Both the position numbers and the translations under genes were made by a program. 47,805 bases of DNA, taken from NCBI GenBank assembly GCA_947374445.1, contig CANCBY010000001.1, positions 1 through 47,805 on the forward strand, written 5' to 3'. The notes under the pieces were generated by a model. It had not been told where the DNA came from. It saw only the letters and a program-made list of their open reading frames with translations, and ran no database searches. Below, piece by piece: positions 1 through 47,805 of this stretch. The DNA comes from Pseudobdellovibrionaceae bacterium. GTDB taxonomy: Bacteria; Bdellovibrionota; Bdellovibrionia; Bdellovibrionales; Bdellovibrionaceae. Position 1 is the first letter of the stretch. Each line of letters begins with the position of its first letter.

Positions 1-162
1 TGGGTGAAGGGCAGTCTGCTCACTCATTTTAAAAGCCAGCTTGCTGCTACCGACTATGATCAGTTTTTAAGAGAGTACCGCAAAAGAGTTTTTGCAGTGC
101 TTGCCGATGAAAAACCTTTTTTTTATACGTTCAAGCGTCTGTTTATTTGGGCAAAACTTTGA
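1..162 (+). CDS. 3' end of a class I SAM-dependent methyltransferase (trans-aconitate methyltransferase-like C-terminus); partial, starts upstream of the window
   Basis: Frame 1 is open from base 1 to TGA at 160-162. It translates WVKGSLLTHFKSQLAATDYDQFLREYRKRVFAVLADEKPFFYTFKRLFIWAKL, which resembles Tam-type C-termini (...FPFRRLFIVA..). Confidence 0.4.
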   Translation, partial: WVKGSLLTHFKSQLAATDYDQFLREYRKRVFAVLADEKPFFYTFKRLFIWAKL

Positions 163-252
163 GTCATCAAAGTCTTTAAAAATTTGTAACCTGACCAATT
201 TTTGGATTTACTTTTTTTGCGGACTTGATTGGTGAAGTTTCGTTTGTTTTTT

Positions 253-1722
253 CTAACTTTGTTTTTTTGTTGAGTCTATATTGAACTTTTCTTCTTTTCC
301 AGAAACCAAATGTTGTAGGACAATACTGAGGCGCTCAAGTTCTTGTGCTTGCGATGAGAGCTCTGCAGAAGAGCCGGAAACTATTTCAGATGAGGAGGCG
401 TTGTTTTGAGTGGCTTCGTCGAGCTGATTCATAGCCTTGGCAATTTGATCAATTCCTGCAGTCTGTTCAACACTTGCAGTTGAAATTTCATTATTGAGCT
501 CTGATACTTTTTTAACAGAGACGACAATCGCTGCAAGAGCATTTCCGCTAGACACGGCAATTTTTGAACCACCAGATGCTTTTTCAACGTTTTTTGAAAT
601 GAGGTTGTTGATATCTTTTGCGGCAACCGCGCTTCTCTGCGCAAGATTTCTTACGGCTTCGGCGACAACCGCAAAACCTTTGCCTTGCTCTCCGGCCCGG
701 GCCGCTTCGACCGCGGCGTTTAGAGCGAGTAAGTTTGTCTGAAATGCGATGTCATCAATCACTGAAGTGATCTGCGCAATTTCTTTTGAGCCTGCCGAGA
801 TTTCGTTCATGGCCTCGATAAGATTGTTGATTTCAATTTCGCCTTTTTCAGCTTCGGACTTTGATTTTAAGGATAGATCGCTGGCTTTTTTTGCGTTCTC
901 GGTATTCATGCGAACCATGCTCGTAAGTTCTTGCAACGAAGCTACTGTCTCTTGCAGCGAAGCGGCTGCTTCGGTAGTGCCGTTTGCTAGCCTATGACTT
1001 GATTCAGACAAGCCATTGCTCGCGCTAGATGTTTGGTTGGCCGCTGAGGCAATATTCGAACTGACAAAGTTGAGGGTTTTTGAAAGCCTTGAAGAAATAA
1101 AAAAACCTAAGGTTTGAGCGATCACGAAGCCAGCTCCGCCAAGAAGGACCACCAACCAGTTGGCAAAGGAGGCATATCCATCAGCTTGGGCATGATAGAA
1201 CTTTGCTTTTTCTTCGTGGAACTGTGAAAGTCTTTCCAAATTCTCAATTTGATTGCTTACGATGGCATCGAGCTCGTTGGTGATTACGGCTTCGATAGAG
1301 TCTCGATTATGAGTTGCATGGGGGGTGCTCAGCAGCTTTTCGGTTAAACTTGCTAGTCTATTCCAAGACTCTTGAGTGGGCTTGTATATGGCTTCTTCGC
1401 CTTCGAAGAATGGAATGTCATTGTATTTTTTGTCGAGGCGTTCGTATTCTGATTTAAGCGCTTTGTATTTTAGGTTGATTTTTTCGATCTCACTCTGAGT
1501 CGTTACGCGGGCAAATTTTGAAGGCAGTTCGCCAACGAGAAGAGAGGTCTTTTCCATTTCATCGACGGTTGTTGAATTGGGCATATTTACGTTTGCTATG
1601 ATTGAGAAGCTTTGGATGACTTTTCCCATGTAGAGCCAGCTGATAAAGCCGACTAAAATCACAAGCGATGCCACCGCAGTAAAAGAAAAAGCCATTTTTG
1701 TGCGCAGGCTTAAGCTGTTCAT
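253..1722 (-). CDS. methyl-accepting chemotaxis protein
   Basis: Carries the highly conserved MCP signalling hairpin [38 protein letters not shown]. It also has an N-terminal TM segment, a periplasmic domain, a second TM and a HAMP-like segment. I prefer the ATG at 1722 (MNSLSLR...), which follows GGGAG by 7 nt, over the ORF-track start at 1755. Confidence 0.9.
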
Positions 1723-1861
1723 GCAGTAACTCCCGTTGATTAAGCATTGATTCAATCAAACATAGTTACGGGATTTTGTTTTCAAAAGAAAAGTCTAGTT
1801 TCAAATTTAAGTAAAAAACTAACCCAGGCTTTGACCCGGGCTAGTTTTAAATTGCTGTTTT

Positions 1862-3256
1862 CTAAGGCATTTGCTCGGTCAGTGACTTTGCTCCAGCCTC
1901 AATCCGCTGGGCGAATTCATTTTGCATACTTTGAAGGTCTGCTAGCGAAATATGAACCTCTGAGCCGGCATCACAGCTGTCAGATTTGCCAGTGACGACA
2001 ATTGCTATTGCCGAATCGCCACTGATTTTTTGATCAGCCTTTAGCTTAATTAAGTCGCCGTCGGAGAGCATGCATTTATCTCCGCCATCATCGATCACAC
2101 TCATGTCTTGATGTACGGTAAAGATATATTCGGGCTTTTCGACGATTCCGGCTCCGGCTGGAATAATGGGATTAATAGTCAGCGGAGTTTTTGCTTTGTA
2201 AGCTTCTAAAGCTTCTCTGACTTGAATTTGTACTTGAGCTCTAACTTCTTCGCTGATTTCTTCGCGGTACCTTGCTTCTTCAGCCTGAGAGATGCTTGCT
2301 TCTTCAGCCTGAGAGATGCTTGCTTCCATGGCCGCTTCTTCTTGATCCCAAAGAGTCATAAAGAAGTAATCCGTCAACCAATCGTAAGATGTGTAATACC
2401 TTGTAACAGGGTGGTACCACGGAACGTTGTAAGACCAAGGATAGCCGTAAGGATGTGACCATGGTTCGTAAATAATAACTCGTGACTGCCACCAAAACTC
2501 ATAAGGTGTTGAGTAGAAATAGTAGCGATTGCGGCCATAATTATAGGGAAGGTAATTGTAGTTATTGATGACGGTGATATTATTGTAAATCACTGTTTTT
2601 TTGATAGTGATCGATTTGCTATGGATTTCTTTTTCGTAGCTGATATTCTTTCCTGATTTATATGAAATCTGTCGACGCTCGATTTGAGTTTTTTCTTTTC
2701 CTATTGTCTTAGTTTGATTTGTGTGAACTGTTTTTGTTCCATTGTCGCGCTCGGTAATTTTTGAGCCGTCTGAATTTTTATAGTAAGTCGTCGAATGTGA
2801 AATTCCACTTTTGTTGACCTTATTGCGTATAACTAGAGGCGTGCCATCCTGTCTGGTTTTTTTCTCGACGGTGCTAGCTCTGCGCTTTATTACAGGAGCC
2901 GGAGTTTCCGTTATTCTTTCAGGGGGAGTCTCTGAAGGTTTAGACTTCTTGGCAGATTTTTTGCTCTCTTTGCTGCCCTCATAAGGAGCCGTAGGCGCGG
3001 GCATCTCGACGCTAGGTTCGTTGTATGTTGGTGGCTGTTCTGACTTTTTTCGTTTTTTTGCAGAGCTTTCTTTAACGGGATTTGCAGTTTCGACGACCGG
3101 TATTTCGTCCTCTGATTTGCGATGTTTTGATTTTGCCATCGCCGTCGGAGCCATAAAGGCCGAACTGATCAGAGCTGCTAGAAAAAGATTTGCTCGATTC
3201 AAAGCTCGAGGAGGGGTTGGACTCGATGTGGGACGAAAAAATGACTGAAAATCCAT
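1862..3256 (-). CDS. hypothetical secreted protein (Lys/Ser/Pro-rich N-terminal half, Tyr/Trp-rich core, acidic coiled region containing a tandem duplication)
   Basis: Long ORF with a signal-like N-terminus (LFLAALISSAFMAPTAMA). No family recognised. Contains a duplicated EASISQAE unit. Confidence 0.55.
   Translation of the reverse strand: MDFQSFFRPTSSPTPPRALNRANLFLAALISSAFMAPTAMAKSKHRKSEDEIPVVETANPVKESSAKKRKKSEQPPTYNEPSVEMPAPTAPYEGSKESKKSAKKSKPSETPPERITETPAPVIKRRASTVEKKTRQDGTPLVIRNKVNKSGISHSTTYYKNSDGSKITERDNGTKTVHTNQTKTIGKEKTQIERRQISYKSGKNISYEKEIHSKSITIKKTVIYNNITVINNYNYLPYNYGRNRYYFYSTPYEFWWQSRVIIYEPWSHPYGYPWSYNVPWYHPVTRYYTSYDWLTDYFFMTLWDQEEAAMEASISQAEEASISQAEEARYREEISEEVRAQVQIQVREALEAYKAKTPLTINPIIPAGAGIVEKPEYIFTVHQDMSVIDDGGDKCMLSDGDLIKLKADQKISGDSAIAIVVTGKSDSCDAGSEVHISLADLQSMQNEFAQRIEAGAKSLTEQMP
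2273..2326. repeat. perfect 24-bp tandem duplication (tgcttcttcagcctgagagatgct x2 plus a partial third copy) inside the CDS
   Basis: Read directly: 2273-2296 equals 2297-2320, followed by tgcttc. In frame (8 codons); encodes EASISQAE twice on the minus strand. Confidence 0.9.
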
Positions 3257-3368
3257 AGTTCACCTGACCTGTGGAAGAGTGGTTTTTAAAAATAACTCGC
3301 CGATTTTGTATCTTGAGATCCGTGGAATGGCTATATGAATTTAACCCCGGATTTGGTGGGGACTGAGG

Positions 3369-3392
3369 GCGCAAACCACAGCGCAAACCACA
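3369..3392. repeat. perfect 12-bp tandem repeat gcgcaaaccaca x2 in an intergenic region
   Basis: Read directly: 3369-3380 equals 3381-3392. Lies about 115 bp upstream of the minus-strand start at 3256. Confidence 0.85.
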
Positions 3393-3449
3393 AGAAACTT
3401 AGGGCATTTCATAAAGCACAATAAATACAATGGCTTAGGTATTTTTGCG

Positions 3450-3974
3450 TTAATTCAGGTGGTGGGGGTCGACTAATTTTTTATGAAGCTCTGTCGTCAG
3501 AGTTTCAATTTTTTTACTTAATTGCTGGGTGATCTCCGTCAGCTCTGTATTTTTTTTCAATAATTCTGCAAGCTGTTCCATTTGTTTTACTGCAATCAGG
3601 GCTCGTTCTTCGCTGGCTTGGGCGATGGCTTCGCGATGTTGAGCGTCGGCATCTGCATGCCCCTTGTCGCGATCCGATTGTCTCGTTTGCGCCAGCAGAA
3701 TCAAGGGCGCAGCATAGGCTGCTTGCAAGCTGAAGGCTAAATTTAACAATATGAATGGGTAAATATCGAAATGAGTGAAGCCCAGGACATTTATTAAAAT
3801 CCACACTGTGACAACAGCTGTCTGTCCGATCAAAAAAGACGGGGTGCCAAAAAACCTAGCGAACTTTTCTGCCTTGAGTGCAAACCAATCATTTCCAAAA
3901 ACGGAATGCAGATGCTCATGGGGCTTATGAAATCGAAAATAGCCTTTTTCAATTTTTGTTTTTTTGAGTTCCAT
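3450..3974 (-). CDS. DUF1003 family membrane protein
   Basis: Two TM helices plus FDIYPFILLNLAFSLQAAYAAPLILLAQTRQSDRD, which matches the DUF1003 core (FDPYPFILLNL..S..AA.QAP.IMMSQNRQ..RD). Followed by a coiled-coil tail. Confidence 0.75.
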   Translation of the reverse strand: MELKKTKIEKGYFRFHKPHEHLHSVFGNDWFALKAEKFARFFGTPSFLIGQTAVVTVWILINVLGFTHFDIYPFILLNLAFSLQAAYAAPLILLAQTRQSDRDKGHADADAQHREAIAQASEERALIAVKQMEQLAELLKKNTELTEITQQLSKKIETLTTELHKKLVDPHHLN

Positions 3975-4013
3975 TGGGGCCTTTGTTTTAGATTTTTGTT
4001 GAGTTTGCCAGAT

Positions 4014-4868
4014 CTAGCGCAAATAAAAAATTGCAAGAGCCTTAAGTGTCGCTTGAACTCCAAGCTTTAGTTGTTTTGTCTTGAAGTTTTGGAACAGCTC
4101 TTGTTCAAATCGATATTTAACGTCTTCTTTTAGGCCTTCAGAAGCAATCACAGAATCTCCAAAATGATTTCCTAAAAAGCCATAGTGGCCAAAGCTGTTG
4201 GATTTTGAGGTTTGCCAAAAAGCGGCCTCTGCTGAGAGGCTAACGGTTAGAAGCGTTCCAGTAGTAGATTCTGCGATGGCATCAAAGCGAGTTGTTTTTA
4301 CCCGGTTCAATGTTGTTTGTGCGGTCTCAGTGTGAATTTTTTGAAAATTTTCAGTCGTAGTAAATTGAGAAATTTGCAAACAGCTCAAATCAGAGTCGAT
4401 ACTTGCCGTCACTTTGACATGGTCTTCAAATCCGTCCGTCAAGTCATGGGCCACGGGAACTACATGCGGCGGTGAAGCCATATCTTGAATGTGATGAATA
4501 ATATGCCCTAAATCAGCAACGGCATCAGATCGGTGACCTGGCAGCAGCGGATCGTGTTTAAAGATTTCAGCCGATAGATCTCTCACACGTTCGGCCGAAC
4601 TCGCTCTGATTAAATCTTTGAGGAACTTTTCTGGATTGAAGTAGTGTGAGTAAAAAAAATCTTTTCGCACGATATTGAGATCTTCTTCTAGGTCTGAAAT
4701 CCATAATAGATCCGAGTCAAATGGCTTCACCGTTTGCGGAAAGCAAGTATTGAGTTCATTTAAGGCCTGAAGCATCATTTTTTTATGATCACGCAGACTG
4801 AATGCCTGCCCATGGAGTGGTAGGATGGACAAAGCCAGCAAAATTAAGGCACGCATGCTGATTCTCAA
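4014..4868 (-). CDS. secreted protein, possibly of the zinc-dependent phospholipase C / S1-P1 nuclease-like superfamily
   Basis: Signal peptide MRALILLALSILPLHGQA. The His/Asp-rich segment LGHIIHHIQDMASPPHVVPVAHD resembles metal-binding motifs of that superfamily. Weak, motif-level only. Confidence 0.35.
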   Translation of the reverse strand: MRISMRALILLALSILPLHGQAFSLRDHKKMMLQALNELNTCFPQTVKPFDSDLLWISDLEEDLNIVRKDFFYSHYFNPEKFLKDLIRASSAERVRDLSAEIFKHDPLLPGHRSDAVADLGHIIHHIQDMASPPHVVPVAHDLTDGFEDHVKVTASIDSDLSCLQISQFTTTENFQKIHTETAQTTLNRVKTTRFDAIAESTTGTLLTVSLSAEAAFWQTSKSNSFGHYGFLGNHFGDSVIASEGLKEDVKYRFEQELFQNFKTKQLKLGVQATLKALAIFYLR

Positions 4869-5204
4869 GTCAAAACCACCTTTTTAAGCTTAAAAACAAA
4901 AAGCAGAGCAATAGCAAAACACTATTTGTCTCGTGATTTAAGGCTATAAGCGAGCTGTGGGGCTTGCAATCTCAAATTAGAAGGAGTTGTTAAATAGTTT
5001 TTTGAACCCATTTTGGTGTTCGATCTTGAGGAATAGGCTGAGGATAGCGTTTCTCAAAAATAAATTCGAATTCAAATTTTGTCGGCATACTCTAGACCTT
5101 GAGCTTGGTTGCATTTGTTTGGGATCTAAAATTTCTATTAAGATTTAGCTTTCTGCATTGCTGCTAGACTCTTATATTGGCCCGCATTCACCGATGAATG
5201 CGTA

Positions 5205-5513
5205 ATGGCAGACGCGTCACATATTTCAAATCAATTTTTGCTGCAACAAGAGCTTCTTGATTGCCTTCCGTCGGCAACAATTCTGATACGCGGAAATGAA
5301 ATTTATTTAAATCAAAAAGCCGAAGAAATTACTGGTTACAAAACGGGAGATTTTTCTAATCTTGATGAGTGGTTTAAGATTATTTATGGAGAAGCATCAG
5401 AGCAAGTACGTAATTATTACGAGGCCGACAGACGATTTCGAGTTATTGATAGTGGTCCACTCTCAGGCCGAACCGATAAAACGGTCTGCAAGCTGAGTTT
5501 ATTTTCAGTTTAA
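5205..5513 (+). CDS. PAS-domain protein, apparently frameshifted near its 3' end (continuation in the +1 frame to 5619)
   Basis: LLDCLPSATILIRGNEIYLNQKAEEITGYKTGDFSNLDEWFKIIYGE is a typical PAS N-terminal half. See the finding on the frameshift. Confidence 0.6.
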   Translation: MADASHISNQFLLQQELLDCLPSATILIRGNEIYLNQKAEEITGYKTGDFSNLDEWFKIIYGEASEQVRNYYEADRRFRVIDSGPLSGRTDKTVCKLSLFSV

Positions 5514-5615
5514 CGGCGGATCTCAATATGTTTATATTACAAACCTAGGGACCCAGGAGCAGCTATTAAAGAAGATCAAAACACCACAACTGATGCGATC
5601 AAAGACATTAAGACA

Positions 5616-7091
5616 ATGATTGCCTCATTTCATTCGTTGATGGCAGTTGAAACCGTTGAAGAAGAGAGAGTTCGTGAGCTTTTTGGCAGAGCCAGTCTTG
5701 AGCTTTCGATTCCATTTTACGAATGGTCGATTTCTGAAGGCCTCAAATGCACCGACACCAATATTCCTCTTGTTTCAACAGATCCAGCTGCGGTGGTTTC
5801 GCAAATTCAACAGGTCAAAGGCGAAGGGGTTTTTCTCTTGAAAGACTTTGTCCAGCACTTAACCAATCCTAAAATAATTCGAGAGTTTCGTGAGCTCGCG
5901 CAAGATCTCAGCCGTAGCCGATCGATGTTGGTGCTTGTCGCTCCTGCGATTGCATTGCCACAGGAACTTGAGCATGCGGCTATTCATTACACTGTGAAAA
6001 TGCCAACTCGCGATCAATTAAAGACTATTGTTGTCAGTGTCATGAACGAATTGGCAGCGCACCGCGGACAAAAGCAAATTAAAATCAATCTTTCTCCTAG
6101 TGATGGGGACAGTCTTCTTAATGCTATGATGGGCATGACCATGAAGCAGGCTCGCCAAGCGATTGCTTATTGTTTGATGGATGATCATGTTCTCGATGCA
6201 AGTGATATTCCTAAAGTTATAGAGCGCAAAGCTCAGGCCATCCGTGATGGAGGAATTGGCGGTGGAGTTTTAGATTTTTATCCTGCAGAAAATAACACAT
6301 ATGAGCTCGGTGGTTTTGAAAAGCTCAAGCAGTATCTGACTCAGGCCCTGATGGGCTATACGCCAGAGGCAAAGGCCCTAGGGCTCAAGCCTCCTAAGGG
6401 GATACTTATTGTAGGGGTGCCAGGCTGTGGAAAGTCGTTGGCAGTCAAAGTGATTGCTAAACATTGGAAGATGCCTCTTTTGAAACTTGATGGCGGACGG
6501 CTTTTTGATAAGTACATCGGTGAGTCTGAAAAAAACTTTCGCAAGGCCATTTTGTCGGCTGAAGCGATGTCTCCGGCTATTCTTTGGATTGATGAGATCG
6601 AAAAAATGCTATCTATGAGTGGTGGCTCTGACGGGGGAGAGGGTGGGGTTTCGCAAAGAATTTTTGGTTCTTTTTTGACTTGGTTGCAAGAAAAAGAGAA
6701 GCCGGTTTTTGTCGTGGCCACAGCCAATGATATGAGTGGAATGCCGCCAGAGCTTTTACGCAAAGGAAGGTTTGATGAGATTTTCTTTGTGGATTTGCCG
6801 GACATCAATGAGCGCAAAGAGATTTTTGCCATTCATCTGCGACTCAAAAGACAAGACGAAACCAGATTTGACTTGTCAGTTCTTGCCGATGCCACTGAGG
6901 GCTATAGCGGAGCCGAAATCGAGCAGGTAGTGACAACAGCCGTGCTTGTTGGTTTGCACAAAAAAACTGTGGTCAACACCGAGCTTGTATTGAATCAAAT
7001 CAAGTCAACCATACCTCTCTCAGTCTCACGACACGATGATATCGCGGCATTGCGTGAAGTTGGGCGAAAGCAATTTGTGGGCGTTAAATAA
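5616..7091 (+). CDS. AAA+ ATPase (single Cdc48/FtsH-type AAA module with an uncharacterised N-terminal domain)
   Basis: Walker A GILIVGVPGCGKSLAVK. Walker B AILWIDEIEK. Sensor/arginine-finger region ATANDMSGMPPELLRKGRFDEIFFVDLP. C-terminal lid with GYSGAEIEQVV. Confidence 0.85.
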   Translation: MIASFHSLMAVETVEEERVRELFGRASLELSIPFYEWSISEGLKCTDTNIPLVSTDPAAVVSQIQQVKGEGVFLLKDFVQHLTNPKIIREFRELAQDLSRSRSMLVLVAPAIALPQELEHAAIHYTVKMPTRDQLKTIVVSVMNELAAHRGQKQIKINLSPSDGDSLLNAMMGMTMKQARQAIAYCLMDDHVLDASDIPKVIERKAQAIRDGGIGGGVLDFYPAENNTYELGGFEKLKQYLTQALMGYTPEAKALGLKPPKGILIVGVPGCGKSLAVKVIAKHWKMPLLKLDGGRLFDKYIGESEKNFRKAILSAEAMSPAILWIDEIEKMLSMSGGSDGGEGGVSQRIFGSFLTWLQEKEKPVFVVATANDMSGMPPELLRKGRFDEIFFVDLPDINERKEIFAIHLRLKRQDETRFDLSVLADATEGYSGAEIEQVVTTAVLVGLHKKTVVNTELVLNQIKSTIPLSVSRHDDIAALREVGRKQFVGVK

Positions 7092-7227
7092 TCCCTGAGG
7101 TAATTTCTACAGAACCGAGCCCATTAAATCCGAGCTTCTGAAATCTTTTGCGGCGTCCGATTGGCAGTGCTTTACATAAAGCCATTCTGGTGTCAAAAAG
7201 CAGTCACCAAACCATAAAGGAGAATTC

Positions 7228-7572
7228 ATGAAACTGATTTCTACGATCTTGATTCTTATTCTTGGGACCAGCTTTGCTTACGCAGGGGCCGGCTATGTTT
7301 GCGTTAACGGTTACCTTTACACTCCAACAGGTTCTCGCAGCTATGTCGGGACATCCGACTGTAAGGGTGCAATTATTAGGGGCGACTACGCTTGCGTGGG
7401 TGGCTACCTAAGTAAGCCTGACGGCAGCCGAGACTACGTAGGTACATCAGATTGTCAAAAAGCCAAGTTTGGCACAGGCTACGCGTGCGTTGGTGGATAC
7501 CTCTACATGCCTAATAGCAGCCGAAGCTACGTTGGTGAGTCAGATTGCGCAGAAGCAAACTTCGGAAAATAG
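7228..7572 (+). CDS. small secreted protein built from three about 32-aa Cys-containing tandem repeats
   Basis: RBS aaaggag lies 7 nt upstream. Signal peptide MKLISTILILILGTSFAYA. Three copies of GY.CV.GYL..P.GSR.YVG.SDC..A. Confidence 0.7.
   Translation: MKLISTILILILGTSFAYAGAGYVCVNGYLYTPTGSRSYVGTSDCKGAIIRGDYACVGGYLSKPDGSRDYVGTSDCQKAKFGTGYACVGGYLYMPNSSRSYVGESDCAEANFGK
7285..7569 (+). repeat. three in-frame coding repeats (about 96 nt each) of the GYxCVxGYLxxPxxSRxYVGxSDC unit
   Basis: Alignment by eye of aa 20-51, 52-83 and 84-114 of the 114-aa product. Confidence 0.8.
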
Positions 7573-7615
7573 AATTCTCGGTTTACTTTAAATTGTATTT
7601 ACTTTTTAAGATCGA

Positions 7616-7639
7616 CAAATTGAGATGAATCTCAATTTG
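7616..7639 (+). terminator. perfect 10-bp stem / 4-nt loop hairpin (caaattgaga-tgaa-tctcaatttg) downstream of the repeat-protein gene
   Basis: Inverted repeat read directly. AT-rich and lacks a clean U-tract, so the terminator role is tentative. Confidence 0.3.
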
Positions 7640-7734
7640 ATGTTTAGGTTTGATATGAAATTAGAGATTAAAAAATGAAATAGCTCATTTTTAACCGGAA
7701 CGCTCGTTAGCGAGTCCTAGCCATAGGAGGGCAG

Positions 7735-8052
7735 GTGGATCTAAACGAGTTTACAACCCGGCATTTTCGCCCCCGAGATCATGTGCGAGAAGACGTCGAA
7801 GAATTACTGGTGGCAGGTTTGAAGAAAATCCCTACGGAGGGCGCGGTCAATGTCGTGATCGCAGATCAAGGAAAGAGTTTCTTAATTTCAATCGTTGGCA
7901 GAGCTGGAAATAAATTCTTCAGCTCTGAATCGATTCACTTCAAAGAAAGTATGTGGGGTTGGTCTCGTGATTGGCAAGTCGCTGCTCTTTATCGAGTGCT
8001 CACGGACTTTAGAAAGCAGATCGGGCTGTATCTGTCGAAAGCAAGGAAGTAG
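7735..8052 (+). CDS. hypothetical protein (GTG start)
   Basis: 105-aa ORF preceded by ataggaggg (SD) 5 nt before the GTG. No family recognised with confidence. Confidence 0.45.
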   Translation: MDLNEFTTRHFRPRDHVREDVEELLVAGLKKIPTEGAVNVVIADQGKSFLISIVGRAGNKFFSSESIHFKESMWGWSRDWQVAALYRVLTDFRKQIGLYLSKARK

Positions 8053-8323
8053 CACTCTCAATAATCAAAAGGAGCAAATTTACTCCAGGAAACCACTTGG
8101 TGAAATTGCGAAAAGTAGACTTAAGGATTTTAACACTTGGGCTGATTTTTCTATTTTTTCTCGCTGAGATATTCGCGCCTTCATGCTCGGCGACCGCCTA
8201 CCTGCCTATTTGGTCTCGTGAACTCCCTCTTAAGCTCCTAACAATCTACAGCCCACCGCATAAAAACTATTGCCTCAAAGGCTATTAACTCCTATAACAC
8301 GGGCTCGTTTTTTGTCAGAATGT

Positions 8324-8400
8324 GGTGGCCGTAGCTCAGTTGGTAGAGCGCGGGATTGTGATTCCTGAGGTCGCGGGTTCAAGCCCCGTCGGTCACCCCA
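8324..8400 (+). tRNA. tRNA-His (anticodon GTG), with the extra 5' G(-1) and an encoded CCA
   Basis: Cloverleaf folded by hand: G-1, acceptor gtggccg/cggtcac, D-arm gctcagttggtagagc, anticodon stem cggga/tcctg with loop ttGTGat, T-arm gcggg-ttcaagc-cccgt, discriminator C, CCA. Near-identical layout to E. coli tRNA-His. Confidence 0.93.
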
Positions 8401-8401
8401 A
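8385..8401. repeat. left copy of the 17-bp direct repeat cccgtcggtcaccccaa (3' end of tRNA-His); attL-like
   Basis: Identical 17-mer recurs at 10087-10103. Confidence 0.9.
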
Positions 8402-8526
8402 AATTTTTACTTCGATCGTAGTCTGTTTTCTCAATTTAATAAATGATTCCAAATAGTTGATTCACCGTTCTCAATTTGAGGTTTTTGCTTACGAAATTTC
8501 ACGAAATGTCGCTTTATTTCGATCTG

Positions 8527-8545
8527 TGATGACAAGCTGATGACA
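8527..8545. repeat. paired TGATGACA octamers (tgatgaca-agc-tgatgaca) near the left end of the islet
   Basis: Read directly. The same octamer pair recurs at 10027-10044. Confidence 0.85.
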
Positions 8546-8627
8546 GATTTCTACAGCACTATTAAGACACTATGCTAATATGGTCTTGATGGCACAATGG
8601 GAATTTGTCGAATGGCTGATGTTTTGA

Positions 8628-8945
8628 ATTCTTGAAACTTCTCACTTAGAATTTGAGTGGGACAAAGGAAATCAAAGCAAAAATAAAGAAAAGCATGGCA
8701 TCACGACCGAAGAAATAGAAGCCGTGTTTCGTTCAGGAGCTGCTCTTCCATTGGGTATTCAGATAAGTCCTGTTGTCAGTGAACAAAGACTTGGAATCGT
8801 TGGTCCCGCATTGAATGGAAAACTTCTTCAAATCGCTTTTACGCTACGTGAAGGCAAAGTTCGCCCTATCAGTGCAAGGCCAGCGCATCCAAAAGAAAGG
8901 AAACAGTATGAAGAAATCTTACGTAAAATCTCTAAAGGAGTATGA
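8628..8945 (+). CDS. brnT: BrnT-like (DUF497) ribonuclease toxin; no canonical start codon upstream of the conserved N-terminus, so possibly a pseudogene
   Basis: Open frame after TGA 8625-8627 translates ILETSHLEFEWDKGNQSKNKEKHGITTEEIEAVF...LLQIAFTLREGKVRPISARPAHPKERKQYEE. FEWD..K...N..KHG and R.ISAR.A...E...Y are DUF497 hallmarks. The first ATG/GTG/TTG in frame is GTG 8724, downstream of the FEWD/KHG motif. Confidence 0.6.
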   Translation: MLETSHLEFEWDKGNQSKNKEKHGITTEEIEAVFRSGAALPLGIQISPVVSEQRLGIVGPALNGKLLQIAFTLREGKVRPISARPAHPKERKQYEEILRKISKGV

Positions 8946-9150
8946 CAAACCTTTTGAATTTGAAGCTGACAAGATTCTTGCAGCAATGAAACGGTTTAAA
9001 GACTCAAAGAAAAAGCCAACAAGCATTGCTTTGGACGAAAAGACAATTCAAGAGCTAAAAAAGATCGCCGAGAAACAGGGAATTCCTTATCAGGTTTTGA
9101 TGCGTGTTTTGATTCTTGATGGTTTAGATCGTTTAAAGAAAGCAGCTTAA
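8908..9150 (+). CDS. brnA: BrnA-like antitoxin (ribbon-helix-helix C-terminus)
   Basis: ATG 8908 overlaps the end of the toxin ORF. The C-terminus KPTSIALDEKTIQELKKIAEKQGIPYQVLMRVLILDGLDRLKK is typical of BrnA antitoxins. Confidence 0.7.
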   Translation: MKKSYVKSLKEYDKPFEFEADKILAAMKRFKDSKKKPTSIALDEKTIQELKKIAEKQGIPYQVLMRVLILDGLDRLKKAA

Positions 9151-9157
9151 TTTTTTC

Positions 9158-9991
9158 ATGAAAAATGCAGAATTGAATCAAGTTGTTAATGAACTTAAAA
9201 AAGTAACTTTAGATTGCTTCAACGAAACATCATGTAATTGGAGCAATCAAGGCGTTTTTGGGACCCATTTTGATTGGCATTCATCTGTTCATGCGCATTG
9301 GATGTTGTTATCAAGTTCGCGAATTTTCAATGATACTGTCGTAGTTTCAAAAATTTTATCTCGATTTGATCGCTCTAATTTTGAATATGAACGTCAGTTA
9401 TTACTAAAAAATCCAAATTTTGAACTTCCCTATGGACAATCTTGGTTACTGCTGCTTTTGAGCGAATTAGAAAAACATGATGCTCAATTTGGTGAGCTAA
9501 AAAACGAAACTTTAACTAGGGTCAGTGGTTGGCTCAATCAAACTGAGTTTCCCCAAAAGTCTACTAATAGTTATCATTCTTGGTTGATTTCATACTTTCT
9601 TTTGCGAAAATCTGGTTTTCAATATCCTAATGAAATCGATACTAAATTTAGCATGGTGGATTTTGTCAGAGATGAAGATGATCCAAAGGATTTTTTTTCT
9701 TATGAAATTCTATTTTCACTTTTGAATGATTCGCCAAAATCCAAATTTGAATTTGATTTAATAAGGTTTCCAAAATCAATAACGATTCAAAATTGCCATG
9801 CAGTAGGTAAATTGATTAGTAATTCGTGGGCAACACCAGAAGTAAATAAGGACGCATTTCAAAATAGCTTAGAATTCACGAAAGCTTATTTGAACGAACC
9901 TTACCTATGGAAATGCGACTTTGACAGGTTAGGCCACTGGATTCCCCAATTTTTATGGGTTGGCCTGTGGCTATCACTTGGTGAATCATAA
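9158..9991 (+). CDS. DUF2891-like protein
   Basis: Motif HFDWHSSVHAHWML matches the FDWHSSVHGHW signature I recall for DUF2891. The gene is very AT-rich. Confidence 0.5.
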   Translation: MKNAELNQVVNELKKVTLDCFNETSCNWSNQGVFGTHFDWHSSVHAHWMLLSSSRIFNDTVVVSKILSRFDRSNFEYERQLLLKNPNFELPYGQSWLLLLLSELEKHDAQFGELKNETLTRVSGWLNQTEFPQKSTNSYHSWLISYFLLRKSGFQYPNEIDTKFSMVDFVRDEDDPKDFFSYEILFSLLNDSPKSKFEFDLIRFPKSITIQNCHAVGKLISNSWATPEVNKDAFQNSLEFTKAYLNEPYLWKCDFDRLGHWIPQFLWVGLWLSLGES

Positions 9992-10026
9992 ATTAAATTG
10001 AGCATTATCCAAATCGGGGTCGGGCA

Positions 10027-10044
10027 TGATGACAGATGATGACA
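10027..10044. repeat. paired TGATGACA octamers (tgatgaca-ga-tgatgaca) near the right end of the islet
   Basis: Read directly. Same orientation as the pair at 8527-8545. Confidence 0.85.
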
Positions 10045-10086
10045 CGCAAGATTGCGAATCCAAGAAAATCAAGGGGTTACGATGCG

Positions 10087-10103
10087 CCCGTCGGTCACCC
10101 CAA
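10087..10103. repeat. right copy of the 17-bp direct repeat cccgtcggtcaccccaa (attR-like partial tRNA-His 3' end)
   Basis: Identical to 8385-8401. The preceding gggttacgatgcg loosely resembles the tRNA T-arm. Confidence 0.9.
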
Positions 10104-10132
10104 TTTTATTCCAGTAAGAAAATCCCAAAGTC

Positions 10133-10453
10133 TTACCAGTCTCGGTAGCGGCCGATTCGATCCAGACGGCGGGTCATGGCCTCATAGCGAAGCCTGGCTT
10201 TGACCTCTTCTTCGTTGTGGAACTGAAAGGCCTGAGATTGATTGAATTTACTTCCAGGGAGATCATTTTCTCTGGTGGGGTCGAGTATAACTTCACGAGT
10301 TTGAGCGATCTCTCGGGGGGATTTTGCAGGCGAATCGGTCAATATTGGCTGCAATTGATTGTCTGGAGAGTTTTTGTCAGCCCTGGCGGCCAGAGGTAAA
10401 GCTAGGGCCGCAGCCGTTATAATGAGAGACAATTTCACTAGATGTTTTTTCAT
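10133..10453 (-). CDS. small secreted hypothetical protein
   Basis: Signal peptide MKKHLVKLSLIITAAALALPLAARA with no lipobox Cys. The mature part is charged and low in complexity. Confidence 0.5.
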   Translation of the reverse strand: MKKHLVKLSLIITAAALALPLAARADKNSPDNQLQPILTDSPAKSPREIAQTREVILDPTRENDLPGSKFNQSQAFQFHNEEEVKARLRYEAMTRRLDRIGRYRDW

Positions 10454-10544
10454 AAGACCTCGAGCCCTCAGGGCTTAAGATCTTATCGGAGAAACTAGAC
10501 AAAAGTTGAGGACTCAATTCTTGTCTCAAGATGAAACTCTTAAA

Positions 10545-11870
10545 TTACATCCACCAAGAAAGACCCAGCATGGCTGTGGTCCCTTTGTAGTTGTAGTTGC
10601 CAGTCGTCGATGTGTTGTCGTAGTTCGACGAGTTTGAGACGGTCTGTAGGTCCAAATAGCCCATCAGATTATTGGTAAACGCATGGTTTGTGTAAATGCC
10701 TGCAGTGATCTTGTTGTCTTTGCGAGCTTGGTATGCCGAAGAAGCAGCTTTAGCGTAAGTTTTTGAATCGTATCCCAAGGTAAAAGTCATATCAACAAAG
10801 CCCAAGTAACGAGTGTAAGTTAGGCCCACAGGATTTGAAGTGTAGCTTGATGTGTAGCTTGTGGTGTCTAGGTACTTGTATTGAGTCGCAGAAATGCTTA
10901 CGAGAAGGCGGTCTTCTTGGCTGCGATTCTCGAAGTACATTTGCGCCTGATTTTGCGATCCGCTCAAATATGTATACGAGGAAGTCTTGTTTGTCAGATT
11001 GGCAGCTTGGTAACTTACGCCGAAGTAGCTATCGCCATTGCGAACAGAGGCCTCAAGGCGACCACCAGCAGATTCAGAGTAAGCTGTGCCACCGTAAAAA
11101 TCTTTTGTGAACTCCGGAGAAATTTTAAAACGATAGTCGTCGATATAATATGAGTACGGAAGGCTTACTGTGTGCGAGTAGTAATTGCTGCTCGTTTGCA
11201 GAGTGTAAAAGCTGCCATAAAAATAATAGTCAAAACGAAGGTCCGAAGTTTTGTCGGCCAAGATAGAGTAGCCAGCTCCGCCTTTAGTGATTTGTGCTGC
11301 GTCTGTTCCATAGCCACTGACTGAGGTGTCGTTTGTTGAGCTTGGGTTGGTGTTACCACCCACGCTCACGTCAAATGAAGCTGAAAAGCTAGAAGGCTCT
11401 GGTGTAGGAGCAGGGGTTGGCTCTTGGGCTGGAGTTTCTGTGGTTGGAGCTGGAGTGGGTTCGGCCTTTGGAGCTTCGTCAGGATTGAGCTTTGCTTTGT
11501 AGTCGATAATAGACTGTTTGAAGTTGTCGGGAACAGTATTCAAATCAATTTGATTGATCAGTTTGCGAGCAACTTCGAGCCTATTGTTTTGCTCGTAAAC
11601 CAGGGCTTTGTAATAGATGGCAACAGGCGCCAGCGTGCTTTTTAGCGCGATCACTTTGTCATAAGCATCAACTGCGGCTTTCCATTTTTGGGCTTTTTGG
11701 TAGAGCACGCCTAGATTGAATTGAGCAAGAGCGCTGTTAGGGTTACTAGCTGCTTTTTCTTGCCATTGTGTAAGCTCAGAAGACTCAGTCTGTGCGAGAG
11801 TTTGCGAAGAGGTTAAGCTGATTGATGCTAAAACCAGTGCAAGTGTTGATGTGATGACCGTTGTTTTCAA
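10545..11870 (-). CDS. outer-membrane protein: N-terminal TPR module, Pro/Thr-rich linker, C-terminal predicted beta-barrel
   Basis: Signal peptide. TPR-like AQFNLGVLYQKAQKWKAAVDAYDKVIALKS...YYKALVYEQNNRLEVARKLI. Linker PKAEPTPAPTTETPAQEPTPAPTPEP. Then about 275 aa of alternating Tyr/Ser/Thr/Gly amphipathic strands ending LGLSWWM. Confidence 0.65.
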   Translation of the reverse strand: MKTTVITSTLALVLASISLTSSQTLAQTESSELTQWQEKAASNPNSALAQFNLGVLYQKAQKWKAAVDAYDKVIALKSTLAPVAIYYKALVYEQNNRLEVARKLINQIDLNTVPDNFKQSIIDYKAKLNPDEAPKAEPTPAPTTETPAQEPTPAPTPEPSSFSASFDVSVGGNTNPSSTNDTSVSGYGTDAAQITKGGAGYSILADKTSDLRFDYYFYGSFYTLQTSSNYYSHTVSLPYSYYIDDYRFKISPEFTKDFYGGTAYSESAGGRLEASVRNGDSYFGVSYQAANLTNKTSSYTYLSGSQNQAQMYFENRSQEDRLLVSISATQYKYLDTTSYTSSYTSNPVGLTYTRYLGFVDMTFTLGYDSKTYAKAASSAYQARKDNKITAGIYTNHAFTNNLMGYLDLQTVSNSSNYDNTSTTGNYNYKGTTAMLGLSWWM

Positions 11871-12140
11871 GCGAATTCTCCTCTTGAGCTTGTACGAGCT
11901 TGGTTGTGAACTAGAACTTTATTTAGTTTTACGAATTCAAACAGCTGTGAAAATTTTCATTCACAACCTCCAGCACTAGTTTTGAAATCCTCTCGTTGGC
12001 AGTCAATAGAATTTCGAAATTTTGTTGAGAAACAAGCCCGACTGTTTGTTTGTTTTTTTAAGCCTAAAGTCTATGTGGCGGTCGGAGATTGATCGCTTGA
12101 CCTCGGCTTAAACTTAACGACAATGATCTGGGAGCTTGAG

Positions 12141-12704
12141 ATGGCAAACAAAAGTAGCAGTTGGGATGTTTTGGTTCCTGCTGCAAAAAAAAATGATTCA
12201 GCGGCAATCACGGAGTTGATTGAACAGACTCAGAAATCGCTTTTTACGTTTTGTTTTCATCTGACTCATCACCGGCAAGCGGCTGAAGACCTCACTCATG
12301 ACACTTACCTAAAGGCTCTTAGATCCTTGCATCAGCTGGAGTCTCCGTCGGCGCTTTTGGCTTGGCTAAAAAAAATAGCGCGGAGTTTGTATTTGGATCT
12401 GTTGAGGTCTAGCGAAGGAAGTCTTGCTTCGTCTGTAATTTCTTTGGAGGCCCTGTCTCATTCTGAGACAGGGTTGGCTCAGGAAATTTGCACGGAAGAA
12501 AATAAAGAAGAAAATACAGCCGCGCTACAAGTGCTTAAAAAATTATCAGAAGAGGATCAGGTTATTCTCATTTTGATCGATATTCAGGGGTGCAGTTATC
12601 AAGAGGCCTCGCAAGTGCTTGAAATTCCAGAAGGAACAGTTAAGTCCAAGCTCAGCCGAGCCCGACAAAAATTTTCTTCGATTTTTAATGGAACAAAAAG
12701 CTGA
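12141..12704 (+). CDS. ECF-type RNA polymerase sigma-70 family factor
   Basis: Region 2 (AEDLTHDTYLKALRSL..., LAWLKKIARSLYLDLLR) and region 4 HTH (SYQEASQVLEIPEGTVKSKLSRARQKF). ATG 12141 follows GGGAG by 6 nt; the ORF-track start 12123 is also possible. Confidence 0.85.
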   Translation: MANKSSSWDVLVPAAKKNDSAAITELIEQTQKSLFTFCFHLTHHRQAAEDLTHDTYLKALRSLHQLESPSALLAWLKKIARSLYLDLLRSSEGSLASSVISLEALSHSETGLAQEICTEENKEENTAALQVLKKLSEEDQVILILIDIQGCSYQEASQVLEIPEGTVKSKLSRARQKFSSIFNGTKS

Positions 12705-12741
12705 GTTTCTACGTCTGAGTGTTTAATAGGAGAGAATTTCA

Positions 12742-13320
12742 ATGAGCGACAGTCAAAACTCTCAAGACTCGGGATCAGATTCAGCAGCGATTCGTGCATT
12801 GAGCGCACTTCGTTCTTTGAACCAATTGGATCTACAACCCTCCCCCTATTTGGTGGCGAGAATAAAGGCGGGACTAATGTCAGATATGAATAGAGTCTCA
12901 GCCCGCGGCTGGCTTCGCTATTTTTGGCCCGCGGTTTCGGCGGCTTTAGCTTGTGCCTTGGTTGTTGTGTTATCAGCGCGATCTGAACACCCAAATGAGG
13001 AGATTGCTTCTTATGTTGTTGGGCAAGACTATTTGATTCGTGTCGATATTCGATCTGTTCACCAGACCGATGTTGCCTATGCAGAGATTGTTTTGCAGGA
13101 TGAGAACCTGCAATTTTCATCGCAGCAATTTGCGGATGTGAAAGAGCTGAGAAAACTTGTCATTGAGTGGCAGCAGTTGACAGACAAACAGTATTTGCCC
13201 ATCGTAGTGCAAGGGCTCAAAGCAGGGACTTCGCAAGTGACGGTGAATTTTTATGATAAAAATAATAATGTGATTTTAACAAAAGAGATGCCTCTTTCTT
13301 TTAAAGGAAAAAACATATGA
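12742..13320 (+). CDS. putative anti-sigma factor (single-pass membrane protein)
   Basis: Lies immediately downstream of the ECF sigma. One central TM (YFWPAVSAALACALVVVLSA) with an extracytoplasmic C-terminal domain. Assignment is by position and topology only. Confidence 0.45.
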   Translation: MSDSQNSQDSGSDSAAIRALSALRSLNQLDLQPSPYLVARIKAGLMSDMNRVSARGWLRYFWPAVSAALACALVVVLSARSEHPNEEIASYVVGQDYLIRVDIRSVHQTDVAYAEIVLQDENLQFSSQQFADVKELRKLVIEWQQLTDKQYLPIVVQGLKAGTSQVTVNFYDKNNNVILTKEMPLSFKGKNI

Positions 13321-13868
13321 ATACGCAACTGAATATACAGCTAAGAACAACATTAGCAGCACTTGTTTTTCTTTCGGGTGTTTGGGCTCAGGCTCAATCT
13401 CAAAACTCGCGCAACAACTCACAAGGTGGCAGCGGTCGACAGGATATTAGACAAGATATTAAAATGGCGACCAGCGAAGACATTCGAGAGTTTGATAAAC
13501 TTTTGACTCCACAAAAAAGCGCGGGTCAAAAACCGGGTGCCCTTGCCGGGCAGCAGGGCGGTCAACAAAATGGTGATCAGAAGCAAGGACAAAACCAAGG
13601 ACAAAAAGATTCAAAACAGGGTGGTGTAGATCAGGGTGGTCCACGAGAGCGTTTCAATCGCCCAGCAGGTGGATATGACACCCGAATGGCAGGTAATCAG
13701 CAGGGTGGAGGCAATCAGCAGCATCGCAGAGAGCTTGAGCCTGGAGCTCGCCCTGACGGAAGACCTCCTGGACCGCAAGGTTTGCTTGGCGCTCCATCTG
13801 GTGCACCGCCACCGCCTCCTCCTACAACTGGCCAGTTGCCACCACCACCACCACCACCGCCGCAGTAA
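13317..13868 (+). CDS. secreted low-complexity Gly/Gln/Asn-rich protein with a poly-proline tail
   Basis: ATGA overlap with the upstream gene. Signal peptide LAALVFLSGVWAQAQS. GQQGGQQNGDQKQGQNQGQKD tracts. C-terminus PPPPPPTTGQLPPPPPPPPQ. Confidence 0.55.
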   Translation: MNTQLNIQLRTTLAALVFLSGVWAQAQSQNSRNNSQGGSGRQDIRQDIKMATSEDIREFDKLLTPQKSAGQKPGALAGQQGGQQNGDQKQGQNQGQKDSKQGGVDQGGPRERFNRPAGGYDTRMAGNQQGGGNQQHRRELEPGARPDGRPPGPQGLLGAPSGAPPPPPPTTGQLPPPPPPPPQ

Positions 13869-13931
13869 TTTATTGCTGAATTTTTAGTATAAGTTGCAAC
13901 TGAATTTATAGTTTTTAGGAGCGCGCACTCA

Positions 13932-16178
13932 ATGAATGACAATGATTGGTGGACCGGGCTGCGGCCCGAGTTTGGTGTCTGCCCAGGTGTTGGTAGCGAC
14001 AATACTATTCGGTCGCTGCCACAGCTGAAATTCGAAGGTCTCTGTCGACAAGATGTCTTAGATTATTTTGATAACACGTGGACTCTGACTGAGGTTTTAT
14101 TTTCGGGGCTTCAATCTGAAGAGGCCTTTACTCGCCCACCAGAGCATCAATTGCGTCATCCTTTAATCTTTTATTACGGTCATCCTGCGTGTCTTTATGT
14201 CAACAAATTGCGTGTGGCCGGATTGATAGAAGCTCCCGTAAATGAAAACTTTGAAAAAATTTTCGAAGTGGGTGTTGATGAAATGTCTTGGGATGACATG
14301 TCCAAAAATCAGATGCGTTGGCCGTCTGTTCGCGAGATTAAAAAGTACCGCTCCCAAGTGTATCAGTTAGTAAAAAGTTTGATTTTAGAACATCCGGATT
14401 TAGATCCAGCGGTAGTTCAGTTTGGTCCGGCTGTCTCGGCTTGGGCATTGGTCATGGCGTTTGAGCATGAGCGAATTCACTTAGAGACCTCATCCGTTTT
14501 GATGCGAGAAATGCCTATTGGATTTCTAAAGACGCCGGATCATTGGCCAAAAGTGAACCTTAGAAATTTTGATTCGTCGTTTATTTTAAAGAATAAAACT
14601 ATCAGTATCGATTCGGGTGAAGTCAAAATTGGCAAAGGTTTAGCTGAGCTTAGTTTTGGTTGGGACAATGAATACGGTCACAGAGCTTTGCAAGTACCGG
14701 CCTTTAAATCGGCGGCAGCACTGATTAGCAATGCCGAGTTTTTGGAGTTCGTCAAAGAGGGCGGGTATAGAGACCCTAGCTACTGGTCAGAACATGGTTG
14801 GAAGTGGCGAAGTTTTAGAAATACCAAAGCTCCAACATTTTGGGTTTCGGTGGGTCCAGCGGGACTTCATGAATATAAAATTAGAACTATATTTGAGGAA
14901 GTGGGCTTTCAACCAGAGTGGCCAGTGATCGCCAACTTTTACGAAGCAGAAGCATTTTGCCAATGGAAAACACAAAAAGAGCAAGTGGCTTCTCCATATC
15001 GTTTGATGAGCGAGGCTGAGCATTATCGTTTGCGCGCTCATATTGATCAAGTGAAGAGCAAGCAGGACTGGAACTTAGGTCTGAAGTTTGGCAGTGAGGT
15101 CTCAGTCCACGCCCACTCGGCAGGCGGCCTTTCGGATGTATTTGGAAATGTTTGGCAATGGTGTGAAGATACATTCAATCCATTGCCAGGCTTTGAAGCT
15201 CATCCCTACTATGAAGATTTTAGCACGCCTTGCTTTGATGGGCGACATCAAATGATCATGGGCGGTTCCTTTGCGAGCACAGGCGATGAAGCTGAAAAGT
15301 ATGCGCGTTTTCATTTTCGGCCTCATTTTTTTCAGCACGCTGGTTTTCGTGTAGTGCAAAGTTTAGATGCTTCATCGGCAAAAACCTCGTTTCATCCTGG
15401 TCAGTATGAAAGCTCTGAGCTTTTGTCGCAGTATTTGCTTTTGCATTTTGCCGAAGCTCAGGATGTTTTACTTCCATCACTCAAAAGTCAGGGACCAAAT
15501 CAAGCTTTAGGTTTTCCGCAGCGCTGTGCTGATGTTGTTGTATCTCACAGTCAAAGGCTGGGCCTTTCGATGCAAAAGGCTTTAGATTTGGGTTGCGCAG
15601 TGGGTGGATCGAGCTTCTCTCTCAGTCAAAATTTTCAACATGTGGTGGGTGTGGATTTGAGTGCCTCATTTATTTCAGCGGCAGAGAGACTTAAGAACAA
15701 TGAAGAGATCTCTTATTTTCGCAAGGACCAAGGGGATCTTAAAACTGCACTCAAAGTTCGACGGCCCGAATCTTCGTGTCCAGAGCGGATTGATTTTCGT
15801 GTGGGCGATGCGTGTCACCTCTCGGCAGACCTTTTGGGCTTTGATGCTGTTCTATTAGCGAATTTATTATGTCGACTGCCGGAGCCAGAGATTTGCTTGC
15901 GAAATATGTCAGGTCCTAATGGATTGGTAAAGCAAGGCGGACTTTTAGTTTTGGTATCTCCTTATTCTTGGCTGCCTGAGCACACCGATTCAAGCAAGTG
16001 GCTTGGCGGTCAAATGAAGAATGGAGAAAAGCAAGAGAGTTCGAAAGTCATTGGCAAAATCCTTCAGGATGATTTTGAGTTGCTAGAAGAGGGTGAGATG
16101 CCACTTTTGATTCGCGAGCATGCACGCAAATATCAATATATAGTTTCAAACTTAATGGTTTGGCAGCGAAAGAAATAG
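13932..16178 (+). CDS. ovoA: 5-histidylcysteine sulfoxide synthase / 4-mercaptohistidine N1-methyltransferase (ovothiol synthase OvoA)
   Basis: Tri-domain layout. DinB-like N-terminus with the iron motif HERIHLE (H-x3-H-x-E). FGE-sulfatase domain (GNVWQWCEDTF..., MGGSFAS). C-terminal SAM methyltransferase (ALDLGCAVGGSSFSLS). The length of 748 aa fits OvoA. Confidence 0.85.
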   Translation: MNDNDWWTGLRPEFGVCPGVGSDNTIRSLPQLKFEGLCRQDVLDYFDNTWTLTEVLFSGLQSEEAFTRPPEHQLRHPLIFYYGHPACLYVNKLRVAGLIEAPVNENFEKIFEVGVDEMSWDDMSKNQMRWPSVREIKKYRSQVYQLVKSLILEHPDLDPAVVQFGPAVSAWALVMAFEHERIHLETSSVLMREMPIGFLKTPDHWPKVNLRNFDSSFILKNKTISIDSGEVKIGKGLAELSFGWDNEYGHRALQVPAFKSAAALISNAEFLEFVKEGGYRDPSYWSEHGWKWRSFRNTKAPTFWVSVGPAGLHEYKIRTIFEEVGFQPEWPVIANFYEAEAFCQWKTQKEQVASPYRLMSEAEHYRLRAHIDQVKSKQDWNLGLKFGSEVSVHAHSAGGLSDVFGNVWQWCEDTFNPLPGFEAHPYYEDFSTPCFDGRHQMIMGGSFASTGDEAEKYARFHFRPHFFQHAGFRVVQSLDASSAKTSFHPGQYESSELLSQYLLLHFAEAQDVLLPSLKSQGPNQALGFPQRCADVVVSHSQRLGLSMQKALDLGCAVGGSSFSLSQNFQHVVGVDLSASFISAAERLKNNEEISYFRKDQGDLKTALKVRRPESSCPERIDFRVGDACHLSADLLGFDAVLLANLLCRLPEPEICLRNMSGPNGLVKQGGLLVLVSPYSWLPEHTDSSKWLGGQMKNGEKQESSKVIGKILQDDFELLEEGEMPLLIREHARKYQYIVSNLMVWQRKK

Positions 16179-16211
16179 CAAGGTCAATTTTTTGCCGAAA
16201 GGCTCTACTGT

Positions 16212-17357
16212 ATGTCACTCAATCAATTTAAGAGACAGTTCTCAGTTTCAAATCAGGGACTTATTCATTTAAATAATGCCGGATTGTCTTTGACCTCGAA
16301 ATCGGCTGCAGATCAGGTCCGGTACTGGGTCGAGAGATTTCAGCAAGAAGGCATGCACTGCAATGATGACTACATGGAGGCAGCCGAAGTTGCTCGGAAA
16401 CACTTGGCAAAATTAGCAGGAGCCGACTCGAAAGAGGTAGCATTTTTTCAGAGCACAGCAGGGGCCATTTCGCAAGTTGCCTTTGGGCTTGAGTTCAAAG
16501 CAAGCGATGAAATTTTAGTTTGGGATCAAGAGTACGCCTCAAATTTGTACCCCTGGAAGGCGGCTTGCGATCGCTCAGGAGCAAAACTGATTCGCGCTAC
16601 GAGCGCGAGCGATGGTTCAACTCCTCTTGAGAAACTGATTTCTTGTGTGACAGATAAGACCAAGCTCATTGCTGTGTCATGGGTTCAATTTCAGACGGGG
16701 GCGATGACTGATATAGCGGCGCTTGCTGAGTTTGCAAAGTCTCGCGGAATTTGGACTGTGGTTGATGTGATTCAAGGTTTGGGATTGCTGCCGTTTGATT
16801 TTCACAGCGTTGGTGTTGATGCTGTCTGTGGTGGCAGTCATAAGTGGCTTGTGAGTCCAGTTGGTGTTGGTTTTCTTATCCTAAAAAAAGAGCGCCTTGC
16901 AGATTTAAAACCACTCAGTGTAGGTGCGATGACTTATGGGTCTTGTGATGATCCATCCGATTTAAGCTGCTTGCCAAAGTTTGATGCCACCAGATTTGAA
17001 GCTGGGGCAAAGCAGGTGCTTGAGATCACGGCTTTGGGGGCCTCTTGTAAGCTCATTCAAGCCTGCGGAGTCGAGCTGCTTCAGGTCGAAGCTTATCGAC
17101 TGGCTCATATTTTGAGAGAAGGGTTGCGATCACAAGGATATGTGATTTATCAACCGCTTAATTTTCAACAAGCCTTTGTTAATTTTGCTTTGCCTCCGAG
17201 TACGGCTTCAGATTTTGGGCGTGAGCAAATTGCACATGCGCTTGCACAAAATAAAATCAGTTATGCCCTGCGAGGGCCAGGCTTACGGCTTTCTCCTCAT
17301 GCCTTTAATTCAGAGCAAGATATTGAGTTTGCACTTCGGGTTTTAAAAAGGAGCTGA
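16212..17357 (+). CDS. ovoB: class V aminotransferase-fold PLP enzyme, probable ovothiol C-S (sulfoxide) lyase OvoB
   Basis: Cysteine-desulfurase-like fold with a PLP-lysine context GGSHKWLVSPVGVGFL. Lies directly downstream of ovoA. Confidence 0.6.
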   Translation: MSLNQFKRQFSVSNQGLIHLNNAGLSLTSKSAADQVRYWVERFQQEGMHCNDDYMEAAEVARKHLAKLAGADSKEVAFFQSTAGAISQVAFGLEFKASDEILVWDQEYASNLYPWKAACDRSGAKLIRATSASDGSTPLEKLISCVTDKTKLIAVSWVQFQTGAMTDIAALAEFAKSRGIWTVVDVIQGLGLLPFDFHSVGVDAVCGGSHKWLVSPVGVGFLILKKERLADLKPLSVGAMTYGSCDDPSDLSCLPKFDATRFEAGAKQVLEITALGASCKLIQACGVELLQVEAYRLAHILREGLRSQGYVIYQPLNFQQAFVNFALPPSTASDFGREQIAHALAQNKISYALRGPGLRLSPHAFNSEQDIEFALRVLKRS

Positions 17358-18931
17358 TGGGCGTATTGATTCGCCGCTATGACCGCAAAATTGCAATCTA
17401 TTGGCTCATGACTCAAACAACGTGTACTCGATTTAAAAACAAGTTATTTTCAAGTTCTGCAAAAATGGTGTCGATTTTTTTGACATCTGTTCTACTATTT
17501 TTTGCTACCTTCAATGCTAGAGCTTCTATCTCTATCAATGCAATGGCGCCCCTATTAGTGGGGCAACCTCAGGCTCCAGAGAGTTCTGAAAGCGCTCCGG
17601 CCTGGGAGAATTTTCGCCATCAATTGCGAGTGCTCAAGCAAAAAGGTGTGCAAGCGATTTCGACGGATATTTGGTGGGGGCTTATCGAAGCTAGAGCGCC
17701 TGGGCAGTTTGAGTGGGCTTACTATAAAAAAATGTCGTCGGTGATTCGTTCTGAGGGTTTGCGATGGGTTCCGATTCTTTCATTTCATCAGCTGGGTGGA
17801 AATGTCGGAGATGTCGGCTACATGCCAGTCCCATCTTGGGTTTGGTCGCGTTTTCGCAATCAGCCACAGGACTTCAAGAGCGAAGCAGACCTAATGTTTA
17901 AGAGCGAACAAGGAAATACGTCCAAAGAATACATTTCGTTCTGGGCCACTGATCTGGTTAAAGAAGATTATAAAAGAGTGATGACTTCGTTTCGAGATCA
18001 GTTTGCTGGTGATGCCGATATTGTCGATGAGATTAATATCTCGTTAGGGCCTTCGGGCGAGCTTCGTTATCCTTCTTACAATGCTCACGATCAGAATGTG
18101 AATTATCCATCGAGGGGAGCATTGCAGTCGTATTCGGATCCTGCGATCAATTCTTTTCGAAATGCAATGATCGCAAAATACAAGAATGTTGAATCCTTAG
18201 ACAAGGCTTGGGGATTTGGGCTGACTAGTTTTGCGGATGTATTCCCGCCAAAGCCAGAGCTTTTGCAAGGTCCTTTTTGGCAAAACAAAGAACAGTTTTC
18301 TAGCTACGGAAAAGATTTTTTTGACTGGTACAATCAGTCCTTAGTAGATCACGGGCAAAAAGTTTTAAGATGGGCGGACTCGGTTTTTTCTGCAAATGGC
18401 TCTAGTTTTGCCAAAACGGCTTTGGGTGGCAAGGTGCCAGGAGTGCATTGGCGCATGTCGTCTGATCGTTTGGCAGAACTAACGGCTGGGCTGATTCGAA
18501 CATCTTATGCCGATTGGTTTTCGCCTCAAGCAAGTTATGGCTATCTGGACACCATGAAGGTCTTCTCTAAAATACCTTCTAAAAATTTAAATATGAAGCT
18601 AGTTATGCATTTCACCGCTATTGAAATGGATGATAATCGCGATGGCCCGATGGCCGCTTCTTTAGCAAAAAGTTTGGTGGGGTGGATAGGTGATTCCGCT
18701 TACAGGCTTGGAATTGAGCTTAAAGGCGAGAATGCTTTAGCCGGCGAACTTTCAAATCAGGGAGCTTGGAGCAATATGTTTGACGCGATTTCGCAGCACC
18801 ATTACTCCGGCGTTACGTTGCTTCGGTCCAACGAAATTGTCGGCAACCCATCGCGAGAGCAATTTTTGAGCGTGCTTAAAGGTCAGACTCAGGGTTTCGG
18901 TCGATTACGCTGTTCCGGAATACTTTGGTAG
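17357..18931 (+). CDS. beta-amylase (glycoside hydrolase family 14), secreted
   Basis: GH14 signatures [46 protein letters not shown] (catalytic Glu context) and GENALAG (second catalytic Glu context). The signal peptide is internal to the ORF-track N-terminus ([20 protein letters not shown]), so the true start may be 17408 or 17465. Confidence 0.8.
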
Positions 18932-20200
18932 ATCTACGACAAAACGAGTGTTTTTGCTCTCACTGTCGTACATGAAGTGGCCCTGGTGGGCTTCGATAAT
19001 TCCTTTTGAAATGCTGAGTCCTAATCCAGTTCCTTTGCCGACAGCTTTAGTTGTAAAAAATGGCTCCATTATTTTTTTTGCAATGGCAGGTGGAATGCCG
19101 GGGCCGCAATCGGTGATTGAAATGTGAACTCTGTCGTGAGTTTGATGGATGTCGAGCTTGATCCAAAGATCCATTGTTTCAATCGAACTTTTGGCTAAGG
19201 AATCAAGTGCGTCAGCGGAGTTGTTAAGGAGATTGAGAACAACTTGTGCAATTTCGTGTTGCCGGCAGTTGATATGACAATCAATTTTATCAGGTGCTAT
19301 CAAGCGCACGCCATGGTGATTGAGTTTATCTTGGCAGAGATTAAGAACGTCCTCTAAAATTTCTGCAATCGGCGTCGGTACCATCGGATCCATTTCACCG
19401 CTGCGGGAGAAGTTCTTGAGGCCTCTTACAATTTTCGAGATGCGCTCAGCAGTGTGTTCAATTTTTTTCAAGTCATTTATAAGATCTTCAGAAGAGACAT
19501 TTCCAGATCTTAATTTTCTTTGCAAGACAGAAGCTTTTCCTAAAATGACCGCCAGTGGATTGTTAATTTCGTGCGCGATACCACCGGACATTTCGCCAAG
19601 AGCGACAAATTTATTCGAGACGATCAGGCGTTTTTGAAAATCAACCAAAGAATAAAAGAATGTGTAAACTAAAATTGCAGTGATGGCATATGCGCCAAAA
19701 AAATTAGAATAATACAGAAAGCCAAATTGTGTTGGATTGAGCTCCGGACTGTGAGATGTAAATTCAAAGCCTAGCATTCGTGGAATAAACCAAAGAGCTA
19801 AAGGCCAAAATGTACCAAAGGCAATAAACTTATGTTCGCTGATATCATAAACCAAAAAACCTATCAGTGAAGCGGGTAAAAAATAGGTCTCCGCATTTAT
19901 TCTTTGATGAAAATAGATATCTGAAAGCGAAATGGCTAGGTTGCAGGTGATCATTAAAATGTGACGGCTGACTAAAAATCTAAATTTTGAATTGGCCCAG
20001 AATACAGCAAGAAGAGAAGTCATTCCCAGAAACATTCCGAGCGCTAATATTTTTTGTTCTAAGAACCAATAGGTAAAAAAATAGTAGGTAAATGCGGCAA
20101 AAATATAAGCTGTAAATGTATTTGTAAGAACAATTTTTTCGGCCAGAAATGGAGAGATATCGTTGTTATTAAAAACGCCTAAGGTGAAAATTTTCATCAT
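18905..20200 (-). CDS. sensor histidine kinase with a multi-pass membrane N-terminal domain
   Basis: About 6 TM helices. HisKA H-box [14 protein letters not shown]. HATPase_c N, G1 and G2 boxes ([31 protein letters not shown]). No response regulator lies nearby. Confidence 0.85.
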
Positions 20201-20330
20201 TCTTTTTTCGGACGATTAATGAAGTTTCGCGAGGTCTGGTTGTATTAACTGAATCTGCTTTGTTAGATATTGGCTTTTAATTTAAAAATTTCATTTAAAG
20301 TAAACTTAAAACCAAGACCTAGGTTGGGTT

Positions 20331-21023
20331 TTAGATAAAGCCTGAGGCAATATTGATTGTGAGTGCCAAGATAGTTGTGTTGAAAAAATAGGCTAATAAG
20401 CAGTGTGCTAGTCCCAATCGGCGCATGTCTTTTGAAGCAAAGCTCACATCTGCTGTTTGCCCTGAGGTTCCAATAATGCAAGCCAAGTAAAGAAAGTCAC
20501 TGTACTCAAGCTCGTCGTTTCCAGGAAAAATCAATCCGCCTTGTCTTTTGTGTGCAAGGTCCCGGTAATAGTCATGGGCATAATGAAGAGCAAACATCAG
20601 ATGAATAAAAAACCATGAGTTGGCAATAGTCGCGCCTGCCAATGCGATGTGATAAAATTTCAAGTACCCGGTGCTGTTTTTAACAACCCCTAATTCAAGG
20701 ACAATAGCTCCTAAAGATGAGATTGCTGCAATCGCCACTAAGATCAGAACGACAAACTTTCCTTCATCAAGTATCCGAGCTCGAATGTACATTTTTTCAG
20801 CTGTAGACGAAAAAATCATTTTCAATGATAAAAAAAGATAAAGTGCGGTTCCCATGTTCCAGCCGACGATCGCTCTGGTGACCTGATGCTTCGCGAAGTC
20901 TTCTGGTAAAAAAATGCTCACCGCTACCCCAACAAAAATAGATAGAAAAAGTCTTGGCCGTCCGATCAGCAGGCGCAAGACGAGAGGACGAGTATGATGT
21001 GTTGAAGGGTCAAGATTGAACAT
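20331..21023 (-). CDS. DUF1345 family membrane protein
   Basis: IHLMFALHYAHDYY...GGLIFPGNDELEYSDFLYLACIIGTSGQTADVS matches the DUF1345 core. Confidence 0.7.
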   Translation of the reverse strand: MFNLDPSTHHTRPLVLRLLIGRPRLFLSIFVGVAVSIFLPEDFAKHQVTRAIVGWNMGTALYLFLSLKMIFSSTAEKMYIRARILDEGKFVVLILVAIAAISSLGAIVLELGVVKNSTGYLKFYHIALAGATIANSWFFIHLMFALHYAHDYYRDLAHKRQGGLIFPGNDELEYSDFLYLACIIGTSGQTADVSFASKDMRRLGLAHCLLAYFFNTTILALTINIASGFI

Positions 21024-21025
21024 GC

Positions 21026-21436
21026 TTAGTTATGATGTAAATCGGTTGTTCCGGCCATTGCTACGATGATGTTATCATAAGCGGCTATATTTATTCGCTG
21101 TGCAACGATCGCGCCTTTTGCGTTGTAGACAAAAAGATCGTCTAGATCTCCGCCGTCGGATTCTTTGGATTCCTTTATAGTGACTGAAAACCATTCGCCA
21201 TCGATGAATATCTGGGCCTTGTCCTGAGCAAGGATTCTTAAGCTAGAACAGACAGATTTGTAGCCGGTGACTTTTTTGTCATTGCCTTGGCTTGCAATGG
21301 ATTGAATTGCACACTTTTTGGTTTCTTCTTTGATATCGAGCAGAAGTTCTTTTTTTGCGCCTGATAGAGCGGCCCAAGCGTTGACGGAGGCGGATACAGC
21401 GATCACAAAAAGTGCAAGCAAGTTAGTTTTTTTCAT
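21026..21436 (-). CDS. secreted hypothetical protein
   Basis: Signal peptide MKKTNLLALFVIAVSASVNAWA. No family recognised. Confidence 0.5.
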   Translation of the reverse strand: MKKTNLLALFVIAVSASVNAWAALSGAKKELLLDIKEETKKCAIQSIASQGNDKKVTGYKSVCSSLRILAQDKAQIFIDGEWFSVTIKESKESDGGDLDDLFVYNAKGAIVAQRINIAAYDNIIVAMAGTTDLHHN

Positions 21437-21476
21437 AAGGTTCCTTTTTTATAAGTACAATCTAGAAAGTGTATGG

Positions 21477-21953
21477 TTAGTATTTAATTCCATTAAGAAT
21501 AACGTATCCCGGTTCATGGCCGCTCGGACTTCTGTGAACCCAGTGTATGATCGCTCCATCCGGAGAAGGTGGATAGGATCCTGTTTGTCCTATCGACGTG
21601 ATATAGTCTCCACAGGCCTCTGCAGTGTCGCCAATTTTTGGGGTTGGTAGCTTTCCAAAAGAAAGATTATAAATGACTTCGATGTGATCATTGGCTTGTG
21701 GCCCAATCTTAAGCGAGAAATGCCTGTGCCCTGAATGATCCGGGAAAAGCTGATCTACTTGGCCTTGTATTCGAGCTCTTGCTAAATAGGCGTTGGAAGT
21801 GCTTGTCTTCCAACTTAGGACTTGAGTGTTGATGATATCTAAAGCCTTGCCGTGATCTAAGCAGGTTTCGTCCACTTGCACAGGGTTGGCAAAGACATGA
21901 ACGCTAGAAATAGATATTAGAATTAACGCTATAAGAGAAAATAAAGATTTCAT
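21477..21953 (-). CDS. DUF3465 family secreted protein
   Basis: Signal peptide plus the C-terminal IIHWVHRSPSGHEPGYVILNGIKY, which is like the DUF3465 HWTH...H..GWI signature. Confidence 0.6.
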   Translation of the reverse strand: MKSLFSLIALILISISSVHVFANPVQVDETCLDHGKALDIINTQVLSWKTSTSNAYLARARIQGQVDQLFPDHSGHRHFSLKIGPQANDHIEVIYNLSFGKLPTPKIGDTAEACGDYITSIGQTGSYPPSPDGAIIHWVHRSPSGHEPGYVILNGIKY

Positions 21954-21984
21954 AGAGGCCTTTTTTTAGGGTTTGAAGTTCAGG

Positions 21985-22848
21985 CTAAAATTGGTTGTCT
22001 GAATGGCATTGCATTGGCTCAAGAGTCGGATAGTTGTCATCAAAGGAGTATTTCAAAAAGCTTTTAAAGCTAATTCCTTTTCCAGCTACAATTTGAATTT
22101 TCTCGGGCAAAAAGAGTTCAAAGCGATCGTGTTCTTTAGGGTTGAGACTGTATTTCACGTATCCGCTGAGCTCTGGGCTGTGTGTGATTATTGTCTGTGG
22201 ACGGATTGGCGTCTGAGTCGTCAGAACTTCATGTTCACCATCTGTTTCAAGCAAATGAACACTGGCTTTTAAGATAATGCCGGTGGATAAACGCACAACA
22301 TGTACGACGGTCGATTTTTCAGATTTGCAGTCTAGGTGTTGTTCGCTTGAGCCCGACATTGCGAATACCGAATCGGTAACTAGGTTCGTGTTTCCATCAT
22401 TTGAAGACAACAGTTTACTGGTGAACCATGCGTGCACTTTTTGTACTGCAACAGCTTGCGACATCGTGCCAGCTCGCATGCCAATACAAATTTCATTTTC
22501 TAAAATATCTTTTTGTCGGGCTTCAGCAATAGGCTGCGGCCAAAGATTTTGCAGATTATTGGATCCACCGGCGCAAAGAGGAATCAGATGATCAAATTCG
22601 TATTTAGACCAGTCGCCTTCTAGGATTCCGCCATAATTTTTTGCGACGACTTGCTTTTCTGCCGTTGCGATATTGCGGTTGCAGCGAGCGATTTTTTCGG
22701 GATAGTCAAATCCTTGAAAATCAGCATCCGACGATGTGCAAAGAATTCCAGGAGTGAGCTTTTCATCTGGAGCCGAAAAGGCAAATGCTCTTGGCGTGAA
22801 TGCTAGAGCTAAAAAAGCACAAATAGTGTAAAAGTAAAAGTGTTTGAT
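21985..22848 (-). CDS. secreted HNH-like nuclease domain protein with an unknown C-terminal domain; apparent AUC start
   Basis: The frame is open from TGA (22863-22861) to 21985. The N-terminus KHFYFYTICAFLALAFTPRAFA is a signal peptide. The HNH-type motif EFDHLIPLCAGGSNNLQNLWPQP lies upstream of the ORF-track Met (22479). GGGGAGG sits 5 nt before ATC 22848-22846. No ATG/GTG/TTG occurs in the first 123 codons. Confidence 0.6.
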   Translation of the reverse strand: MKHFYFYTICAFLALAFTPRAFAFSAPDEKLTPGILCTSSDADFQGFDYPEKIARCNRNIATAEKQVVAKNYGGILEGDWSKYEFDHLIPLCAGGSNNLQNLWPQPIAEARQKDILENEICIGMRAGTMSQAVAVQKVHAWFTSKLLSSNDGNTNLVTDSVFAMSGSSEQHLDCKSEKSTVVHVVRLSTGIILKASVHLLETDGEHEVLTTQTPIRPQTIITHSPELSGYVKYSLNPKEHDRFELFLPEKIQIVAGKGISFKSFLKYSFDDNYPTLEPMQCHSDNQF

Positions 22849-23010
22849 AAAGACCTCCCCTCAAAGGTGGTCGAATGATAGCCACCGACAACTTGATTGC
22901 AATCAAATAAGAGATAAAGTTTTCTTTGAATGCTATAAGTTATTTTACTACCTTTTTGGGTAGTGGATTGTTGCTCCATGCTAAAACTGCGGCGGGATTA
23001 TGAGTAAGCT

Positions 23011-23871
23011 ATGAGTTTTCAAATTACAGTGGTCGTTCCAACACATAGGCGCTCGCAGAAATTAGAACTCTGCCTAATGAGCATTTCTAAACAGGCGTTG
23101 GCAGAAAAAATCAATTTGCAGTTGTTGATTGTGGATAACTCCACCTCACCCAATGATTCTCTTGAAATTCAGAATTTAATTCATAGTTTTTGTGCAGCGC
23201 AGGTTTTCCGCACTACTACCGGAGTTAATGCTGCTCGTAATAAAGGACTCAAAAATGCAGAGGCAAACATCGTGTTGTTTATTGATGACGACTGCGTGCT
23301 TTTAGGTCCTGGGTTTATTCAGAAGCATATCGACTTTCATCAAAACAACTCTTTGGCTTTTGCCGCCGGCGGCCAATATTTGGTTGGCAGCAATGCAAAT
23401 TATATTGAAAGAGAGTATGTGCTAGCGCAACGAGCTTGGCTGTGTCGAGGACAGGTCTCGGGATCACAGGAGGTTCGTTTTTTATTGGGAGGAAATCTCT
23501 CAATAAAAAAAGAGGTAGCCTCGAAAAATAATATATTTTTCGATGAAAAGATTGTTTACGGAGGCTCTGAAACTGAGTTTTTCGTGCAGGCTTTGCGCCT
23601 TGGTTTGATGAGCTTTCGAATCGAAGCGGATCTTTCTCACGATTGCAAAATGAACTTTGCGGAGTACTGCCGTAAAGCCTTTCGTCAAGGTCGTGGCAAG
23701 GCTTACCGAGAAAAAAAATGGGGGCGTGAAGTCTGCAATAAATTGTACATTCAAAAAACCTTTGAAAATCAAAAAAATGGTTCGATTCAAATTTCAAAAT
23801 GGGTGCTGAAGTCTGCTCAGTCCTATTTTTTTAAAAAAGGCTATTCAGAGGGGTGGAAGCAGAAAGATTGA
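23011..23871 (+). CDS. family 2 glycosyltransferase
   Basis: ITVVVPTHRR..., LLIVDNSTSPNDS and the IVLFIDDDCVL (DxD) GT-A motifs. Confidence 0.8.
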   Translation: MSFQITVVVPTHRRSQKLELCLMSISKQALAEKINLQLLIVDNSTSPNDSLEIQNLIHSFCAAQVFRTTTGVNAARNKGLKNAEANIVLFIDDDCVLLGPGFIQKHIDFHQNNSLAFAAGGQYLVGSNANYIEREYVLAQRAWLCRGQVSGSQEVRFLLGGNLSIKKEVASKNNIFFDEKIVYGGSETEFFVQALRLGLMSFRIEADLSHDCKMNFAEYCRKAFRQGRGKAYREKKWGREVCNKLYIQKTFENQKNGSIQISKWVLKSAQSYFFKKGYSEGWKQKD

Positions 23872-23883
23872 TTCTTTTTGCGG

Positions 23884-24759
23884 CTAAAGAACCATTAGTT
23901 TCACACTGTCTTTGGTTGAAAAACGCAATTGCCCCGATGGAACATCCATTTTAAAAAATACGAGTGGGTACCAATGGACTCGGGCCGAAGTTTCATTGAA
24001 TCGTGCTGCTTGTAGCTTTTTGTCTTGGTGGATGATCAAATATGAAACTTCGACGGCATCAACACCTTCAAGAGCAGGGTTGTTCTCGGTGTAAGTGTAG
24101 GGTGCTTCAGTCAGTTGCAGCATGCTCACTTCAGGAAGACTAAAGTATTTGTTCCCCTCAGCGGAAAGATCGCGGCCACGAAGACCTGGGTGCACTTGGC
24201 TCAGTAAGAGTTCCATCTCAAGCAAATGAATATCTTCAAAAAATATCTTTTCAGGCAGGGTGTGCTGTTCAATAGGCTTATAGATAAGCTGAATTTTTTC
24301 AGGAAGAAATATACCCCCAGGCTTCAAGAAGCGTTTCGCATCGATCAAAGTAGGTACAACTTCTTCGCCAAATGGGTCCGAGCCAAAAAGCTCATGCAGG
24401 ATCACATCGACCTGAGGTATTTCGTCGCTTCGAATCGCTTTAGAGTTTTTCGGGATGAGCTGAACTTTTTCTTCGATACCGAGTCGTTTAAAAAGCTGCT
24501 GGGCTGCCATGGCGAGGAGTGGGTTTTCTTCGCAGCAAATAATTTTTTTTGCTCCATGTTTAACTGCAAGAGCTGCCATCAAGCCGCTGCCAGTGCCAAT
24601 TTCGAGCACGACTTTATCTTGGCAATGATTTTTGATCATATCCCTGTAAAATTGGCTTCGCTCCTGGTTGATAAGCATGTCGTAGTGCCAAGAGTGAATG
24701 TAGCGCAAAGGTGGCTGTCCTGAGTTTTGCTCTTTGGAATTCTCGTTTGAAGTGGTCAT
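23884..24759 (-). CDS. protein arginine N-methyltransferase-like class I SAM methyltransferase
   Basis: The PRMT-style pre-motif YIHSWHYDMLINQERSQFYRDMIKN resembles H..ML.D..R...Y..AI. Motif I is VVLEIGTGSGLMAALAVKHGAKKIICCE. The segment DVILHELFGSDPFGEE has two Glu separated by 8 residues (double-E loop spacing). Confidence 0.65.
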   Translation of the reverse strand: MTTSNENSKEQNSGQPPLRYIHSWHYDMLINQERSQFYRDMIKNHCQDKVVLEIGTGSGLMAALAVKHGAKKIICCEENPLLAMAAQQLFKRLGIEEKVQLIPKNSKAIRSDEIPQVDVILHELFGSDPFGEEVVPTLIDAKRFLKPGGIFLPEKIQLIYKPIEQHTLPEKIFFEDIHLLEMELLLSQVHPGLRGRDLSAEGNKYFSLPEVSMLQLTEAPYTYTENNPALEGVDAVEVSYLIIHQDKKLQAARFNETSARVHWYPLVFFKMDVPSGQLRFSTKDSVKLMVL

Positions 24760-24881
24760 ATGTTGAGACTAGGCGTTCAAGCCCCTTATTGGAATCCTTT
24801 TAGTTTTAGAATTAGCATGCATAGCGTTGACCGAGAAAAACAAATGTCAAGCTTTGGTCATATCGATACGCTCATACGTCT

Positions 24882-26366
24882 ATGAAAATGTCTCGAGATC
24901 ACATAATACTCAGTATCAATGGCCGTCAGCATGAGATTCGTGGTGAGCATGCATTTATGAATCTGTCGGAATACTTGCGTTACCAAGCAGGGCTTGCAGG
25001 AACAAAAATTGTCTGTGCTGAGGGTGATTGTGGAGCTTGTTCGGTCTTGGTGGCGAAGACTAGTGATCCAATACGTGATCAGCCTGTAAAGTTCAAGAGT
25101 ATCAACTCTTGTATTCAGCCTGTTTTTAATTTGGATGGTTGCATAGTTGTCACGGTTGAGGCGTTGGCATCAGCCAAAGAGTTGAGCGCTGTTCAACAGT
25201 CGATGGTCGATCAGCAAGGGGCTCAATGCGGATATTGCACTCCCGGGATTTGCATTTCGCTTAGTTACCTAAAGGAACAGACTGGCGGAACTGCGGAAGA
25301 GATTATACCATCCAAAGCGAAAAATTTTTTGACCGGAAATCTCTGCCGATGCACGGGTTACGAGCCGATCATTAAAGCGGCTTGCGGATTGGTCGACGTA
25401 AAAGAGAGTTCACTGAGTAAAAGGTTTCTAACGGCTTCTCAAGTATCGACGCTAAAAGGTGCAACACAAACTGATGTCTATTTTGGGTTTAATAGACCAG
25501 GCCTTGAGCCCATCGAGGTTTGGATACCATCAAGCAAAGAGTCTTTGTTTGGCATGCTTGGCAAGGGGCGATTGATTTCGGGTGCAACGGACTTGGGAGT
25601 CCAGCGCAACAAAGGGCGTCTCGGTGAATCACGATTTATCTCTTTGCAAAAAATAGCGGAGCTAAAGCAGGCCGTAGTAACAAATGGTTTATTACGAATT
25701 GGAGCAGGTCTGACTTGGGATCAGGTGCAAGATTTTTTGCAGGATGATTTTTCTGACTTTGCAGATTCTATAAATTTATTTGCTTCGCCGCAGATTAAGC
25801 ATATTGGAACCTTGGCCGGAAATATTATCAATGCCTCACCCATTGCCGACGGGGTGCCTTTTTTGCTGGTGAATGAAGCGGAGCTTTTGTTGCTCGGGTC
25901 TGGTGGCAAAGAAAGGCGAGTGCCGATTTCTGATTTTTACCAGGGTTATAAAAAGATAGGGATGGCTTCTGATGAGATTTTGTGGGCTGTTCTCTTGCCA
26001 AAAAATAAATTAAAACAAAGAGTGTATAAAGTTTCTCAACGCAAAGATTTAGATATCGCGACGATCAATTTGGCGATTGCATATGAACTTAAAGAAGGAG
26101 TTTTTTCTCATTTGAAACTGGCCTTTGGCGGTGTTGCAGAGACTTCACTGCGAATGACATCTATTGAGAGTCTTGCCCTTGGCCGCAAACCTGATGCATT
26201 GTTTGTCGCTGATTGTGCCAAGGCCATTGATCTTGCACTCAGGCCTTTGAGTGATGTCAGAGGCTCGTCTAAATACCGCATGCTATTAGCAAAGAACCTC
26301 ATCCAAAAATGGGTTGTAGAAATTGATTTAGAATCTCAGCAAAATGTGAATGAGGCGAATGTATGA
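24882..26366 (+). CDS. xdhA: xanthine dehydrogenase small subunit (2Fe-2S plus FAD-binding domains)
   Basis: CAEGDCGACSV, CGYCTPG and CRCTGY iron-sulfur motifs, followed by an FAD-binding/CO-dehydrogenase flavoprotein domain (GATDLGV...). Overlaps xdhB by 4 nt. Confidence 0.9.
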   Translation: MKMSRDHIILSINGRQHEIRGEHAFMNLSEYLRYQAGLAGTKIVCAEGDCGACSVLVAKTSDPIRDQPVKFKSINSCIQPVFNLDGCIVVTVEALASAKELSAVQQSMVDQQGAQCGYCTPGICISLSYLKEQTGGTAEEIIPSKAKNFLTGNLCRCTGYEPIIKAACGLVDVKESSLSKRFLTASQVSTLKGATQTDVYFGFNRPGLEPIEVWIPSSKESLFGMLGKGRLISGATDLGVQRNKGRLGESRFISLQKIAELKQAVVTNGLLRIGAGLTWDQVQDFLQDDFSDFADSINLFASPQIKHIGTLAGNIINASPIADGVPFLLVNEAELLLLGSGGKERRVPISDFYQGYKKIGMASDEILWAVLLPKNKLKQRVYKVSQRKDLDIATINLAIAYELKEGVFSHLKLAFGGVAETSLRMTSIESLALGRKPDALFVADCAKAIDLALRPLSDVRGSSKYRMLLAKNLIQKWVVEIDLESQQNVNEANV

Positions 26367-28699
26367 AGCACGGGCATTCTTCAGCTCATGACTCCGCTGT
26401 TTCGCATGTGACGGGTCAGAGCCAGTATGTCGACGACAGGCAAATGTTGAAAAATGAGCTTTTAGTTGGCTATGTCACAGCCAAAGTGGCTTGTGGCAAA
26501 ATCCAGAATATTGACTTTTCGAAGGCGTTGAAAGTTCCTGGCGTTGTTTGTGTTTTAACCGCGAGTGATCTGGCTCACAATAATTGGGGTACCATTGTTC
26601 AGGACCAACCGCTTTTAGCTCAAAGCCAGGTGGAATATTTTGATGAGCCTGTCGCGATTGTTGCGGCAGAGAGTGAGCAGGCATTGTCTTTGGCTAAAAA
26701 AATGATTTTGGTTGAGATTCAAGCTCTGCCTGCAGTTTTGACGATTCAAGAAGCTGTGAACAAAAAGATGTTTCTTTCGGTGGCCGAGCCCTTTATCAAA
26801 GGTGATTTCAATCAGGCTATGGCTGTGGCTCCACACAAACTTAAGGGAGAGCTCTCTCTTGGCGGTCAAGAGCATTTTTACATGGAGAATCAAGCTGCAG
26901 TTGTTTACTCCTCAGAGAACGGACATTTTGAAGTTCATTCTTCGACTCAACATCCAACCGAAACTCAGCATGTTGTAGCTAAAGCCTTAGGTATTGAATT
27001 CCATAAAGTGACTTGCATCGTAAAACGCTTGGGCGGTGGCTTCGGTGGTAAAGAGTCTCAGGCAGCTCCGATGGCAGCCATGGCTGCACTGGTCGCGCAA
27101 AAGACAGGTCGGGCTGCGCGTATGGTTCTCACCAAAGATGAAGACATGAAGATCACCGGTAAACGTCATCCATTTTGGCATCGCTACGAAATCGGTTTTG
27201 ACGAAAATGGAAAAATTCAAGCCGCCCGCTTTGAATTGTATGCTGACGGGGGCGCTTACACCGATCTTTCGCCTTCGATTTTAGAGCGAGCAATGTTTCA
27301 TGTAGATGGAGCTTATTATCTACCGAATGTAGAAATTTATGCGGCCTGCTGTAAAACCAACACTTATTCAAACACTGCTTTTCGTGGTTTTGGCGGCCCT
27401 CAAGGAACTTTTTTAATTGAGAGCTTGCTAGAGGACATTGCTGTTTTTTTAAAAAAAGACTCTTTCGATATTCGCACTTTGAACTCATATCAAGGTGATC
27501 GTAATTTGACTCCTTACGGGCAAAAGATTGAGCAAAATCCCTTGCCTGAGATTTTTTCAAAGCTGCGAAAGTCTTCAGATTATGATTCTCGACGCCAAGA
27601 GATTTTAAAGTTTAACTCCAAAGATAAATTTAAGCTTCGGGGTTTGTCGATGACAGCGACAAAGTTTGGCATTGCATTTACCGCGAGATTTTTAAATCAG
27701 GGCAATGCCTTAGTGAATTTGCATGTAGACGGAACGGCGCAGGTTTCAACCGGTGCTGTCGAAATGGGGCAGGGAGTAAATACTAAGATCTGCCAGTTGG
27801 TCGCTGAGGTTTTTGGTATTGATTCAAAAAAGATTTCCGTGATGACCACGTCGACGGAAAAAAATGCCAACACTTCTCCCACGGCCGCATCGAGCGGTGC
27901 TGATATTAATGGAGCTGCAGCGGTCAAGGCGGCGCAGGCGATCCGCCAGCGTTTAGCTCGATTGGCCGAAATGTATTTTGCGGGACAAACTTTTGATGCT
28001 TTGAATGAGTATCAGCTTTCGCAGAGTGCTGAAAATTTATCGCATTTTATTTTCAAAGAGGGTCAAGTGCATTGCACGCGAACAAATCAGAAAATTATTT
28101 TTTCTGATTTGTTAAAGAAAGCCCATTTGAATCGAATTTCCCTTTCCGAGTACGCTCATTTTAAGACCGAAGGGCTTGGTTTCGATAAAAAAACGATAAC
28201 AGGAACGCCATTTAAGTATTTTACTTTTGGAGCGGCTGTCACAGAAGTTGAGATTGATCGCTTCACTGGCGAAAGCAAAGTGCTTCGAACAGACATTTTG
28301 ATGGATCTGGGGCGGAGTCTTAATCCTGCCATTGATCGAGGACAGACCACGGGTGCGTTTGTACAAGGTTTGGGTTGGGTGCTTCTCGAGAAGCTGTATC
28401 ATAATACTTCAGGTGAGTTGCTTTCGCATTCGCCAACAACCTACAAAATTCCGAATGTTCAAGATACACCTCGAATATTTAACGTGGACTTTATTGAAGC
28501 CTATAAAGCTGAGGGCGTAGGTATCGGCGCTAAGGCTGTTGGGGAGCCACCTTTTTTGTTGGGTATTAGTTGCTGGACAGCAGTAAAAAATGCCTTGGCG
28601 GGGTTGGAGTCGTCGCGGCGTCCTGACTTTTCAAGTCCGGCAACCGGGGAAGTAATTCTGTTTGAAATAGAAAGGCTTAAAAGTGAGTCTTCGCTTTGA
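26363..28699 (+). CDS. xdhB: xanthine dehydrogenase molybdopterin-binding subunit
   Basis: Aldehyde oxidase/xanthine dehydrogenase a/b-hammerhead and MoCo domains: RLGGGFGGKE, NTAFRGFGGPQG, VEMGQGVNTK, VGEPPFLL. Confidence 0.92.
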   Translation: MKHGHSSAHDSAVSHVTGQSQYVDDRQMLKNELLVGYVTAKVACGKIQNIDFSKALKVPGVVCVLTASDLAHNNWGTIVQDQPLLAQSQVEYFDEPVAIVAAESEQALSLAKKMILVEIQALPAVLTIQEAVNKKMFLSVAEPFIKGDFNQAMAVAPHKLKGELSLGGQEHFYMENQAAVVYSSENGHFEVHSSTQHPTETQHVVAKALGIEFHKVTCIVKRLGGGFGGKESQAAPMAAMAALVAQKTGRAARMVLTKDEDMKITGKRHPFWHRYEIGFDENGKIQAARFELYADGGAYTDLSPSILERAMFHVDGAYYLPNVEIYAACCKTNTYSNTAFRGFGGPQGTFLIESLLEDIAVFLKKDSFDIRTLNSYQGDRNLTPYGQKIEQNPLPEIFSKLRKSSDYDSRRQEILKFNSKDKFKLRGLSMTATKFGIAFTARFLNQGNALVNLHVDGTAQVSTGAVEMGQGVNTKICQLVAEVFGIDSKKISVMTTSTEKNANTSPTAASSGADINGAAAVKAAQAIRQRLARLAEMYFAGQTFDALNEYQLSQSAENLSHFIFKEGQVHCTRTNQKIIFSDLLKKAHLNRISLSEYAHFKTEGLGFDKKTITGTPFKYFTFGAAVTEVEIDRFTGESKVLRTDILMDLGRSLNPAIDRGQTTGAFVQGLGWVLLEKLYHNTSGELLSHSPTTYKIPNVQDTPRIFNVDFIEAYKAEGVGIGAKAVGEPPFLLGISCWTAVKNALAGLESSRRPDFSSPATGEVILFEIERLKSESSL

Positions 28700-29474
28700 A
28701 GCCTATATAGAAAAATATCAAGAGCTCAAAGCTTTGCGTTTGGATTTTGTCACGGTCACATTGGTGAAGATTCTCGGAAGTGCTCCGCAAGATCTCGGTG
28801 CTCGGATGATTGTGTCTCACGAGGGTCTTTTCTGGGGCACAGTCGGCGGCGGAAAAATTGAAAATCACATGATTAAAAAAGCGCAGGAGCTGTTATTCAA
28901 GCCCGGTCTTTATTTGCAGGAGCTCGAAGTTAATCTGCAAAATGATATCGGGATGAGTTGCGGAGGCGCTGTAGGTTTTTTGCTCGAAGCCGAGCGGGCC
29001 GACAGCCTCTGGTCGATTGCAGTTTTTGGGGCAGGGCACGTTGCGCAAGAGCTGATTCCACTTTTGTTGCCGCTTGAGGCTCGTATTCAATGCTTTGACA
29101 CTCGAAAAGAGTGGATTGATAGGCTGCCAACAGCGGCTCATTTATCGAAGTCCCTGGTCGAAGATATGGCTGGGCAAGTTGCAGCTCTTTCTGAGAAGAC
29201 ATTTCTAGTCTCAATCACGATGGGGCACAGTTCAGATTTGCCAATTTTAGATAAGGCTCTTCAAAGAAAGTTTCCTTTTATTGGAGTGATCGGAAGTGAG
29301 CTTAAAGCAAAAAAGCTAGCTCAAGAGCTTTTGTCTTTAGGCCACGCCGAGCAAAGCGTTTCAAGAATGGTATGCCCTTTGGGGTTAAAACTAGGGACCA
29401 ATGCTCCTTATGAAATAGCCGTGAGTATTTTAGCGCAGTTGATTCAGGAGAGAGACAAGAGTTTGCTCGAATAG
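28683..29474 (+). CDS. xdhC: xanthine dehydrogenase accessory (MoCo insertion) protein XdhC
   Basis: XdhC/CoxI layout: VTLVKILGSAPQDLGARMIV...GTVGGG N-domain, then Rossmann-like IAVFGAGHVAQEL. GTG start overlaps the xdhB end. Confidence 0.85.
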   Translation: MSLRFEAYIEKYQELKALRLDFVTVTLVKILGSAPQDLGARMIVSHEGLFWGTVGGGKIENHMIKKAQELLFKPGLYLQELEVNLQNDIGMSCGGAVGFLLEAERADSLWSIAVFGAGHVAQELIPLLLPLEARIQCFDTRKEWIDRLPTAAHLSKSLVEDMAGQVAALSEKTFLVSITMGHSSDLPILDKALQRKFPFIGVIGSELKAKKLAQELLSLGHAEQSVSRMVCPLGLKLGTNAPYEIAVSILAQLIQERDKSLLE

Positions 29475-29479
29475 TTAGT

Positions 29480-30757
29480 TTAAGAACTTCGGGCCAAAGT
29501 GCAAAGTTGATCACATCTGTCATTGTAGAAATGACCTCTGTGAGCTGGTATCCAAGTCCACTCGATTTTTATTTTTTCGGTCGCTGCATTTAATTTCAGG
29601 ATAAAATCGATATCAGGGATAGGTTTTCCATTTTTTTTTACCCAGCCGTTGTTTTTCCAGGCCGGCGCTTTTTGGATTGCAATCTCTGTTAGGACTCTTG
29701 AATCGGTGTAGAGGCGAACGTTTTTTTTGCGCAAGTTTTTTTGTTGAAAATGAGCGCATGTTTCAAGATAGGTGAGCGCTTCAATAGCAGCCTGAATTTC
29801 CATTCTTAGCGAAGTTGTTGGTGCAATGACGCGATCTGAGGACTCATGTACAACTTGATTGTTAACTAAGACCAGGTAGGCCCAGCTGCCAACATTATTC
29901 TTAAGGCTGCCATCGGTGTAGATTTGAATGGACGATGCTTGCGCTAGGCGGGTCGACAAAAGTGTCAGTGGAAATTTGAGAGCCTTAGCCAGCCATGAAT
30001 TTTCAGAAATCACCGATCCAAAAAATGGAGCTACCACGTAGTAGAACGATGTTAAAAATCGTCCAGCAAAATGCTTTTCAAGAACGTCATCTCGAAACTC
30101 TCTGAGTGCAAGAACTTCGGGCGCAAAAGTATTACCAAAAACTGCTGTGGCGACAAAGCAACTTTTGCCGCCTCCGAGTTCTTTATTTAGCTGCTTGTAG
30201 AGAGCTGGATTTTTTGAAGTGCGCGCTGCAATTCGTGCCTTTCGTGCCATAGTTGGAACGAAGCTTGTGTCTTTAATCAAAGCTGAAAATTCAGAACAAA
30301 TCTGTGCCTGCTGTTCTGGTTGGCCACGATCATAGATGGCAATTAAATCCCACAGCACAAAGAGGTACGTGGTGAACTCATCTGACTTGCCCATTTCGTC
30401 AAATATTTTTTGATTTAGTTCGCTTCGGGGTTTACCAAAAGTCTCTTCGAGAACTTTAATGTAATTCAAATAATGAAGTAGGGACTCGTCATAGTTGTAG
30501 TCTTTAAAAGCCATTATTCCGGCTTTGACGTAATCGCCTCTTGAGCGCCAGAGAATCATTTTTTTGAGCTCTTTGGGGTCGACCTTGTTTTCAATTAAGC
30601 TTGGTGTTGCCAAGAGCTGACTGAAAATATTTCGACAGGACTCGCAGGCTCTCGAAAAAACGGCGTCGGCCGACTGTTGAGTCAGCAGGCCATCTCGCAC
30701 CTCAGGGGGTACGAGTGCACATGTTTCGGTTTCAGAATGACAGCGAGGACATTTCAT
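29480..30757 (-). CDS. multidomain protein: N-terminal 4-Cys zinc ribbon, helical region, CFVATAVFG-motif module, C-terminal RNase HI domain
   Basis: CPRC...CESC at the N-terminus. CFVATAVFGNTFAPEVLALREFRDDVL in the middle. C-terminal RNase H with DEDD contexts IYTDGS, RMEIQAAIEAL, LYTDS and HFYNDRCDQL. Confidence 0.7.
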   Translation of the reverse strand: MKCPRCHSETETCALVPPEVRDGLLTQQSADAVFSRACESCRNIFSQLLATPSLIENKVDPKELKKMILWRSRGDYVKAGIMAFKDYNYDESLLHYLNYIKVLEETFGKPRSELNQKIFDEMGKSDEFTTYLFVLWDLIAIYDRGQPEQQAQICSEFSALIKDTSFVPTMARKARIAARTSKNPALYKQLNKELGGGKSCFVATAVFGNTFAPEVLALREFRDDVLEKHFAGRFLTSFYYVVAPFFGSVISENSWLAKALKFPLTLLSTRLAQASSIQIYTDGSLKNNVGSWAYLVLVNNQVVHESSDRVIAPTTSLRMEIQAAIEALTYLETCAHFQQKNLRKKNVRLYTDSRVLTEIAIQKAPAWKNNGWVKKNGKPIPDIDFILKLNAATEKIKIEWTWIPAHRGHFYNDRCDQLCTLARSS

Positions 30758-30822
30758 CGGACTTAAAGTCTAATCTGCAGAGTCGGCAACTTCAAGTTCG
30801 ACTTCGAGTTTTGCCTCTCAGG

Positions 30823-32100
30823 TTACTTGTCTTTCTGATTGTAATTCTGGTTGTAGCTCTGGCTGTCTTTTGGTTTTACTTTGGCGAATTTATCGATGAA
30901 GTGTTGGGTCATAGCTTCGACATCTTGCTTCCAAGTTTTAAGTGGAATTCTAGACACAAGATTGGTCCAGGCCTCAGGTTGTTGCACGGCTCTTGAGTGG
31001 ATAAATCCAAGCGCGTAGGCTTCATAATAAATTACATCACGATTTTCCTTCAAGGTCTTGTCATCTAAGGCTTTATCTGGATCTAGCTGAAGATCAAATC
31101 CAATATTGCCCCAAAACTTTGGACGTAGAATAAACTCTTGATCACGAATCGTTACTCCCTTGAACCAGGGCGAAGGGTTTAGTCCCTGTGTCACCCAGAG
31201 AGTATTGTTGATGCGCTCAAGAGCTGCTGGAACCTCTTGTGTTCTCATCACGGCGACCGCAGGAGCGATCAGTTTTTTCATCTCAAGATGGAGAGGGACT
31301 CCGTTGTTATTAACAAGTATCTCAAAGCGCAAAAGGCCCGATGAACCACCGCCGACTTTGTGAGTTGAAACCATATCTAGGATTTTCACGTTGGGAGAAA
31401 GCACACCTGAAAGACTTGCTAGGCCTGCCTTGATTTGCTGGACTTGGTCAGGCGTGACCTCGCGCATGTAAGGATCGCGAAGGATGCGGGTGCCAGAAAT
31501 TCGGGAAGGATTTGGAAAAGTTCCTCGCTCGCGGCTTTTAGCGGTCATCTTTTTGATCGGATCTGGAATGTCGATCACGCTGCGACGAAGTCCTGATATG
31601 TAAGACTCAATCATTTTTTCAAGCTTTACAGTCGATTCGTCGGCGCCAAGTTTTGAGCCCGGAGTTGTCACGGTCTCGTAAAGGCGGGTGCTGACCATCA
31701 AGCGGAACATATCAAGAACGATCGGGCAGGGGCCGGAGTCATCCATGTCATTGACAGAGAAGAGGTTGGCTCCATTACCCATTATGAGAACGCCAAAATT
31801 TTCAGGATGAGCATCGCCAACGCACCAGCCTGGAACGAGTCCCGCCGCTTGCATTACTTGCAAAGATCTTTGATTGACCATAGTCAGTGCGTAAAAATAG
31901 TCCACATAGCTGCGTAAAAAATGAAAAGAGTCATTGGCCGCGTTAAGTTTTTCTAGGTCTTTGCCAAAATCGTAGGGAACATCTTGTATTTTTATGGTGT
32001 CGCCATCCGCTTTTGCAGAGCTTGGTGCAAAACAAAAACTGCTGCTAATAACAAAAGAAAGCAAGATTGAGAGGGTCAGGGGAGAGATTTTCGCTAACAT
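30823..32100 (-). CDS. DUF2252 family protein with a signal peptide
   Basis: Signal peptide LTLSILLSFVISSSFCFA. WCVGDAHPENFGVLI matches the DUF2252 GD.H..NFG core. Confidence 0.65.
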   Translation of the reverse strand: MLAKISPLTLSILLSFVISSSFCFAPSSAKADGDTIKIQDVPYDFGKDLEKLNAANDSFHFLRSYVDYFYALTMVNQRSLQVMQAAGLVPGWCVGDAHPENFGVLIMGNGANLFSVNDMDDSGPCPIVLDMFRLMVSTRLYETVTTPGSKLGADESTVKLEKMIESYISGLRRSVIDIPDPIKKMTAKSRERGTFPNPSRISGTRILRDPYMREVTPDQVQQIKAGLASLSGVLSPNVKILDMVSTHKVGGGSSGLLRFEILVNNNGVPLHLEMKKLIAPAVAVMRTQEVPAALERINNTLWVTQGLNPSPWFKGVTIRDQEFILRPKFWGNIGFDLQLDPDKALDDKTLKENRDVIYYEAYALGFIHSRAVQQPEAWTNLVSRIPLKTWKQDVEAMTQHFIDKFAKVKPKDSQSYNQNYNQKDK

Positions 32101-32456
32101 AAAATTCCTGTCCTTTGAGGGTTCTTTTTACCCCATCGTGGGTTTTTAAGAAGACGATGCGAAGTTCCTGCCAAGTACCTGTTAAGACGAGGCTAATCTT
32201 AGGGTTGGTTTGAGCCTCAGTTCAAGTCTAAATTGGAACTGCCAGAGTTTTTGTGCATATAAGTGCATTCGCTTACTGTGGGCCCTGTCATGCGGGCAAC
32301 TCAGGGACGCAAATTGGCACCGTAATTGACGCCGCGAATGTTTAGAGAGTGTTAGAGAATGTACCAGAAATACCCAGCGATGACTCTCTGCAGATGAGCT
32401 CGCGGTAATGCCGATAATCATTACCCCTTTAAGGGCTGAACAGCTAGGCTGTCGGC

Positions 32457-33584
32457 ATGCAAAGGTATGAGTATTATGCCCCTCATCTAGAGAGGGTCAG
32501 TCGCAGTTTTTCATTTTGTATCGCTCGACTTGAAGGACGGTTTAGAGATCAAGTTGGGCTTTCCTATTTGATCTTGAGGGTTTTAGATACGATTGAAGAT
32601 GCTCCTTGGAAGAGCTTTGAATTGCAGCAAGTGTCTTTTGAGACATTCAATGCTTTTATTCTGGAAACTTTAGCTCAGGATTCTCTTTCTAAAAAAATAG
32701 ATCAAGACCAATGGCTCCAGTGGGTTCAGTCTTTTCCTAGCGACATTGCCGAACACGAAGGAACGCTTTTACGAGATTCTCAGATTCTTTTTCAAGACCT
32801 TGCAAATACGGAAGTTCGAGCTCGCAAGGCCATTATTGATTCGATATTGAACATGAGTCGAGGGATGATGTTTTTTCAGTCTCAGTTCCGGGACAAAATA
32901 AAAAATAAAAACAGAATTCAAATCGCTTCTTTAGCTGAGCTCAATGGCTATTGTTTTTTTGTCGCCGGAGTTGTGGGCGAGCTATTGACAGAGTTGCTTA
33001 TTGTTCAGAGTCAAGATTTCGTATCTAATTCAAAAGTTTTTTCATATGCTGTTCAATTTGGTCTTTTTCTGCAAAAAATAAATATTCTCAAAGATCAGAT
33101 GACCGACGAAAAAGAGGGGCGGCTGTTGATTCAGTCAAGACTCGAAGTCCTCTCAAGTTTAAAAAAAGATCTTGAAGGTGCTTTTGAGTATTTAAAATCT
33201 ATTCCAAAATCAGAAGTTGGCTACAGGCTTTTTTGTGGTTGGTCATTGTTTGTTGGACTTGAGTCTTTGCCGTGGATACAGAAAAGTTGGGCGTTAAAAA
33301 TTTTAGACAAAATTCCACGAGCCTTTACTCGAAGCATTCTGAGCGAGATTGAAAAAATTATTTTAGATGATGACGCTTTGATGGAAAAATACTTGAGTCT
33401 TAAAGATTTTATTCCAGATACTTTGATGTCTGAAAAAAATAGCAGCGCAGTTATAGTTTCTGAAGGTTCTGAAGCTATAGCTTCTAACTGGATCAGTTCT
33501 GAGGCTTTTTTGCAGTTGTATCATGGTCGATTGCAAATTGAACAGCTGGCACTTCTAGAGATTTTGCCGGGGTCACAAGCGTAA
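32457..33584 (+). CDS. squalene/phytoene synthase family protein (eukaryote-type squalene-synthase-like)
   Basis: SRSFSFCIARLEGRFRDQVGLSYLILRVLDTIEDA (first Asp-rich motif DTxED) and INILKDQMTDEKEGR (second Asp-rich region), resembling SQS NIIRDYLED..GR. Confidence 0.65.
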   Translation: MQRYEYYAPHLERVSRSFSFCIARLEGRFRDQVGLSYLILRVLDTIEDAPWKSFELQQVSFETFNAFILETLAQDSLSKKIDQDQWLQWVQSFPSDIAEHEGTLLRDSQILFQDLANTEVRARKAIIDSILNMSRGMMFFQSQFRDKIKNKNRIQIASLAELNGYCFFVAGVVGELLTELLIVQSQDFVSNSKVFSYAVQFGLFLQKINILKDQMTDEKEGRLLIQSRLEVLSSLKKDLEGAFEYLKSIPKSEVGYRLFCGWSLFVGLESLPWIQKSWALKILDKIPRAFTRSILSEIEKIILDDDALMEKYLSLKDFIPDTLMSEKNSSAVIVSEGSEAIASNWISSEAFLQLYHGRLQIEQLALLEILPGSQA

Positions 33585-33615
33585 TTTGAGATCGAGCACT
33601 GGGCATGGAGGAAGT

Positions 33616-33948
33616 TTGATTAGCACACATATTTTGGACACAAGTAAAGGGCAGCCAGCTTCAGGCGTAGAGGTCTCGTTAGAAAAAAAGCAAGGTGCTC
33701 AGTGGGAGTTGGTTGATCAGCAGCGAACTAATATTGATGGTCGAGTTGTGTTTAACTGTGGCTTTCACCCGGGATTCTACCGTCTGAATTTTCAAACTGA
33801 GGCCTATTTTAAGAAGACTCTCGGGACTTCTTTTGCATCGTTTTTTGCAGATGCTATTGTTCAGTTTAATATCGAGGACACTAAAAGAAAATATCATATC
33901 CCATTGCTTCTAAATCCTTTTGGGTACAGCACCTACCGGGGGAGCTAG
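33616..33948 (+). CDS. uraH: 5-hydroxyisourate hydrolase (transthyretin-like)
   Basis: (M)ISTHILDTSKGQPASGVEV..., and the diagnostic C-terminal tetrapeptide YRGS. TTG 33616 follows GGAGGA; the ORF-track TTG 33586 is also possible. The stop TAG shares its G with the GTG start of the next gene. Confidence 0.85.
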   Translation: MISTHILDTSKGQPASGVEVSLEKKQGAQWELVDQQRTNIDGRVVFNCGFHPGFYRLNFQTEAYFKKTLGTSFASFFADAIVQFNIEDTKRKYHIPLLLNPFGYSTYRGS

Positions 33949-36900
33949 TGAACTCAGTTTTTTTTGAGATCGAAGCATTCCATCAGTTTTTAGCTCCTCG
34001 GCTGGCTCGCAAAATTTTAAGTGACGCTATTCAGGTTTCTGCCGTGGATGGGCTTTGTTTGACTCAGCCGCCTTCAGGGCTTGAAACAACAGAATCTCTG
34101 CAATTTCTTTGTGACGTCTATTTGCAAACCAAATCGCAGTTAAAAACAGTGCTTCGCCAGCGCGCAAAGGATAGAGATTTTTTAGATGAACGAGTGGCCG
34201 CTTGTTATCAGTTCAATAAAGAGCGTAGCTACGATATCACAAATCCTCATGCGCGCTCAGTGATTGGTCTTGAGGATGGCAGTGGACGTGTTGTTTTTGG
34301 TCCGTTGCAGACTAACTACTTTACAGTAAACTCAAGCAAAGCAAAAATAGCTCCTTTGCCAGATTGGCTGCAGGGTCCTCATGTGACTCTCTTTGGGCCT
34401 CCGGACAACGCAAAAATGGCGATCAATGCCATGAATAGCTTCCATCGCAAACTCAAATCAGAACCGCCAATTGTTGAAGAGCTTTTAGCGCAAAATAATT
34501 GTTCGCCCTTCTGGGGGGCTGATGACGAGGATTCAAAAACTCCTCTTCACGTAGATTTGGTTGCTGCAGGTGAGAACCTCACGGCCTGTTTTAAAAATAC
34601 ACTTTGTCTTGAAGAGGGTCCGAAGAGGTATTCTCTTGCGAAAGATCATCTTGCAAAACCACTTAAGCGTTTTGCGGGCTTGGCATTGCCTGCAAGTTTT
34701 GCTTTCTATAAAAAAAACCCTCTCCCGCTTCATCTTTATGATTTTGCTCTGCATGTCTTTCATAATTGGGACAATCCTCAAGCTTTGGCGTTCTATGTCC
34801 CTAAATTAGAAAACGAAGAAGAGGCTGCGTATATTCATCACATGATTCAAGTCACAGAGGTGCTTCTTAAAAAGCTCCATCCGCAGTATGTGCTTGGAAC
34901 AATTCGCGTGATGGTAGTACTTGAAAACCCAAGAGCTATTTTGCGTTTGCATGAAATTATGGATAGTCTTTATCCTTATTTTGCAGGCGCGTCGCTTGGT
35001 TGGCATGATTACTTGGCATCGACGGCCCGAATTTTTAAAAATGACGGTCGCTATCGAATTCCGGTCAAAGCAGATCCAGAGATTGTGATCAAGTACATAA
35101 AGGCCTCTCATCATTTATTGGCCGATGTTGTGGGTTCTCGCGGTGGGATTAAAGTCGGCGGCATGTACGGAATTCTTCCTCAGCTGGATGAGCTCGATCC
35201 GACTTTGTCTCAACAGTCGTTTCAGGTGACGCTACGGGGTTTTTTTAAAGATGTGATCACGCAATTGAAGCGAGGCTTGAATGGATTTTGGGTGGCTCAC
35301 CCTGATTTTGTTCGCCTAGGGCTCGCGCTTGTAAAAGCCTGGGATCTTCATGTGGCGGGAGACTCTTTGCCAATTAAAAAGTTGGTTGAGGGCTTGCTTC
35401 CACGTCAATTTCAGAACGAGATCGAAAAGTTTATTTTTGCAGAGGACATAAAAGGACTCGATTCATCAGATCCTCAGTTTGTACGCTCATTGCTTGTGGC
35501 AAATATTAAAAAATCTGAATTTATAGCAAACAATCATCCAGATGAAATTCGCTACAACGTATTTCAGACCTTGCAGTATCTGACTGATTGGCTGAGCGGG
35601 CGTGGTTGTGTGGCGCTTCCAACAAGTATTGATGGCGTGGCTGTGCGAGTGATGGATGATTTGGCCACGGCCGAGCGATCACGCTGGGAGGTTTGGCACG
35701 AGCTTTATCACGGCCGTTTTTTGCTAGAAGATTTTTTAGTGATCGCGGCCGAAGAACTGCATTTTATTCGCAAGAATTTAACTCAAGGTCACAAGTCAGT
35801 TCAGGTTCAGTGGAATGAACGAACGGCCAAGTGGTATCCGGTGGCCTATCATTTAATGATCAAGCTGATGACGGATAAAAATCCTGCCGAGTTTGCCACG
35901 GAGCTTTTGTTGCCGTTTACAGTCGATCACATCAGAAATACCGATGAGCCTTTGGTGGCCTTACAAAAAATTGACCCAGAAAAAATTCGTCTTTTGCCAA
36001 ACGTAGAAAGATTTTTGCAAGGTTTTGAAGCTTGCGGGTCTAAGCGTTGGGCCAGCGCTCTGTCTCAGGATCTCATATTTGATAATTCAAAAGCCGAAGC
36101 CTTGATTAAATCATTTAGTTTTGAAGAGGTAAAAGAAGCCGCTCGATTTCACGGAGATATCGGCGAGAAAAAAGCGACTCTGGACGCTCATGCTTCAAAA
36201 GAGCAGGCCCTCGTTTTTTCTGAAGCCGAGAGTCTTCGCAAAGAACTTCAGGATCTGGGTTCAGAGTATTTAAATAGATTTGGGATAAAGTTTTTGGTTT
36301 CTGCCCAAGGCTTATCTGGGGGAGCTTTGCTCAGTCTTCTTAAAACGCGAAGCTTAAACTCGCTAGAGAGAGAGTTAGAGTTAGCTCGAGAAGCACTTTG
36401 GTTGATTGCAAAAAAAAGAATCACCAGTCGAAATAATGTCGATCTCTTTCAGAAAATTGAAAGCCTAAGACAAAGGTACTCTGTTAAAGCGGCAGGTCTT
36501 TGCATTTTGAATCAGGGACTGACTCAAGAATTAGCCCTTGGCGATGCTCGGGTTCACACCCATTTTCAAATAGCTTCATTGAGTAAGTCCATAGCTTCAG
36601 CCGTTGCTTTGCAATACTTTGAAAGTAAGGGGATTTCACTCTCCACATCGGTGAATCAGCTTCTTACTCAAAGTGGATCTGCTTATCGTATCGAGGCTGT
36701 TGCAGGAGTCGATGCCAGTGAAGTCAAGCTTGCTCATCTTATCAGCCATGCGGCGCTCAACATGCATTATGTCAATGGCATTAAGTCGGGTGAGCCAAAG
36801 CCTTCAGTTGCAGCTCTCGTCGGTGGAAGTGAAAAATACTCTTACCAGCGAGTGATGGCGATCAATCCTCCTGGGCAAAAATTTCAGTATTCGGGTGGGG

Positions 36901-38642
36901 GATTTTTAGTTCTTGAGCATCTGTTAGAGTCCTTGGAGTCAAAGCCGATTCAAGAGATTATTTCTCCGTATCTCGCGGCGATGGGGCTTAAAAATTTGGG
37001 TTGTGGTCAATCTGTTTTTGAAACAGCCAAAGGCTATTTTGATGACGGCAAAATGGTTTCGGGTGGGGGATTCCAGTTTCCATTGTTTGCAGCGGGGATG
37101 ACGTCTGATGCTAAAACAGTAGCGCAATTTCTGCGGGGGCTTGAATTAGCCTATAAAAATCTTCAAGGCTCTGCAGGAATATCACATGATTCGGCTGTAG
37201 AGATGCTTCACGGAACCGATCGCGGCTGCCAAAAATTTATGGGTTGCTTGATGGGGCTGGGGATTTTTGTTGCTGAAGCGGGCCCCAATAAAATGATGTT
37301 GCATCAAGGGTCTAACGAGGGCTTTCGAGCCTTATTTTTGCATTGTTATGCGGGTCCAGATGCAGGCAAAGGCATGGTTCTTTTGTGCAATGCTGACAAC
37401 CAAGGTTTGAGATTTATTGCCGAGACGGCGCAAGAACTGTTGAAAGCTTTCGAATTTCAAGGAATCAATTTTGATCTCTTTAGGCATCATTTCGATGCCA
37501 GCCTTTTTTCTCAAGAACAGATCGTAAATATGGGTTACAAGCAGTTAATTTTTTCAGCGTTTGAGCCCACTTTGCCTGAAAAAATTTTAGTTCATGGTCC
37601 GGTGAATTCGATGTCGCGTTTTGATATCTTGTCCGAGGCTAAAGTCATTTCTGTGACCAATCAAAAATTTGCAAGGGCTGAAAATCTTATCAGCCCCTTT
37701 GAGCCCACCTTTGACCCAGAGCTTTTTGGCCAGCAAGGCAAAGTGATGGACAGTTGGGAGTCAGTTCGTCACAACACATTGGAGTGCGACGAGGTTGTAT
37801 TTGAGCTGCAAAAGCCTTCATCGGTGAATTACATTTTTATTTCTACAAAATTTCACGACGGCAATCAGGCTGAATTTGTGAGGATTTTGGGTCTAATTGA
37901 AGCTAAGGTTGAGATTGATGCCGCTGGTTCTGAAAAGTGGATCGAGATTCTGCCAAAAGTACAAATGTTAGGACATTCATTTCGAAAAATAAGACTTGCA
38001 TCACCTACATCTATTTTCTCTCGCATTAAGATTCAAATGCAACCCGATGGGGGGCTTACACGAGTGGGTCTCTATCGAGAGTTTTCGATTTTAGATCGTG
38101 AAGGATTTGAAGCCCTTGAAAAAAGCAAATGCGTCCGATTTGCTGAGGCTATTCCTAAAGCACAAAAACCCTTGAGTCTTTCTTATGTGCCCGCGGCTAT
38201 TGATAAAAATAAAACTTCGCGAAAAAATCTTGCAAGTCTTGCTGAAGGCGCAAAGATGCTCTCGGCAACGAACGAGCATTATGGTCCTGCGATTCAGTTG
38301 CTTTCGCCGTTTGCGCCGCTCAATATGTTTGACGGAATTGAGTCCGCTCGCAGTCGCAAGCCAGGGCACTTTGAAGAGGTTATCGTCGCTCTCAGCGAAA
38401 TAAGCACCGTGAGTGAAGTTGTTTTGGATTTTAAATATTTTGTGAATAACAACCCTCTTTTTGTAGAAATCGAAGCGCTCTCAGTAACAAGTGGCTGGGT
38501 GTCTTTGGTTAAAAAAACTCAAGTGAAAGCATTTGCAGGAAATCAAAAATCGTTTTTTGTTAGCAACAACGATCAATTCACCCAAATTAGATTAAAGACA
38601 TTGCCTGACGGCGGAATCAACAGACTCTTTGTTTATGAATGA
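33948..38642 (+). CDS. 1564-aa four-module fusion: malate synthase-like (about aa 1-680), OHCU decarboxylase (about aa 685-830), beta-lactamase-fold serine hydrolase (about aa 850-1190), allantoicase (about aa 1210-1564)
   Basis: Malate synthase A-like: LYDFALHVFHN, FYVPKLENEEEA, TIRVMVVLEN, GGMYG, GFWVAHPDFV, VMDDLATAERSRWEVW. OHCU decarboxylase: CGSKRWA, EAARFHGDIGE, SKEQ, YLNRFGIKFLVSAQGLSG, ELELAREALWLIAKKRI. Serine hydrolase: ASLSKS (Ser877-x-x-Lys), HYVNG (YxN), LHQGS (HxG). Allantoicase repeats: QQGKVMDSWESVRHN, FHDGNQAEF, MQPDGGLTRVGLY and TLPDGGINRLFVY. No stop codon across 4695 nt. Confidence 0.85.
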   Translation: MNSVFFEIEAFHQFLAPRLARKILSDAIQVSAVDGLCLTQPPSGLETTESLQFLCDVYLQTKSQLKTVLRQRAKDRDFLDERVAACYQFNKERSYDITNPHARSVIGLEDGSGRVVFGPLQTNYFTVNSSKAKIAPLPDWLQGPHVTLFGPPDNAKMAINAMNSFHRKLKSEPPIVEELLAQNNCSPFWGADDEDSKTPLHVDLVAAGENLTACFKNTLCLEEGPKRYSLAKDHLAKPLKRFAGLALPASFAFYKKNPLPLHLYDFALHVFHNWDNPQALAFYVPKLENEEEAAYIHHMIQVTEVLLKKLHPQYVLGTIRVMVVLENPRAILRLHEIMDSLYPYFAGASLGWHDYLASTARIFKNDGRYRIPVKADPEIVIKYIKASHHLLADVVGSRGGIKVGGMYGILPQLDELDPTLSQQSFQVTLRGFFKDVITQLKRGLNGFWVAHPDFVRLGLALVKAWDLHVAGDSLPIKKLVEGLLPRQFQNEIEKFIFAEDIKGLDSSDPQFVRSLLVANIKKSEFIANNHPDEIRYNVFQTLQYLTDWLSGRGCVALPTSIDGVAVRVMDDLATAERSRWEVWHELYHGRFLLEDFLVIAAEELHFIRKNLTQGHKSVQVQWNERTAKWYPVAYHLMIKLMTDKNPAEFATELLLPFTVDHIRNTDEPLVALQKIDPEKIRLLPNVERFLQGFEACGSKRWASALSQDLIFDNSKAEALIKSFSFEEVKEAARFHGDIGEKKATLDAHASKEQALVFSEAESLRKELQDLGSEYLNRFGIKFLVSAQGLSGGALLSLLKTRSLNSLERELELAREALWLIAKKRITSRNNVDLFQKIESLRQRYSVKAAGLCILNQGLTQELALGDARVHTHFQIASLSKSIASAVALQYFESKGISLSTSVNQLLTQSGSAYRIEAVAGVDASEVKLAHLISHAALNMHYVNGIKSGEPKPSVAALVGGSEKYSYQRVMAINPPGQKFQYSGGGFLVLEHLLESLESKPIQEIISPYLAAMGLKNLGCGQSVFETAKGYFDDGKMVSGGGFQFPLFAAGMTSDAKTVAQFLRGLELAYKNLQGSAGISHDSAVEMLHGTDRGCQKFMGCLMGLGIFVAEAGPNKMMLHQGSNEGFRALFLHCYAGPDAGKGMVLLCNADNQGLRFIAETAQELLKAFEFQGINFDLFRHHFDASLFSQEQIVNMGYKQLIFSAFEPTLPEKILVHGPVNSMSRFDILSEAKVISVTNQKFARAENLISPFEPTFDPELFGQQGKVMDSWESVRHNTLECDEVVFELQKPSSVNYIFISTKFHDGNQAEFVRILGLIEAKVEIDAAGSEKWIEILPKVQMLGHSFRKIRLASPTSIFSRIKIQMQPDGGLTRVGLYREFSILDREGFEALEKSKCVRFAEAIPKAQKPLSLSYVPAAIDKNKTSRKNLASLAEGAKMLSATNEHYGPAIQLLSPFAPLNMFDGIESARSRKPGHFEEVIVALSEISTVSEVVLDFKYFVNNNPLFVEIEALSVTSGWVSLVKKTQVKAFAGNQKSFFVSNNDQFTQIRLKTLPDGGINRLFVYE

Positions 38643-38700
38643 AGAGACAAAAGACCTTTGAGTCGATAGATTGTTAAGATAATAGAAGGGCTTAAAAAAG

Positions 38701-38958
38701 ATGACGAATAACGACATATTTAAAAAACTCCGGGTCGCGCTCTCATTCAAAGACACGGATATCATCGAGTGCTTGGCTTTGGTTGATTATAATATTTCAA
38801 AGAGCGAGCTCTCGGCCATTTTTCGGGCTGAAGACCATCCGAACTATCAAGAGTGCGGCGATCAATTGCTTCGCAACTTTTTAAATGGCTTGATCATCAA
38901 AAATCGTGGACCGATGCCGTCAGATAAAAAGGCTCCGCCATCCAATAAGAAATGGTAA
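38701..38958 (+). CDS. DUF1456 family protein (YehS-like)
   Basis: MTNNDIFKKLRVALSFKDTDIIECL...SELSAIFR...YQECGDQLLRNFLNGL is the typical DUF1456 repeat. Confidence 0.7.
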   Translation: MTNNDIFKKLRVALSFKDTDIIECLALVDYNISKSELSAIFRAEDHPNYQECGDQLLRNFLNGLIIKNRGPMPSDKKAPPSNKKW

Positions 38959-38970
38959 GCCCCAGAAGGT

Positions 38971-40164
38971 TTATTGGCCAACTTGGTGTTGGCTGATCCA
39001 ACTTGCGAGTATGGCTCGCTCTTCATCGGTGATTTTAGTTTTATTTATCAGCGGCATTGTTTTTGCGACAACGACCTGCTGGTAAAGCTGAGGAATCACT
39101 TTTAGCATCTGCTCTTCTGTTTCAAGAATGAGTCCCTTTGGAGGCTCGGTAAAAATGTCGTCAGTTGGATGGACTCCATGGCAGGCCAGGCATCGCGCTT
39201 GAACGATGGGATGTATTTGCGAATAAGTTACTAAATCCGACGAGCTGCTCCCGCGGTCAGCAATGGGCTGATTGGCAGTGATATAAATGAGTGCCAAAAG
39301 TCCTAAGGAAGCAGGCAGAAGAGTCCATCTCTCTTTGCTATTTTTAGTGACCATAGCGTGGCGAACCATCGCTCCAGAAATCAAAAGAACAATGAGAATC
39401 TGCCAATTATAAACGTGGTTGTAGAGTGCCGGATAATGGTTGCTGAGCATTATGAAAAGAACAGGAAATGTAAAATAGGTATTATGAACAGAGCGGGTCT
39501 TCGCCTTGACGCTGAATGAGTAATCAGGGACTCGTCCTTCGCTGGCATCAAAGACCATCTTTTTTTGTCCAGGTAATATGCGAACCCAAACATTCAAAAG
39601 CATCATTGTTCCGAGCATAGCTCCTGTTTGAATAAAAGCTCCGCGAGAGCTAAAAAAATGAAGATTAATCATGATAAAACCAAAGAGCAGACCAGCAGAT
39701 AAAAGAATATTGATAAACTTTGACTGAATGTACTTCCAGATACTGTCGTAAATCAGCCATCCAGATATAATCAGGCCTAGGCTTGTTGCAATGGCTTCTA
39801 GTTGGGTGAGTGAGGTCGTTGGATTAGAGGAATTAATGAGAAGACTTGCGCCCTTCAGATAATACAAATAAATTAAAAGTAAATAGCCCGTCATGACTGT
39901 GAGCGTGGCCTCCCACTTAAACCAGTGCAAAACCTTCGGCAGTTCTCCAGGATAGATTTTTTTCTTTTCGACTTGGTAGTAAAAGCCTCCATGTACCATG
40001 AAGAGTTCCCCATCGACGTTTCTTCTGGGTGTTTCTGGTGGAACAAAGGCGCTGTCGAGCCACATAAAATAAAAAGAACTACCAATCCACGCGATCCCAG
40101 CCACTAAGTGAGAGAAGCGAATCAAATACTCGACCCAAATATCAACACTGGAATAAAGCGACAT
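38971..40164 (-). CDS. puuD: integral-membrane cytochrome-c urate hydroxylase (PuuD / DUF989 type)
   Basis: The N-terminal RFSHLVAGIAWIGSSFYFMWLDS...FMVHGGFYY matches the DUF989 core. Multiple TM helices. The C-terminal soluble domain carries the heme-c motif CLACH. Lies in a purine-catabolic context. Confidence 0.75.
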   Translation of the reverse strand: MSLYSSVDIWVEYLIRFSHLVAGIAWIGSSFYFMWLDSAFVPPETPRRNVDGELFMVHGGFYYQVEKKKIYPGELPKVLHWFKWEATLTVMTGYLLLIYLYYLKGASLLINSSNPTTSLTQLEAIATSLGLIISGWLIYDSIWKYIQSKFINILLSAGLLFGFIMINLHFFSSRGAFIQTGAMLGTMMLLNVWVRILPGQKKMVFDASEGRVPDYSFSVKAKTRSVHNTYFTFPVLFIMLSNHYPALYNHVYNWQILIVLLISGAMVRHAMVTKNSKERWTLLPASLGLLALIYITANQPIADRGSSSSDLVTYSQIHPIVQARCLACHGVHPTDDIFTEPPKGLILETEEQMLKVIPQLYQQVVVAKTMPLINKTKITDEERAILASWISQHQVGQ

Positions 40165-40170
40165 AGATTT

Positions 40171-40908
40171 TTAACTTCCTTGAATACGTGAAAAGTATTT
40201 TTTGCGAATTCTTAAGATATCTCGAAAGACACGAATGATTTCTTTGGAGACCTTTAGTTTGGAACCAGGGATATCATGCCACTGCATCAGAGGGTATTCG
40301 ACAATAGCTTTATCTTTAAGACGAAGAAGAATTTCGATGTCAAAAATCCATCGACTCAAAAAGCTCTCAGCGAAGGCCTGCAGTAAAATTTCTTTTTTAA
40401 ATATTTTAGCTCCACATTGAGTGTCGTAGGCCTGAACATCTAAAGCTTGATGCACCAGAGTAGCAAAGCCGCGACCAAGGTAATGTCGCAAGGCCGAACG
40501 CTTGATATCACTGCCAAGGCGATAGACCCGGCTTCCCCAAACTGAGTCCACGTGATCGTACATTTCTGCAAACTTTATAAAATGCGGAATTTCAGAGAGA
40601 GGTGTGGCCAAGTCCGCATCCCAAAAACCAAACCAGTTTGCATCCCGAAACCAATCCATTTTTTTTAATTCAAGTGCTGCAAACCGAATAGCTTCACCTT
40701 TGCCAGCATTCTTTTCTAAACGGATAGCCCGGCAATGCTCTGAATGAGGGATGTGCTTATTAAGAAATGAAAAAGTATCATCGCTGGAGCCATCGTCGAC
40801 AAAGAGAAATTTCAGATTTGCGGATGACGTTTTGATAAAGCTGTGAAGATCTAAGCGGTTGGTTTCATTAAAGCAAGGAACTATCAAAACGATCAATTTC
40901 AACCTCAA
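40171..40908 (-). CDS. family 2 glycosyltransferase (polyprenyl-phosphate glycosyltransferase, GtrB/DPG-synthase-like)
   Basis: VLIVPCFNETNRL, FLFVDDGSSDDT and DADLATP motifs. Confidence 0.8.
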   Translation of the reverse strand: MRLKLIVLIVPCFNETNRLDLHSFIKTSSANLKFLFVDDGSSDDTFSFLNKHIPHSEHCRAIRLEKNAGKGEAIRFAALELKKMDWFRDANWFGFWDADLATPLSEIPHFIKFAEMYDHVDSVWGSRVYRLGSDIKRSALRHYLGRGFATLVHQALDVQAYDTQCGAKIFKKEILLQAFAESFLSRWIFDIEILLRLKDKAIVEYPLMQWHDIPGSKLKVSKEIIRVFRDILRIRKKYFSRIQGS

Positions 40909-40937
40909 ATATTTTTAAGACGTGAGTCTATGGATGA

Positions 40938-42398
40938 TTAATGTATTTCCGCTCGATGGTAAGAGCCTTGAGATGATGACTCAAGTCGCACGGATTTGGC
41001 ACCAAAATAATAGGCTAAAGAAGCGTTTCTCCAGTCCGCTCTGTCCTCAATGATATCGTCAAAAAACAGAGTGATAGGTGGGTCGGAGTAGGGCTTAAGG
41101 ACAACATCTTTCATTTGATTTTGCTGAAAAATAGCGATGCGTTCTTTGTTTTCTCGATCGAAGGTTCGTGCCTTAAACAGCAAGTCGTACCAGGCGACTC
41201 CTATATTTCCGATAATCAATAACGATAGCAAAAATACGATGCTACCAAAGCCGCGCAAATATTTTGTTTGGAGGGTGTCACAGAACCTCAAGAAGCCACT
41301 GTTCCGATTAGGATGTGACCAAAGGTACTGGCAATACATAATACCGAAAGAAAACAAATGCATCGCACAAAGCATATTAAGGGTGCGGCGTGGAGGACTG
41401 TGACTCATGGCCCACTCAGCTGGTCCTAGAAAAAGAAAGGAGAGTGCAGCGTAAAGAAAAAATGTCATCCACCGAGTTTGTTTCTGGTAAAACCAAGGCT
41501 CTATTTTTGGCTTTAAAGACAAAATTTTTGGGATTGAGATGAGCAGCGCTAAGAGATAAGGAACTTTTAGATAGCGAAAGAATATTTCAACGCTCAGTCC
41601 GAGAGATTTGAAGATGGTTTTTAAAATATTGTGTTCCGTTGCGAGTTGAGCTTCGCGGACTTTGTTCCCTGGGGCCAACACACTTATCGCTAGCGCAATG
41701 ATGGCAAATAGAAGTGTGTAAGAGAGGAGTCTGGAGATCTCTTTTTTTGTTTTGTACTCGTAAATAAGGCCAACGATCAAAATGTAGATCCAAGTAACAT
41801 TGAGCGTCTCGTTAAGGCCACCTATGAGAATTGAGCAAAAACACATGAGAACAAGAAAACTAGCTTTTTGAAATTTTGAAATTTTGTTAGGCTTTTGCTC
41901 GAAACCCCAACCCTGGTACCAGCAAAAAAGACTGAGTATCATTAGAAAAATCGAAAAAGCCCAAGTGTATGTCACAAACCCTGACAGCCAGTAAAATCCC
42001 TCTACTGGACTGGGCATTTCAGACATATAGACGGCATAAAATCCAATAAAAAAAAGAGCGAGTTCTGATTTTGATAATAGTTTTCCGACAATCACCTTTG
42101 AAAAAACAAAAAAACTAAAGCCTAGAAGTAAGACATTAAACGCGCCTAAAAAAATATATCCATCCATTGTCCCAAAGGCCAACGGGCTCAATGAAAGTAA
42201 AGCGGTTGAAACATAGCGGCCCGACCAGCCAAAGTACATTTGCAATTGTGAGGTCCAAAAGCCCATAGACATTTTGGCTTCGGCATAGGAGTAGTCGTCG
42301 GCAACAGGAAAATTGAAAAGACTCAGAGCCAAAAATGGTAGGATCAATAAAAGTAAAAATAAAATAATGACTTTTGCAGAAGCCAATTTTTGATTCAT
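40938..42398 (-). CDS. polytopic membrane protein, putative GT-C-type glycosyltransferase partner of the upstream GT2
   Basis: About 12 predicted TM helices and an early FPVADDY acidic motif. Positioned like a GtrC/ArnT-type enzyme next to a polyprenyl-P sugar synthase. Function is by context only. Confidence 0.45.
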   Translation of the reverse strand: MNQKLASAKVIILFLLLLILPFLALSLFNFPVADDYSYAEAKMSMGFWTSQLQMYFGWSGRYVSTALLSLSPLAFGTMDGYIFLGAFNVLLLGFSFFVFSKVIVGKLLSKSELALFFIGFYAVYMSEMPSPVEGFYWLSGFVTYTWAFSIFLMILSLFCWYQGWGFEQKPNKISKFQKASFLVLMCFCSILIGGLNETLNVTWIYILIVGLIYEYKTKKEISRLLSYTLLFAIIALAISVLAPGNKVREAQLATEHNILKTIFKSLGLSVEIFFRYLKVPYLLALLISIPKILSLKPKIEPWFYQKQTRWMTFFLYAALSFLFLGPAEWAMSHSPPRRTLNMLCAMHLFSFGIMYCQYLWSHPNRNSGFLRFCDTLQTKYLRGFGSIVFLLSLLIIGNIGVAWYDLLFKARTFDRENKERIAIFQQNQMKDVVLKPYSDPPITLFFDDIIEDRADWRNASLAYYFGAKSVRLESSSQGSYHRAEIH

Positions 42399-42522
42399 TT
42401 ATTTGCCCTGTCGCTAAAATAGAATTTGTAAAACGTTCGAGAGTATTTGTAGCCGAGTGAGTCTATGTCGGCTAGCAAATTATTTCCGCTGAATGAAGTA
42501 TGCGGATGGGGCTAGATTTAAA

Positions 42523-43788
42523 TTAAATTTCGCGGAGTGAATTTAGAATTGGCTTGCGCTCAAGCCAAATAATGGCAATTCCGCTCATGCCAAGTGTCAT
42601 AAATGCGGTCATAAGCCAGACCAAAGCGCTTTCAGAAAGGACGAATTGCTGCAGGCCAAAGGCCGGAAGGCTTTCATGGAGGTGGCTCCATAGAATTGGG
42701 AATAATAGAGCTTCAAAAAGAGCGCTGAGTAAAATTGAAAATCCGCCTATCAAAAGACCTTCAAATAGCAGCCAAGCGCGAACTTCGAAACGGGATGTGC
42801 CTAAAGCTCTTAAGATGGCCACCTGGCTCTCAAGGCTGCGAAAACGAAAAGCTAAAGTCACGCCAACGCTGAGGCCAGCAAGAAGAAGGATCAAAAACTC
42901 AAAGCCCCAGCCAATCTCTTCACTCGTGCCCAATAATGATTTTAATTTTTGCGTCTCATCTTCAACGCGAATGGCTTGGGTGACAGTGCGTTGGTTGATC
43001 AGAGTTTGCAAGCTTTGCCAGCCATGGGGCTTTAACTGGATCAGAAAATAATGGAGGACATCAGGCCCCCAAGATTCAGCCAGCCGAGGTTGCTGAGCAA
43101 AAATCTTTTGCGCTGTCGAAAGATCAGTAATGCCAATCGAGTCCCAGAAGAGTTCAGTCGGTGCCAAAATACCGGAGACCCTGAGGTTTATTTCGATTTT
43201 GGTTTTTACATTTTCAGGAAGCCACGACTCAGATTTAAGTGTGTCGCCCAAACGGAGATTGTGGTCGATCGCAAATTGTGATCCCACTGCGATTTCACCT
43301 TCAAGCTGCGGAGCTTGACCCTCTTTAAAATGCCATGGCTTTGGTGAGTGGCTCCAAAAACTGGAATCAGTAGCGAGAATTCGATTCTTTTTCTCACTAA
43401 TAGTTTGCGCGAAAAAAACGATAGGCGTGATAGTCTCAATAAATTGGGGGTCCGCATTGACGCCGTCTTCAAAGTGCACAGGCTGACGAACCTTTAATGA
43501 CTGAAAAAGCTTCCAAGGCACATAATCAGGCAAGGGGCCTTCGCCGCCGAGACTGTTCATAAGAATTTCAATGCCACCAGCTTTGGCGCCAACGACGGCT
43601 TCATAGCTTAGATCCAATTTTTGCAATCTTGATTGTGAGATCAAATTCAGTTTGTAAAGTAAGTTGCCGCAAAAAGCAGACAACGCAATAGCGATGACAG
43701 CGATAAGGGCTGAGCCCCACTTGCGACGAATGTGCAACCAAGCCAGCAAAAAACTTTTTTTCATGTTTTGGCGCCTTGTGATTGCCAA
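42523..43788 (-). CDS. ABC transporter permease (FtsX/MacB/LolE-like)
   Basis: N-terminal TM, large periplasmic loop, three C-terminal TMs including the FtsX-type LRALGTSRFEV segment. Overlaps the ATPase gene by 28 nt. Confidence 0.8.
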   Translation of the reverse strand: MAITRRQNMKKSFLLAWLHIRRKWGSALIAVIAIALSAFCGNLLYKLNLISQSRLQKLDLSYEAVVGAKAGGIEILMNSLGGEGPLPDYVPWKLFQSLKVRQPVHFEDGVNADPQFIETITPIVFFAQTISEKKNRILATDSSFWSHSPKPWHFKEGQAPQLEGEIAVGSQFAIDHNLRLGDTLKSESWLPENVKTKIEINLRVSGILAPTELFWDSIGITDLSTAQKIFAQQPRLAESWGPDVLHYFLIQLKPHGWQSLQTLINQRTVTQAIRVEDETQKLKSLLGTSEEIGWGFEFLILLLAGLSVGVTLAFRFRSLESQVAILRALGTSRFEVRAWLLFEGLLIGGFSILLSALFEALLFPILWSHLHESLPAFGLQQFVLSESALVWLMTAFMTLGMSGIAIIWLERKPILNSLREI

Positions 43789-44411
43789 TCTCGAAAGTCG
43801 ATGACTTTGTCAAACAGGGGCTTGAGCCTCAGATCATGACTGACGACAACGAGTGTTTGTTTGTGTCCTGGGTTGATCAGGGTTTTGATTAATTGTGTGG
43901 CATTCTCTTCATCCAGGCTAGAAGTGGGCTCGTCAGCTAAGATAATTTTTGGTTTTTTGAACTGAGCTCTGGCAACGGCAACCCTTTGTTGTTCGCCAAG
44001 ACTCAGAGTTGATGAGAGTTGCTGGGTTTTTTCGCCAAGTCCCAGTTGAGCTAAGGCTTTGTCGGCCTCTTGTTGTGTTTTCGTCTGATCAAAAAGCCAG
44101 ATATTCTCGCTCGATGTCAGGTGATTGATAAGGTTCAGTCTTTGAAATACAAAGCCTAAATTTTCTCTGCGGAAAAGCGTCAGATTCTTTTCAGAGATCT
44201 TTTGTAGGCTAAGATCATCCCATTTGACTTCGCCTGATTGGGGCTGCAAAAGTCCTGAGATCAAGTGTAAAAATGTGGACTTTCCGGAGCCTGAAGGACC
44301 AAAGATCAAAGTCTTTGAGTTTTCGCTCAATTCAAGGCGAGGAATCTCAAAAAGCAAGTTTTTGCCGTCAACCGTGGCCTTTAAATTATGAAGCGATAGC
44401 TGCATGAGCAA
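43761..44411 (-). CDS. ABC transporter ATP-binding protein
   Basis: Walker A GPSGSGKST, Q-loop, signature LSLGEQQRVAVARA, Walker B IILADEPTSSLD, H-loop VVSHD. Confidence 0.9.
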   Translation of the reverse strand: MLMQLSLHNLKATVDGKNLLFEIPRLELSENSKTLIFGPSGSGKSTFLHLISGLLQPQSGEVKWDDLSLQKISEKNLTLFRRENLGFVFQRLNLINHLTSSENIWLFDQTKTQQEADKALAQLGLGEKTQQLSSTLSLGEQQRVAVARAQFKKPKIILADEPTSSLDEENATQLIKTLINPGHKQTLVVVSHDLRLKPLFDKVIDFRDWQSQGAKT

Positions 44412-44518
44412 AGTCTTTCATGTGATTTGTATCTTGGCATCCAAAAAAACAAACCAACTTAAAGTTTAGCCATTAAAAAAACTCGTCTTTCGCTGTGAGT
44501 TGTGATTAATTCTCGGCC

Positions 44519-45574
44519 ATGCTCAAAATCGAAAAAAACAATCAGCCTAAAGTCAAACCTCCTGTCAAAGAACTTGGTTTTGGTAAGTATTTTTCCGATC
44601 ACATGTTTCAGGCGACATTCACTCTAGGTGAGGGCTGGCACTCGGCTAAAATCACTCCTTATCAGGCGCTTCAGATCGAGCCCGGAGCTTCGGCTCTACA
44701 TTACGGGCAGGCTCTATTTGAAGGTATGAAAGCCTTCCGGCAAACCAACGGAGATTGTGTTCTTTTTAGGCCTGAGTTCAATTGTAGAAGATTGGCCGAT
44801 GGAGCCGAAAGACTTTGTATGGTTGCTCCGCCTCAGGAGCTGATGCTCGAAGGTATTCGTGAGCTTGTAAAGATCGATCGTGATTGGATTCCTAGTTCAC
44901 GAGGGGCTTCGCTTTATTTGCGTCCTACCTTGATCGGTACAGAATCCTTTTTGGGAGTGCGTCCTGCCGAAGAATACTTATTTTTTGTGATCTGTTCGCC
45001 TGTCGCTTCATATTATGCAGAGGGCACAGCGCCGATTAAGATTTGGGTTGAAGAGACCTACATTCGCGCAGCGCCTGGAGGCCTCGGTGCCACAAAAGCC
45101 GGAGCGAACTATGCGGCAAGCCTCAAGGCTGCTTACCAAGCCAAGCAGAGAGGTTATGCTCAAGTGCTTTGGCAAGACGTGGGCCACGAGTATGTTGAAG
45201 AAGTCGGCACAATGAATGTGTTTTTTGTTTTTGAAAATGAAGTGGTCACACCAAAACTTGATGGATCGATTCTGCCAGGTGGAGTGCGTGACTCGGTTTT
45301 GACACTACTTAAAAAGTTCAATATCCCTGTGAATGAGCGCAAGCTTTCAATGAAAGAAGTGTGCAGTGCCTACGAAACGGGCAAGCTCAAAGAAGTGTTC
45401 GGAACTGGAACCGCAGCCGTGATTTCACCTGTTGGCGAGCTTTCGTCGCCGCATTACAAGATGGTCATCAATGAAGGCAAGACCGGTCCTTTGGCGCAAC
45501 GGCTTTATGATGCGATCACTGGAATTCAATATGGCGACCAACCAGACACTTTTGGCTGGAACCATAAGTTTTAA
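44519..45574 (+). CDS. ilvE: branched-chain amino acid aminotransferase (class IV, long form)
   Basis: FGKYFSDHMF, ALHYGQALFEGMKAFR, SLYLRP, TKAGANYAASL, EEVGTMNVFFV, FGTGTAAVISPV. Confidence 0.9.
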   Translation: MLKIEKNNQPKVKPPVKELGFGKYFSDHMFQATFTLGEGWHSAKITPYQALQIEPGASALHYGQALFEGMKAFRQTNGDCVLFRPEFNCRRLADGAERLCMVAPPQELMLEGIRELVKIDRDWIPSSRGASLYLRPTLIGTESFLGVRPAEEYLFFVICSPVASYYAEGTAPIKIWVEETYIRAAPGGLGATKAGANYAASLKAAYQAKQRGYAQVLWQDVGHEYVEEVGTMNVFFVFENEVVTPKLDGSILPGGVRDSVLTLLKKFNIPVNERKLSMKEVCSAYETGKLKEVFGTGTAAVISPVGELSSPHYKMVINEGKTGPLAQRLYDAITGIQYGDQPDTFGWNHKF

Positions 45575-45588
45575 ATAAAAGTTTTATT

Positions 45589-46542
45589 TTATTCCTCAAG
45601 CTCAAAAGGCAAAACCTGGCGTGGCCCTTTGCGCTCCGGGTGCAGCTCATAGTGGTGAGCACAGTTTTTTGAACAGGTATCTTTGATCCAAACCTTCTCC
45701 GCGCAGTCTTCACAAATCAATGTGTGAGTGTCGCAGCGTTTGCAATCGATTTGAGTCTTTGCGGGTTGGCCACAATGAGGGCAAAGATCATACTGTTTTG
45801 ACGGCTGGAGCTGTTGATCCACAGCCACGCGGTGGTCGAAAACAAAGCATTCACCTTCAAACTGATCGTTCGGAAATTGCTCGATATAATTTAGAATTCC
45901 ACCATCGAGTTGGTAGACATTGTCAAAGCCCTGCCGCTGAAGTTCGAGAATCCCTTTTTCGCAGCGGATTCCACCTGTGCAAAAAATCAAAGTTTTTTTA
46001 TCCTTCGAGAAGTTATTTTTTTCCATGAACTCTGGGAACTCTGTGAACTTGTCCGTGCGTGGGTTGATAGCGCCCTTAAATGTTCCGATTTTGGTTTCGT
46101 ACCAATTGCGCGTGTCAATAATGACGTAGTCATCTTCTTCTTTCATCACCTTGTTCCATTCGGCAGGCGATAAATGATGATTTTTTCCGACAGTGGGCTG
46201 AAGTTCTGGAGTGCCAAGTGTCACTATCTCTTCTCTGATTTTGACCTTGAATCGACGAAAGGGCGCGGTTTCAGAGACAGAATTTTTAAAGTGGAGGTTA
46301 GGGTCAGATGTGAGTGTTCTGATATAGGTTTTGAATGACTCAAGTCCTTCTTGGCTTGATGAGCTCACCGTCGAGTTGATGCCTTCAGATCCAAGGATAA
46401 TAAGCCCTTTGACATTGAGTCGGCTTGCCGTGCTCTCTAGCTCTAGTTTGGTTGCATCGGGGTCAGCAATTTTGAAAAACTTGTAAAAGGTGGTGATGTA
46501 ATAAGTTTTAGATTCAGGCTGGGCCTGTGTGTTCGTGTTCAT
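45589..46542 (-). CDS. trhO: rhodanese-domain protein, UPF0176/YceA family (tRNA uridine-34 hydroxylase TrhO-like)
   Basis: FYKF...GLIILGSEGINSTVS N-domain. Rhodanese active-site loop FCTGGIRCEKG. Cys-rich C-terminal tail. Confidence 0.8.
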   Translation of the reverse strand: MNTNTQAQPESKTYYITTFYKFFKIADPDATKLELESTASRLNVKGLIILGSEGINSTVSSSSQEGLESFKTYIRTLTSDPNLHFKNSVSETAPFRRFKVKIREEIVTLGTPELQPTVGKNHHLSPAEWNKVMKEEDDYVIIDTRNWYETKIGTFKGAINPRTDKFTEFPEFMEKNNFSKDKKTLIFCTGGIRCEKGILELQRQGFDNVYQLDGGILNYIEQFPNDQFEGECFVFDHRVAVDQQLQPSKQYDLCPHCGQPAKTQIDCKRCDTHTLICEDCAEKVWIKDTCSKNCAHHYELHPERKGPRQVLPFELEE

Positions 46543-46666
46543 TCGCCGACTCCTTTGGGCTCCAAACCCAATGCCAGAAAGTGTTCATTTTCTAATTTTA
46601 TTGAAAATCTATTGCGGTGTATAACTCCTGTCTTTTCCCTCTGTCAAAGGCTTTAATGCGCCTCTT

Positions 46667-47805
46667 ATGTTGTTAACAGGTCCATCCGTCTCTGAAATTC
46701 ATCGCCGTCGAACTTTTGCCATCATTTCTCATCCCGATGCAGGTAAAACCACACTCACTGAAAAGTTGCTTTATCATGGCGGAGCTATCCATGAAACGGG
46801 CGAGGTCAAAGGAAAGTCGGGCACCAAAGCTGTGACTTCGGATTGGATGGAGCTTGAGCGCCAAAAAGGGATCTCGATCACCTCTAGCGTGATGACTTTT
46901 GATTACGATAAATTGCGTATCAACTTGCTCGATACTCCAGGACATAAAGATTTCTCCGAAGATACTTACCGAGTTTTGATGGCCGTTGATTCAGCGTGCA
47001 TGTTGATTGACGTGGCCAAAGGTGTCGAGGAACGAACCAAAAAATTGTACGATGTTTGTCGTTACCGGCAAGTGCCAATTTTTACTTACGTCAACAAGCT
47101 CGATCGCGAGGGCAAAGAGCCTTTGACCTTGATTGACGAAATTGAACAAACACTGCAGATGCAATGCTATCCTCTGACTTGGCCCATCGGCATTGGTAAT
47201 CGATTTGCTGGAATTTACAATCGTCTGACCAAGCAAGTGATGCTCTATGATCAACGCCGCGAAGGCGATGAAGTTCAATATTTTGATTTTGCCGACGACG
47301 CCTGGAAAGCTCATGTTCGCCCCGAAGTGGTTGAGCAAACTTTGCAAGAGTTAGAGCTTGTTGAAGGCGTCTTGCCACCCTTTGATGTGAATGAGTTTTT
47401 GGCAGGCAAAATCAGCCCCGTGACTTTCGGTTCGGCTAAGCAAAACTTTGGTGTAGATACATTTTTGAAATTCTTTTGTGAATTTGCACCAGGTCCTCAA
47501 GCGCGCACAACTAAATCTGGCGATCGCATCGATCCCGTGGATCAAAATTTTTCAGGGTTCGTTTTTAAAATCCAAGCCAACATGGACCGCAGGCACCGCG
47601 ATCGCATCGCTTTTATTCGTATCTGTTCTGGTAAGTTTGAGCGGGGAATGAAGATCAAACACATGCGTTCAGAAAAAGATTTAAGACTCTCTTACTCGAG
47701 CCAATTTATGGCCGCAGACAAACAGACTGTGGATGAGGCCTTTGCGGGTGACATTGTCGGTGTGGCGGACACAGGTCATTTTGCAATTGGCGACAGTGTG
47801 GCGAC
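46667..47805 (+). CDS. prfC: peptide chain release factor 3 (GTPase), 5' portion; runs off the window end
   Basis: Not in the ORF track because it has no stop in the window. ATG 46667 leads to MLLTGPSVSEIHRRRTFAIISHPDAGKTTLTEKLLYHGGAI...DWMELERQKGISITSSVM...LLDTPGHKDFSEDTYR...TYVNKLDR: G1-G4 motifs with an RF3-specific context. Confidence 0.93.
   Translation, partial: MLLTGPSVSEIHRRRTFAIISHPDAGKTTLTEKLLYHGGAIHETGEVKGKSGTKAVTSDWMELERQKGISITSSVMTFDYDKLRINLLDTPGHKDFSEDTYRVLMAVDSACMLIDVAKGVEERTKKLYDVCRYRQVPIFTYVNKLDREGKEPLTLIDEIEQTLQMQCYPLTWPIGIGNRFAGIYNRLTKQVMLYDQRREGDEVQYFDFADDAWKAHVRPEVVEQTLQELELVEGVLPPFDVNEFLAGKISPVTFGSAKQNFGVDTFLKFFCEFAPGPQARTTKSGDRIDPVDQNFSGFVFKIQANMDRRHRDRIAFIRICSGKFERGMKIKHMRSEKDLRLSYSSQFMAADKQTVDEAFAGDIVGVADTGHFAIGDSVA

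What the first reader, a model, noticed from the sequence alone, without database searches (positions are those of the whole stretch)
24882..40164. Purine-to-malate supercluster with a membrane cytochrome-c urate hydroxylase, interrupted by unrelated genes
Within 15 kb on the plus strand sit xdhA-xdhB-xdhC (hypoxanthine/xanthine to urate), uraH (HIU to OHCU) and the four-module fusion (OHCU to allantoin; allantoate to ureidoglycolate; glyoxylate to malate). A convergent PuuD-type DUF989 plus CxxCH protein would supply urate to HIU in place of a soluble uricase. That is nearly a complete xanthine-to-C4 route. Oddities seen: the xdh genes are separated from the ureide genes by three non-pathway genes, namely an RNase H fusion and a DUF2252 gene on the opposite strand, then an SQS-like gene. 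No purine/urate/allantoin transporter, no regulator (PucR/AllR/GntR type) and no ureidoglycolate lyase, urease or allophanate genes appear in the window. If the lineage guess (predatory/Bdellovibrionota-like) is right, such a block might help salvage prey nucleotides as a carbon and nitrogen source. That part is speculation.
Basis: partly seen in the sequence, partly recalled or inferred. Interest (0 to 1): 0.65.

Follow-up and report, generated by a model that had tools for sequence, protein, structure and literature searches.

The report
Purine breakdown cluster with four-enzyme fusion
A predatory-type bacterium carries a real, widely conserved gene cluster for breaking down purines. Its 1564-residue fusion protein probably supplies two steps through enzyme families not known to do them in bacteria: a beta-lactamase-like allantoinase and a malate-synthase-like ureidoglycolate lyase.

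Summary
xdhA, xdhB, xdhC, uraH, a 1564-aa four-module fusion and a convergent PuuD urate oxidase lie at the stated coordinates. In at least 10 Bdellovibrionota genomes the same genes are contiguous as xdhABC-uraH-fusion/PuuD, so this is not a chance grouping.

The interpretation needs three corrections.

1. It is a cytosolic class-C beta-lactamase-fold serine hydrolase between OHCU decarboxylase and allantoicase, with an intact SxxK, Tyr and HxG triad. Fifty loci have this module and none has AllB or PuuE. Sixteen loci lack it and all have AllB or PuuE.

2. The "malate synthase" module belongs to a separate clade. It has GWHD where malate synthase A has GRWD, plus a lid-loop insertion. In Pirellulaceae, Desulfobulbaceae and Bradymonadia it sits in ureide clusters that lack only ureidoglycolate lyase. 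Elsewhere it is fused directly to allantoicase. By analogy with zebrafish MS-like UGL, it is more likely that lyase. The route would then end at glyoxylate plus urea, not malate.

3. The RNase H and DUF2252 genes are lineage-specific inserts. The SQS-like gene lies inside the operon in four relatives.

All functions are inferred. None was assayed.

The parts
24882..26366 (+). xdhA, the xanthine dehydrogenase small subunit (2Fe-2S and FAD)
   Evidence: Pfam finds Fer2_2, FAD_binding_5 and CO_deh_flav_C. The best NCBIfam hit is TIGR02963, covering residues 12-480 at 374 bits, which is below the 467 cutoff.
26363..28699 (+). xdhB, the molybdopterin subunit
   Evidence: TIGR02965 scores 860.5, above the 849.5 cutoff. 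The best PDB match is 1JRO chain B at 597 bits, with Glu232, Arg310 and Glu730 conserved.
28683..29474 (+). xdhC, the Moco insertion chaperone
   Evidence: Pfam finds XdhC_CoxI and XdhC_C. TIGR02964 scores 151.7 against a 161.6 cutoff.
29480..30757 (-). RNase HI fused to a CFI-box-CTERM domain; a lineage-specific insert, not part of the pathway
   Evidence: Domain hits are. It has no homologue in 78 related loci. It is present only in L079.
30823..32100 (-). DUF2252 protein with an N-terminal signal-like sequence; a lineage-specific insert
   Evidence: Supported. It is absent from 78 loci and present in L079.
32457..33584 (+). Squalene-synthase-like gene, probably co-transcribed with uraH and the fusion
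   Evidence: Pfam SQS_PSY scores 84.8 bits. The SQS motifs are conserved across 120 homologues. Its stop lies 1 nt before the uraH start. The same position inside the operon is seen in L079, L083 and the P0274 contig.
33586..33948 (+). uraH, 5-hydroxyisourate hydrolase
   Evidence: TIGR02962 scores 121.2, above the 87.45 cutoff. The protein ends in YRGS.
33948..35990 (+). Fusion module 1 (aa 1 to about 680): malate-synthase-like TIM barrel plus lid; proposed ureidoglycolate lyase
   Evidence: Pfam finds MS_TIM-barrel and MS_C. Its closest solved fold is malate synthase A, 3CUZ, at TMt 0.76. The GWHD signature and lid insertion are shown.
35991..36428 (+). Fusion module 2 (aa about 681 to 827): OHCU decarboxylase
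   Evidence: Pfam OHCU_decarbox scores 60.9 bits over aa 714-825. FHGxIG, EQ and the C-terminal KR are conserved in 120 homologues.
36429..37592 (+). Fusion module 3 (aa 828 to 1215): class-C beta-lactamase-fold serine hydrolase; proposed allantoinase
   Evidence: PF00144 scores 63.9 bits. SLSK, HYV and HQG are invariant. The AF2 model has pLDDT 92. Foldseek TM is 0.6-0.7 to family VIII esterase, R61 DD-peptidase and AmpC. It is mutually exclusive with AllB and PuuE.
37593..38642 (+). Fusion module 4 (aa about 1216 to 1564): allantoicase, two repeats
   Evidence: Pfam Allantoicase scores 165 bits in two stretches. TIGR02961 scores 177 bits, below the cutoff.
38701..38958 (+). DUF1456 small ORF downstream of the fusion
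   Evidence: PF07308 scores 109 bits. The same gene follows the fusion in L079.
38971..40164 (-). puuD, integral-membrane cytochrome c urate oxidase
   Evidence: Urate_ox_N scores 302 bits and covers positions 5-291 of the 295-position model. There are eight hydrophobic segments. CLACH starts at residue 325 and Met370 lies 41 residues after the His. These features match those listed in PMC4562309.

Best explanation
The region encodes an oxidative purine-to-glyoxylate pathway typical of Bdellovibrionota.

Proposed route:
1. XdhAB, matured by XdhC, oxidises hypoxanthine and xanthine to urate.
2. The membrane cytochrome c oxidase PuuD converts urate to 5-hydroxyisourate and passes electrons to the respiratory chain instead of making H2O2.
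3. UraH gives OHCU.
4. The single cytosolic 1564-aa polypeptide then carries out four consecutive steps. OHCU decarboxylase (module 2) makes (S)-allantoin. The beta-lactamase-fold serine hydrolase (module 3) opens the hydantoin ring through an acyl-enzyme on the SxxK serine, giving allantoate. It would therefore be a third, non-homologous type of allantoinase that replaces AllB or PuuE. Allantoicase (module 4) releases urea and (S)-ureidoglycolate. The malate-synthase-like module (module 1) acts as ureidoglycolate lyase and releases a second urea and glyoxylate.

What is shown: gene identities, module boundaries, intact catalytic motifs, folds, conserved synteny, and the complementary distribution of module 3 with AllB/PuuE.

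What is inferred: the substrates of modules 1 and 3.

In this window the ancestral operon is split into two units. One is xdhABC. The other is SQS-like-uraH-fusion(-DUF1456). An inserted RNase H/DUF2252 pair on the opposite strand separates them.
For: Conserved cluster. The contiguous order xdhABC-uraH-fusion/PuuD occurs in at least 10 species-level genomes. More than 100 90%-identity clusters of the full four-module protein exist, all from Bdellovibrionota or Oligoflexia where named.

Module 3 as allantoinase:
- It lies between OHCU decarboxylase and allantoicase, which matches the reaction order.
- SLSK, the Tyr of HYV, and HQGxNxGFR are invariant in 120 homologues.
- The AF2 model is confident (pLDDT 92) and has the class-C beta-lactamase / DD-peptidase / family VIII esterase fold at 14-20% identity.
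- It is an internal module with no signal peptide, so it is not a periplasmic PBP or beta-lactamase.
- All 50 loci with the module have no AllB or PuuE within 10 kb. All 16 loci with AllB (14) or PuuE (2) lack the module.
- In Pirellulaceae, OHCU decarboxylase is fused to AllB instead (TIGR03178 at 513 bits plus TIGR03180).

Module 1 as ureidoglycolate lyase (UGL):
- Zebrafish MS-like protein is an experimentally shown UGL with no malate synthase activity. It has Arg276 replaced (PMC10120013).
- The clade here has invariant GWHD in place of GRWD, so Arg276 becomes Trp and Trp277 becomes His. Trp277 abuts the acetyl group in malate synthase A (PMC3832036).
- It also lacks the MSA-invariant basic residues R168, H171 and K353, and has an insertion of 8 to 13 aa before the lid Asp447.
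- Pirellulaceae clusters encode Xdh, uricase, UraH, AllB-UraD, allantoate amidohydrolase and ureidoglycine aminohydrolase, all above NCBIfam cutoffs, plus this MS-like gene. They encode no other enzyme for ureidoglycolate.
- The same holds for Desulfobulbaceae (PuuE, AAH, UGlyAH, MS-like) and Bradymonadia (PuuD, UraH, ALC-UraD, PuuE, MS-like).
- GWHD-type proteins are fused to allantoicase (P0192, P0200). GRWD-type proteins are fused to isocitrate lyase (P0253, P0260).
Against: - No enzyme assay exists for any module, and only 10 kb on each side of each locus was inspected. A conventional allantoinase or AllA-type lyase could be encoded elsewhere in these genomes.
- The loci are phylogenetically related, so the 50-versus-16 complementarity overstates the number of independent events.
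- Module 1 keeps the full malate synthase catalytic set (Arg166, Glu250, Asp278, Trp365, Cys438, Asp447). It also keeps Trp365, which the eukaryotic UGL has lost. Malate synthase activity is therefore not excluded.
- Malate synthase G also lacks an Arg at the position of Arg276. This is from my own recollection of MSG sequences and was not tested here.
- Nine of the 30 stand-alone MS-like loci have no ureide genes nearby.
- The MS-like structural model is only moderately confident (pLDDT 72.8), and the diagnostic loop is poorly predicted.
- Serine hydrolases of this family are not known to open hydantoin rings.
Confidence: 0.6

Rival explanations
1. Module 1 is a genuine, divergent malate synthase that condenses the glyoxylate end product with acetyl-CoA, so the cluster runs from purine to malate. 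Ureidoglycolate is converted to glyoxylate by allantoicase itself, spontaneously, or by a lyase encoded elsewhere.
For: - The MSA fold is retained, and so are Arg166, Glu250, Asp278, Trp365, Cys438 and Asp447.
- 46 of 75 MSA-invariant columns are kept.
- Canonical malate synthases do occur next to ureide genes in Actinobacteria: loci L077 and L078 show 27-28% identity hits with uraH, uricase and AllB nearby.
- Ureidoglycolate is described as a substrate of allantoicase in older literature cited in PMC10120013.
Against: - The module fails TIGR01344 by a wide margin (125 against 594.5).
- The two residues next to the Mg-binding Asp278 that face the acetyl group are replaced in every member.
- The amidohydrolase-route clusters (Pirellulaceae, Desulfobulbaceae) contain no allantoicase. 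They would be left with no enzyme for ureidoglycolate.
- GWHD-type proteins fuse to allantoicase, whereas GRWD-type proteins fuse to isocitrate lyase.
- There is experimental precedent that an MS-like protein is a UGL with no MS activity.
Confidence: 0.25
2. Module 3 is not an allantoinase. It could be a ureidoglycolate- or ureide-amide hydrolase, for example a ureidoglycolate amidohydrolase feeding a true malate synthase in module 1. It could also be a non-catalytic or regulatory scaffold. In either case allantoinase would be encoded elsewhere in the genome.
For: - No member of PF00144 is known to hydrolyse allantoin.
- Only 10 kb flanks were examined.
- The family includes amidases and esterases with many different substrates.
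Against: - The catalytic triad motifs are invariant, so a scaffold role is unlikely.
- The module is strictly complementary to AllB and PuuE, not to any ureidoglycolate enzyme.
- It sits where AllB is fused in Pirellulaceae, next to OHCU decarboxylase.
- This model leaves two pathway gaps in different lineages, whereas the preferred model leaves none.
Confidence: 0.12
3. The SQS-like gene, and possibly DUF1456, are functional members of the pathway in this sub-lineage rather than passengers. For example, the SQS-like enzyme might make an isoprenoid or quinone-related lipid needed by membrane PuuD.
For: - The SQS-like gene lies between xdhC and uraH with overlapping or abutting stop and start codons in the window, L079, L083 and the P0274 contig.
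- Its SQS catalytic motifs are intact.
Against: - It is absent from the 78 species-representative loci.
- More distant homologues (45-50% identity) lie in unrelated contexts.
- No chemical link to purines is known.
Confidence: 0.1

Closest known systems
Zebrafish malate synthase-like ureidoglycolate lyase (DrMSL/UGL; Dembech et al., PNAS 2023, PMC10120013)
   Same: It has a malate synthase A-type fold recruited to purine catabolism. Arg276 is replaced. It is associated with allantoicase. The glyoxylate and Mg site (Arg166, Glu250, Asp278, Asp447) is retained.
   Different: The paper describes the UGL group as eukaryote-only. The clade here is bacterial, plus unnamed two-module MS-like-allantoicase fusions. 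It has Trp rather than Ile at position 276 and His at 277, and it keeps Trp365 (Met in DrMSL). It has an 8 to 13-aa lid insertion and an N-terminal extension of about 130 aa. A direct sequence comparison with DrMSL could not be made.
Allantoinases AllB (amidohydrolase, TIGR03178) and PuuE (polysaccharide-deacetylase fold, TIGR03212)
   Same: Both occupy the same position in the pathway and in fusions or gene neighbourhoods with OHCU decarboxylase and allantoicase.
   Different: Module 3 is not homologous to either. It is a serine hydrolase of the class-C beta-lactamase / DD-peptidase / family VIII esterase fold, so it would work through covalent acyl-enzyme chemistry rather than a metal centre or the PuuE mechanism.
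PuuD integral-membrane cytochrome c urate oxidase (Doniselli et al., Sci Rep 2015, PMC4562309)
   Same: It has a full-length DUF989/Urate_ox_N domain with eight hydrophobic helices and a C-terminal cytochrome c domain with CXXCH. The distal Met lies 41 residues after the His.
   Different: None of note. It is an ordinary member from a phylum not discussed in that paper.
Rhodobacter capsulatus-type XdhAB/XdhC xanthine dehydrogenase (PDB 1JRO)
   Same: It shares the two-subunit architecture, the XdhC chaperone, and the catalytic residues Glu232, Arg310 and Glu730.
   Different: XdhA and XdhC score somewhat below the NCBIfam equivalog cutoffs.
Isocitrate lyase-malate synthase fusions (glyoxylate cycle; for example C. 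elegans, and P0253 and P0260 here)
   Same: An MS-fold domain is fused to the enzyme that produces its substrate.
   Different: Those fusions carry the canonical GRWD malate synthase joined to a glyoxylate producer. Here a GWHD-type domain is joined to a ureidoglycolate producer.

Membership tests
Xanthine dehydrogenase XdhAB (R. capsulatus type) | Domain architecture: 2Fe-2S and FAD in the small subunit, Moco domains in the large subunit, and an XdhC chaperone | tested here: met
   XdhB exceeds the TIGR02965 cutoff. XdhA (374 against 467) and XdhC (151.7 against 161.6) fall below their equivalog cutoffs.
Xanthine dehydrogenase XdhAB (R. capsulatus type) | The purine-specific active-site residues Glu232, Arg310 and Glu730 (aldehyde oxidases lack the first two) | tested here: met
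   The alignment to 1JRO chain B shows GGKE, ERAM and VGEPP conserved.
HIU hydrolase (UraH) | Transthyretin fold, equivalog score, and the C-terminal YRGS motif | tested here: met
   TIGR02962 scores 121.2, above 87.45. The sequence ends ...STYRGS.
PuuD urate oxidase | Eight-helix DUF989 domain | tested here: met
   PF06181 scores 302 bits and covers 5-291 of 295 positions. The hydropathy scan finds eight hydrophobic segments.
PuuD urate oxidase | C-terminal cytochrome c domain with an invariant CXXCH and a distal Met about 40 residues on | tested here: met
   CLACH is at residues 325-329 and Met370 follows. The cytochrome c Pfam hits are weak, as PMC4562309 also reports for this family.
PuuD urate oxidase | Urate oxidation without H2O2 | not testable with these tools
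   This needs a genetic or biochemical assay.
OHCU decarboxylase | Family profile match | tested here: inconclusive
   Pfam scores 60.9, above the gathering score of 24. TIGR03180 scores 66 against 139.4 and NF010372 scores 67 against 124, both below cutoff. The His, Glu and Arg-containing motifs are conserved in 120 homologues. Their assignment as catalytic residues is from memory of the zebrafish enzyme.
Allantoicase | Two allantoicase repeats | tested here: met
   PF03561 scores 165 bits in two stretches. TIGR02961 scores 177 against 277.9, below the equivalog cutoff.
Malate synthase A | Equivalog-level similarity | tested here: not met
   TIGR01344 scores 125 against 594.5. Identity to canonical MSA representatives is 29-35%.
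Malate synthase A | Catalytic Arg166, Mg ligands Glu250 and Asp278, and base Asp447 | tested here: met
   Shown by the alignment to 3CUZ and to 17 MSA representatives.
Malate synthase A | The invariant GRWD motif (Arg276, and Trp277 lining the acetyl site) and a short Cys438-Asp447 lid loop | tested here: not met
   GWHD is present in all 27 clade members, with an insertion of 8 to 13 aa. The role of Trp277 is taken from PMC3832036.
Eukaryotic MS-like ureidoglycolate lyase (UGL group) | Arg276 replaced | tested here: met
   The residue here is Trp, against Ile in DrMSL.
Eukaryotic MS-like ureidoglycolate lyase (UGL group) | Trp365 replaced by Met | tested here: not met
   Trp is retained in all members.
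Eukaryotic MS-like ureidoglycolate lyase (UGL group) | A 2-aa insertion at the glyoxylate/acetyl-CoA interface, a non-conserved CoA site, and phylogenetic placement with DrMSL | tested here: inconclusive
   A larger lid insertion is present, and the MSA-invariant R168, H171 and K353 are lost. The DrMSL sequence and the paper's supplement were unavailable.
Class C beta-lactamase / DD-peptidase / family VIII esterase (PF00144) | The SxxK, Tyr and (K/H)xG motifs and the fold | tested here: met
   SLSK, HYV and HQG are invariant. Foldseek gives TM 0.6-0.7 with probability 1.0. The profile against the PDB gives E of about 1e-11.
Class C beta-lactamase / DD-peptidase / family VIII esterase (PF00144) | Secreted or periplasmic location, as expected for true beta-lactamases and PBPs | tested here: not met
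   It is an internal module (aa 828-1215) of a protein with no N-terminal signal sequence.
Known allantoinases (AllB, PuuE) | Homology to TIGR03178 or TIGR03212 | tested here: not met
   tblastn with AllB and PuuE finds no hit in the window or in any of the 50 loci carrying module 3. NCBIfam finds no such hit in the fusion.

The most novel reading that the evidence does not exclude
One 1564-residue polypeptide, conserved across Bdellovibrionota, would carry four consecutive ureide-pathway reactions: OHCU to allantoin, to allantoate, to ureidoglycolate, to glyoxylate. Two of its modules would be previously unrecognised enzyme types. One is a serine-hydrolase (beta-lactamase-fold) allantoinase, a third non-homologous solution after AllB and PuuE. 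The other is a bacterial malate-synthase-fold ureidoglycolate lyase, whose stand-alone form also completes ureide clusters in Planctomycetota, Desulfobulbaceae and Bradymonadia and is currently annotated as 'hypothetical protein' or 'malate synthase'.
Probability: 0.4. Interest if true: 0.75.

Novelty: new variant of a known kind. Interest (0 to 1): 0.6.

Why it matters
Purine catabolism is a textbook case of non-orthologous gene displacement, and its enzyme inventory was thought to be nearly closed.

If the inferences hold, they would add a third allantoinase family. They would also extend the malate-synthase-to-ureidoglycolate-lyase switch from eukaryotes to bacteria.

Hundreds of database entries now named 'serine hydrolase', 'malate synthase' or 'hypothetical protein' would need correcting. 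So would metabolic reconstructions that credit these organisms with a glyoxylate-to-malate step, or that mark allantoin degradation as incomplete.

The fusion would also give a natural single-chain system for studying how unstable ureide intermediates are channelled.

For Bdellovibrionota biology, the cluster suggests that these bacteria oxidise purines, for predatory members possibly purines from prey. Xdh and PuuD would feed the electrons into respiration, and the nitrogen would be released as urea.

Tried and rejected
- A single-sequence PDB search with module 3 gave nothing significant. Only a profile and a fold search placed it.
- Literature searches found no paper on the fusion, on a beta-lactamase-like allantoinase, or on purine catabolism in Bdellovibrio.
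- The supplement of PMC10120013, needed for the DrMSL alignment, is not held. Lohman et al. 2008 on MSA is not held either. CoA-contact residues therefore could not be mapped.
- The last homologue search, using the MS-like part of P0192, returned only 12 unnamed proteins and no eukaryotic UGL. The relation of the GWHD clade to the zebrafish UGL group stays open.
- Promoter and terminator consensus scans were at background level and say nothing about operon boundaries.
- I rejected the idea that the whole interruption is specific to this window, because the SQS-like gene is in the operon in relatives.
- I rejected a scaffold-only role for module 3, because its catalytic motifs are invariant.
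- P0243, a malate synthase homologue with Leu at position 276, was considered as a possible UGL-type bridge. It could not be placed, because its sources name it only 'malate synthase'.

Full report
**1. What is there**

| Gene | Coordinates | Main evidence |
|---|---|---|
| xdhA | 24882-26366+ | Fer2_2, FAD_binding_5, CO_deh_flav_C; best hit TIGR02963 |
| xdhB | 26363-28699+ | TIGR02965, 860.5 bits (cutoff 849.5) |
| xdhC | 28683-29474+ | XdhC_CoxI, XdhC_C |
| RNase HI fused to CFI-box-CTERM | 29480-30757- | |
| DUF2252, signal-like N-terminus | 30823-32100- | |
| SQS/PSY-like | 32457-33584+ | |
| uraH | 33586-33948+ | above equivalog cutoff; ends in YRGS |
| 1564-aa fusion | 33948-38642+ | four modules, see section 3 |
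| PuuD | 38971-40164- | see below |

- XdhB aligns best to Rhodobacter capsulatus XDH chain B. It keeps Glu232, Arg310 and Glu730, the residues that separate xanthine dehydrogenases from aldehyde oxidases.
- PuuD matches the Urate_ox_N model almost end to end (302 bits). It has eight hydrophobic segments, a CLACH motif, and a Met 41 residues after the His. These are the features Doniselli et al. give for the family (PMC4562309).
- An 85-aa DUF1456 ORF (38701-38958+) between the fusion and puuD had been missed.
- Pfam scans of the rest of the window found no purine transporter, no pathway regulator, no urease and no allophanate genes.

**2. The cluster is real and conserved**

The fusion has more than 100 full-length relatives at 53-67% identity. 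All named ones come from Bdellovibrionota or Oligoflexia, and NCBI calls them 'serine hydrolase'.

I fetched 78 loci from species-representative genomes and searched them by tblastn. The contiguous order xdhA-xdhB-xdhC-uraH-fusion, followed by a convergent puuD, occurs in L006, L008, L011, L014, L015, L016, L019, L035, L038 and L045. Other arrangements of the same genes occur in Bacteriovoracaceae-type and Oligoflexales loci. The window is a rearranged version of this ancestral operon.

**3.

The Pfam order is MS_TIM-barrel/MS_C (aa 1 to about 680), OHCU_decarbox (about 690-826), Beta-lactamase PF00144 (835-1152) and Allantoicase x2 (1231-1564).

Evidence on the beta-lactamase-family module:

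- **Motifs.** In an alignment of 120 full-length homologues it keeps invariant SLSK, HYV (Tyr) and HQGxNxGFR.
- **Sequence relatives.** It has no close solved relative. A single sequence finds nothing significant in the PDB. A profile finds only distant class C beta-lactamases, R61 DD-peptidase and esterases.
- **Fold.** AlphaFold gives a confident model (pLDDT 92). Its best structural matches are a family VIII esterase, R61 DD-peptidase, AmpC enzymes and LACTB, at TM 0.6-0.7 and 14-20% identity.
- **Location.** It is internal to a protein with no signal sequence, so it is a cytosolic metabolic hydrolase and not a resistance enzyme or PBP.

**4. Why module 3 is probably the allantoinase**

- It sits between the enzyme that makes allantoin and the enzyme that uses allantoate.
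- Its distribution complements the known allantoinases exactly:

| Loci | AllB or PuuE within 10 kb |
|---|---|
| 50 with the module | 0 |
| 16 with AllB (14) or PuuE (2) | all lack the module |

- In Pirellulaceae, OHCU decarboxylase is fused to a bona fide AllB instead (TIGR03178 at 513 bits plus TIGR03180 at 140.8 bits). In Bradymonadia and Desulfobulbaceae a bona fide PuuE lies in the cluster (TIGR03212 at 500 and 529 bits).

This is the classic pattern of non-orthologous displacement.

There are limits. The loci are not phylogenetically independent. Only 10 kb flanks were seen. No member of this hydrolase family is known to open a hydantoin ring. I put the inference at about 0.7.

**5. 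Why the 'malate synthase' module is probably a ureidoglycolate lyase**

*Fold and similarity*

- The module fails the malate synthase A equivalog by far (125 bits against 594.5).
- It does have the MSA fold, with 3CUZ as the best match at TMt 0.76. The model is only moderately confident (pLDDT 72.8).

*A separate clade*

- An exhaustive search of 1.84 billion representatives finds a compact family (89 representatives below 1e-30). Similarity then drops to canonical malate synthases at 29-35% identity.

*Active-site changes*

- All 27 members of the family keep Arg166, Glu250, Asp278, Trp365 and Asp447.
- They carry GWHD where all 17 canonical sequences carry GRWD.
- They have lost MSA-invariant R168, H171, K353 and others. 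Only 46 of 75 MSA-invariant columns are retained.
- They have 8 to 13 extra residues in the lid loop just before Asp447.
- Trp277 of MSA lies against the acetyl group of acetyl-CoA (PMC3832036).

*Experimental precedent*

- Dembech et al. showed that the zebrafish MS-like protein, which also lacks Arg276, is a stereospecific ureidoglycolate lyase with no malate synthase activity. They described that UGL group as eukaryote-only (PMC10120013).

*Genomic context*

- Pirellulaceae clusters encode xdhCBA, allantoate amidohydrolase, (S)-ureidoglycine aminohydrolase, uricase, AllB-UraD and UraH, all above curated cutoffs, and then this MS-like gene. Nothing else there could act on ureidoglycolate.
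- Desulfobulbaceae have MS-like next to UGlyAH and AAH, with PuuE nearby.
- Bradymonadia have MS-like, PuuE, PuuD, an allantoicase-UraD fusion and UraH.
- GWHD-type domains occur fused directly to allantoicase (P0192, P0200). GRWD-type domains occur fused to isocitrate lyase (P0253, P0260).

*Points against*

- The malate synthase catalytic residues are complete, and Trp365 is retained although the eukaryotic UGL has lost it.
- Canonical malate synthases occur in some actinobacterial ureide loci (L077, L078).
- Nine stand-alone loci have no ureide neighbours.

I put UGL at about 0.6 and genuine malate synthase at about 0.25 to 0.3. If the module is a UGL, the cluster ends at glyoxylate plus two urea, and the title 'purine-to-malate' is wrong.

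**6. The interrupting genes**

- RNase H and DUF2252 have no counterpart in the 78 loci. Together they occur only in the closest relative, L079, whose fusion is 67% identical. They are lineage-specific inserts on the opposite strand. They split the operon into xdhABC and a second unit.
- The SQS-like gene is different.
  - In L079 it precedes uraH, as in the window.
  - In L083 and the P0274 contig the order is xdhA-xdhB-xdhC-SQS-uraH-fusion on one strand, with 4-nt overlaps.
  - It keeps the squalene-synthase motifs (VSRSF, LDTxED, YCxFVAGxVG, FGLFLQKxNxLKDQxxDE).
  - More distant homologues (45-50% identity) are common in Bdellovibrionota but lie in unrelated contexts.

  It is therefore an operon member in this sub-lineage, with no evident biochemical link to purines. 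I leave this unexplained.

**7. Operon signals**

Consensus promoter and terminator scans were at background level. Gene spacing is the only evidence for transcription units:

- xdhA/xdhB and xdhB/xdhC overlap.
- The SQS-like stop lies 1 nt before the uraH start.
- The uraH stop shares a base with the fusion's GTG start.

**8. Novelty**

The cluster as a pathway is ordinary, and XDH, UraH, allantoicase and PuuD are ordinary members of their families.

Two things stand out. I found no literature on the four-module fusion. Two of its modules are predicted to perform known reactions with unexpected folds. I rate this a new variant of a known kind.

All functional assignments for modules 1 and 3 are inferences from motifs, folds, fusions and gene neighbourhoods. 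The decisive tests are simple enzyme assays.

Noticed in passing
window 13932-18931 (+): A DinB_2 + FGE-sulfatase + methyltransferase protein with OvoA-like architecture (5-histidylcysteine sulfoxide synthase type). It is followed by a class-V aminotransferase and a GH14 beta-amylase, which is uncommon in bacteria.
   Followed up: no
window 32457-33584 (+); L079 3077-4240; L083 9005-10063: A squalene-synthase-like gene with intact SQS motifs is embedded between xdhC and uraH in a sub-lineage of Bdellovibrionota. In L083 its stop and the uraH start overlap by 4 nt. There is no obvious link between an isoprenoid head-to-head synthase and purine catabolism.
   Followed up: partly
window 29480-30757 (-): An RNase HI domain is fused behind a region of about 270 aa that contains a CFI-box-CTERM domain (NF041770, 66 bits). 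This is an unusual architecture, shared with L079.
   Followed up: no
L084-L087 (P0192), P0200, P0402-P0406: A small family of two-module proteins of about 1030-1110 aa, consisting of a GWHD-type MS-like domain plus allantoicase. They sit on 3.3-6 kb single-gene contigs. L084 has a CT-rich low-complexity 5' flank, which suggests a eukaryotic (protist) transcript or gene.
   Followed up: partly
L014 2612-3100, and the same position in L015, L016, L019, L035, L038 and L045: A 162-aa cytidine-deaminase-fold protein lies immediately upstream of xdhA in Bdellovibrio-type loci. It may be a guanine deaminase feeding xanthine into the pathway. The window has no counterpart in that position, which is occupied by a methyltransferase on the opposite strand.
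   Followed up: no
window 40171-42398 (-); L083 19165-19932: puuD is followed on the same strand by a GT2 glycosyltransferase and a DUF6056 membrane protein. The GT2 neighbour is conserved in L083.
   Followed up: no
L013, L018, L027, L030, L031, L040, L042, L043: In Bacteriovoracaceae-type loci the PuuD homologue is 530-640 aa, not about 395 aa. It lies upstream of uraH on the same strand, and only its first roughly 270 residues match the window's PuuD. The extra C-terminal region was not examined.
   Followed up: no
window 38701-38958 (+); L079 9373-9642: A DUF1456 small protein is conserved directly downstream of the fusion gene in the window and in its closest relative.
   Followed up: partly

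Follow-up and report, generated by a model that had tools for sequence, protein, structure and literature searches.

A four-module fusion protein in a purine-catabolism locus of a Pseudobdellovibrionaceae bacterium: OHCU decarboxylase, allantoicase, a malate-synthase-like module and a candidate serine-type allantoinase

Introduction

Catabolism of the purine ring is a textbook pathway, and for several of its steps unrelated enzymes are known from different organisms. A close counterpart of the locus analysed here is found in S. meliloti (L087), where the equivalent position is taken by a fusion of PuuE with an OHCU decarboxylase and, after it, alc, and where uraH, xdhABC and puuD are also neighbours. 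In S. meliloti, however, the hydrolase is the polysaccharide-deacetylase-fold PuuE and is placed before the decarboxylase, while in the window (the whole stretch of 47,805 nucleotides that was analysed) a beta-lactamase-fold hydrolase has the decarboxylase on one side and allantoicase on the other, and all four modules form a single chain.

Malate-synthase-like proteins have already been connected with this pathway. The zebrafish protein DrMSL is a proven ureidoglycolate lyase (Dembech et al., PNAS 2023, PMC10120013); it is stand-alone and peroxisomal, and belongs to a group (UGL) that was reported from eukaryotes only and has among its hallmarks the substitution of Arg276 in the glyoxylate site, a 2-residue insertion being a further trait (PMC10120013). 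In DrMSL itself, Arg276 is replaced by Ile and Trp365 by Met, and the acetyl-CoA site is lost (PMC10120013). Genuine malate synthase genes also sit in ureide clusters, for example DAL7 in yeast, as does glcB in purine operons, and a bifunctional UGL/malate synthase ancestor in early eukaryotes was postulated in the same study (Dembech et al., 2023, PMC10120013). A sequence-only reading of the window had regarded no malate synthase as known to be joined to ureide enzymes, which overlooks both the vertebrate malate-synthase-like ureidoglycolate lyases and the genuine malate synthase of ureide clusters such as yeast DAL7 (PMC10120013).

The locus described here contains a single gene with four recognisable modules in a purine-catabolism setting, and its product is a real and widely conserved protein.

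The locus and its reading frame

The fusion gene and its neighbours in the window are as follows.

24882..29474, + strand: xdhA-xdhB-xdhC, xanthine dehydrogenase and maturation factor
32457..33584, + strand: squalene/phytoene-synthase-like ORF, ending 1 nt before uraH
33586..33948, + strand: uraH, 5-hydroxyisourate (HIU) hydrolase, 120 aa (Transthyretin family, E = 4.5e-32)
33948..38642, + strand: four-module fusion ORF, 1564 aa, GTG start, TAA/TAG-type stop counted in
38701..38958, + strand: DUF1456 ORF, 85 aa, directly downstream of the fusion gene
38971..40164, - strand: membrane urate oxidase of the PuuD type (Urate_ox_N, 397 aa), transcribed towards the fusion gene

The translation of the fusion ORF is free of stops throughout its 1564 residues, and the chance of a stop-free run of 1564 codons at 44% GC is ~3e-40. 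The TAG stop of uraH (33946-33948), whose product ends in the tetrapeptide YRGS, and the GTG of the fusion gene (33948-33950) have one base in common; the start region reads ...GGGAGCTAGTGAAC. A Shine-Dalgarno-like GGGAG is located upstream of this GTG, and the start agrees with the aligned N-termini of 39 homologues. Both the uninterrupted frame and the base shared with the uraH stop, as claimed in the sequence-only reading, are therefore borne out.

The HIU hydrolase gene is found immediately upstream of the fusion in 67 of 81 loci; of the same 81, 60 contain PuuD and 26-29 contain XdhABC. Fusion loci nearly always encode an HIU hydrolase together with a urate oxidase, which is of the PuuD type, a uricase or of the HpxO type. 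In some lineages the upstream function of PuuD is taken over by a uricase without cofactor, or by an HpxO-type flavoenzyme with a TauD-family protein, and the same fusion follows downstream. Since the squalene/phytoene-synthase-like ORF is without a counterpart beside the fusion in other loci, it is probably outside the system.

The fusion protein is divided into four modules.

33948..35999, + strand: module 1, residues 1-684, malate-synthase-A-like (Pfam MS_TIM-barrel and MS_C)
36000..36425, + strand: module 2, residues 685-826, HpxQ/UraD_2-type OHCU decarboxylase (Pfam; alignment to 3O7H/5UOU)
36426..37592, + strand: module 3, residues 827-1215, serine hydrolase, candidate allantoinase (Pfam, AF2, Foldseek)
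37593..38639, + strand: module 4, residues 1216-1564, allantoicase (Pfam in two stretches; alignment to 1SG3)

The four families named earlier were all recovered by Pfam, each above its gathering score, and the junctions first placed at about 35990, 36450 and 37550 match those derived here (35999/36000, 36425/36426 and 37592/37593). The protein was put forward in the sequence-only reading as a candidate channelling megaenzyme; the order of the modules along it differs from the order of the reactions.

The OHCU decarboxylase and allantoicase modules

Modules 2 and 4 contain the following features.

36147-36164, + strand: FHGDIG with the catalytic His, within module 2
~37638-38075 and ~38208-38636, + strand: the two allantoicase repeats, within module 4

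Module 2 is matched by the Pfam family OHCU_decarbox (PF09349) at residues 714-825 with 60.9 bits (cutoff 24), and scores 66-67 bits with NCBIfam TIGR03180/NF010372, which is below their cutoffs of 124-139. Its FHGDIGEK...EQ aligns to HPRIGEK...EQ of 3O7H, and His735, Glu752 and Arg824 are invariant; the roles of the His, the Glu and the C-terminal Arg are presumably those seen in the zebrafish and Klebsiella structures. Module 4 is matched by Allantoicase (PF03561) over two repeats with 165 bits, and both repeats align to yeast allantoicase 1SG3 (E = 4e-34); its score with the TIGR02961 equivalog is 177 bits, below the cutoff of 277.9.

The malate-synthase-like module

Three positions are central to the comparison of module 1 with malate synthase A.

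34668..34670, + strand: Arg241, aligned with Arg166, a catalytic residue of E. coli malate synthase A, and invariant in 40 of 40 sequences
34998..35009, + strand: GWHD, residues 351-354, in place of GRWD of malate synthase A
35652..35675, + strand: MDDLATAE, residues 569-576, holding Asp571, equivalent to the catalytic base Asp447

Membership in the malate synthases was judged against PF01274/PF20659 and TIGR01344 (isoform A type). Module 1 consists of an N-terminal clasp, a TIM barrel and a C-terminal plug; MS_TIM-barrel covers residues 241-459 (68.5 bits, cutoff 26.4) and MS_C residues 532-652 (39.8 bits, cutoff 23.1), and the score with the equivalog TIGR01344 is below its cutoff (125.1 against 594.5 bits). 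AceB (PDB 3CUZ) is the best match in both sequence and fold, with E = 1.9e-39 for the module 1 profile against the PDB and a TM of 0.75 in Foldseek, the latter obtained with a mediocre AF2 model (pLDDT 66.6) that is poor near the active site, with values under 50 for residues 352-385 and 553-572. Compared with AceB, module 1 is ~150 residues longer, its insertions including eight residues before MDDLATAE that are absent from E. coli malate synthase A. Unlike the genuine malate synthases of ureide clusters (DAL7, glcB), it is never accompanied by a dedicated AllA-type lyase gene in the flanks that were searched.

The equivalents of Arg166, Glu250, Asp278, Trp365 (here Trp448) and Asp447 are invariant in the module 1 family, and the positions Glu250 and Asp278, which we take from the structure of malate synthase A to be its Mg2+ ligands, correspond to Glu326 and Asp354. 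Catalytic roles of Arg166 and Asp447 in malate synthase A have been reported (PMC11347633). The signature G-L-N-x-G-R-W-D-Y, in contrast, is absent, and all members read G-A-S-L-G-W-H-D-Y, with Arg276 changed to Trp (Trp352 in 40 of 40 sequences), Trp277 changed to His and Asp278 unchanged. The sequence-only reading had pointed to GWHDY in place of GRWDY with the catalytic Asp context MDDLATAE retained, and both motifs are indeed present. Acetyl-CoA is contacted in E. coli malate synthase A by Ile94, Thr95, Gly96, Met102, Met330, Pro369 and Cys438; the equivalents, in the same order, are Leu148, Phe149, Gly150, Met157, Met406, Pro452 and Cys554, of which six are identical or conservative. Six of the seven are invariant in 40 sequences; the exception, Met157, is conserved in 31 and replaced by Leu in 9. 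The acetyl-CoA site is thus conserved in the main clade, and partial decay was seen only in the divergent lineages P0126 and P0139, in which the adenine-pocket segment is decayed while GWHD and the Arg/Glu/Asp residues are retained. With a mean column conservation of 75%, module 1 is the most conserved module of the protein.

Like DrMSL, module 1 has the malate-synthase-A fold, is found in purine catabolism beside allantoicase, and keeps the glyoxylate site with Arg276 replaced. Judged from the published DrMSL residues, however, the replacement is Ile there and Trp here, Trp365 and the CoA pocket, both missing from DrMSL, are retained, and module 1 is fused to three other enzymes in a bacterial host. 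Module 1 may be a ureidoglycolate lyase, a malate synthase, or both. It may simply be a malate synthase, in which case the lyase reaction would occur spontaneously or be catalysed by allantoicase. If module 1 were a ureidoglycolate lyase like DrMSL and devoid of malate synthase activity, the protein would take OHCU to glyoxylate and two urea, and no further. The published precedent (PMC10120013) and the substituted Arg276 speak for a lyase alone, as do the lack of any AllA-type lyase found near the loci, the fusion of an AllA-type lyase to hydrolase and allantoicase in Polykrikos, where the malate-synthase-like module is missing, and the decay of the adenine pocket in P0126 and P0139. Enzymes of the DrMSL type, however, have the Trp365Met change and no longer possess the acetyl-CoA site, whereas here Trp448 and six CoA contacts are invariant, Met157 varies only between Met and Leu, and the module is the most conserved of the four; we therefore consider a lyase-only module unlikely.

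The beta-lactamase-fold module and the missing pathway steps

Module 3 carries three motifs.

36576-36587, + strand: SLSK
36768-36776, + strand: YVN
37302-37310, + strand: HQG

The Pfam family Beta-lactamase (PF00144) matches residues 835-1152 with 63.9 bits (cutoff 27). A PDB sequence search with module 3 gave no match, while its confident AF2 model (pLDDT 90.8) is assigned by Foldseek with a probability of 1.0 to 7SPN, 3PTE and class C enzymes, that is, to the fold of class C beta-lactamases, DD-peptidases and family VIII esterases, at 14-20% identity to the solved structures. With class C beta-lactamases, the R61 DD-peptidase and family VIII esterases (IS11, 7SPN), module 3 shares the fold (TM ~0.6-0.7) and the Ser-x-x-Lys, Tyr and His/Lys-x-Gly motifs; SLSK, Tyr941 and HQG are invariant. 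It differs from them in this low identity, in the variable Asn of Tyr-x-Asn, and in that its clade is defined by fusion to, or co-occurrence with, ureide enzymes. To our knowledge, allantoin hydrolysis is known for no member of the beta-lactamase fold.

Members of the module 3 clade are joined to allantoicase alone in the Halobacteriovorax-like P0279, the dinoflagellate Biecheleria, the copepod Oithona nana and an MMETSP protist, to OHCU decarboxylase and allantoicase in P0125, and to an AllA-type ureidoglycolate lyase and allantoicase in Polykrikos kofoidii (P0175); Amoebophrya has a four-module-like protein. All architectures combined, the clade shares polypeptides with every enzyme from OHCU to glyoxylate, and none of the architectures inspected included an allantoinase domain. 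The clade also has a free-standing member, L082, in a neighbourhood that is not ureide-related.

To look for the remaining steps, E. coli AllA, AllB, AllC and AllE and S. meliloti PuuE were used as tblastn queries against the window and 83 loci, comprising 1.6 Mb of flanks. No match to AllA, AllC, AllE or the PuuE half was obtained in these sequences, with single queries that divergent AllA or PuuE homologues can escape, and neither an AllB/PuuE allantoinase nor an AllA lyase was found. The lone AllB-like match (L052) is a dihydropyrimidinase (TIGR02033, 608 bits, cutoff 393) in a pyrimidine-catabolism cluster. Family profiles of the AllB amidohydrolase and PuuE deacetylase allantoinases match no module of the fusion protein either.

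The retained Ser-x-x-Lys/Tyr/His-x-Gly motifs and the fusions of the clade with ureide enzymes suggest that module 3 is most likely a new serine-type allantoinase, which would work like an allantoinase outside the known allantoinase families, and modules 1 and 3 probably supply the ureidoglycolate lyase and allantoinase steps that are without a nearby gene. The earlier view of non-consecutive steps with an unexplained serine hydrolase between them is probably wrong; with the hydrolase at the allantoinase's place, no allantoinase near the 83 loci, and the clade joined to allantoicase in several other architectures, the steps are probably consecutive.

That earlier view corresponds to an OHCU decarboxylase, an allantoicase and a genuine malate synthase joined to an unrelated serine hydrolase, for example an esterase, a peptidase or a regulatory domain, with genes for allantoinase and ureidoglycolate lyase elsewhere in the genome, beyond the 1.6 Mb of flanks covered by the search. 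It would suit the catalytic Arg/Asp, Mg ligands and acetyl-CoA pocket retained in module 1, the genuine malate synthases of purine operons and the yeast DAL cluster (PMC10120013), and the stand-alone hydrolase relative. An unrelated hydrolase is nevertheless hard to reconcile with the repeated fusion of this clade to allantoicase in bacteria and eukaryotes, one such fusion already having its AllA-type lyase. Moreover, neither allantoinase nor AllA was found in the 1.6 Mb of the 83 loci despite tight clustering of the remaining pathway, and Arg276 is replaced in all members. Such a combination is, in our judgement, rather improbable.

Proposed route of urate degradation

We lean, by a small degree, towards the view that this Bdellovibrionota-like bacterium has a compact system for urate degradation with the fusion as its central enzyme, reaching from OHCU decarboxylase to glyoxylate/malate handling. 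Urate oxidase (here PuuD) and the HIU hydrolase encoded by the overlapping upstream gene would yield OHCU, and the fusion protein would provide the remainder of the route on one polypeptide. Module 2, judged by homology and its conserved catalytic residues, would convert OHCU to (S)-allantoin, and module 3 would open the hydantoin ring of allantoin via an acyl-enzyme to give allantoate, using a Ser877-x-x-Lys880/Tyr941/His1119-x-Gly triad. Pathway logic, the neighbouring genes and the domain fusions lead us to infer that module 3 would be an allantoinase of a third, serine-dependent kind, related to neither AllB nor PuuE. Module 4, by homology, would then split allantoate into urea and (S)-ureidoglycolate. 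Module 1 would handle ureidoglycolate and glyoxylate, either by freeing the second urea like DrMSL, by condensing glyoxylate with acetyl-CoA to malate, or by performing both reactions in a single active site. The fusion would provide the enzymes in equal stoichiometry and, more conjecturally, may limit the escape of unstable ureidoglycolate and toxic glyoxylate. A farther-reaching version, in which serine allantoinases form a class that ranges over Bdellovibrionota, Planctomycetota, dinoflagellates and copepods, and a bifunctional module 1 releases urea from ureidoglycolate, holds on to the glyoxylate and joins it to acetyl-CoA, thereby completing the route from OHCU to malate, is tentative and as a whole doubtful.

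If module 3 is an allantoinase, this would close annotation gaps for hundreds of bacterial genomes as well as for certain protists and animals, and the penicillin-binding-protein fold would gain cyclic-ureide hydrolysis. Module 1 bears on the question, raised in 2023, of a bifunctional ancestor of ureidoglycolate lyase and malate synthase, and on whether the lyase arose in eukaryotes only; since the lyase-type change of Arg276 is combined with an intact acetyl-CoA pocket, the bacterial clade offers an assayable test. If bifunctional, module 1 would be a living example of the postulated ancestor, in bacteria. The system also suggests that predatory bacteria may draw on the purines of their prey for nitrogen, as two urea, and for carbon, as malate.

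Distribution of the four-module architecture

With clustering at the 90% identity level, the architecture was recovered in at least 120 clusters of proteins at a coverage of 99-100%, and it is present in 304 species-level genomes. Its carriers are mostly Bdellovibrionota, with some Planctomycetota and one eukaryote (Amoebophrya). Full-length homologues are 49-67% identical, and the catalytic motifs are all invariant in 40 sequences. Database names for the protein are 'serine hydrolase' or 'malate synthase' only, and no description of the four-module architecture was found in the searchable literature. The architecture, put forward as unfamiliar in the sequence-only reading, is hence undescribed in that literature but by no means rare, and its recurrence answers the concern about an assembly or indel artefact at the junctions.

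Separate genes for the malate-synthase-like and hydrolase-allantoicase parts in locus L081, a malate-synthase-OHCU gene followed by the hydrolase in locus L083, and numerous database entries of ~1000 aa might suggest that separate genes were fused by an assembly, frameshift or gene-calling error, but this has a negligible probability and is effectively refuted by the same unbroken frame in hundreds of independent assemblies, including the cultured isolate Oligoflexus tunisiensis and megabase-size contigs. Since most of the ~1000-aa entries begin within the malate-synthase-like C-terminal plug (window residues 545-597), two of them precisely at the internal Met569, they are truncated gene calls. 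In L081, an OHCU remnant persists in the 'intergenic' gap.

Architecture and distribution of the fusion protein

The ORF at 33948-38642 on the plus strand was found to run for 1564 codons without interruption, both in the ORF listing and in the translation of the window; at 44% GC, the chance of a stop-free run of such length is ~3e-40. Its GTG start and the upstream TAG stop have one G in common (...GGGAGCTAGTGAAC), and the gene directly 5' encodes a HIU hydrolase (HIUase; Transthyretin family, E = 4.5e-32) with the C-terminus YRGS. The sequence-only reading had proposed that malate-synthase-like (MS-like), OHCU decarboxylase, beta-lactamase-fold hydrolase and allantoicase modules are joined in this protein. 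All of the named families were recovered by Pfam, each above its gathering score, and the junctions guessed in that reading lie near those derived from alignments.

Pfam domains and alignment-derived module boundaries of the fusion
Residues 241-459, MS_TIM-barrel
Residues 532-652, MS_C
Residues 714-825, OHCU_decarbox
Residues 835-1152, Beta-lactamase
Two repeats, Allantoicase
Boundary 684/685, nt 35999/36000
Boundary 826/827, nt 36425/36426
Boundary 1215/1216, nt 37592/37593

The same families were matched in NCBIfam, every one below its equivalog cutoff, which marks each of the modules as divergent within its family. The OHCU module aligns with Klebsiella HpxQ (3O7H), FHGDIGEK...EQ corresponding to HPRIGEK...EQ in the latter, and both repeats of the allantoicase module align with yeast allantoicase. 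A promoter and terminator scan of 32000-39100 gave no excess over shuffled expectation.

To assess the distribution of the fusion, 5.8 billion proteins were searched at E <= 1e-10, yielding 614 matches. The best 120 of these are all full-length (coverage 94-100%, mostly 99-100%), carry the same five Pfam domains and are 53-67% identical to the window protein, whose closest relatives share only 56-67% identity with it; where database names are given for them, they read only 'serine hydrolase', 'malate synthase' or 'allantoicase/malate synthase/CubicO peptidase'. An assembly or frameshift artefact is ruled out by hundreds of independent full-length homologues. When each species was represented by one genome, 304 genomes were found to encode a relative, from which 80 loci were kept for comparison. 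About 65 of the 80 bear Bdellovibrionota names (Bacteriovoracaceae, Oligoflexales, Bdellovibrio-like, and the cultured Oligoflexus tunisiensis) and seven bear Planctomycetota names, the remainder carrying doubtful bin labels. In a 40-sequence alignment, conservation extends over all four modules, the column means being 0.75, 0.63, 0.64 and 0.61 for modules 1-4.

Database proteins of ~1000 aa were considered as three-module variants and rejected, as most begin in the MS-like C-terminal plug (window residues 545-597), and in two the first residue is precisely the internal Met569; these are truncated gene calls. The start of one protein, P0125, coincides with the OHCU domain boundary, and that of P0161, ~35 residues further upstream, is ambiguous. 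An apparent two-module protein, P0122, was discarded since its start falls inside the last OHCU helix. Locus L081 retains an OHCU remnant across its gap, so that decay or a frameshift may account for some of the split versions.

Two-domain ureide fusions have precedent, e.g., PuuE-UraD of S. meliloti, and links of genuine malate synthases to ureide genes, as well as a malate-synthase-like lyase, are already known (PMC10120013). No description of the four-module protein, of a link between the beta-lactamase-fold clade and allantoicase, of a bacterial MS-like module with a change of Arg276, or of a serine-type allantoinase was found in the searchable literature. The protein is a multi-enzyme ureide fusion, and there is a substantial chance that it contains a new enzyme class.

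Genomic context and unassigned pathway steps

ORFs were called and clustered in the window and the 80 kept loci (81 in total). HIUase is encoded immediately 5' of the fusion in 67 loci, the membrane urate oxidase PuuD is present in 60, and XdhC, XdhB and XdhA in 26-29; no other conserved neighbours were found among the clustered ORFs. In the window, the corresponding neighbours are the following.

24882-29474, xdhABC
38971-40164, minus strand, puuD

Four planctomycete-type loci carry a cofactor-less uricase in place of PuuD. In a divergent lineage (L088 3247-7448, L089 1912-6113), the fusion is preceded not by xanthine dehydrogenase and PuuD but by an HpxO-type FAD_binding_3 protein, a TauD-family dioxygenase, HIUase and a double cytidine/guanine-deaminase-like protein. 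PuuD, the cofactor-less uricase and the HpxO-type flavoprotein thus represent three different solutions for urate oxidation that feed one fusion. The TauD-family protein could be a XanA-like xanthine hydroxylase. No further ureide genes were detected among the ORFs scanned in the window (from 10.5 kb up to its 3' end).

The conversion of urate to glyoxylate requires an allantoinase and a ureidoglycolate lyase (UGL). Proteins of E. coli (AllA, AllB, AllC, AllE and AllD; locus L084) and S. meliloti PuuE (L087) were used as tblastn queries against the window and 83 loci (1.6 Mb in total), which cover the flanks of the fusion. AllA, AllC and AllE gave no match in this set, and PuuE, one of the known allantoinase types, matched only via its OHCU-decarboxylase half, onto the fusion's own OHCU module. 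A strong match to AllB, the other known type, in locus L052 was rejected as a nearby allantoinase: it is a dihydropyrimidinase by NCBIfam (TIGR02033, 608 bits) and sits within a pyrimidine-degradation cluster. As the clustered loci contain no match to AllA or an allantoinase, two steps are left unassigned, and two modules of the fusion are left with no obvious step.

The beta-lactamase-fold module

The 40-sequence alignment shows no variation at Ser877-Leu-Ser-Lys880, Tyr941 or His1119-Gln-Gly1121, and the Asn position of the Tyr-x-Asn motif varies. A confident AF2 model (pLDDT 90.8), built with 20 homologues, matches family VIII esterases, R61 DD-peptidase, class C beta-lactamases, D-amino-acid amidase and LACTB at only 14-20% identity; a sequence search of the PDB with the module returned no matches. 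To collect the architectures of the clade, 1.84 billion representative proteins were searched exhaustively, and source look-ups identified several of the proteins as eukaryotic.

Architectures of the hydrolase clade
Four-module proteins
Hydrolase-allantoicase fusions, ~740-960 aa
Stand-alone hydrolases, ~400 aa
P0125, OHCU-hydrolase-allantoicase
P0175, dinoflagellate Polykrikos kofoidii, hydrolase - AllA-type ureidoglycolate lyase (PF04115, 114 bits) - allantoicase
P0131, dinoflagellate Biecheleria cincta
P0182 cluster and P0297, copepod Oithona nana, hydrolase-allantoicase fusion gene models
P0285/P0293, MMETSP protist, contig bearing an LTR retroelement
P0190, Amoebophrya sp. A120 (CAD7956273.1), MS-like plug (LDDLATLE), then hydrolase and allantoicase
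L081, split bacterial version, puuD-uraH-[MS-like]-[hydrolase-allantoicase]
L083, split bacterial version, uraH-[MS+OHCU]-[hydrolase]

The Amoebophrya model begins inside the MS-like plug (VLDDLATLERSRW) and is therefore probably truncated at its 5' end. Gene order is unchanged in the two split bacterial versions. Across these architectures taken together, the hydrolase clade shares a polypeptide with every enzyme from OHCU to glyoxylate, and none of those examined contains an allantoinase domain. The canonical cluster of S. meliloti encodes a fusion of the PuuE allantoinase with OHCU decarboxylase directly beside allantoicase, and the hydrolase module has the same neighbourhood in the four-module protein. 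Opening of the hydantoin ring is the hydrolysis of a cyclic amide, a reaction that we infer to suit the chemistry of a Ser-x-x-Lys acyl-enzyme hydrolase. On these grounds, the module was assigned as a candidate new allantoinase, an identity that we consider reasonably likely.

The malate-synthase-like module

The MS-like module aligns over the full length of E. coli malate synthase A (MSA; profile E = 1.9e-39). Its AF2 model was mediocre (pLDDT 66.6, active-site loops below 50) and served fold assignment only; the top-ranking Foldseek matches were malate synthase isoform A, followed by isoform G. Residue correspondence was established from HMMER alignments and chain numbering.

E. coli MSA residues and their fusion equivalents, all invariant in 40 sequences
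Arg166, Arg241
Glu250, Glu326
Asp278, Asp354
Trp365, Trp448
Asp447, Asp571

In MSA, the catalytic pair is annotated as Arg166 and Asp447 (PMC11347633). The acetyl-CoA contacts of the E. coli enzyme (Ile94, Thr95, Gly96, Met102, Met330, Pro369 and Cys438; Bracken et al.) correspond, in order, to Leu148, Phe149, Gly150, Met157, Met406, Pro452 and Cys554, six of which are invariant in the 40 sequences, with Met157 varying only between Met and Leu. The signature GRWD is replaced by GWHD in all members, even in representatives that are only 39-49% identical. In the divergent lineages of P0126 and P0139, the adenine-pocket segment is degenerate and GWHD and the catalytic residues are retained, which may mean that the constant feature is the glyoxylate/ureidoglycolate site.

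The zebrafish malate-synthase-like protein DrMSL was shown experimentally to be an (S)-ureidoglycolate lyase devoid of malate synthase activity (Dembech et al., PNAS 2023, PMC10120013). Its glyoxylate site is preserved except for Arg276Ile and Trp365Met, its acetyl-CoA site is non-conserved, and its UGL clade was described as eukaryote-only (PMC10120013). Arg276 is likewise replaced in the fusion; unlike DrMSL, however, the MS-like module keeps Trp365 and the CoA pocket and is, by these residues, intermediate. A bifunctional MS/UGL ancestor was proposed as possible by Dembech et al. (PMC10120013). We conclude from the residue pattern that the MS-like module probably handles ureidoglycolate and/or glyoxylate, and its activity may be that of a lyase, a synthase or both.

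Additional observations in the window and related loci

The window PuuD has 397 aa and only the Urate_ox_N domain; in related loci, the median length is 532 aa and a CarboxypepD_reg-like C-terminal domain is present. A squalene/phytoene-synthase-like ORF of 375 aa (32457-33584, plus strand; PF00494, 84.8 bits; TIGR01559, 86 bits versus a cutoff of 287) stops 1 nt before uraH, the HIUase gene, apparently in one operon, and has no counterpart beside the fusion in any of the other 80 loci. Between xdhC and this operon, on the opposite strand, lie two 425-aa ORFs (29480-32100, minus strand), of which one carries an RNase H domain at its C-terminus and the other an N-terminal DUF2252 match.

Further upstream, 13932-17357 (plus strand) contains a 748-aa ORF with DinB_2, FGE-sulfatase and C-terminal SAM-methyltransferase domains, followed by a class-V aminotransferase-fold ORF, a domain set that we take to resemble the ovothiol synthase OvoA and its PLP-dependent lyase partner. 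The stop of the aminotransferase gene overlaps by one base with the start of an ORF of 524 aa that belongs to glycosyl hydrolase family 14 (beta-amylase; 17357-18931, plus strand; E = 9.5e-95). In four loci, including L059 (14638-15711), an S1/P1 nuclease gene adjoins the fusion, consistent with predatory bacteria salvaging purines from the nucleic acids that they digest.

What the first reader, a model, noticed from the sequence alone, without database searches (positions are those of the whole stretch)
36480..37520. Embedded beta-lactamase-fold serine hydrolase module as a candidate for a missing ureide-pathway step (non-canonical allantoinase?)
Seen: the module keeps a complete active-site triad pattern. 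Ser877-Leu-Ser-Lys is encoded at 36576-36587, followed by HYVNG (YxN) and LHQGS (HxG). It has no signal peptide of its own and sits between OHCU decarboxylase, which produces allantoin, and allantoicase, which consumes allantoate. Established: the step between those two enzymes is hydrolytic opening of the allantoin hydantoin ring, a cyclic amide. Two known enzyme types do this: the AllB/DAL1 amidohydrolase and the PuuE polysaccharide-deacetylase type. I recognise neither in this window. Inference: a penicillin-binding/beta-lactamase-fold enzyme specialises in cyclic amide hydrolysis and is placed exactly between producer and consumer. That makes it a plausible third, analogous allantoinase, or alternatively an allantoin racemase-independent or ureidoglycolate-processing activity. 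This is a hypothesis from position and chemistry only.
Basis: inference. Interest (0 to 1): 0.75.

Follow-up and report, generated by a model that had tools for sequence, protein, structure and literature searches.

The report
Probable third kind of allantoinase
A beta-lactamase-like serine hydrolase domain sits inside a four-enzyme purine-breakdown protein exactly where the allantoin ring-opening enzyme should be, so it is probably a third, previously unrecognised type of allantoinase, found across predatory bacteria and in some marine eukaryotes.

Summary
ORF 33948-38642 (1564 aa) reads: malate-synthase-like, OHCU decarboxylase, PF00144 beta-lactamase-fold module (aa ~835-1205), allantoicase. 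SLSK, HYVNG and LHQGS are at the stated coordinates.

The module belongs to a small, sharply separated family. In 182 members Ser877, Lys880, Tyr941 and His1119 are ≥99% conserved, so it is not a dead spacer.

The same four-domain order appears in essentially all 160 related loci fetched (GC 0.30-0.76). HIU hydrolase, PuuD urate oxidase and xanthine dehydrogenase lie nearby. About 2.2 Mb of these loci hold no PuuE or AllB.

Three independent contexts point the same way:
- One bacterial cluster (L085) has separate genes for every step from xanthine to glyoxylate, including canonical AllA lyase. Only allantoinase is missing, and the only unassigned domain is this one, fused to allantoicase.
- Two-domain fusions to allantoicase occur in a copepod and a protist.
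- Stand-alone algal members often end in peroxisomal signals.

Where the malate-synthase-like protein stands alone (Desulfogranum), a true PuuE is clustered with it.

Best reading (~0.7): a serine-nucleophile allantoinase. Activity is untested, and whole-genome absence of allB/puuE could not be checked. No paper found describes it.

The parts
36450..37562 (+). Beta-lactamase/DD-peptidase-fold serine hydrolase module (aa ~835-1205 of the 1564-aa protein). Proposed serine-type allantoinase.
   Evidence: Pfam PF00144, E 1.9e-17. AF2 pLDDT 91.7. Foldseek hits to class C, R61 and family VIII esterases at TM 0.63-0.71 and 14-19% identity. Family alignments.
36576..36587 (+). Motif 1, S877-L-S-K880: the catalytic Ser nucleophile and the general-base Lys.
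   Evidence: Ser877, Ser879 and Lys880 are 100% conserved in 182 family members. Ser877 sits at the N-terminus of helix 44-59 in the model.
36765..36779 (+). Motif 2, H940-Y941-V-N943-G.
   Evidence: His940 and Tyr941 are 99% conserved; Asn943 only 66% (K/Y/F/R/H in the rest).
36888..36902 (+). Family-specific Y981-S-G-G-G motif.
   Evidence: Tyr981, Ser982 and Gly983 are 100% conserved. It was used as a scan pattern, FxYSGGGF.
37302..37328 (+). Motif 3 on the beta-3 strand, H1119-Q-G-S-N-E-G-F-R1127. This is the H-x-G counterpart of KTG/HTG, extended by conserved Asn1123 and Arg1127.
   Evidence: His1119, Asn1123 and Gly1125 are 100% conserved; Gln1120 98%; Arg1127 99%. It lies on strand 280-289 of the model.
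37512..37541 (+). Conserved C-terminal helix QEQIVNMGYK with invariant Asn1194. This is a hallmark of the family and is also present in stand-alone eukaryotic members.
33948..35990 (+). N-terminal malate-synthase-like domain. Probably ureidoglycolate lyase; alternatively a true malate synthase.
   Evidence: Pfam MS_TIM-barrel and MS_C. It scores 125 bits against a cut-off of 594 for malate synthase A. Against E. coli MSA (3CUZ), R276 becomes W and W277 becomes H. Stand-alone homologues sit in ureide clusters. In L085 it is replaced by AllA. Eukaryotic precedent: PMC10120013.
36015..36443 (+). OHCU decarboxylase domain, which makes (S)-allantoin.
   Evidence: Pfam PF09349, aa 714-825. NCBIfam UraD, aa 693-826.
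37560..38642 (+). Allantoicase domain with two repeats. It converts allantoate to ureidoglycolate plus urea.
   Evidence: Pfam PF03561, E 1.3e-48. TIGR02961.
33586..33948 (+). HIU hydrolase (transthyretin-like). Its TAG stop overlaps the GTG start of the fusion gene.
   Evidence: Pfam PF00576, E 4.5e-32. Sequence at the junction. Found upstream in most related loci.
38971..40164 (-). PuuD-type membrane urate oxidase with a cytochrome c domain.
   Evidence: Pfam Urate_ox_N, E 6.5e-90. Found in 56 of the 81 sequences compared (80 loci plus the window).
24882..29474 (+). Xanthine dehydrogenase genes XdhA, XdhB and XdhC.
   Evidence: Pfam. A recurrent neighbour, found in 24 of the 81 sequences compared.

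Best explanation
The module is the allantoinase (EC 3.5.2.5) of this pathway. It is a third, non-homologous type, built on the class C beta-lactamase/DD-peptidase fold.

Proposed mechanism (inferred):
1. Ser877, activated by Lys880 and Tyr941, attacks the C4 carbonyl of the hydantoin ring of (S)-allantoin, which the neighbouring OHCU decarboxylase domain has just made.
2. The ring opens to a covalent allantoyl-serine ester. The oxyanion is held by backbone NH groups at Ser877 and on the beta-3 strand after His1119.
3. Water then deacylates the ester to allantoate, as a beta-lactamase does with its acyl-enzyme.
4. The additional conserved polar residues (His934, His940, Ser982, Gln1120, Asn1123, Arg1127, Asn1194) would bind the small, polar ureido-hydantoin.
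5. Allantoate passes to the adjoining allantoicase domain, giving ureidoglycolate plus urea. The N-terminal malate-synthase-like domain then releases glyoxylate plus urea.

One polypeptide would therefore carry four consecutive steps, OHCU to glyoxylate. HIU hydrolase, PuuD urate oxidase and xanthine dehydrogenase are encoded alongside.

What is shown: the fold, the conserved catalytic residues, the domain order, the gene contexts and the distribution. What is inferred: the substrate and the catalytic details.
For: 1. Intact enzyme. PF00144 match, a confident AF2 model with Ser877 at a helix N-terminus and His1119 on a beta strand, and Foldseek probability 1.00 to serine beta-lactamases and DD-peptidases. 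In 182 members, Ser877 and Lys880 are 100% conserved, Tyr941 99% and His1119 100%, along with about 45 other positions at ≥95%.

2. A distinct, small family. Only 41 hits among 5.8 billion proteins in the word-indexed search, and the next PF00144 relatives are about 28% identical. 542 representatives score E<1e-30.

3. Fixed position. All 80 genome loci (Bdellovibrio, Bacteriovoracaceae, Peredibacter, Oligoflexus, Silvanigrellaceae) show collinear MS-like, OHCU-DC, BL, allantoicase, with a median ORF of 1553 aa. So do 79 of 80 metagenome loci spanning GC 0.30-0.76.

4. Independent fusions to allantoicase alone: L085 (P0238), L091, Oithona nana (P0360), eukprot P0267 and P0303.

5. Gap-filling. 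L085 encodes XdhABC, PuuD, HIU hydrolase, OHCU decarboxylase, BL-allantoicase and a canonical AllA ureidoglycolate lyase. Allantoinase is the only step without a gene, and BL is the only domain without a role.

6. Complementarity.
- No PuuE or AllB is present in 1.19 Mb (genome loci plus window) or in 1.10 Mb (metagenome loci).
- The only amidohydrolases found there are guanine deaminase and one dihydropyrimidinase.
- In Desulfogranum a genuine PuuE (511 bits) is clustered with the stand-alone MS-like gene, AllC and AllE.

7. Stand-alone algal members (Prymnesium, Phaeocystis, Phaeomonas). Five of about 15 end in SKL, AKL, SRL or ARL, which are peroxisomal PTS1 signals. The peroxisome is the compartment of eukaryotic urate degradation (PMC10120013).

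8. Chemistry. This fold specialises in acyl-enzyme hydrolysis of cyclic and linear amides (established knowledge).
Against: - No enzymatic measurement exists.
- I could only inspect about 10 kb on each side of each locus, so a canonical allB or puuE elsewhere in these genomes is not excluded.
- The Asn of the YxN motif varies (66% Asn), which is unusual for class C enzymes and DD-peptidases.
- No solved relative is closer than 14-19% identity, so the substrate pocket could not be analysed.
- I know of no example of this fold hydrolysing a hydantoin or imide.
- The role of the MS-like domain (lyase or true malate synthase) is itself inferred.
Confidence: 0.7

Rival explanations
1. The module acts on ureidoglycolate, as an amidohydrolase or lyase, or on another downstream ureide. 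The allantoinase is encoded elsewhere in the genome.
For: The MS-like domain keeps the malate synthase catalytic residues R166, E250, D278 and D447. It could therefore be a genuine malate synthase, which would leave the ureidoglycolate step open. The flanks were only searched to ±10 kb.
Against: In L085 a canonical AllA ureidoglycolate lyase (182.6 bits against a cut-off of 160) lies directly beside the BL-allantoicase gene, and there is no MS-like gene. BL is therefore not needed for that step there, yet it keeps all conserved residues. In Desulfogranum the MS-like gene is the only candidate for the ureidoglycolate step. No AllA occurs in any of the 160 fusion loci.
Confidence: 0.08
2. The module is an active serine hydrolase with a substrate outside the linear pathway, for example salvage of a side product, a peptide or an ester. 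Alternatively it serves mainly as an oligomerisation or scaffold domain. A canonical allantoinase, or spontaneous or other chemistry, supplies the allantoate.
For: PF00144 enzymes are very diverse: esterases, peptidases, LACTB filaments, octameric Pab87. Gene context alone cannot prove the substrate.
Against: Strict conservation of the nucleophile and about 45 other positions across bacteria and eukaryotes argues against a pure scaffold. The module is never seen fused to anything except ureide-pathway enzymes, and when only one partner is present it is always allantoicase. Allantoin does not open spontaneously at useful rates (established knowledge).
Confidence: 0.15
3. The module acts on an earlier or stereochemical step: an HIU or OHCU hydrolase variant, or an allantoin racemase substitute.
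For: It lies directly after the OHCU decarboxylase domain.
Against: A dedicated HIU hydrolase gene is translationally coupled upstream, and the OHCU decarboxylase domain is present. OHCU decarboxylase yields (S)-allantoin directly, so no racemase is needed. This fold has no known racemase chemistry (established knowledge). In two-domain proteins the partner is allantoicase, not the upstream enzymes.
Confidence: 0.04

Closest known systems
AllB/DAL1 allantoinase (cyclic amidohydrolase superfamily, TIGR03178)
   Same: The proposed reaction is the same: hydrolytic opening of the allantoin hydantoin ring to allantoate. The pathway position is also the same.
   Different: AllB is a TIM-barrel enzyme with a binuclear metal centre and a carbamylated lysine. 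The module has no sequence or fold relation to it and would work through a covalent acyl-serine intermediate without metal. No AllB-type gene was found in the window or in 160 related loci.
PuuE allantoinase (polysaccharide-deacetylase-like, TIGR03212)
   Same: PuuE is the precedent for a non-homologous replacement of allantoinase found by gene context. It is also found fused or adjacent to OHCU decarboxylase: the NCBIfam model is literally named 'uraD_N-term-dom'.
   Different: The fold is different (NodB-like). A genuine PuuE is present beside the stand-alone MS-like gene in Desulfogranum but absent wherever the BL module occurs.
Class C beta-lactamases, Streptomyces R61 DD-peptidase, family VIII esterases (IS11 7SPN), Pab87, LACTB, ClbP, SurE
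   Same: The fold is shared, with Ser-x-x-Lys at a helix N-terminus, a Tyr in the second motif and an H/K-x-G motif on beta-3. The 'SLSK' motif resembles AmpC 'SVSK' (from memory).
   Different: - Identity is only 14-19% and TM 0.63-0.71, with no phmmer hit to any PDB chain.
- It is cytoplasmic or peroxisomal, with no signal peptide.
- It has its own conserved motifs: YSGGGF, FPxxAAG, HQxANxGFR and the C-terminal QExIVN.
- The Asn of YxN is not conserved.
- It occurs only in ureide-pathway contexts.
Eukaryotic malate-synthase-like ureidoglycolate lyase (DrMSL; PMC10120013)
   Same: This concerns the N-terminal domain of the same protein. It is malate-synthase-like and linked to allantoicase, and Arg276 is replaced by a hydrophobic residue (W here, I in DrMSL).
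   Different: Trp365 is retained here but is Met in DrMSL. The bacterial domain is about 680 aa and belongs to a bacterial clade, whereas the paper states that its UGL group holds only eukaryotic sequences. Lyase activity is inferred here from context only.
Known multi-domain ureide enzymes: plant allantoin synthase (HIU hydrolase + OHCU decarboxylase) and allantoicase-OHCU decarboxylase fusions (NF010371)
   Same: Consecutive ureide-pathway steps are fused into one polypeptide. A stand-alone OHCU decarboxylase matches the C-terminal part of the 521-position 'allantoicase' model NF010371.
   Different: Here four domains are fused, one of them of a fold never linked to the pathway. I found no description of this architecture.

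Membership tests
Serine beta-lactamase / penicillin-binding-protein superfamily (Pfam PF00144, class C / DD-peptidase type) | Significant match to the family profile | tested here: met
   63.9 bits against a gathering cut-off of 27, E 1.9e-17, aa 835-1152. The family profile hits class C, R61 and Pab87 chains at E 1e-13 to 1e-9.
Serine beta-lactamase / penicillin-binding-protein superfamily (Pfam PF00144, class C / DD-peptidase type) | Fold: an alpha/beta domain plus an all-alpha domain, with the nucleophile at a helix N-terminus | tested here: met
   AF2 pLDDT 91.7. Foldseek probability 1.00, TM 0.63-0.71 to 7SPN, 2QMI, 3PTE, ADC/FOX and LACTB.
Serine beta-lactamase / penicillin-binding-protein superfamily (Pfam PF00144, class C / DD-peptidase type) | Motif 1, Ser-x-x-Lys | tested here: met
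   S877-L-S-K880, 100% conserved in 182 members.
Serine beta-lactamase / penicillin-binding-protein superfamily (Pfam PF00144, class C / DD-peptidase type) | Motif 2, Tyr-x-Asn | tested here: inconclusive
   Y941-V-N943 is present in the window. Tyr is 99% conserved, but Asn is present in only 66% of the family.
Serine beta-lactamase / penicillin-binding-protein superfamily (Pfam PF00144, class C / DD-peptidase type) | Motif 3, Lys/His-Thr/Ser-Gly on strand beta-3 | tested here: met
   H1119-Q-G lies on a beta strand. His is 100% conserved; the third residue is Gly in 63% and Ala in 37%. The middle residue is Gln rather than Thr/Ser.
Serine beta-lactamase / penicillin-binding-protein superfamily (Pfam PF00144, class C / DD-peptidase type) | Beta-lactam hydrolysis or DD-peptidase activity; periplasmic or secreted location | not testable with these tools
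   Activity was not measured. The module is internal to a cytoplasmic multi-domain protein, or peroxisomal in algae, so a cell-wall or antibiotic role is unlikely.
AllB/DAL1 allantoinase (TIGR03178; amidohydrolase superfamily) | Homology to cyclic amidohydrolases (Amidohydro_1 TIM barrel, metal ligands) | tested here: not met
   The fusion protein has no Amidohydro or AllB hit. None is present in the window.
PuuE allantoinase (TIGR03212; polysaccharide deacetylase fold) | Homology to Polysacc_deac_1 / PuuE | tested here: not met
   No hit in the protein. tblastn with a genuine PuuE finds nothing in the window or in 160 loci.
Allantoinase as a function (EC 3.5.2.5), regardless of fold | Catalyses (S)-allantoin + H2O to allantoate | not testable with these tools
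   Needs an enzyme assay. Only indirect evidence is available.
Allantoinase as a function (EC 3.5.2.5), regardless of fold | Encoded with the flanking pathway steps (OHCU decarboxylase upstream, allantoate-consuming enzyme downstream), with no other candidate for the step | tested here: met
   Fused between OHCU decarboxylase and allantoicase in about 160 loci. In L085 all other steps have separate genes. There is no PuuE or AllB in the flanks. Genome-wide absence was not tested.
Malate synthase A (TIGR01344), for the N-terminal domain | Score above the equivalog cut-off; conserved glyoxylate and acetyl-CoA sites | tested here: not met
   125 bits against a cut-off of 594.5. R276 becomes W and W277 becomes H, while R166, E250, D278, W365 and D447 are kept. 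The domain is malate-synthase-like but not a malate synthase A equivalog.

The most novel reading that the evidence does not exclude
A third, evolutionarily independent allantoinase exists. It uses a serine nucleophile on the beta-lactamase/penicillin-binding-protein fold.

- It is the standard allantoinase of the predatory phylum Bdellovibrionota, where it is welded into a four-enzyme protein (ureidoglycolate lyase-like, OHCU decarboxylase, allantoinase, allantoicase) that could channel OHCU to glyoxylate plus two urea.
- The same enzyme works in the peroxisomes of haptophyte and other marine algae, and as a fusion to allantoicase in a copepod. That distribution implies ancient sharing or transfer between bacteria and eukaryotes.
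- As a corollary, the ~680-aa bacterial malate-synthase-like family would be a bacterial ureidoglycolate lyase. That activity has so far been assigned to malate-synthase-like proteins only in eukaryotes.
Probability: 0.6. Interest if true: 0.85.

Novelty: new variant of a known kind. Interest (0 to 1): 0.8.

Why it matters
Allantoin ring opening is a central step in nitrogen recovery from purines. Only two enzyme types are known for it, AllB/DAL1 and PuuE.

- **Annotation.** A third, serine-based type would close a gap in pathway annotation for a whole bacterial phylum and for abundant marine eukaryotes (haptophytes, a pinguiophyte, a copepod). Automated reconstruction would otherwise call the pathway broken in these organisms.
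- **Enzymology.** It would add hydantoin hydrolysis in primary metabolism to the reactions known for the beta-lactamase/PBP fold. That is relevant to how this fold evolves new amidase activities and to hydantoinase biocatalysis.
- **Biology.** A four-step fusion is a natural test case for substrate channelling. It also fits predators that feed on prey nucleic acids.
- **Side result.** The analysis yields a testable candidate for a bacterial malate-synthase-like ureidoglycolate lyase.

Tried and rejected
1. A single-sequence phmmer search of the module against PDB gave no hit. Only the family profile reached class C and DD-peptidase chains.

2. The 'OHCU+BL' and many 'BL+allantoicase' proteins from the first homologue search looked like independent architectures. 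Most are fragments or mis-started calls of the four-domain protein, since their N-termini begin inside the preceding domain. Only P0238/L085, L091, P0267, P0303 and Oithona P0360/P0265 are counted as genuine two-domain forms.

3. Candidate canonical allantoinases in the flanks did not hold up. The recurrent Amidohydro_1 neighbour (4 Oligoflexus loci) is guanine deaminase. The single cyclic amidohydrolase (L029) is dihydropyrimidinase, 608 bits against a cut-off of 393. The Haloferula neighbour is also dihydropyrimidinase.

4. A metagenome scan with P0238 alone found nothing. It was repeated with alignment A2.

5. An exact look-up of the 1564-aa product failed, probably because the GTG start is read as V rather than M. 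The PuuD neighbour places the locus in MAG GCA_947371025.1.

6. The 'inactive structural spacer' idea was rejected because of the conserved catalytic and pocket residues.

7. The ureidoglycolate-processing idea was rejected because AllA co-occurs with BL-allantoicase in L085.

9. Whole-genome absence of allB/puuE could not be tested.

10. Eight literature searches found no paper connecting this fold to allantoin hydrolysis or describing the fusion. The library lacks most subscription-journal papers.
Full report
**1. What is in the sequence**

The finding lies inside one long ORF, 33948-38642 on the + strand, of 1564 aa. Its GTG start shares a base with the TAG stop of the preceding gene (TAGTG) and follows a GGGGGAG Shine-Dalgarno sequence.

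Pfam divides the protein into four parts:
- a malate-synthase-like region (MS_TIM-barrel and MS_C, aa 241-652)
- OHCU decarboxylase (aa 714-825)
- Beta-lactamase PF00144 (aa 835-1152, E 1.9e-17)
- two allantoicase repeats (from aa 1231)

The neighbouring genes are:
- HIU hydrolase, 33586-33948
- a PuuD-type urate oxidase, 38971-40164, minus strand
- XdhA, XdhB and XdhC, 24882-29474

No AllB or PuuE is encoded in the window.

**2. Is the module a real, active enzyme?**

An AlphaFold2 model built on a 20-sequence family alignment is confident, with pLDDT 91.7 and pTM 0.92. Ser877 sits at the N-terminus of a helix and His1119 on a beta strand, as in serine beta-lactamases.

Foldseek against the PDB returns the family VIII esterase IS11, Pab87, the R61 DD-peptidase, class C enzymes, LACTB, ClbP and SurE. 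Probability is 1.00, but TM is only 0.63-0.71 and identity 14-19%. The single sequence finds no PDB chain by phmmer.

I extracted 182 full-length domains and aligned them.
- 100% conserved: Ser877, Ser879, Lys880, Tyr981-Ser982-Gly983, Ala1049-Gly1050, His1119, Asn1123, Gly1125 and Asn1194.
- At least 98% conserved: His934, His940, Tyr941, Gln1120 and Arg1127.
- The Asn of 'YxN' is only 66% conserved, and the Gly of 'HxG' is Ala in 37%.

The module is therefore under strong selection as a catalyst. It forms its own subfamily with extra conserved polar residues. An 'inactive spacer' is excluded.

**3. How big and how separate is the family?**

A word-indexed search of 5.8 billion proteins found only 41 hits. 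The next PF00144 proteins are about 28% identical. An exhaustive profile search found 542 representatives at E<1e-30. Full-length members score above about 230 bits. The next group, at about 160 bits, consists of unrelated tandem PF00144 proteins. NCBIfam (June 2026) has no model for the module, and sources call it 'serine hydrolase' or 'CubicO group peptidase'.

**4. Distribution and architecture in bacteria**

A scan of one genome per GTDB species found the family in 211 genomes. Nearly all of the best 80 are titled as Bdellovibrionota lineages: Bdellovibrio, Bacteriovoracaceae, Peredibacter, Oligoflexus and Silvanigrellaceae. A few MAG records carry other labels such as Polynucleobacter or Planctomycetia.

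In every one of the 80 loci, tblastn shows the same collinear order: MS-like, OHCU decarboxylase, BL, allantoicase. The ORF has a median length of 1553 aa. Among the 81 sequences compared (80 loci plus the window), the recurrent neighbours are PuuD (56), HIU hydrolase (46) and XdhABC (24). Guanine deaminase, adenosine deaminase and an S1/P1 nuclease occur occasionally.

A metagenome scan added 80 loci spanning GC 0.30-0.76. Of these, 79 show the same order, or a contig-truncated part of it. The window's own locus is found in MAG GCA_947371025.1.

**5. Independent arrangements**

- **L085** (GCA_050294595.1). The cluster reads AllA ureidoglycolate lyase; BL-allantoicase (747 aa, P0238); OHCU decarboxylase; PuuD; HIU hydrolase; XdhA, B and C. 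AllA and OHCU decarboxylase pass NCBIfam cut-offs. Every step from xanthine to glyoxylate has its own gene except allantoinase. The only domain without a role is BL.
- **L091.** PuuD; BL-allantoicase (772 aa); an aminotransferase; a single-repeat allantoicase-like protein; and a separate MS-like gene on the other strand.
- **L089/L090** (GC 0.68). An MS-like gene followed by a BL-allantoicase gene.
- **Eukaryotes.** BL-allantoicase proteins occur in the copepod Oithona nana (P0360) and in a eukprot gene model (P0267).
- **Stand-alone algal proteins** of about 400-450 aa occur in Prymnesium parvum, Phaeocystis cordata, Phaeomonas parva and marine picoeukaryote contigs. Five of about 15 end in SKL, AKL, SRL or ARL, which are PTS1 peroxisomal signals. 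By my estimate the chance rate is about 0.2% per sequence. In a neighbour-joining tree the algal forms make one clade and the bacterial fusions another.

Whenever BL is fused to a single partner, that partner is allantoicase.

**6. The other unassigned domain**

The N-terminal domain scores far below the malate synthase A cut-off, 125 against 594 bits. Compared with E. coli MSA (3CUZ), it keeps R166, E250, D278, W365 and D447 but has R276 replaced by W and W277 by H.

PMC10120013 showed that eukaryotic malate-synthase-like proteins with R276I and W365M are ureidoglycolate lyases. The paper also noted that bacterial malate synthase genes in purine operons are genuine malate synthases when a dedicated lyase is present.

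The domain has many stand-alone ~680-aa bacterial homologues at 47-56% identity. In Desulfogranum japonicum one sits in this cluster: PuuE allantoinase (511 bits), an ABC transporter, a racemase-like gene, MS-like, ureidoglycine aminohydrolase, allantoate amidohydrolase and GntR. No other enzyme for ureidoglycolate is present there.

No AllA occurs in any of the 160 fusion loci. Where AllA is present (L085), MS-like is absent. I therefore read the MS-like domain as the probable ureidoglycolate lyase. This is an inference.

**7. Complementarity with canonical allantoinases**

tblastn with the genuine PuuE and with a cyclic amidohydrolase found nothing relevant. The search covered 1.19 Mb (80 genome loci plus the window) and 1.10 Mb (80 metagenome loci). 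The only hit was one dihydropyrimidinase. The recurrent Amidohydro_1 neighbour is guanine deaminase.

So in ureide clusters that use the same MS-like enzyme, a PuuE is present when BL is absent (Desulfogranum). BL is present when PuuE and AllB are absent.

**8. Interpretation**

The pathway runs in these steps:
1. Urate is converted to HIU by PuuD.
2. HIU is converted to OHCU by HIU hydrolase.
3. OHCU is converted to (S)-allantoin by OHCU decarboxylase.
4. (S)-allantoin is converted to allantoate by an enzyme that is not otherwise accounted for.
5. Allantoate is converted to ureidoglycolate plus urea by allantoicase.
6. Ureidoglycolate is converted to glyoxylate plus urea by MS-like or AllA.

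The BL module is the only unassigned catalyst. It always sits next to allantoicase, and its fold specialises in amide hydrolysis through an acyl-serine intermediate.

The most likely mechanism has three steps. Ser877 attacks the C4 carbonyl of the hydantoin ring. The ring opens to an allantoyl-enzyme ester. Water then releases allantoate, which the adjacent allantoicase takes up.

- Shown: the fold, residue conservation, architecture, contexts and distribution.
- Inferred: the substrate, the attack site, the roles of the extra polar residues and any channelling.

Confidence is about 0.7.

**9. Rivals**

- Ureidoglycolate processing is contradicted by L085.
- An unrelated hydrolase or a scaffold is hard to square with the exclusive ureide-pathway fusions and the conserved active site.
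- A racemase or an HIU/OHCU step is unnecessary and chemically unlikely.

The main residual doubt is that a canonical allantoinase could lie elsewhere in these genomes. I could not scan whole genomes.

**10. Novelty**

Eight full-text searches found no paper that links the beta-lactamase fold to allantoin hydrolysis or that describes this fusion. Current NCBIfam and Pfam give the module no specific name.

The reaction is known, but the catalyst type would be new. It would be a third analogous allantoinase, after AllB and PuuE. I rate it a new variant of a known kind, with high interest. It is directly testable with a simple assay and an S877A control.

Noticed in passing
window 33948-35990; L081 7350-9422; L082 10001-12034: The ~680-aa malate-synthase-like family is widespread as a stand-alone protein in bacteria (Desulfobulbales, Myxococcota, Bradymonadales, Haloferula). 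It sits in ureide clusters that lack any AllA-type lyase. It may be a bacterial ureidoglycolate lyase, whereas PMC10120013 reports its malate-synthase-like UGL group as eukaryote-only.
   Followed up: partly
window 13932-17357: A 748-aa protein with DinB_2, FGE-sulfatase and methyltransferase domains (OvoA-like architecture, from memory) is followed by a class V aminotransferase/lyase. This looks like an ovothiol-type thiol-histidine biosynthesis pair.
   Followed up: no
window 17357-18931: A glycoside hydrolase family 14 (beta-amylase) gene, Pfam E 9.5e-95. This family is mostly found in plants and is uncommon in bacteria (from memory).
   Followed up: no
window 32457-33584: A squalene/phytoene-synthase-like gene (SQS_PSY, weak squalene synthase match) ends 1 bp before the HIU hydrolase start. 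It seems to head the same transcription unit. tblastn found no counterpart in the 80 related genome loci.
   Followed up: partly
window 29480-30757 (-) and 30823-32100 (-): An RNase HI domain is fused to a CFI-box-CTERM domain in a 425-aa protein. Next to it is a DUF2252 protein. Both lie between the xdh genes and the ureide genes.
   Followed up: no
L088 10001-11368 (P0379; P0001 cluster): A stand-alone family member (455 aa, with a long charged N-terminal extension) lies on a 44.7-kb contig of GC 0.36 whose other ORFs have no Pfam hits. In the tree it nests among the bacterial fusion domains, not with the algal stand-alone forms. Its origin (protist, virus or odd bacterium) is unknown.
   Followed up: partly
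L091 5808-6308: A 166-aa protein consisting of a single allantoicase repeat is encoded between the BL-allantoicase gene and the MS-like gene. L091 and L085 both also carry class V aminotransferases nearby, which are possible glyoxylate aminotransferases.
   Followed up: no
L089 624-5026; L090 469-4856: In a GC 0.68 lineage the four-domain protein appears split into two genes. The break lies inside or next to the OHCU decarboxylase region and is identical in two independent assemblies. It may be a real split or a shared frameshift.
   Followed up: no
P0307 (Owenia fusiformis, 1662 aa); P0350, P0352, P0359: Proteins with two or three tandem PF00144 domains, one from an annelid, are the nearest outgroup to the family at about 160-230 bits. 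Their function is unknown.
   Followed up: no
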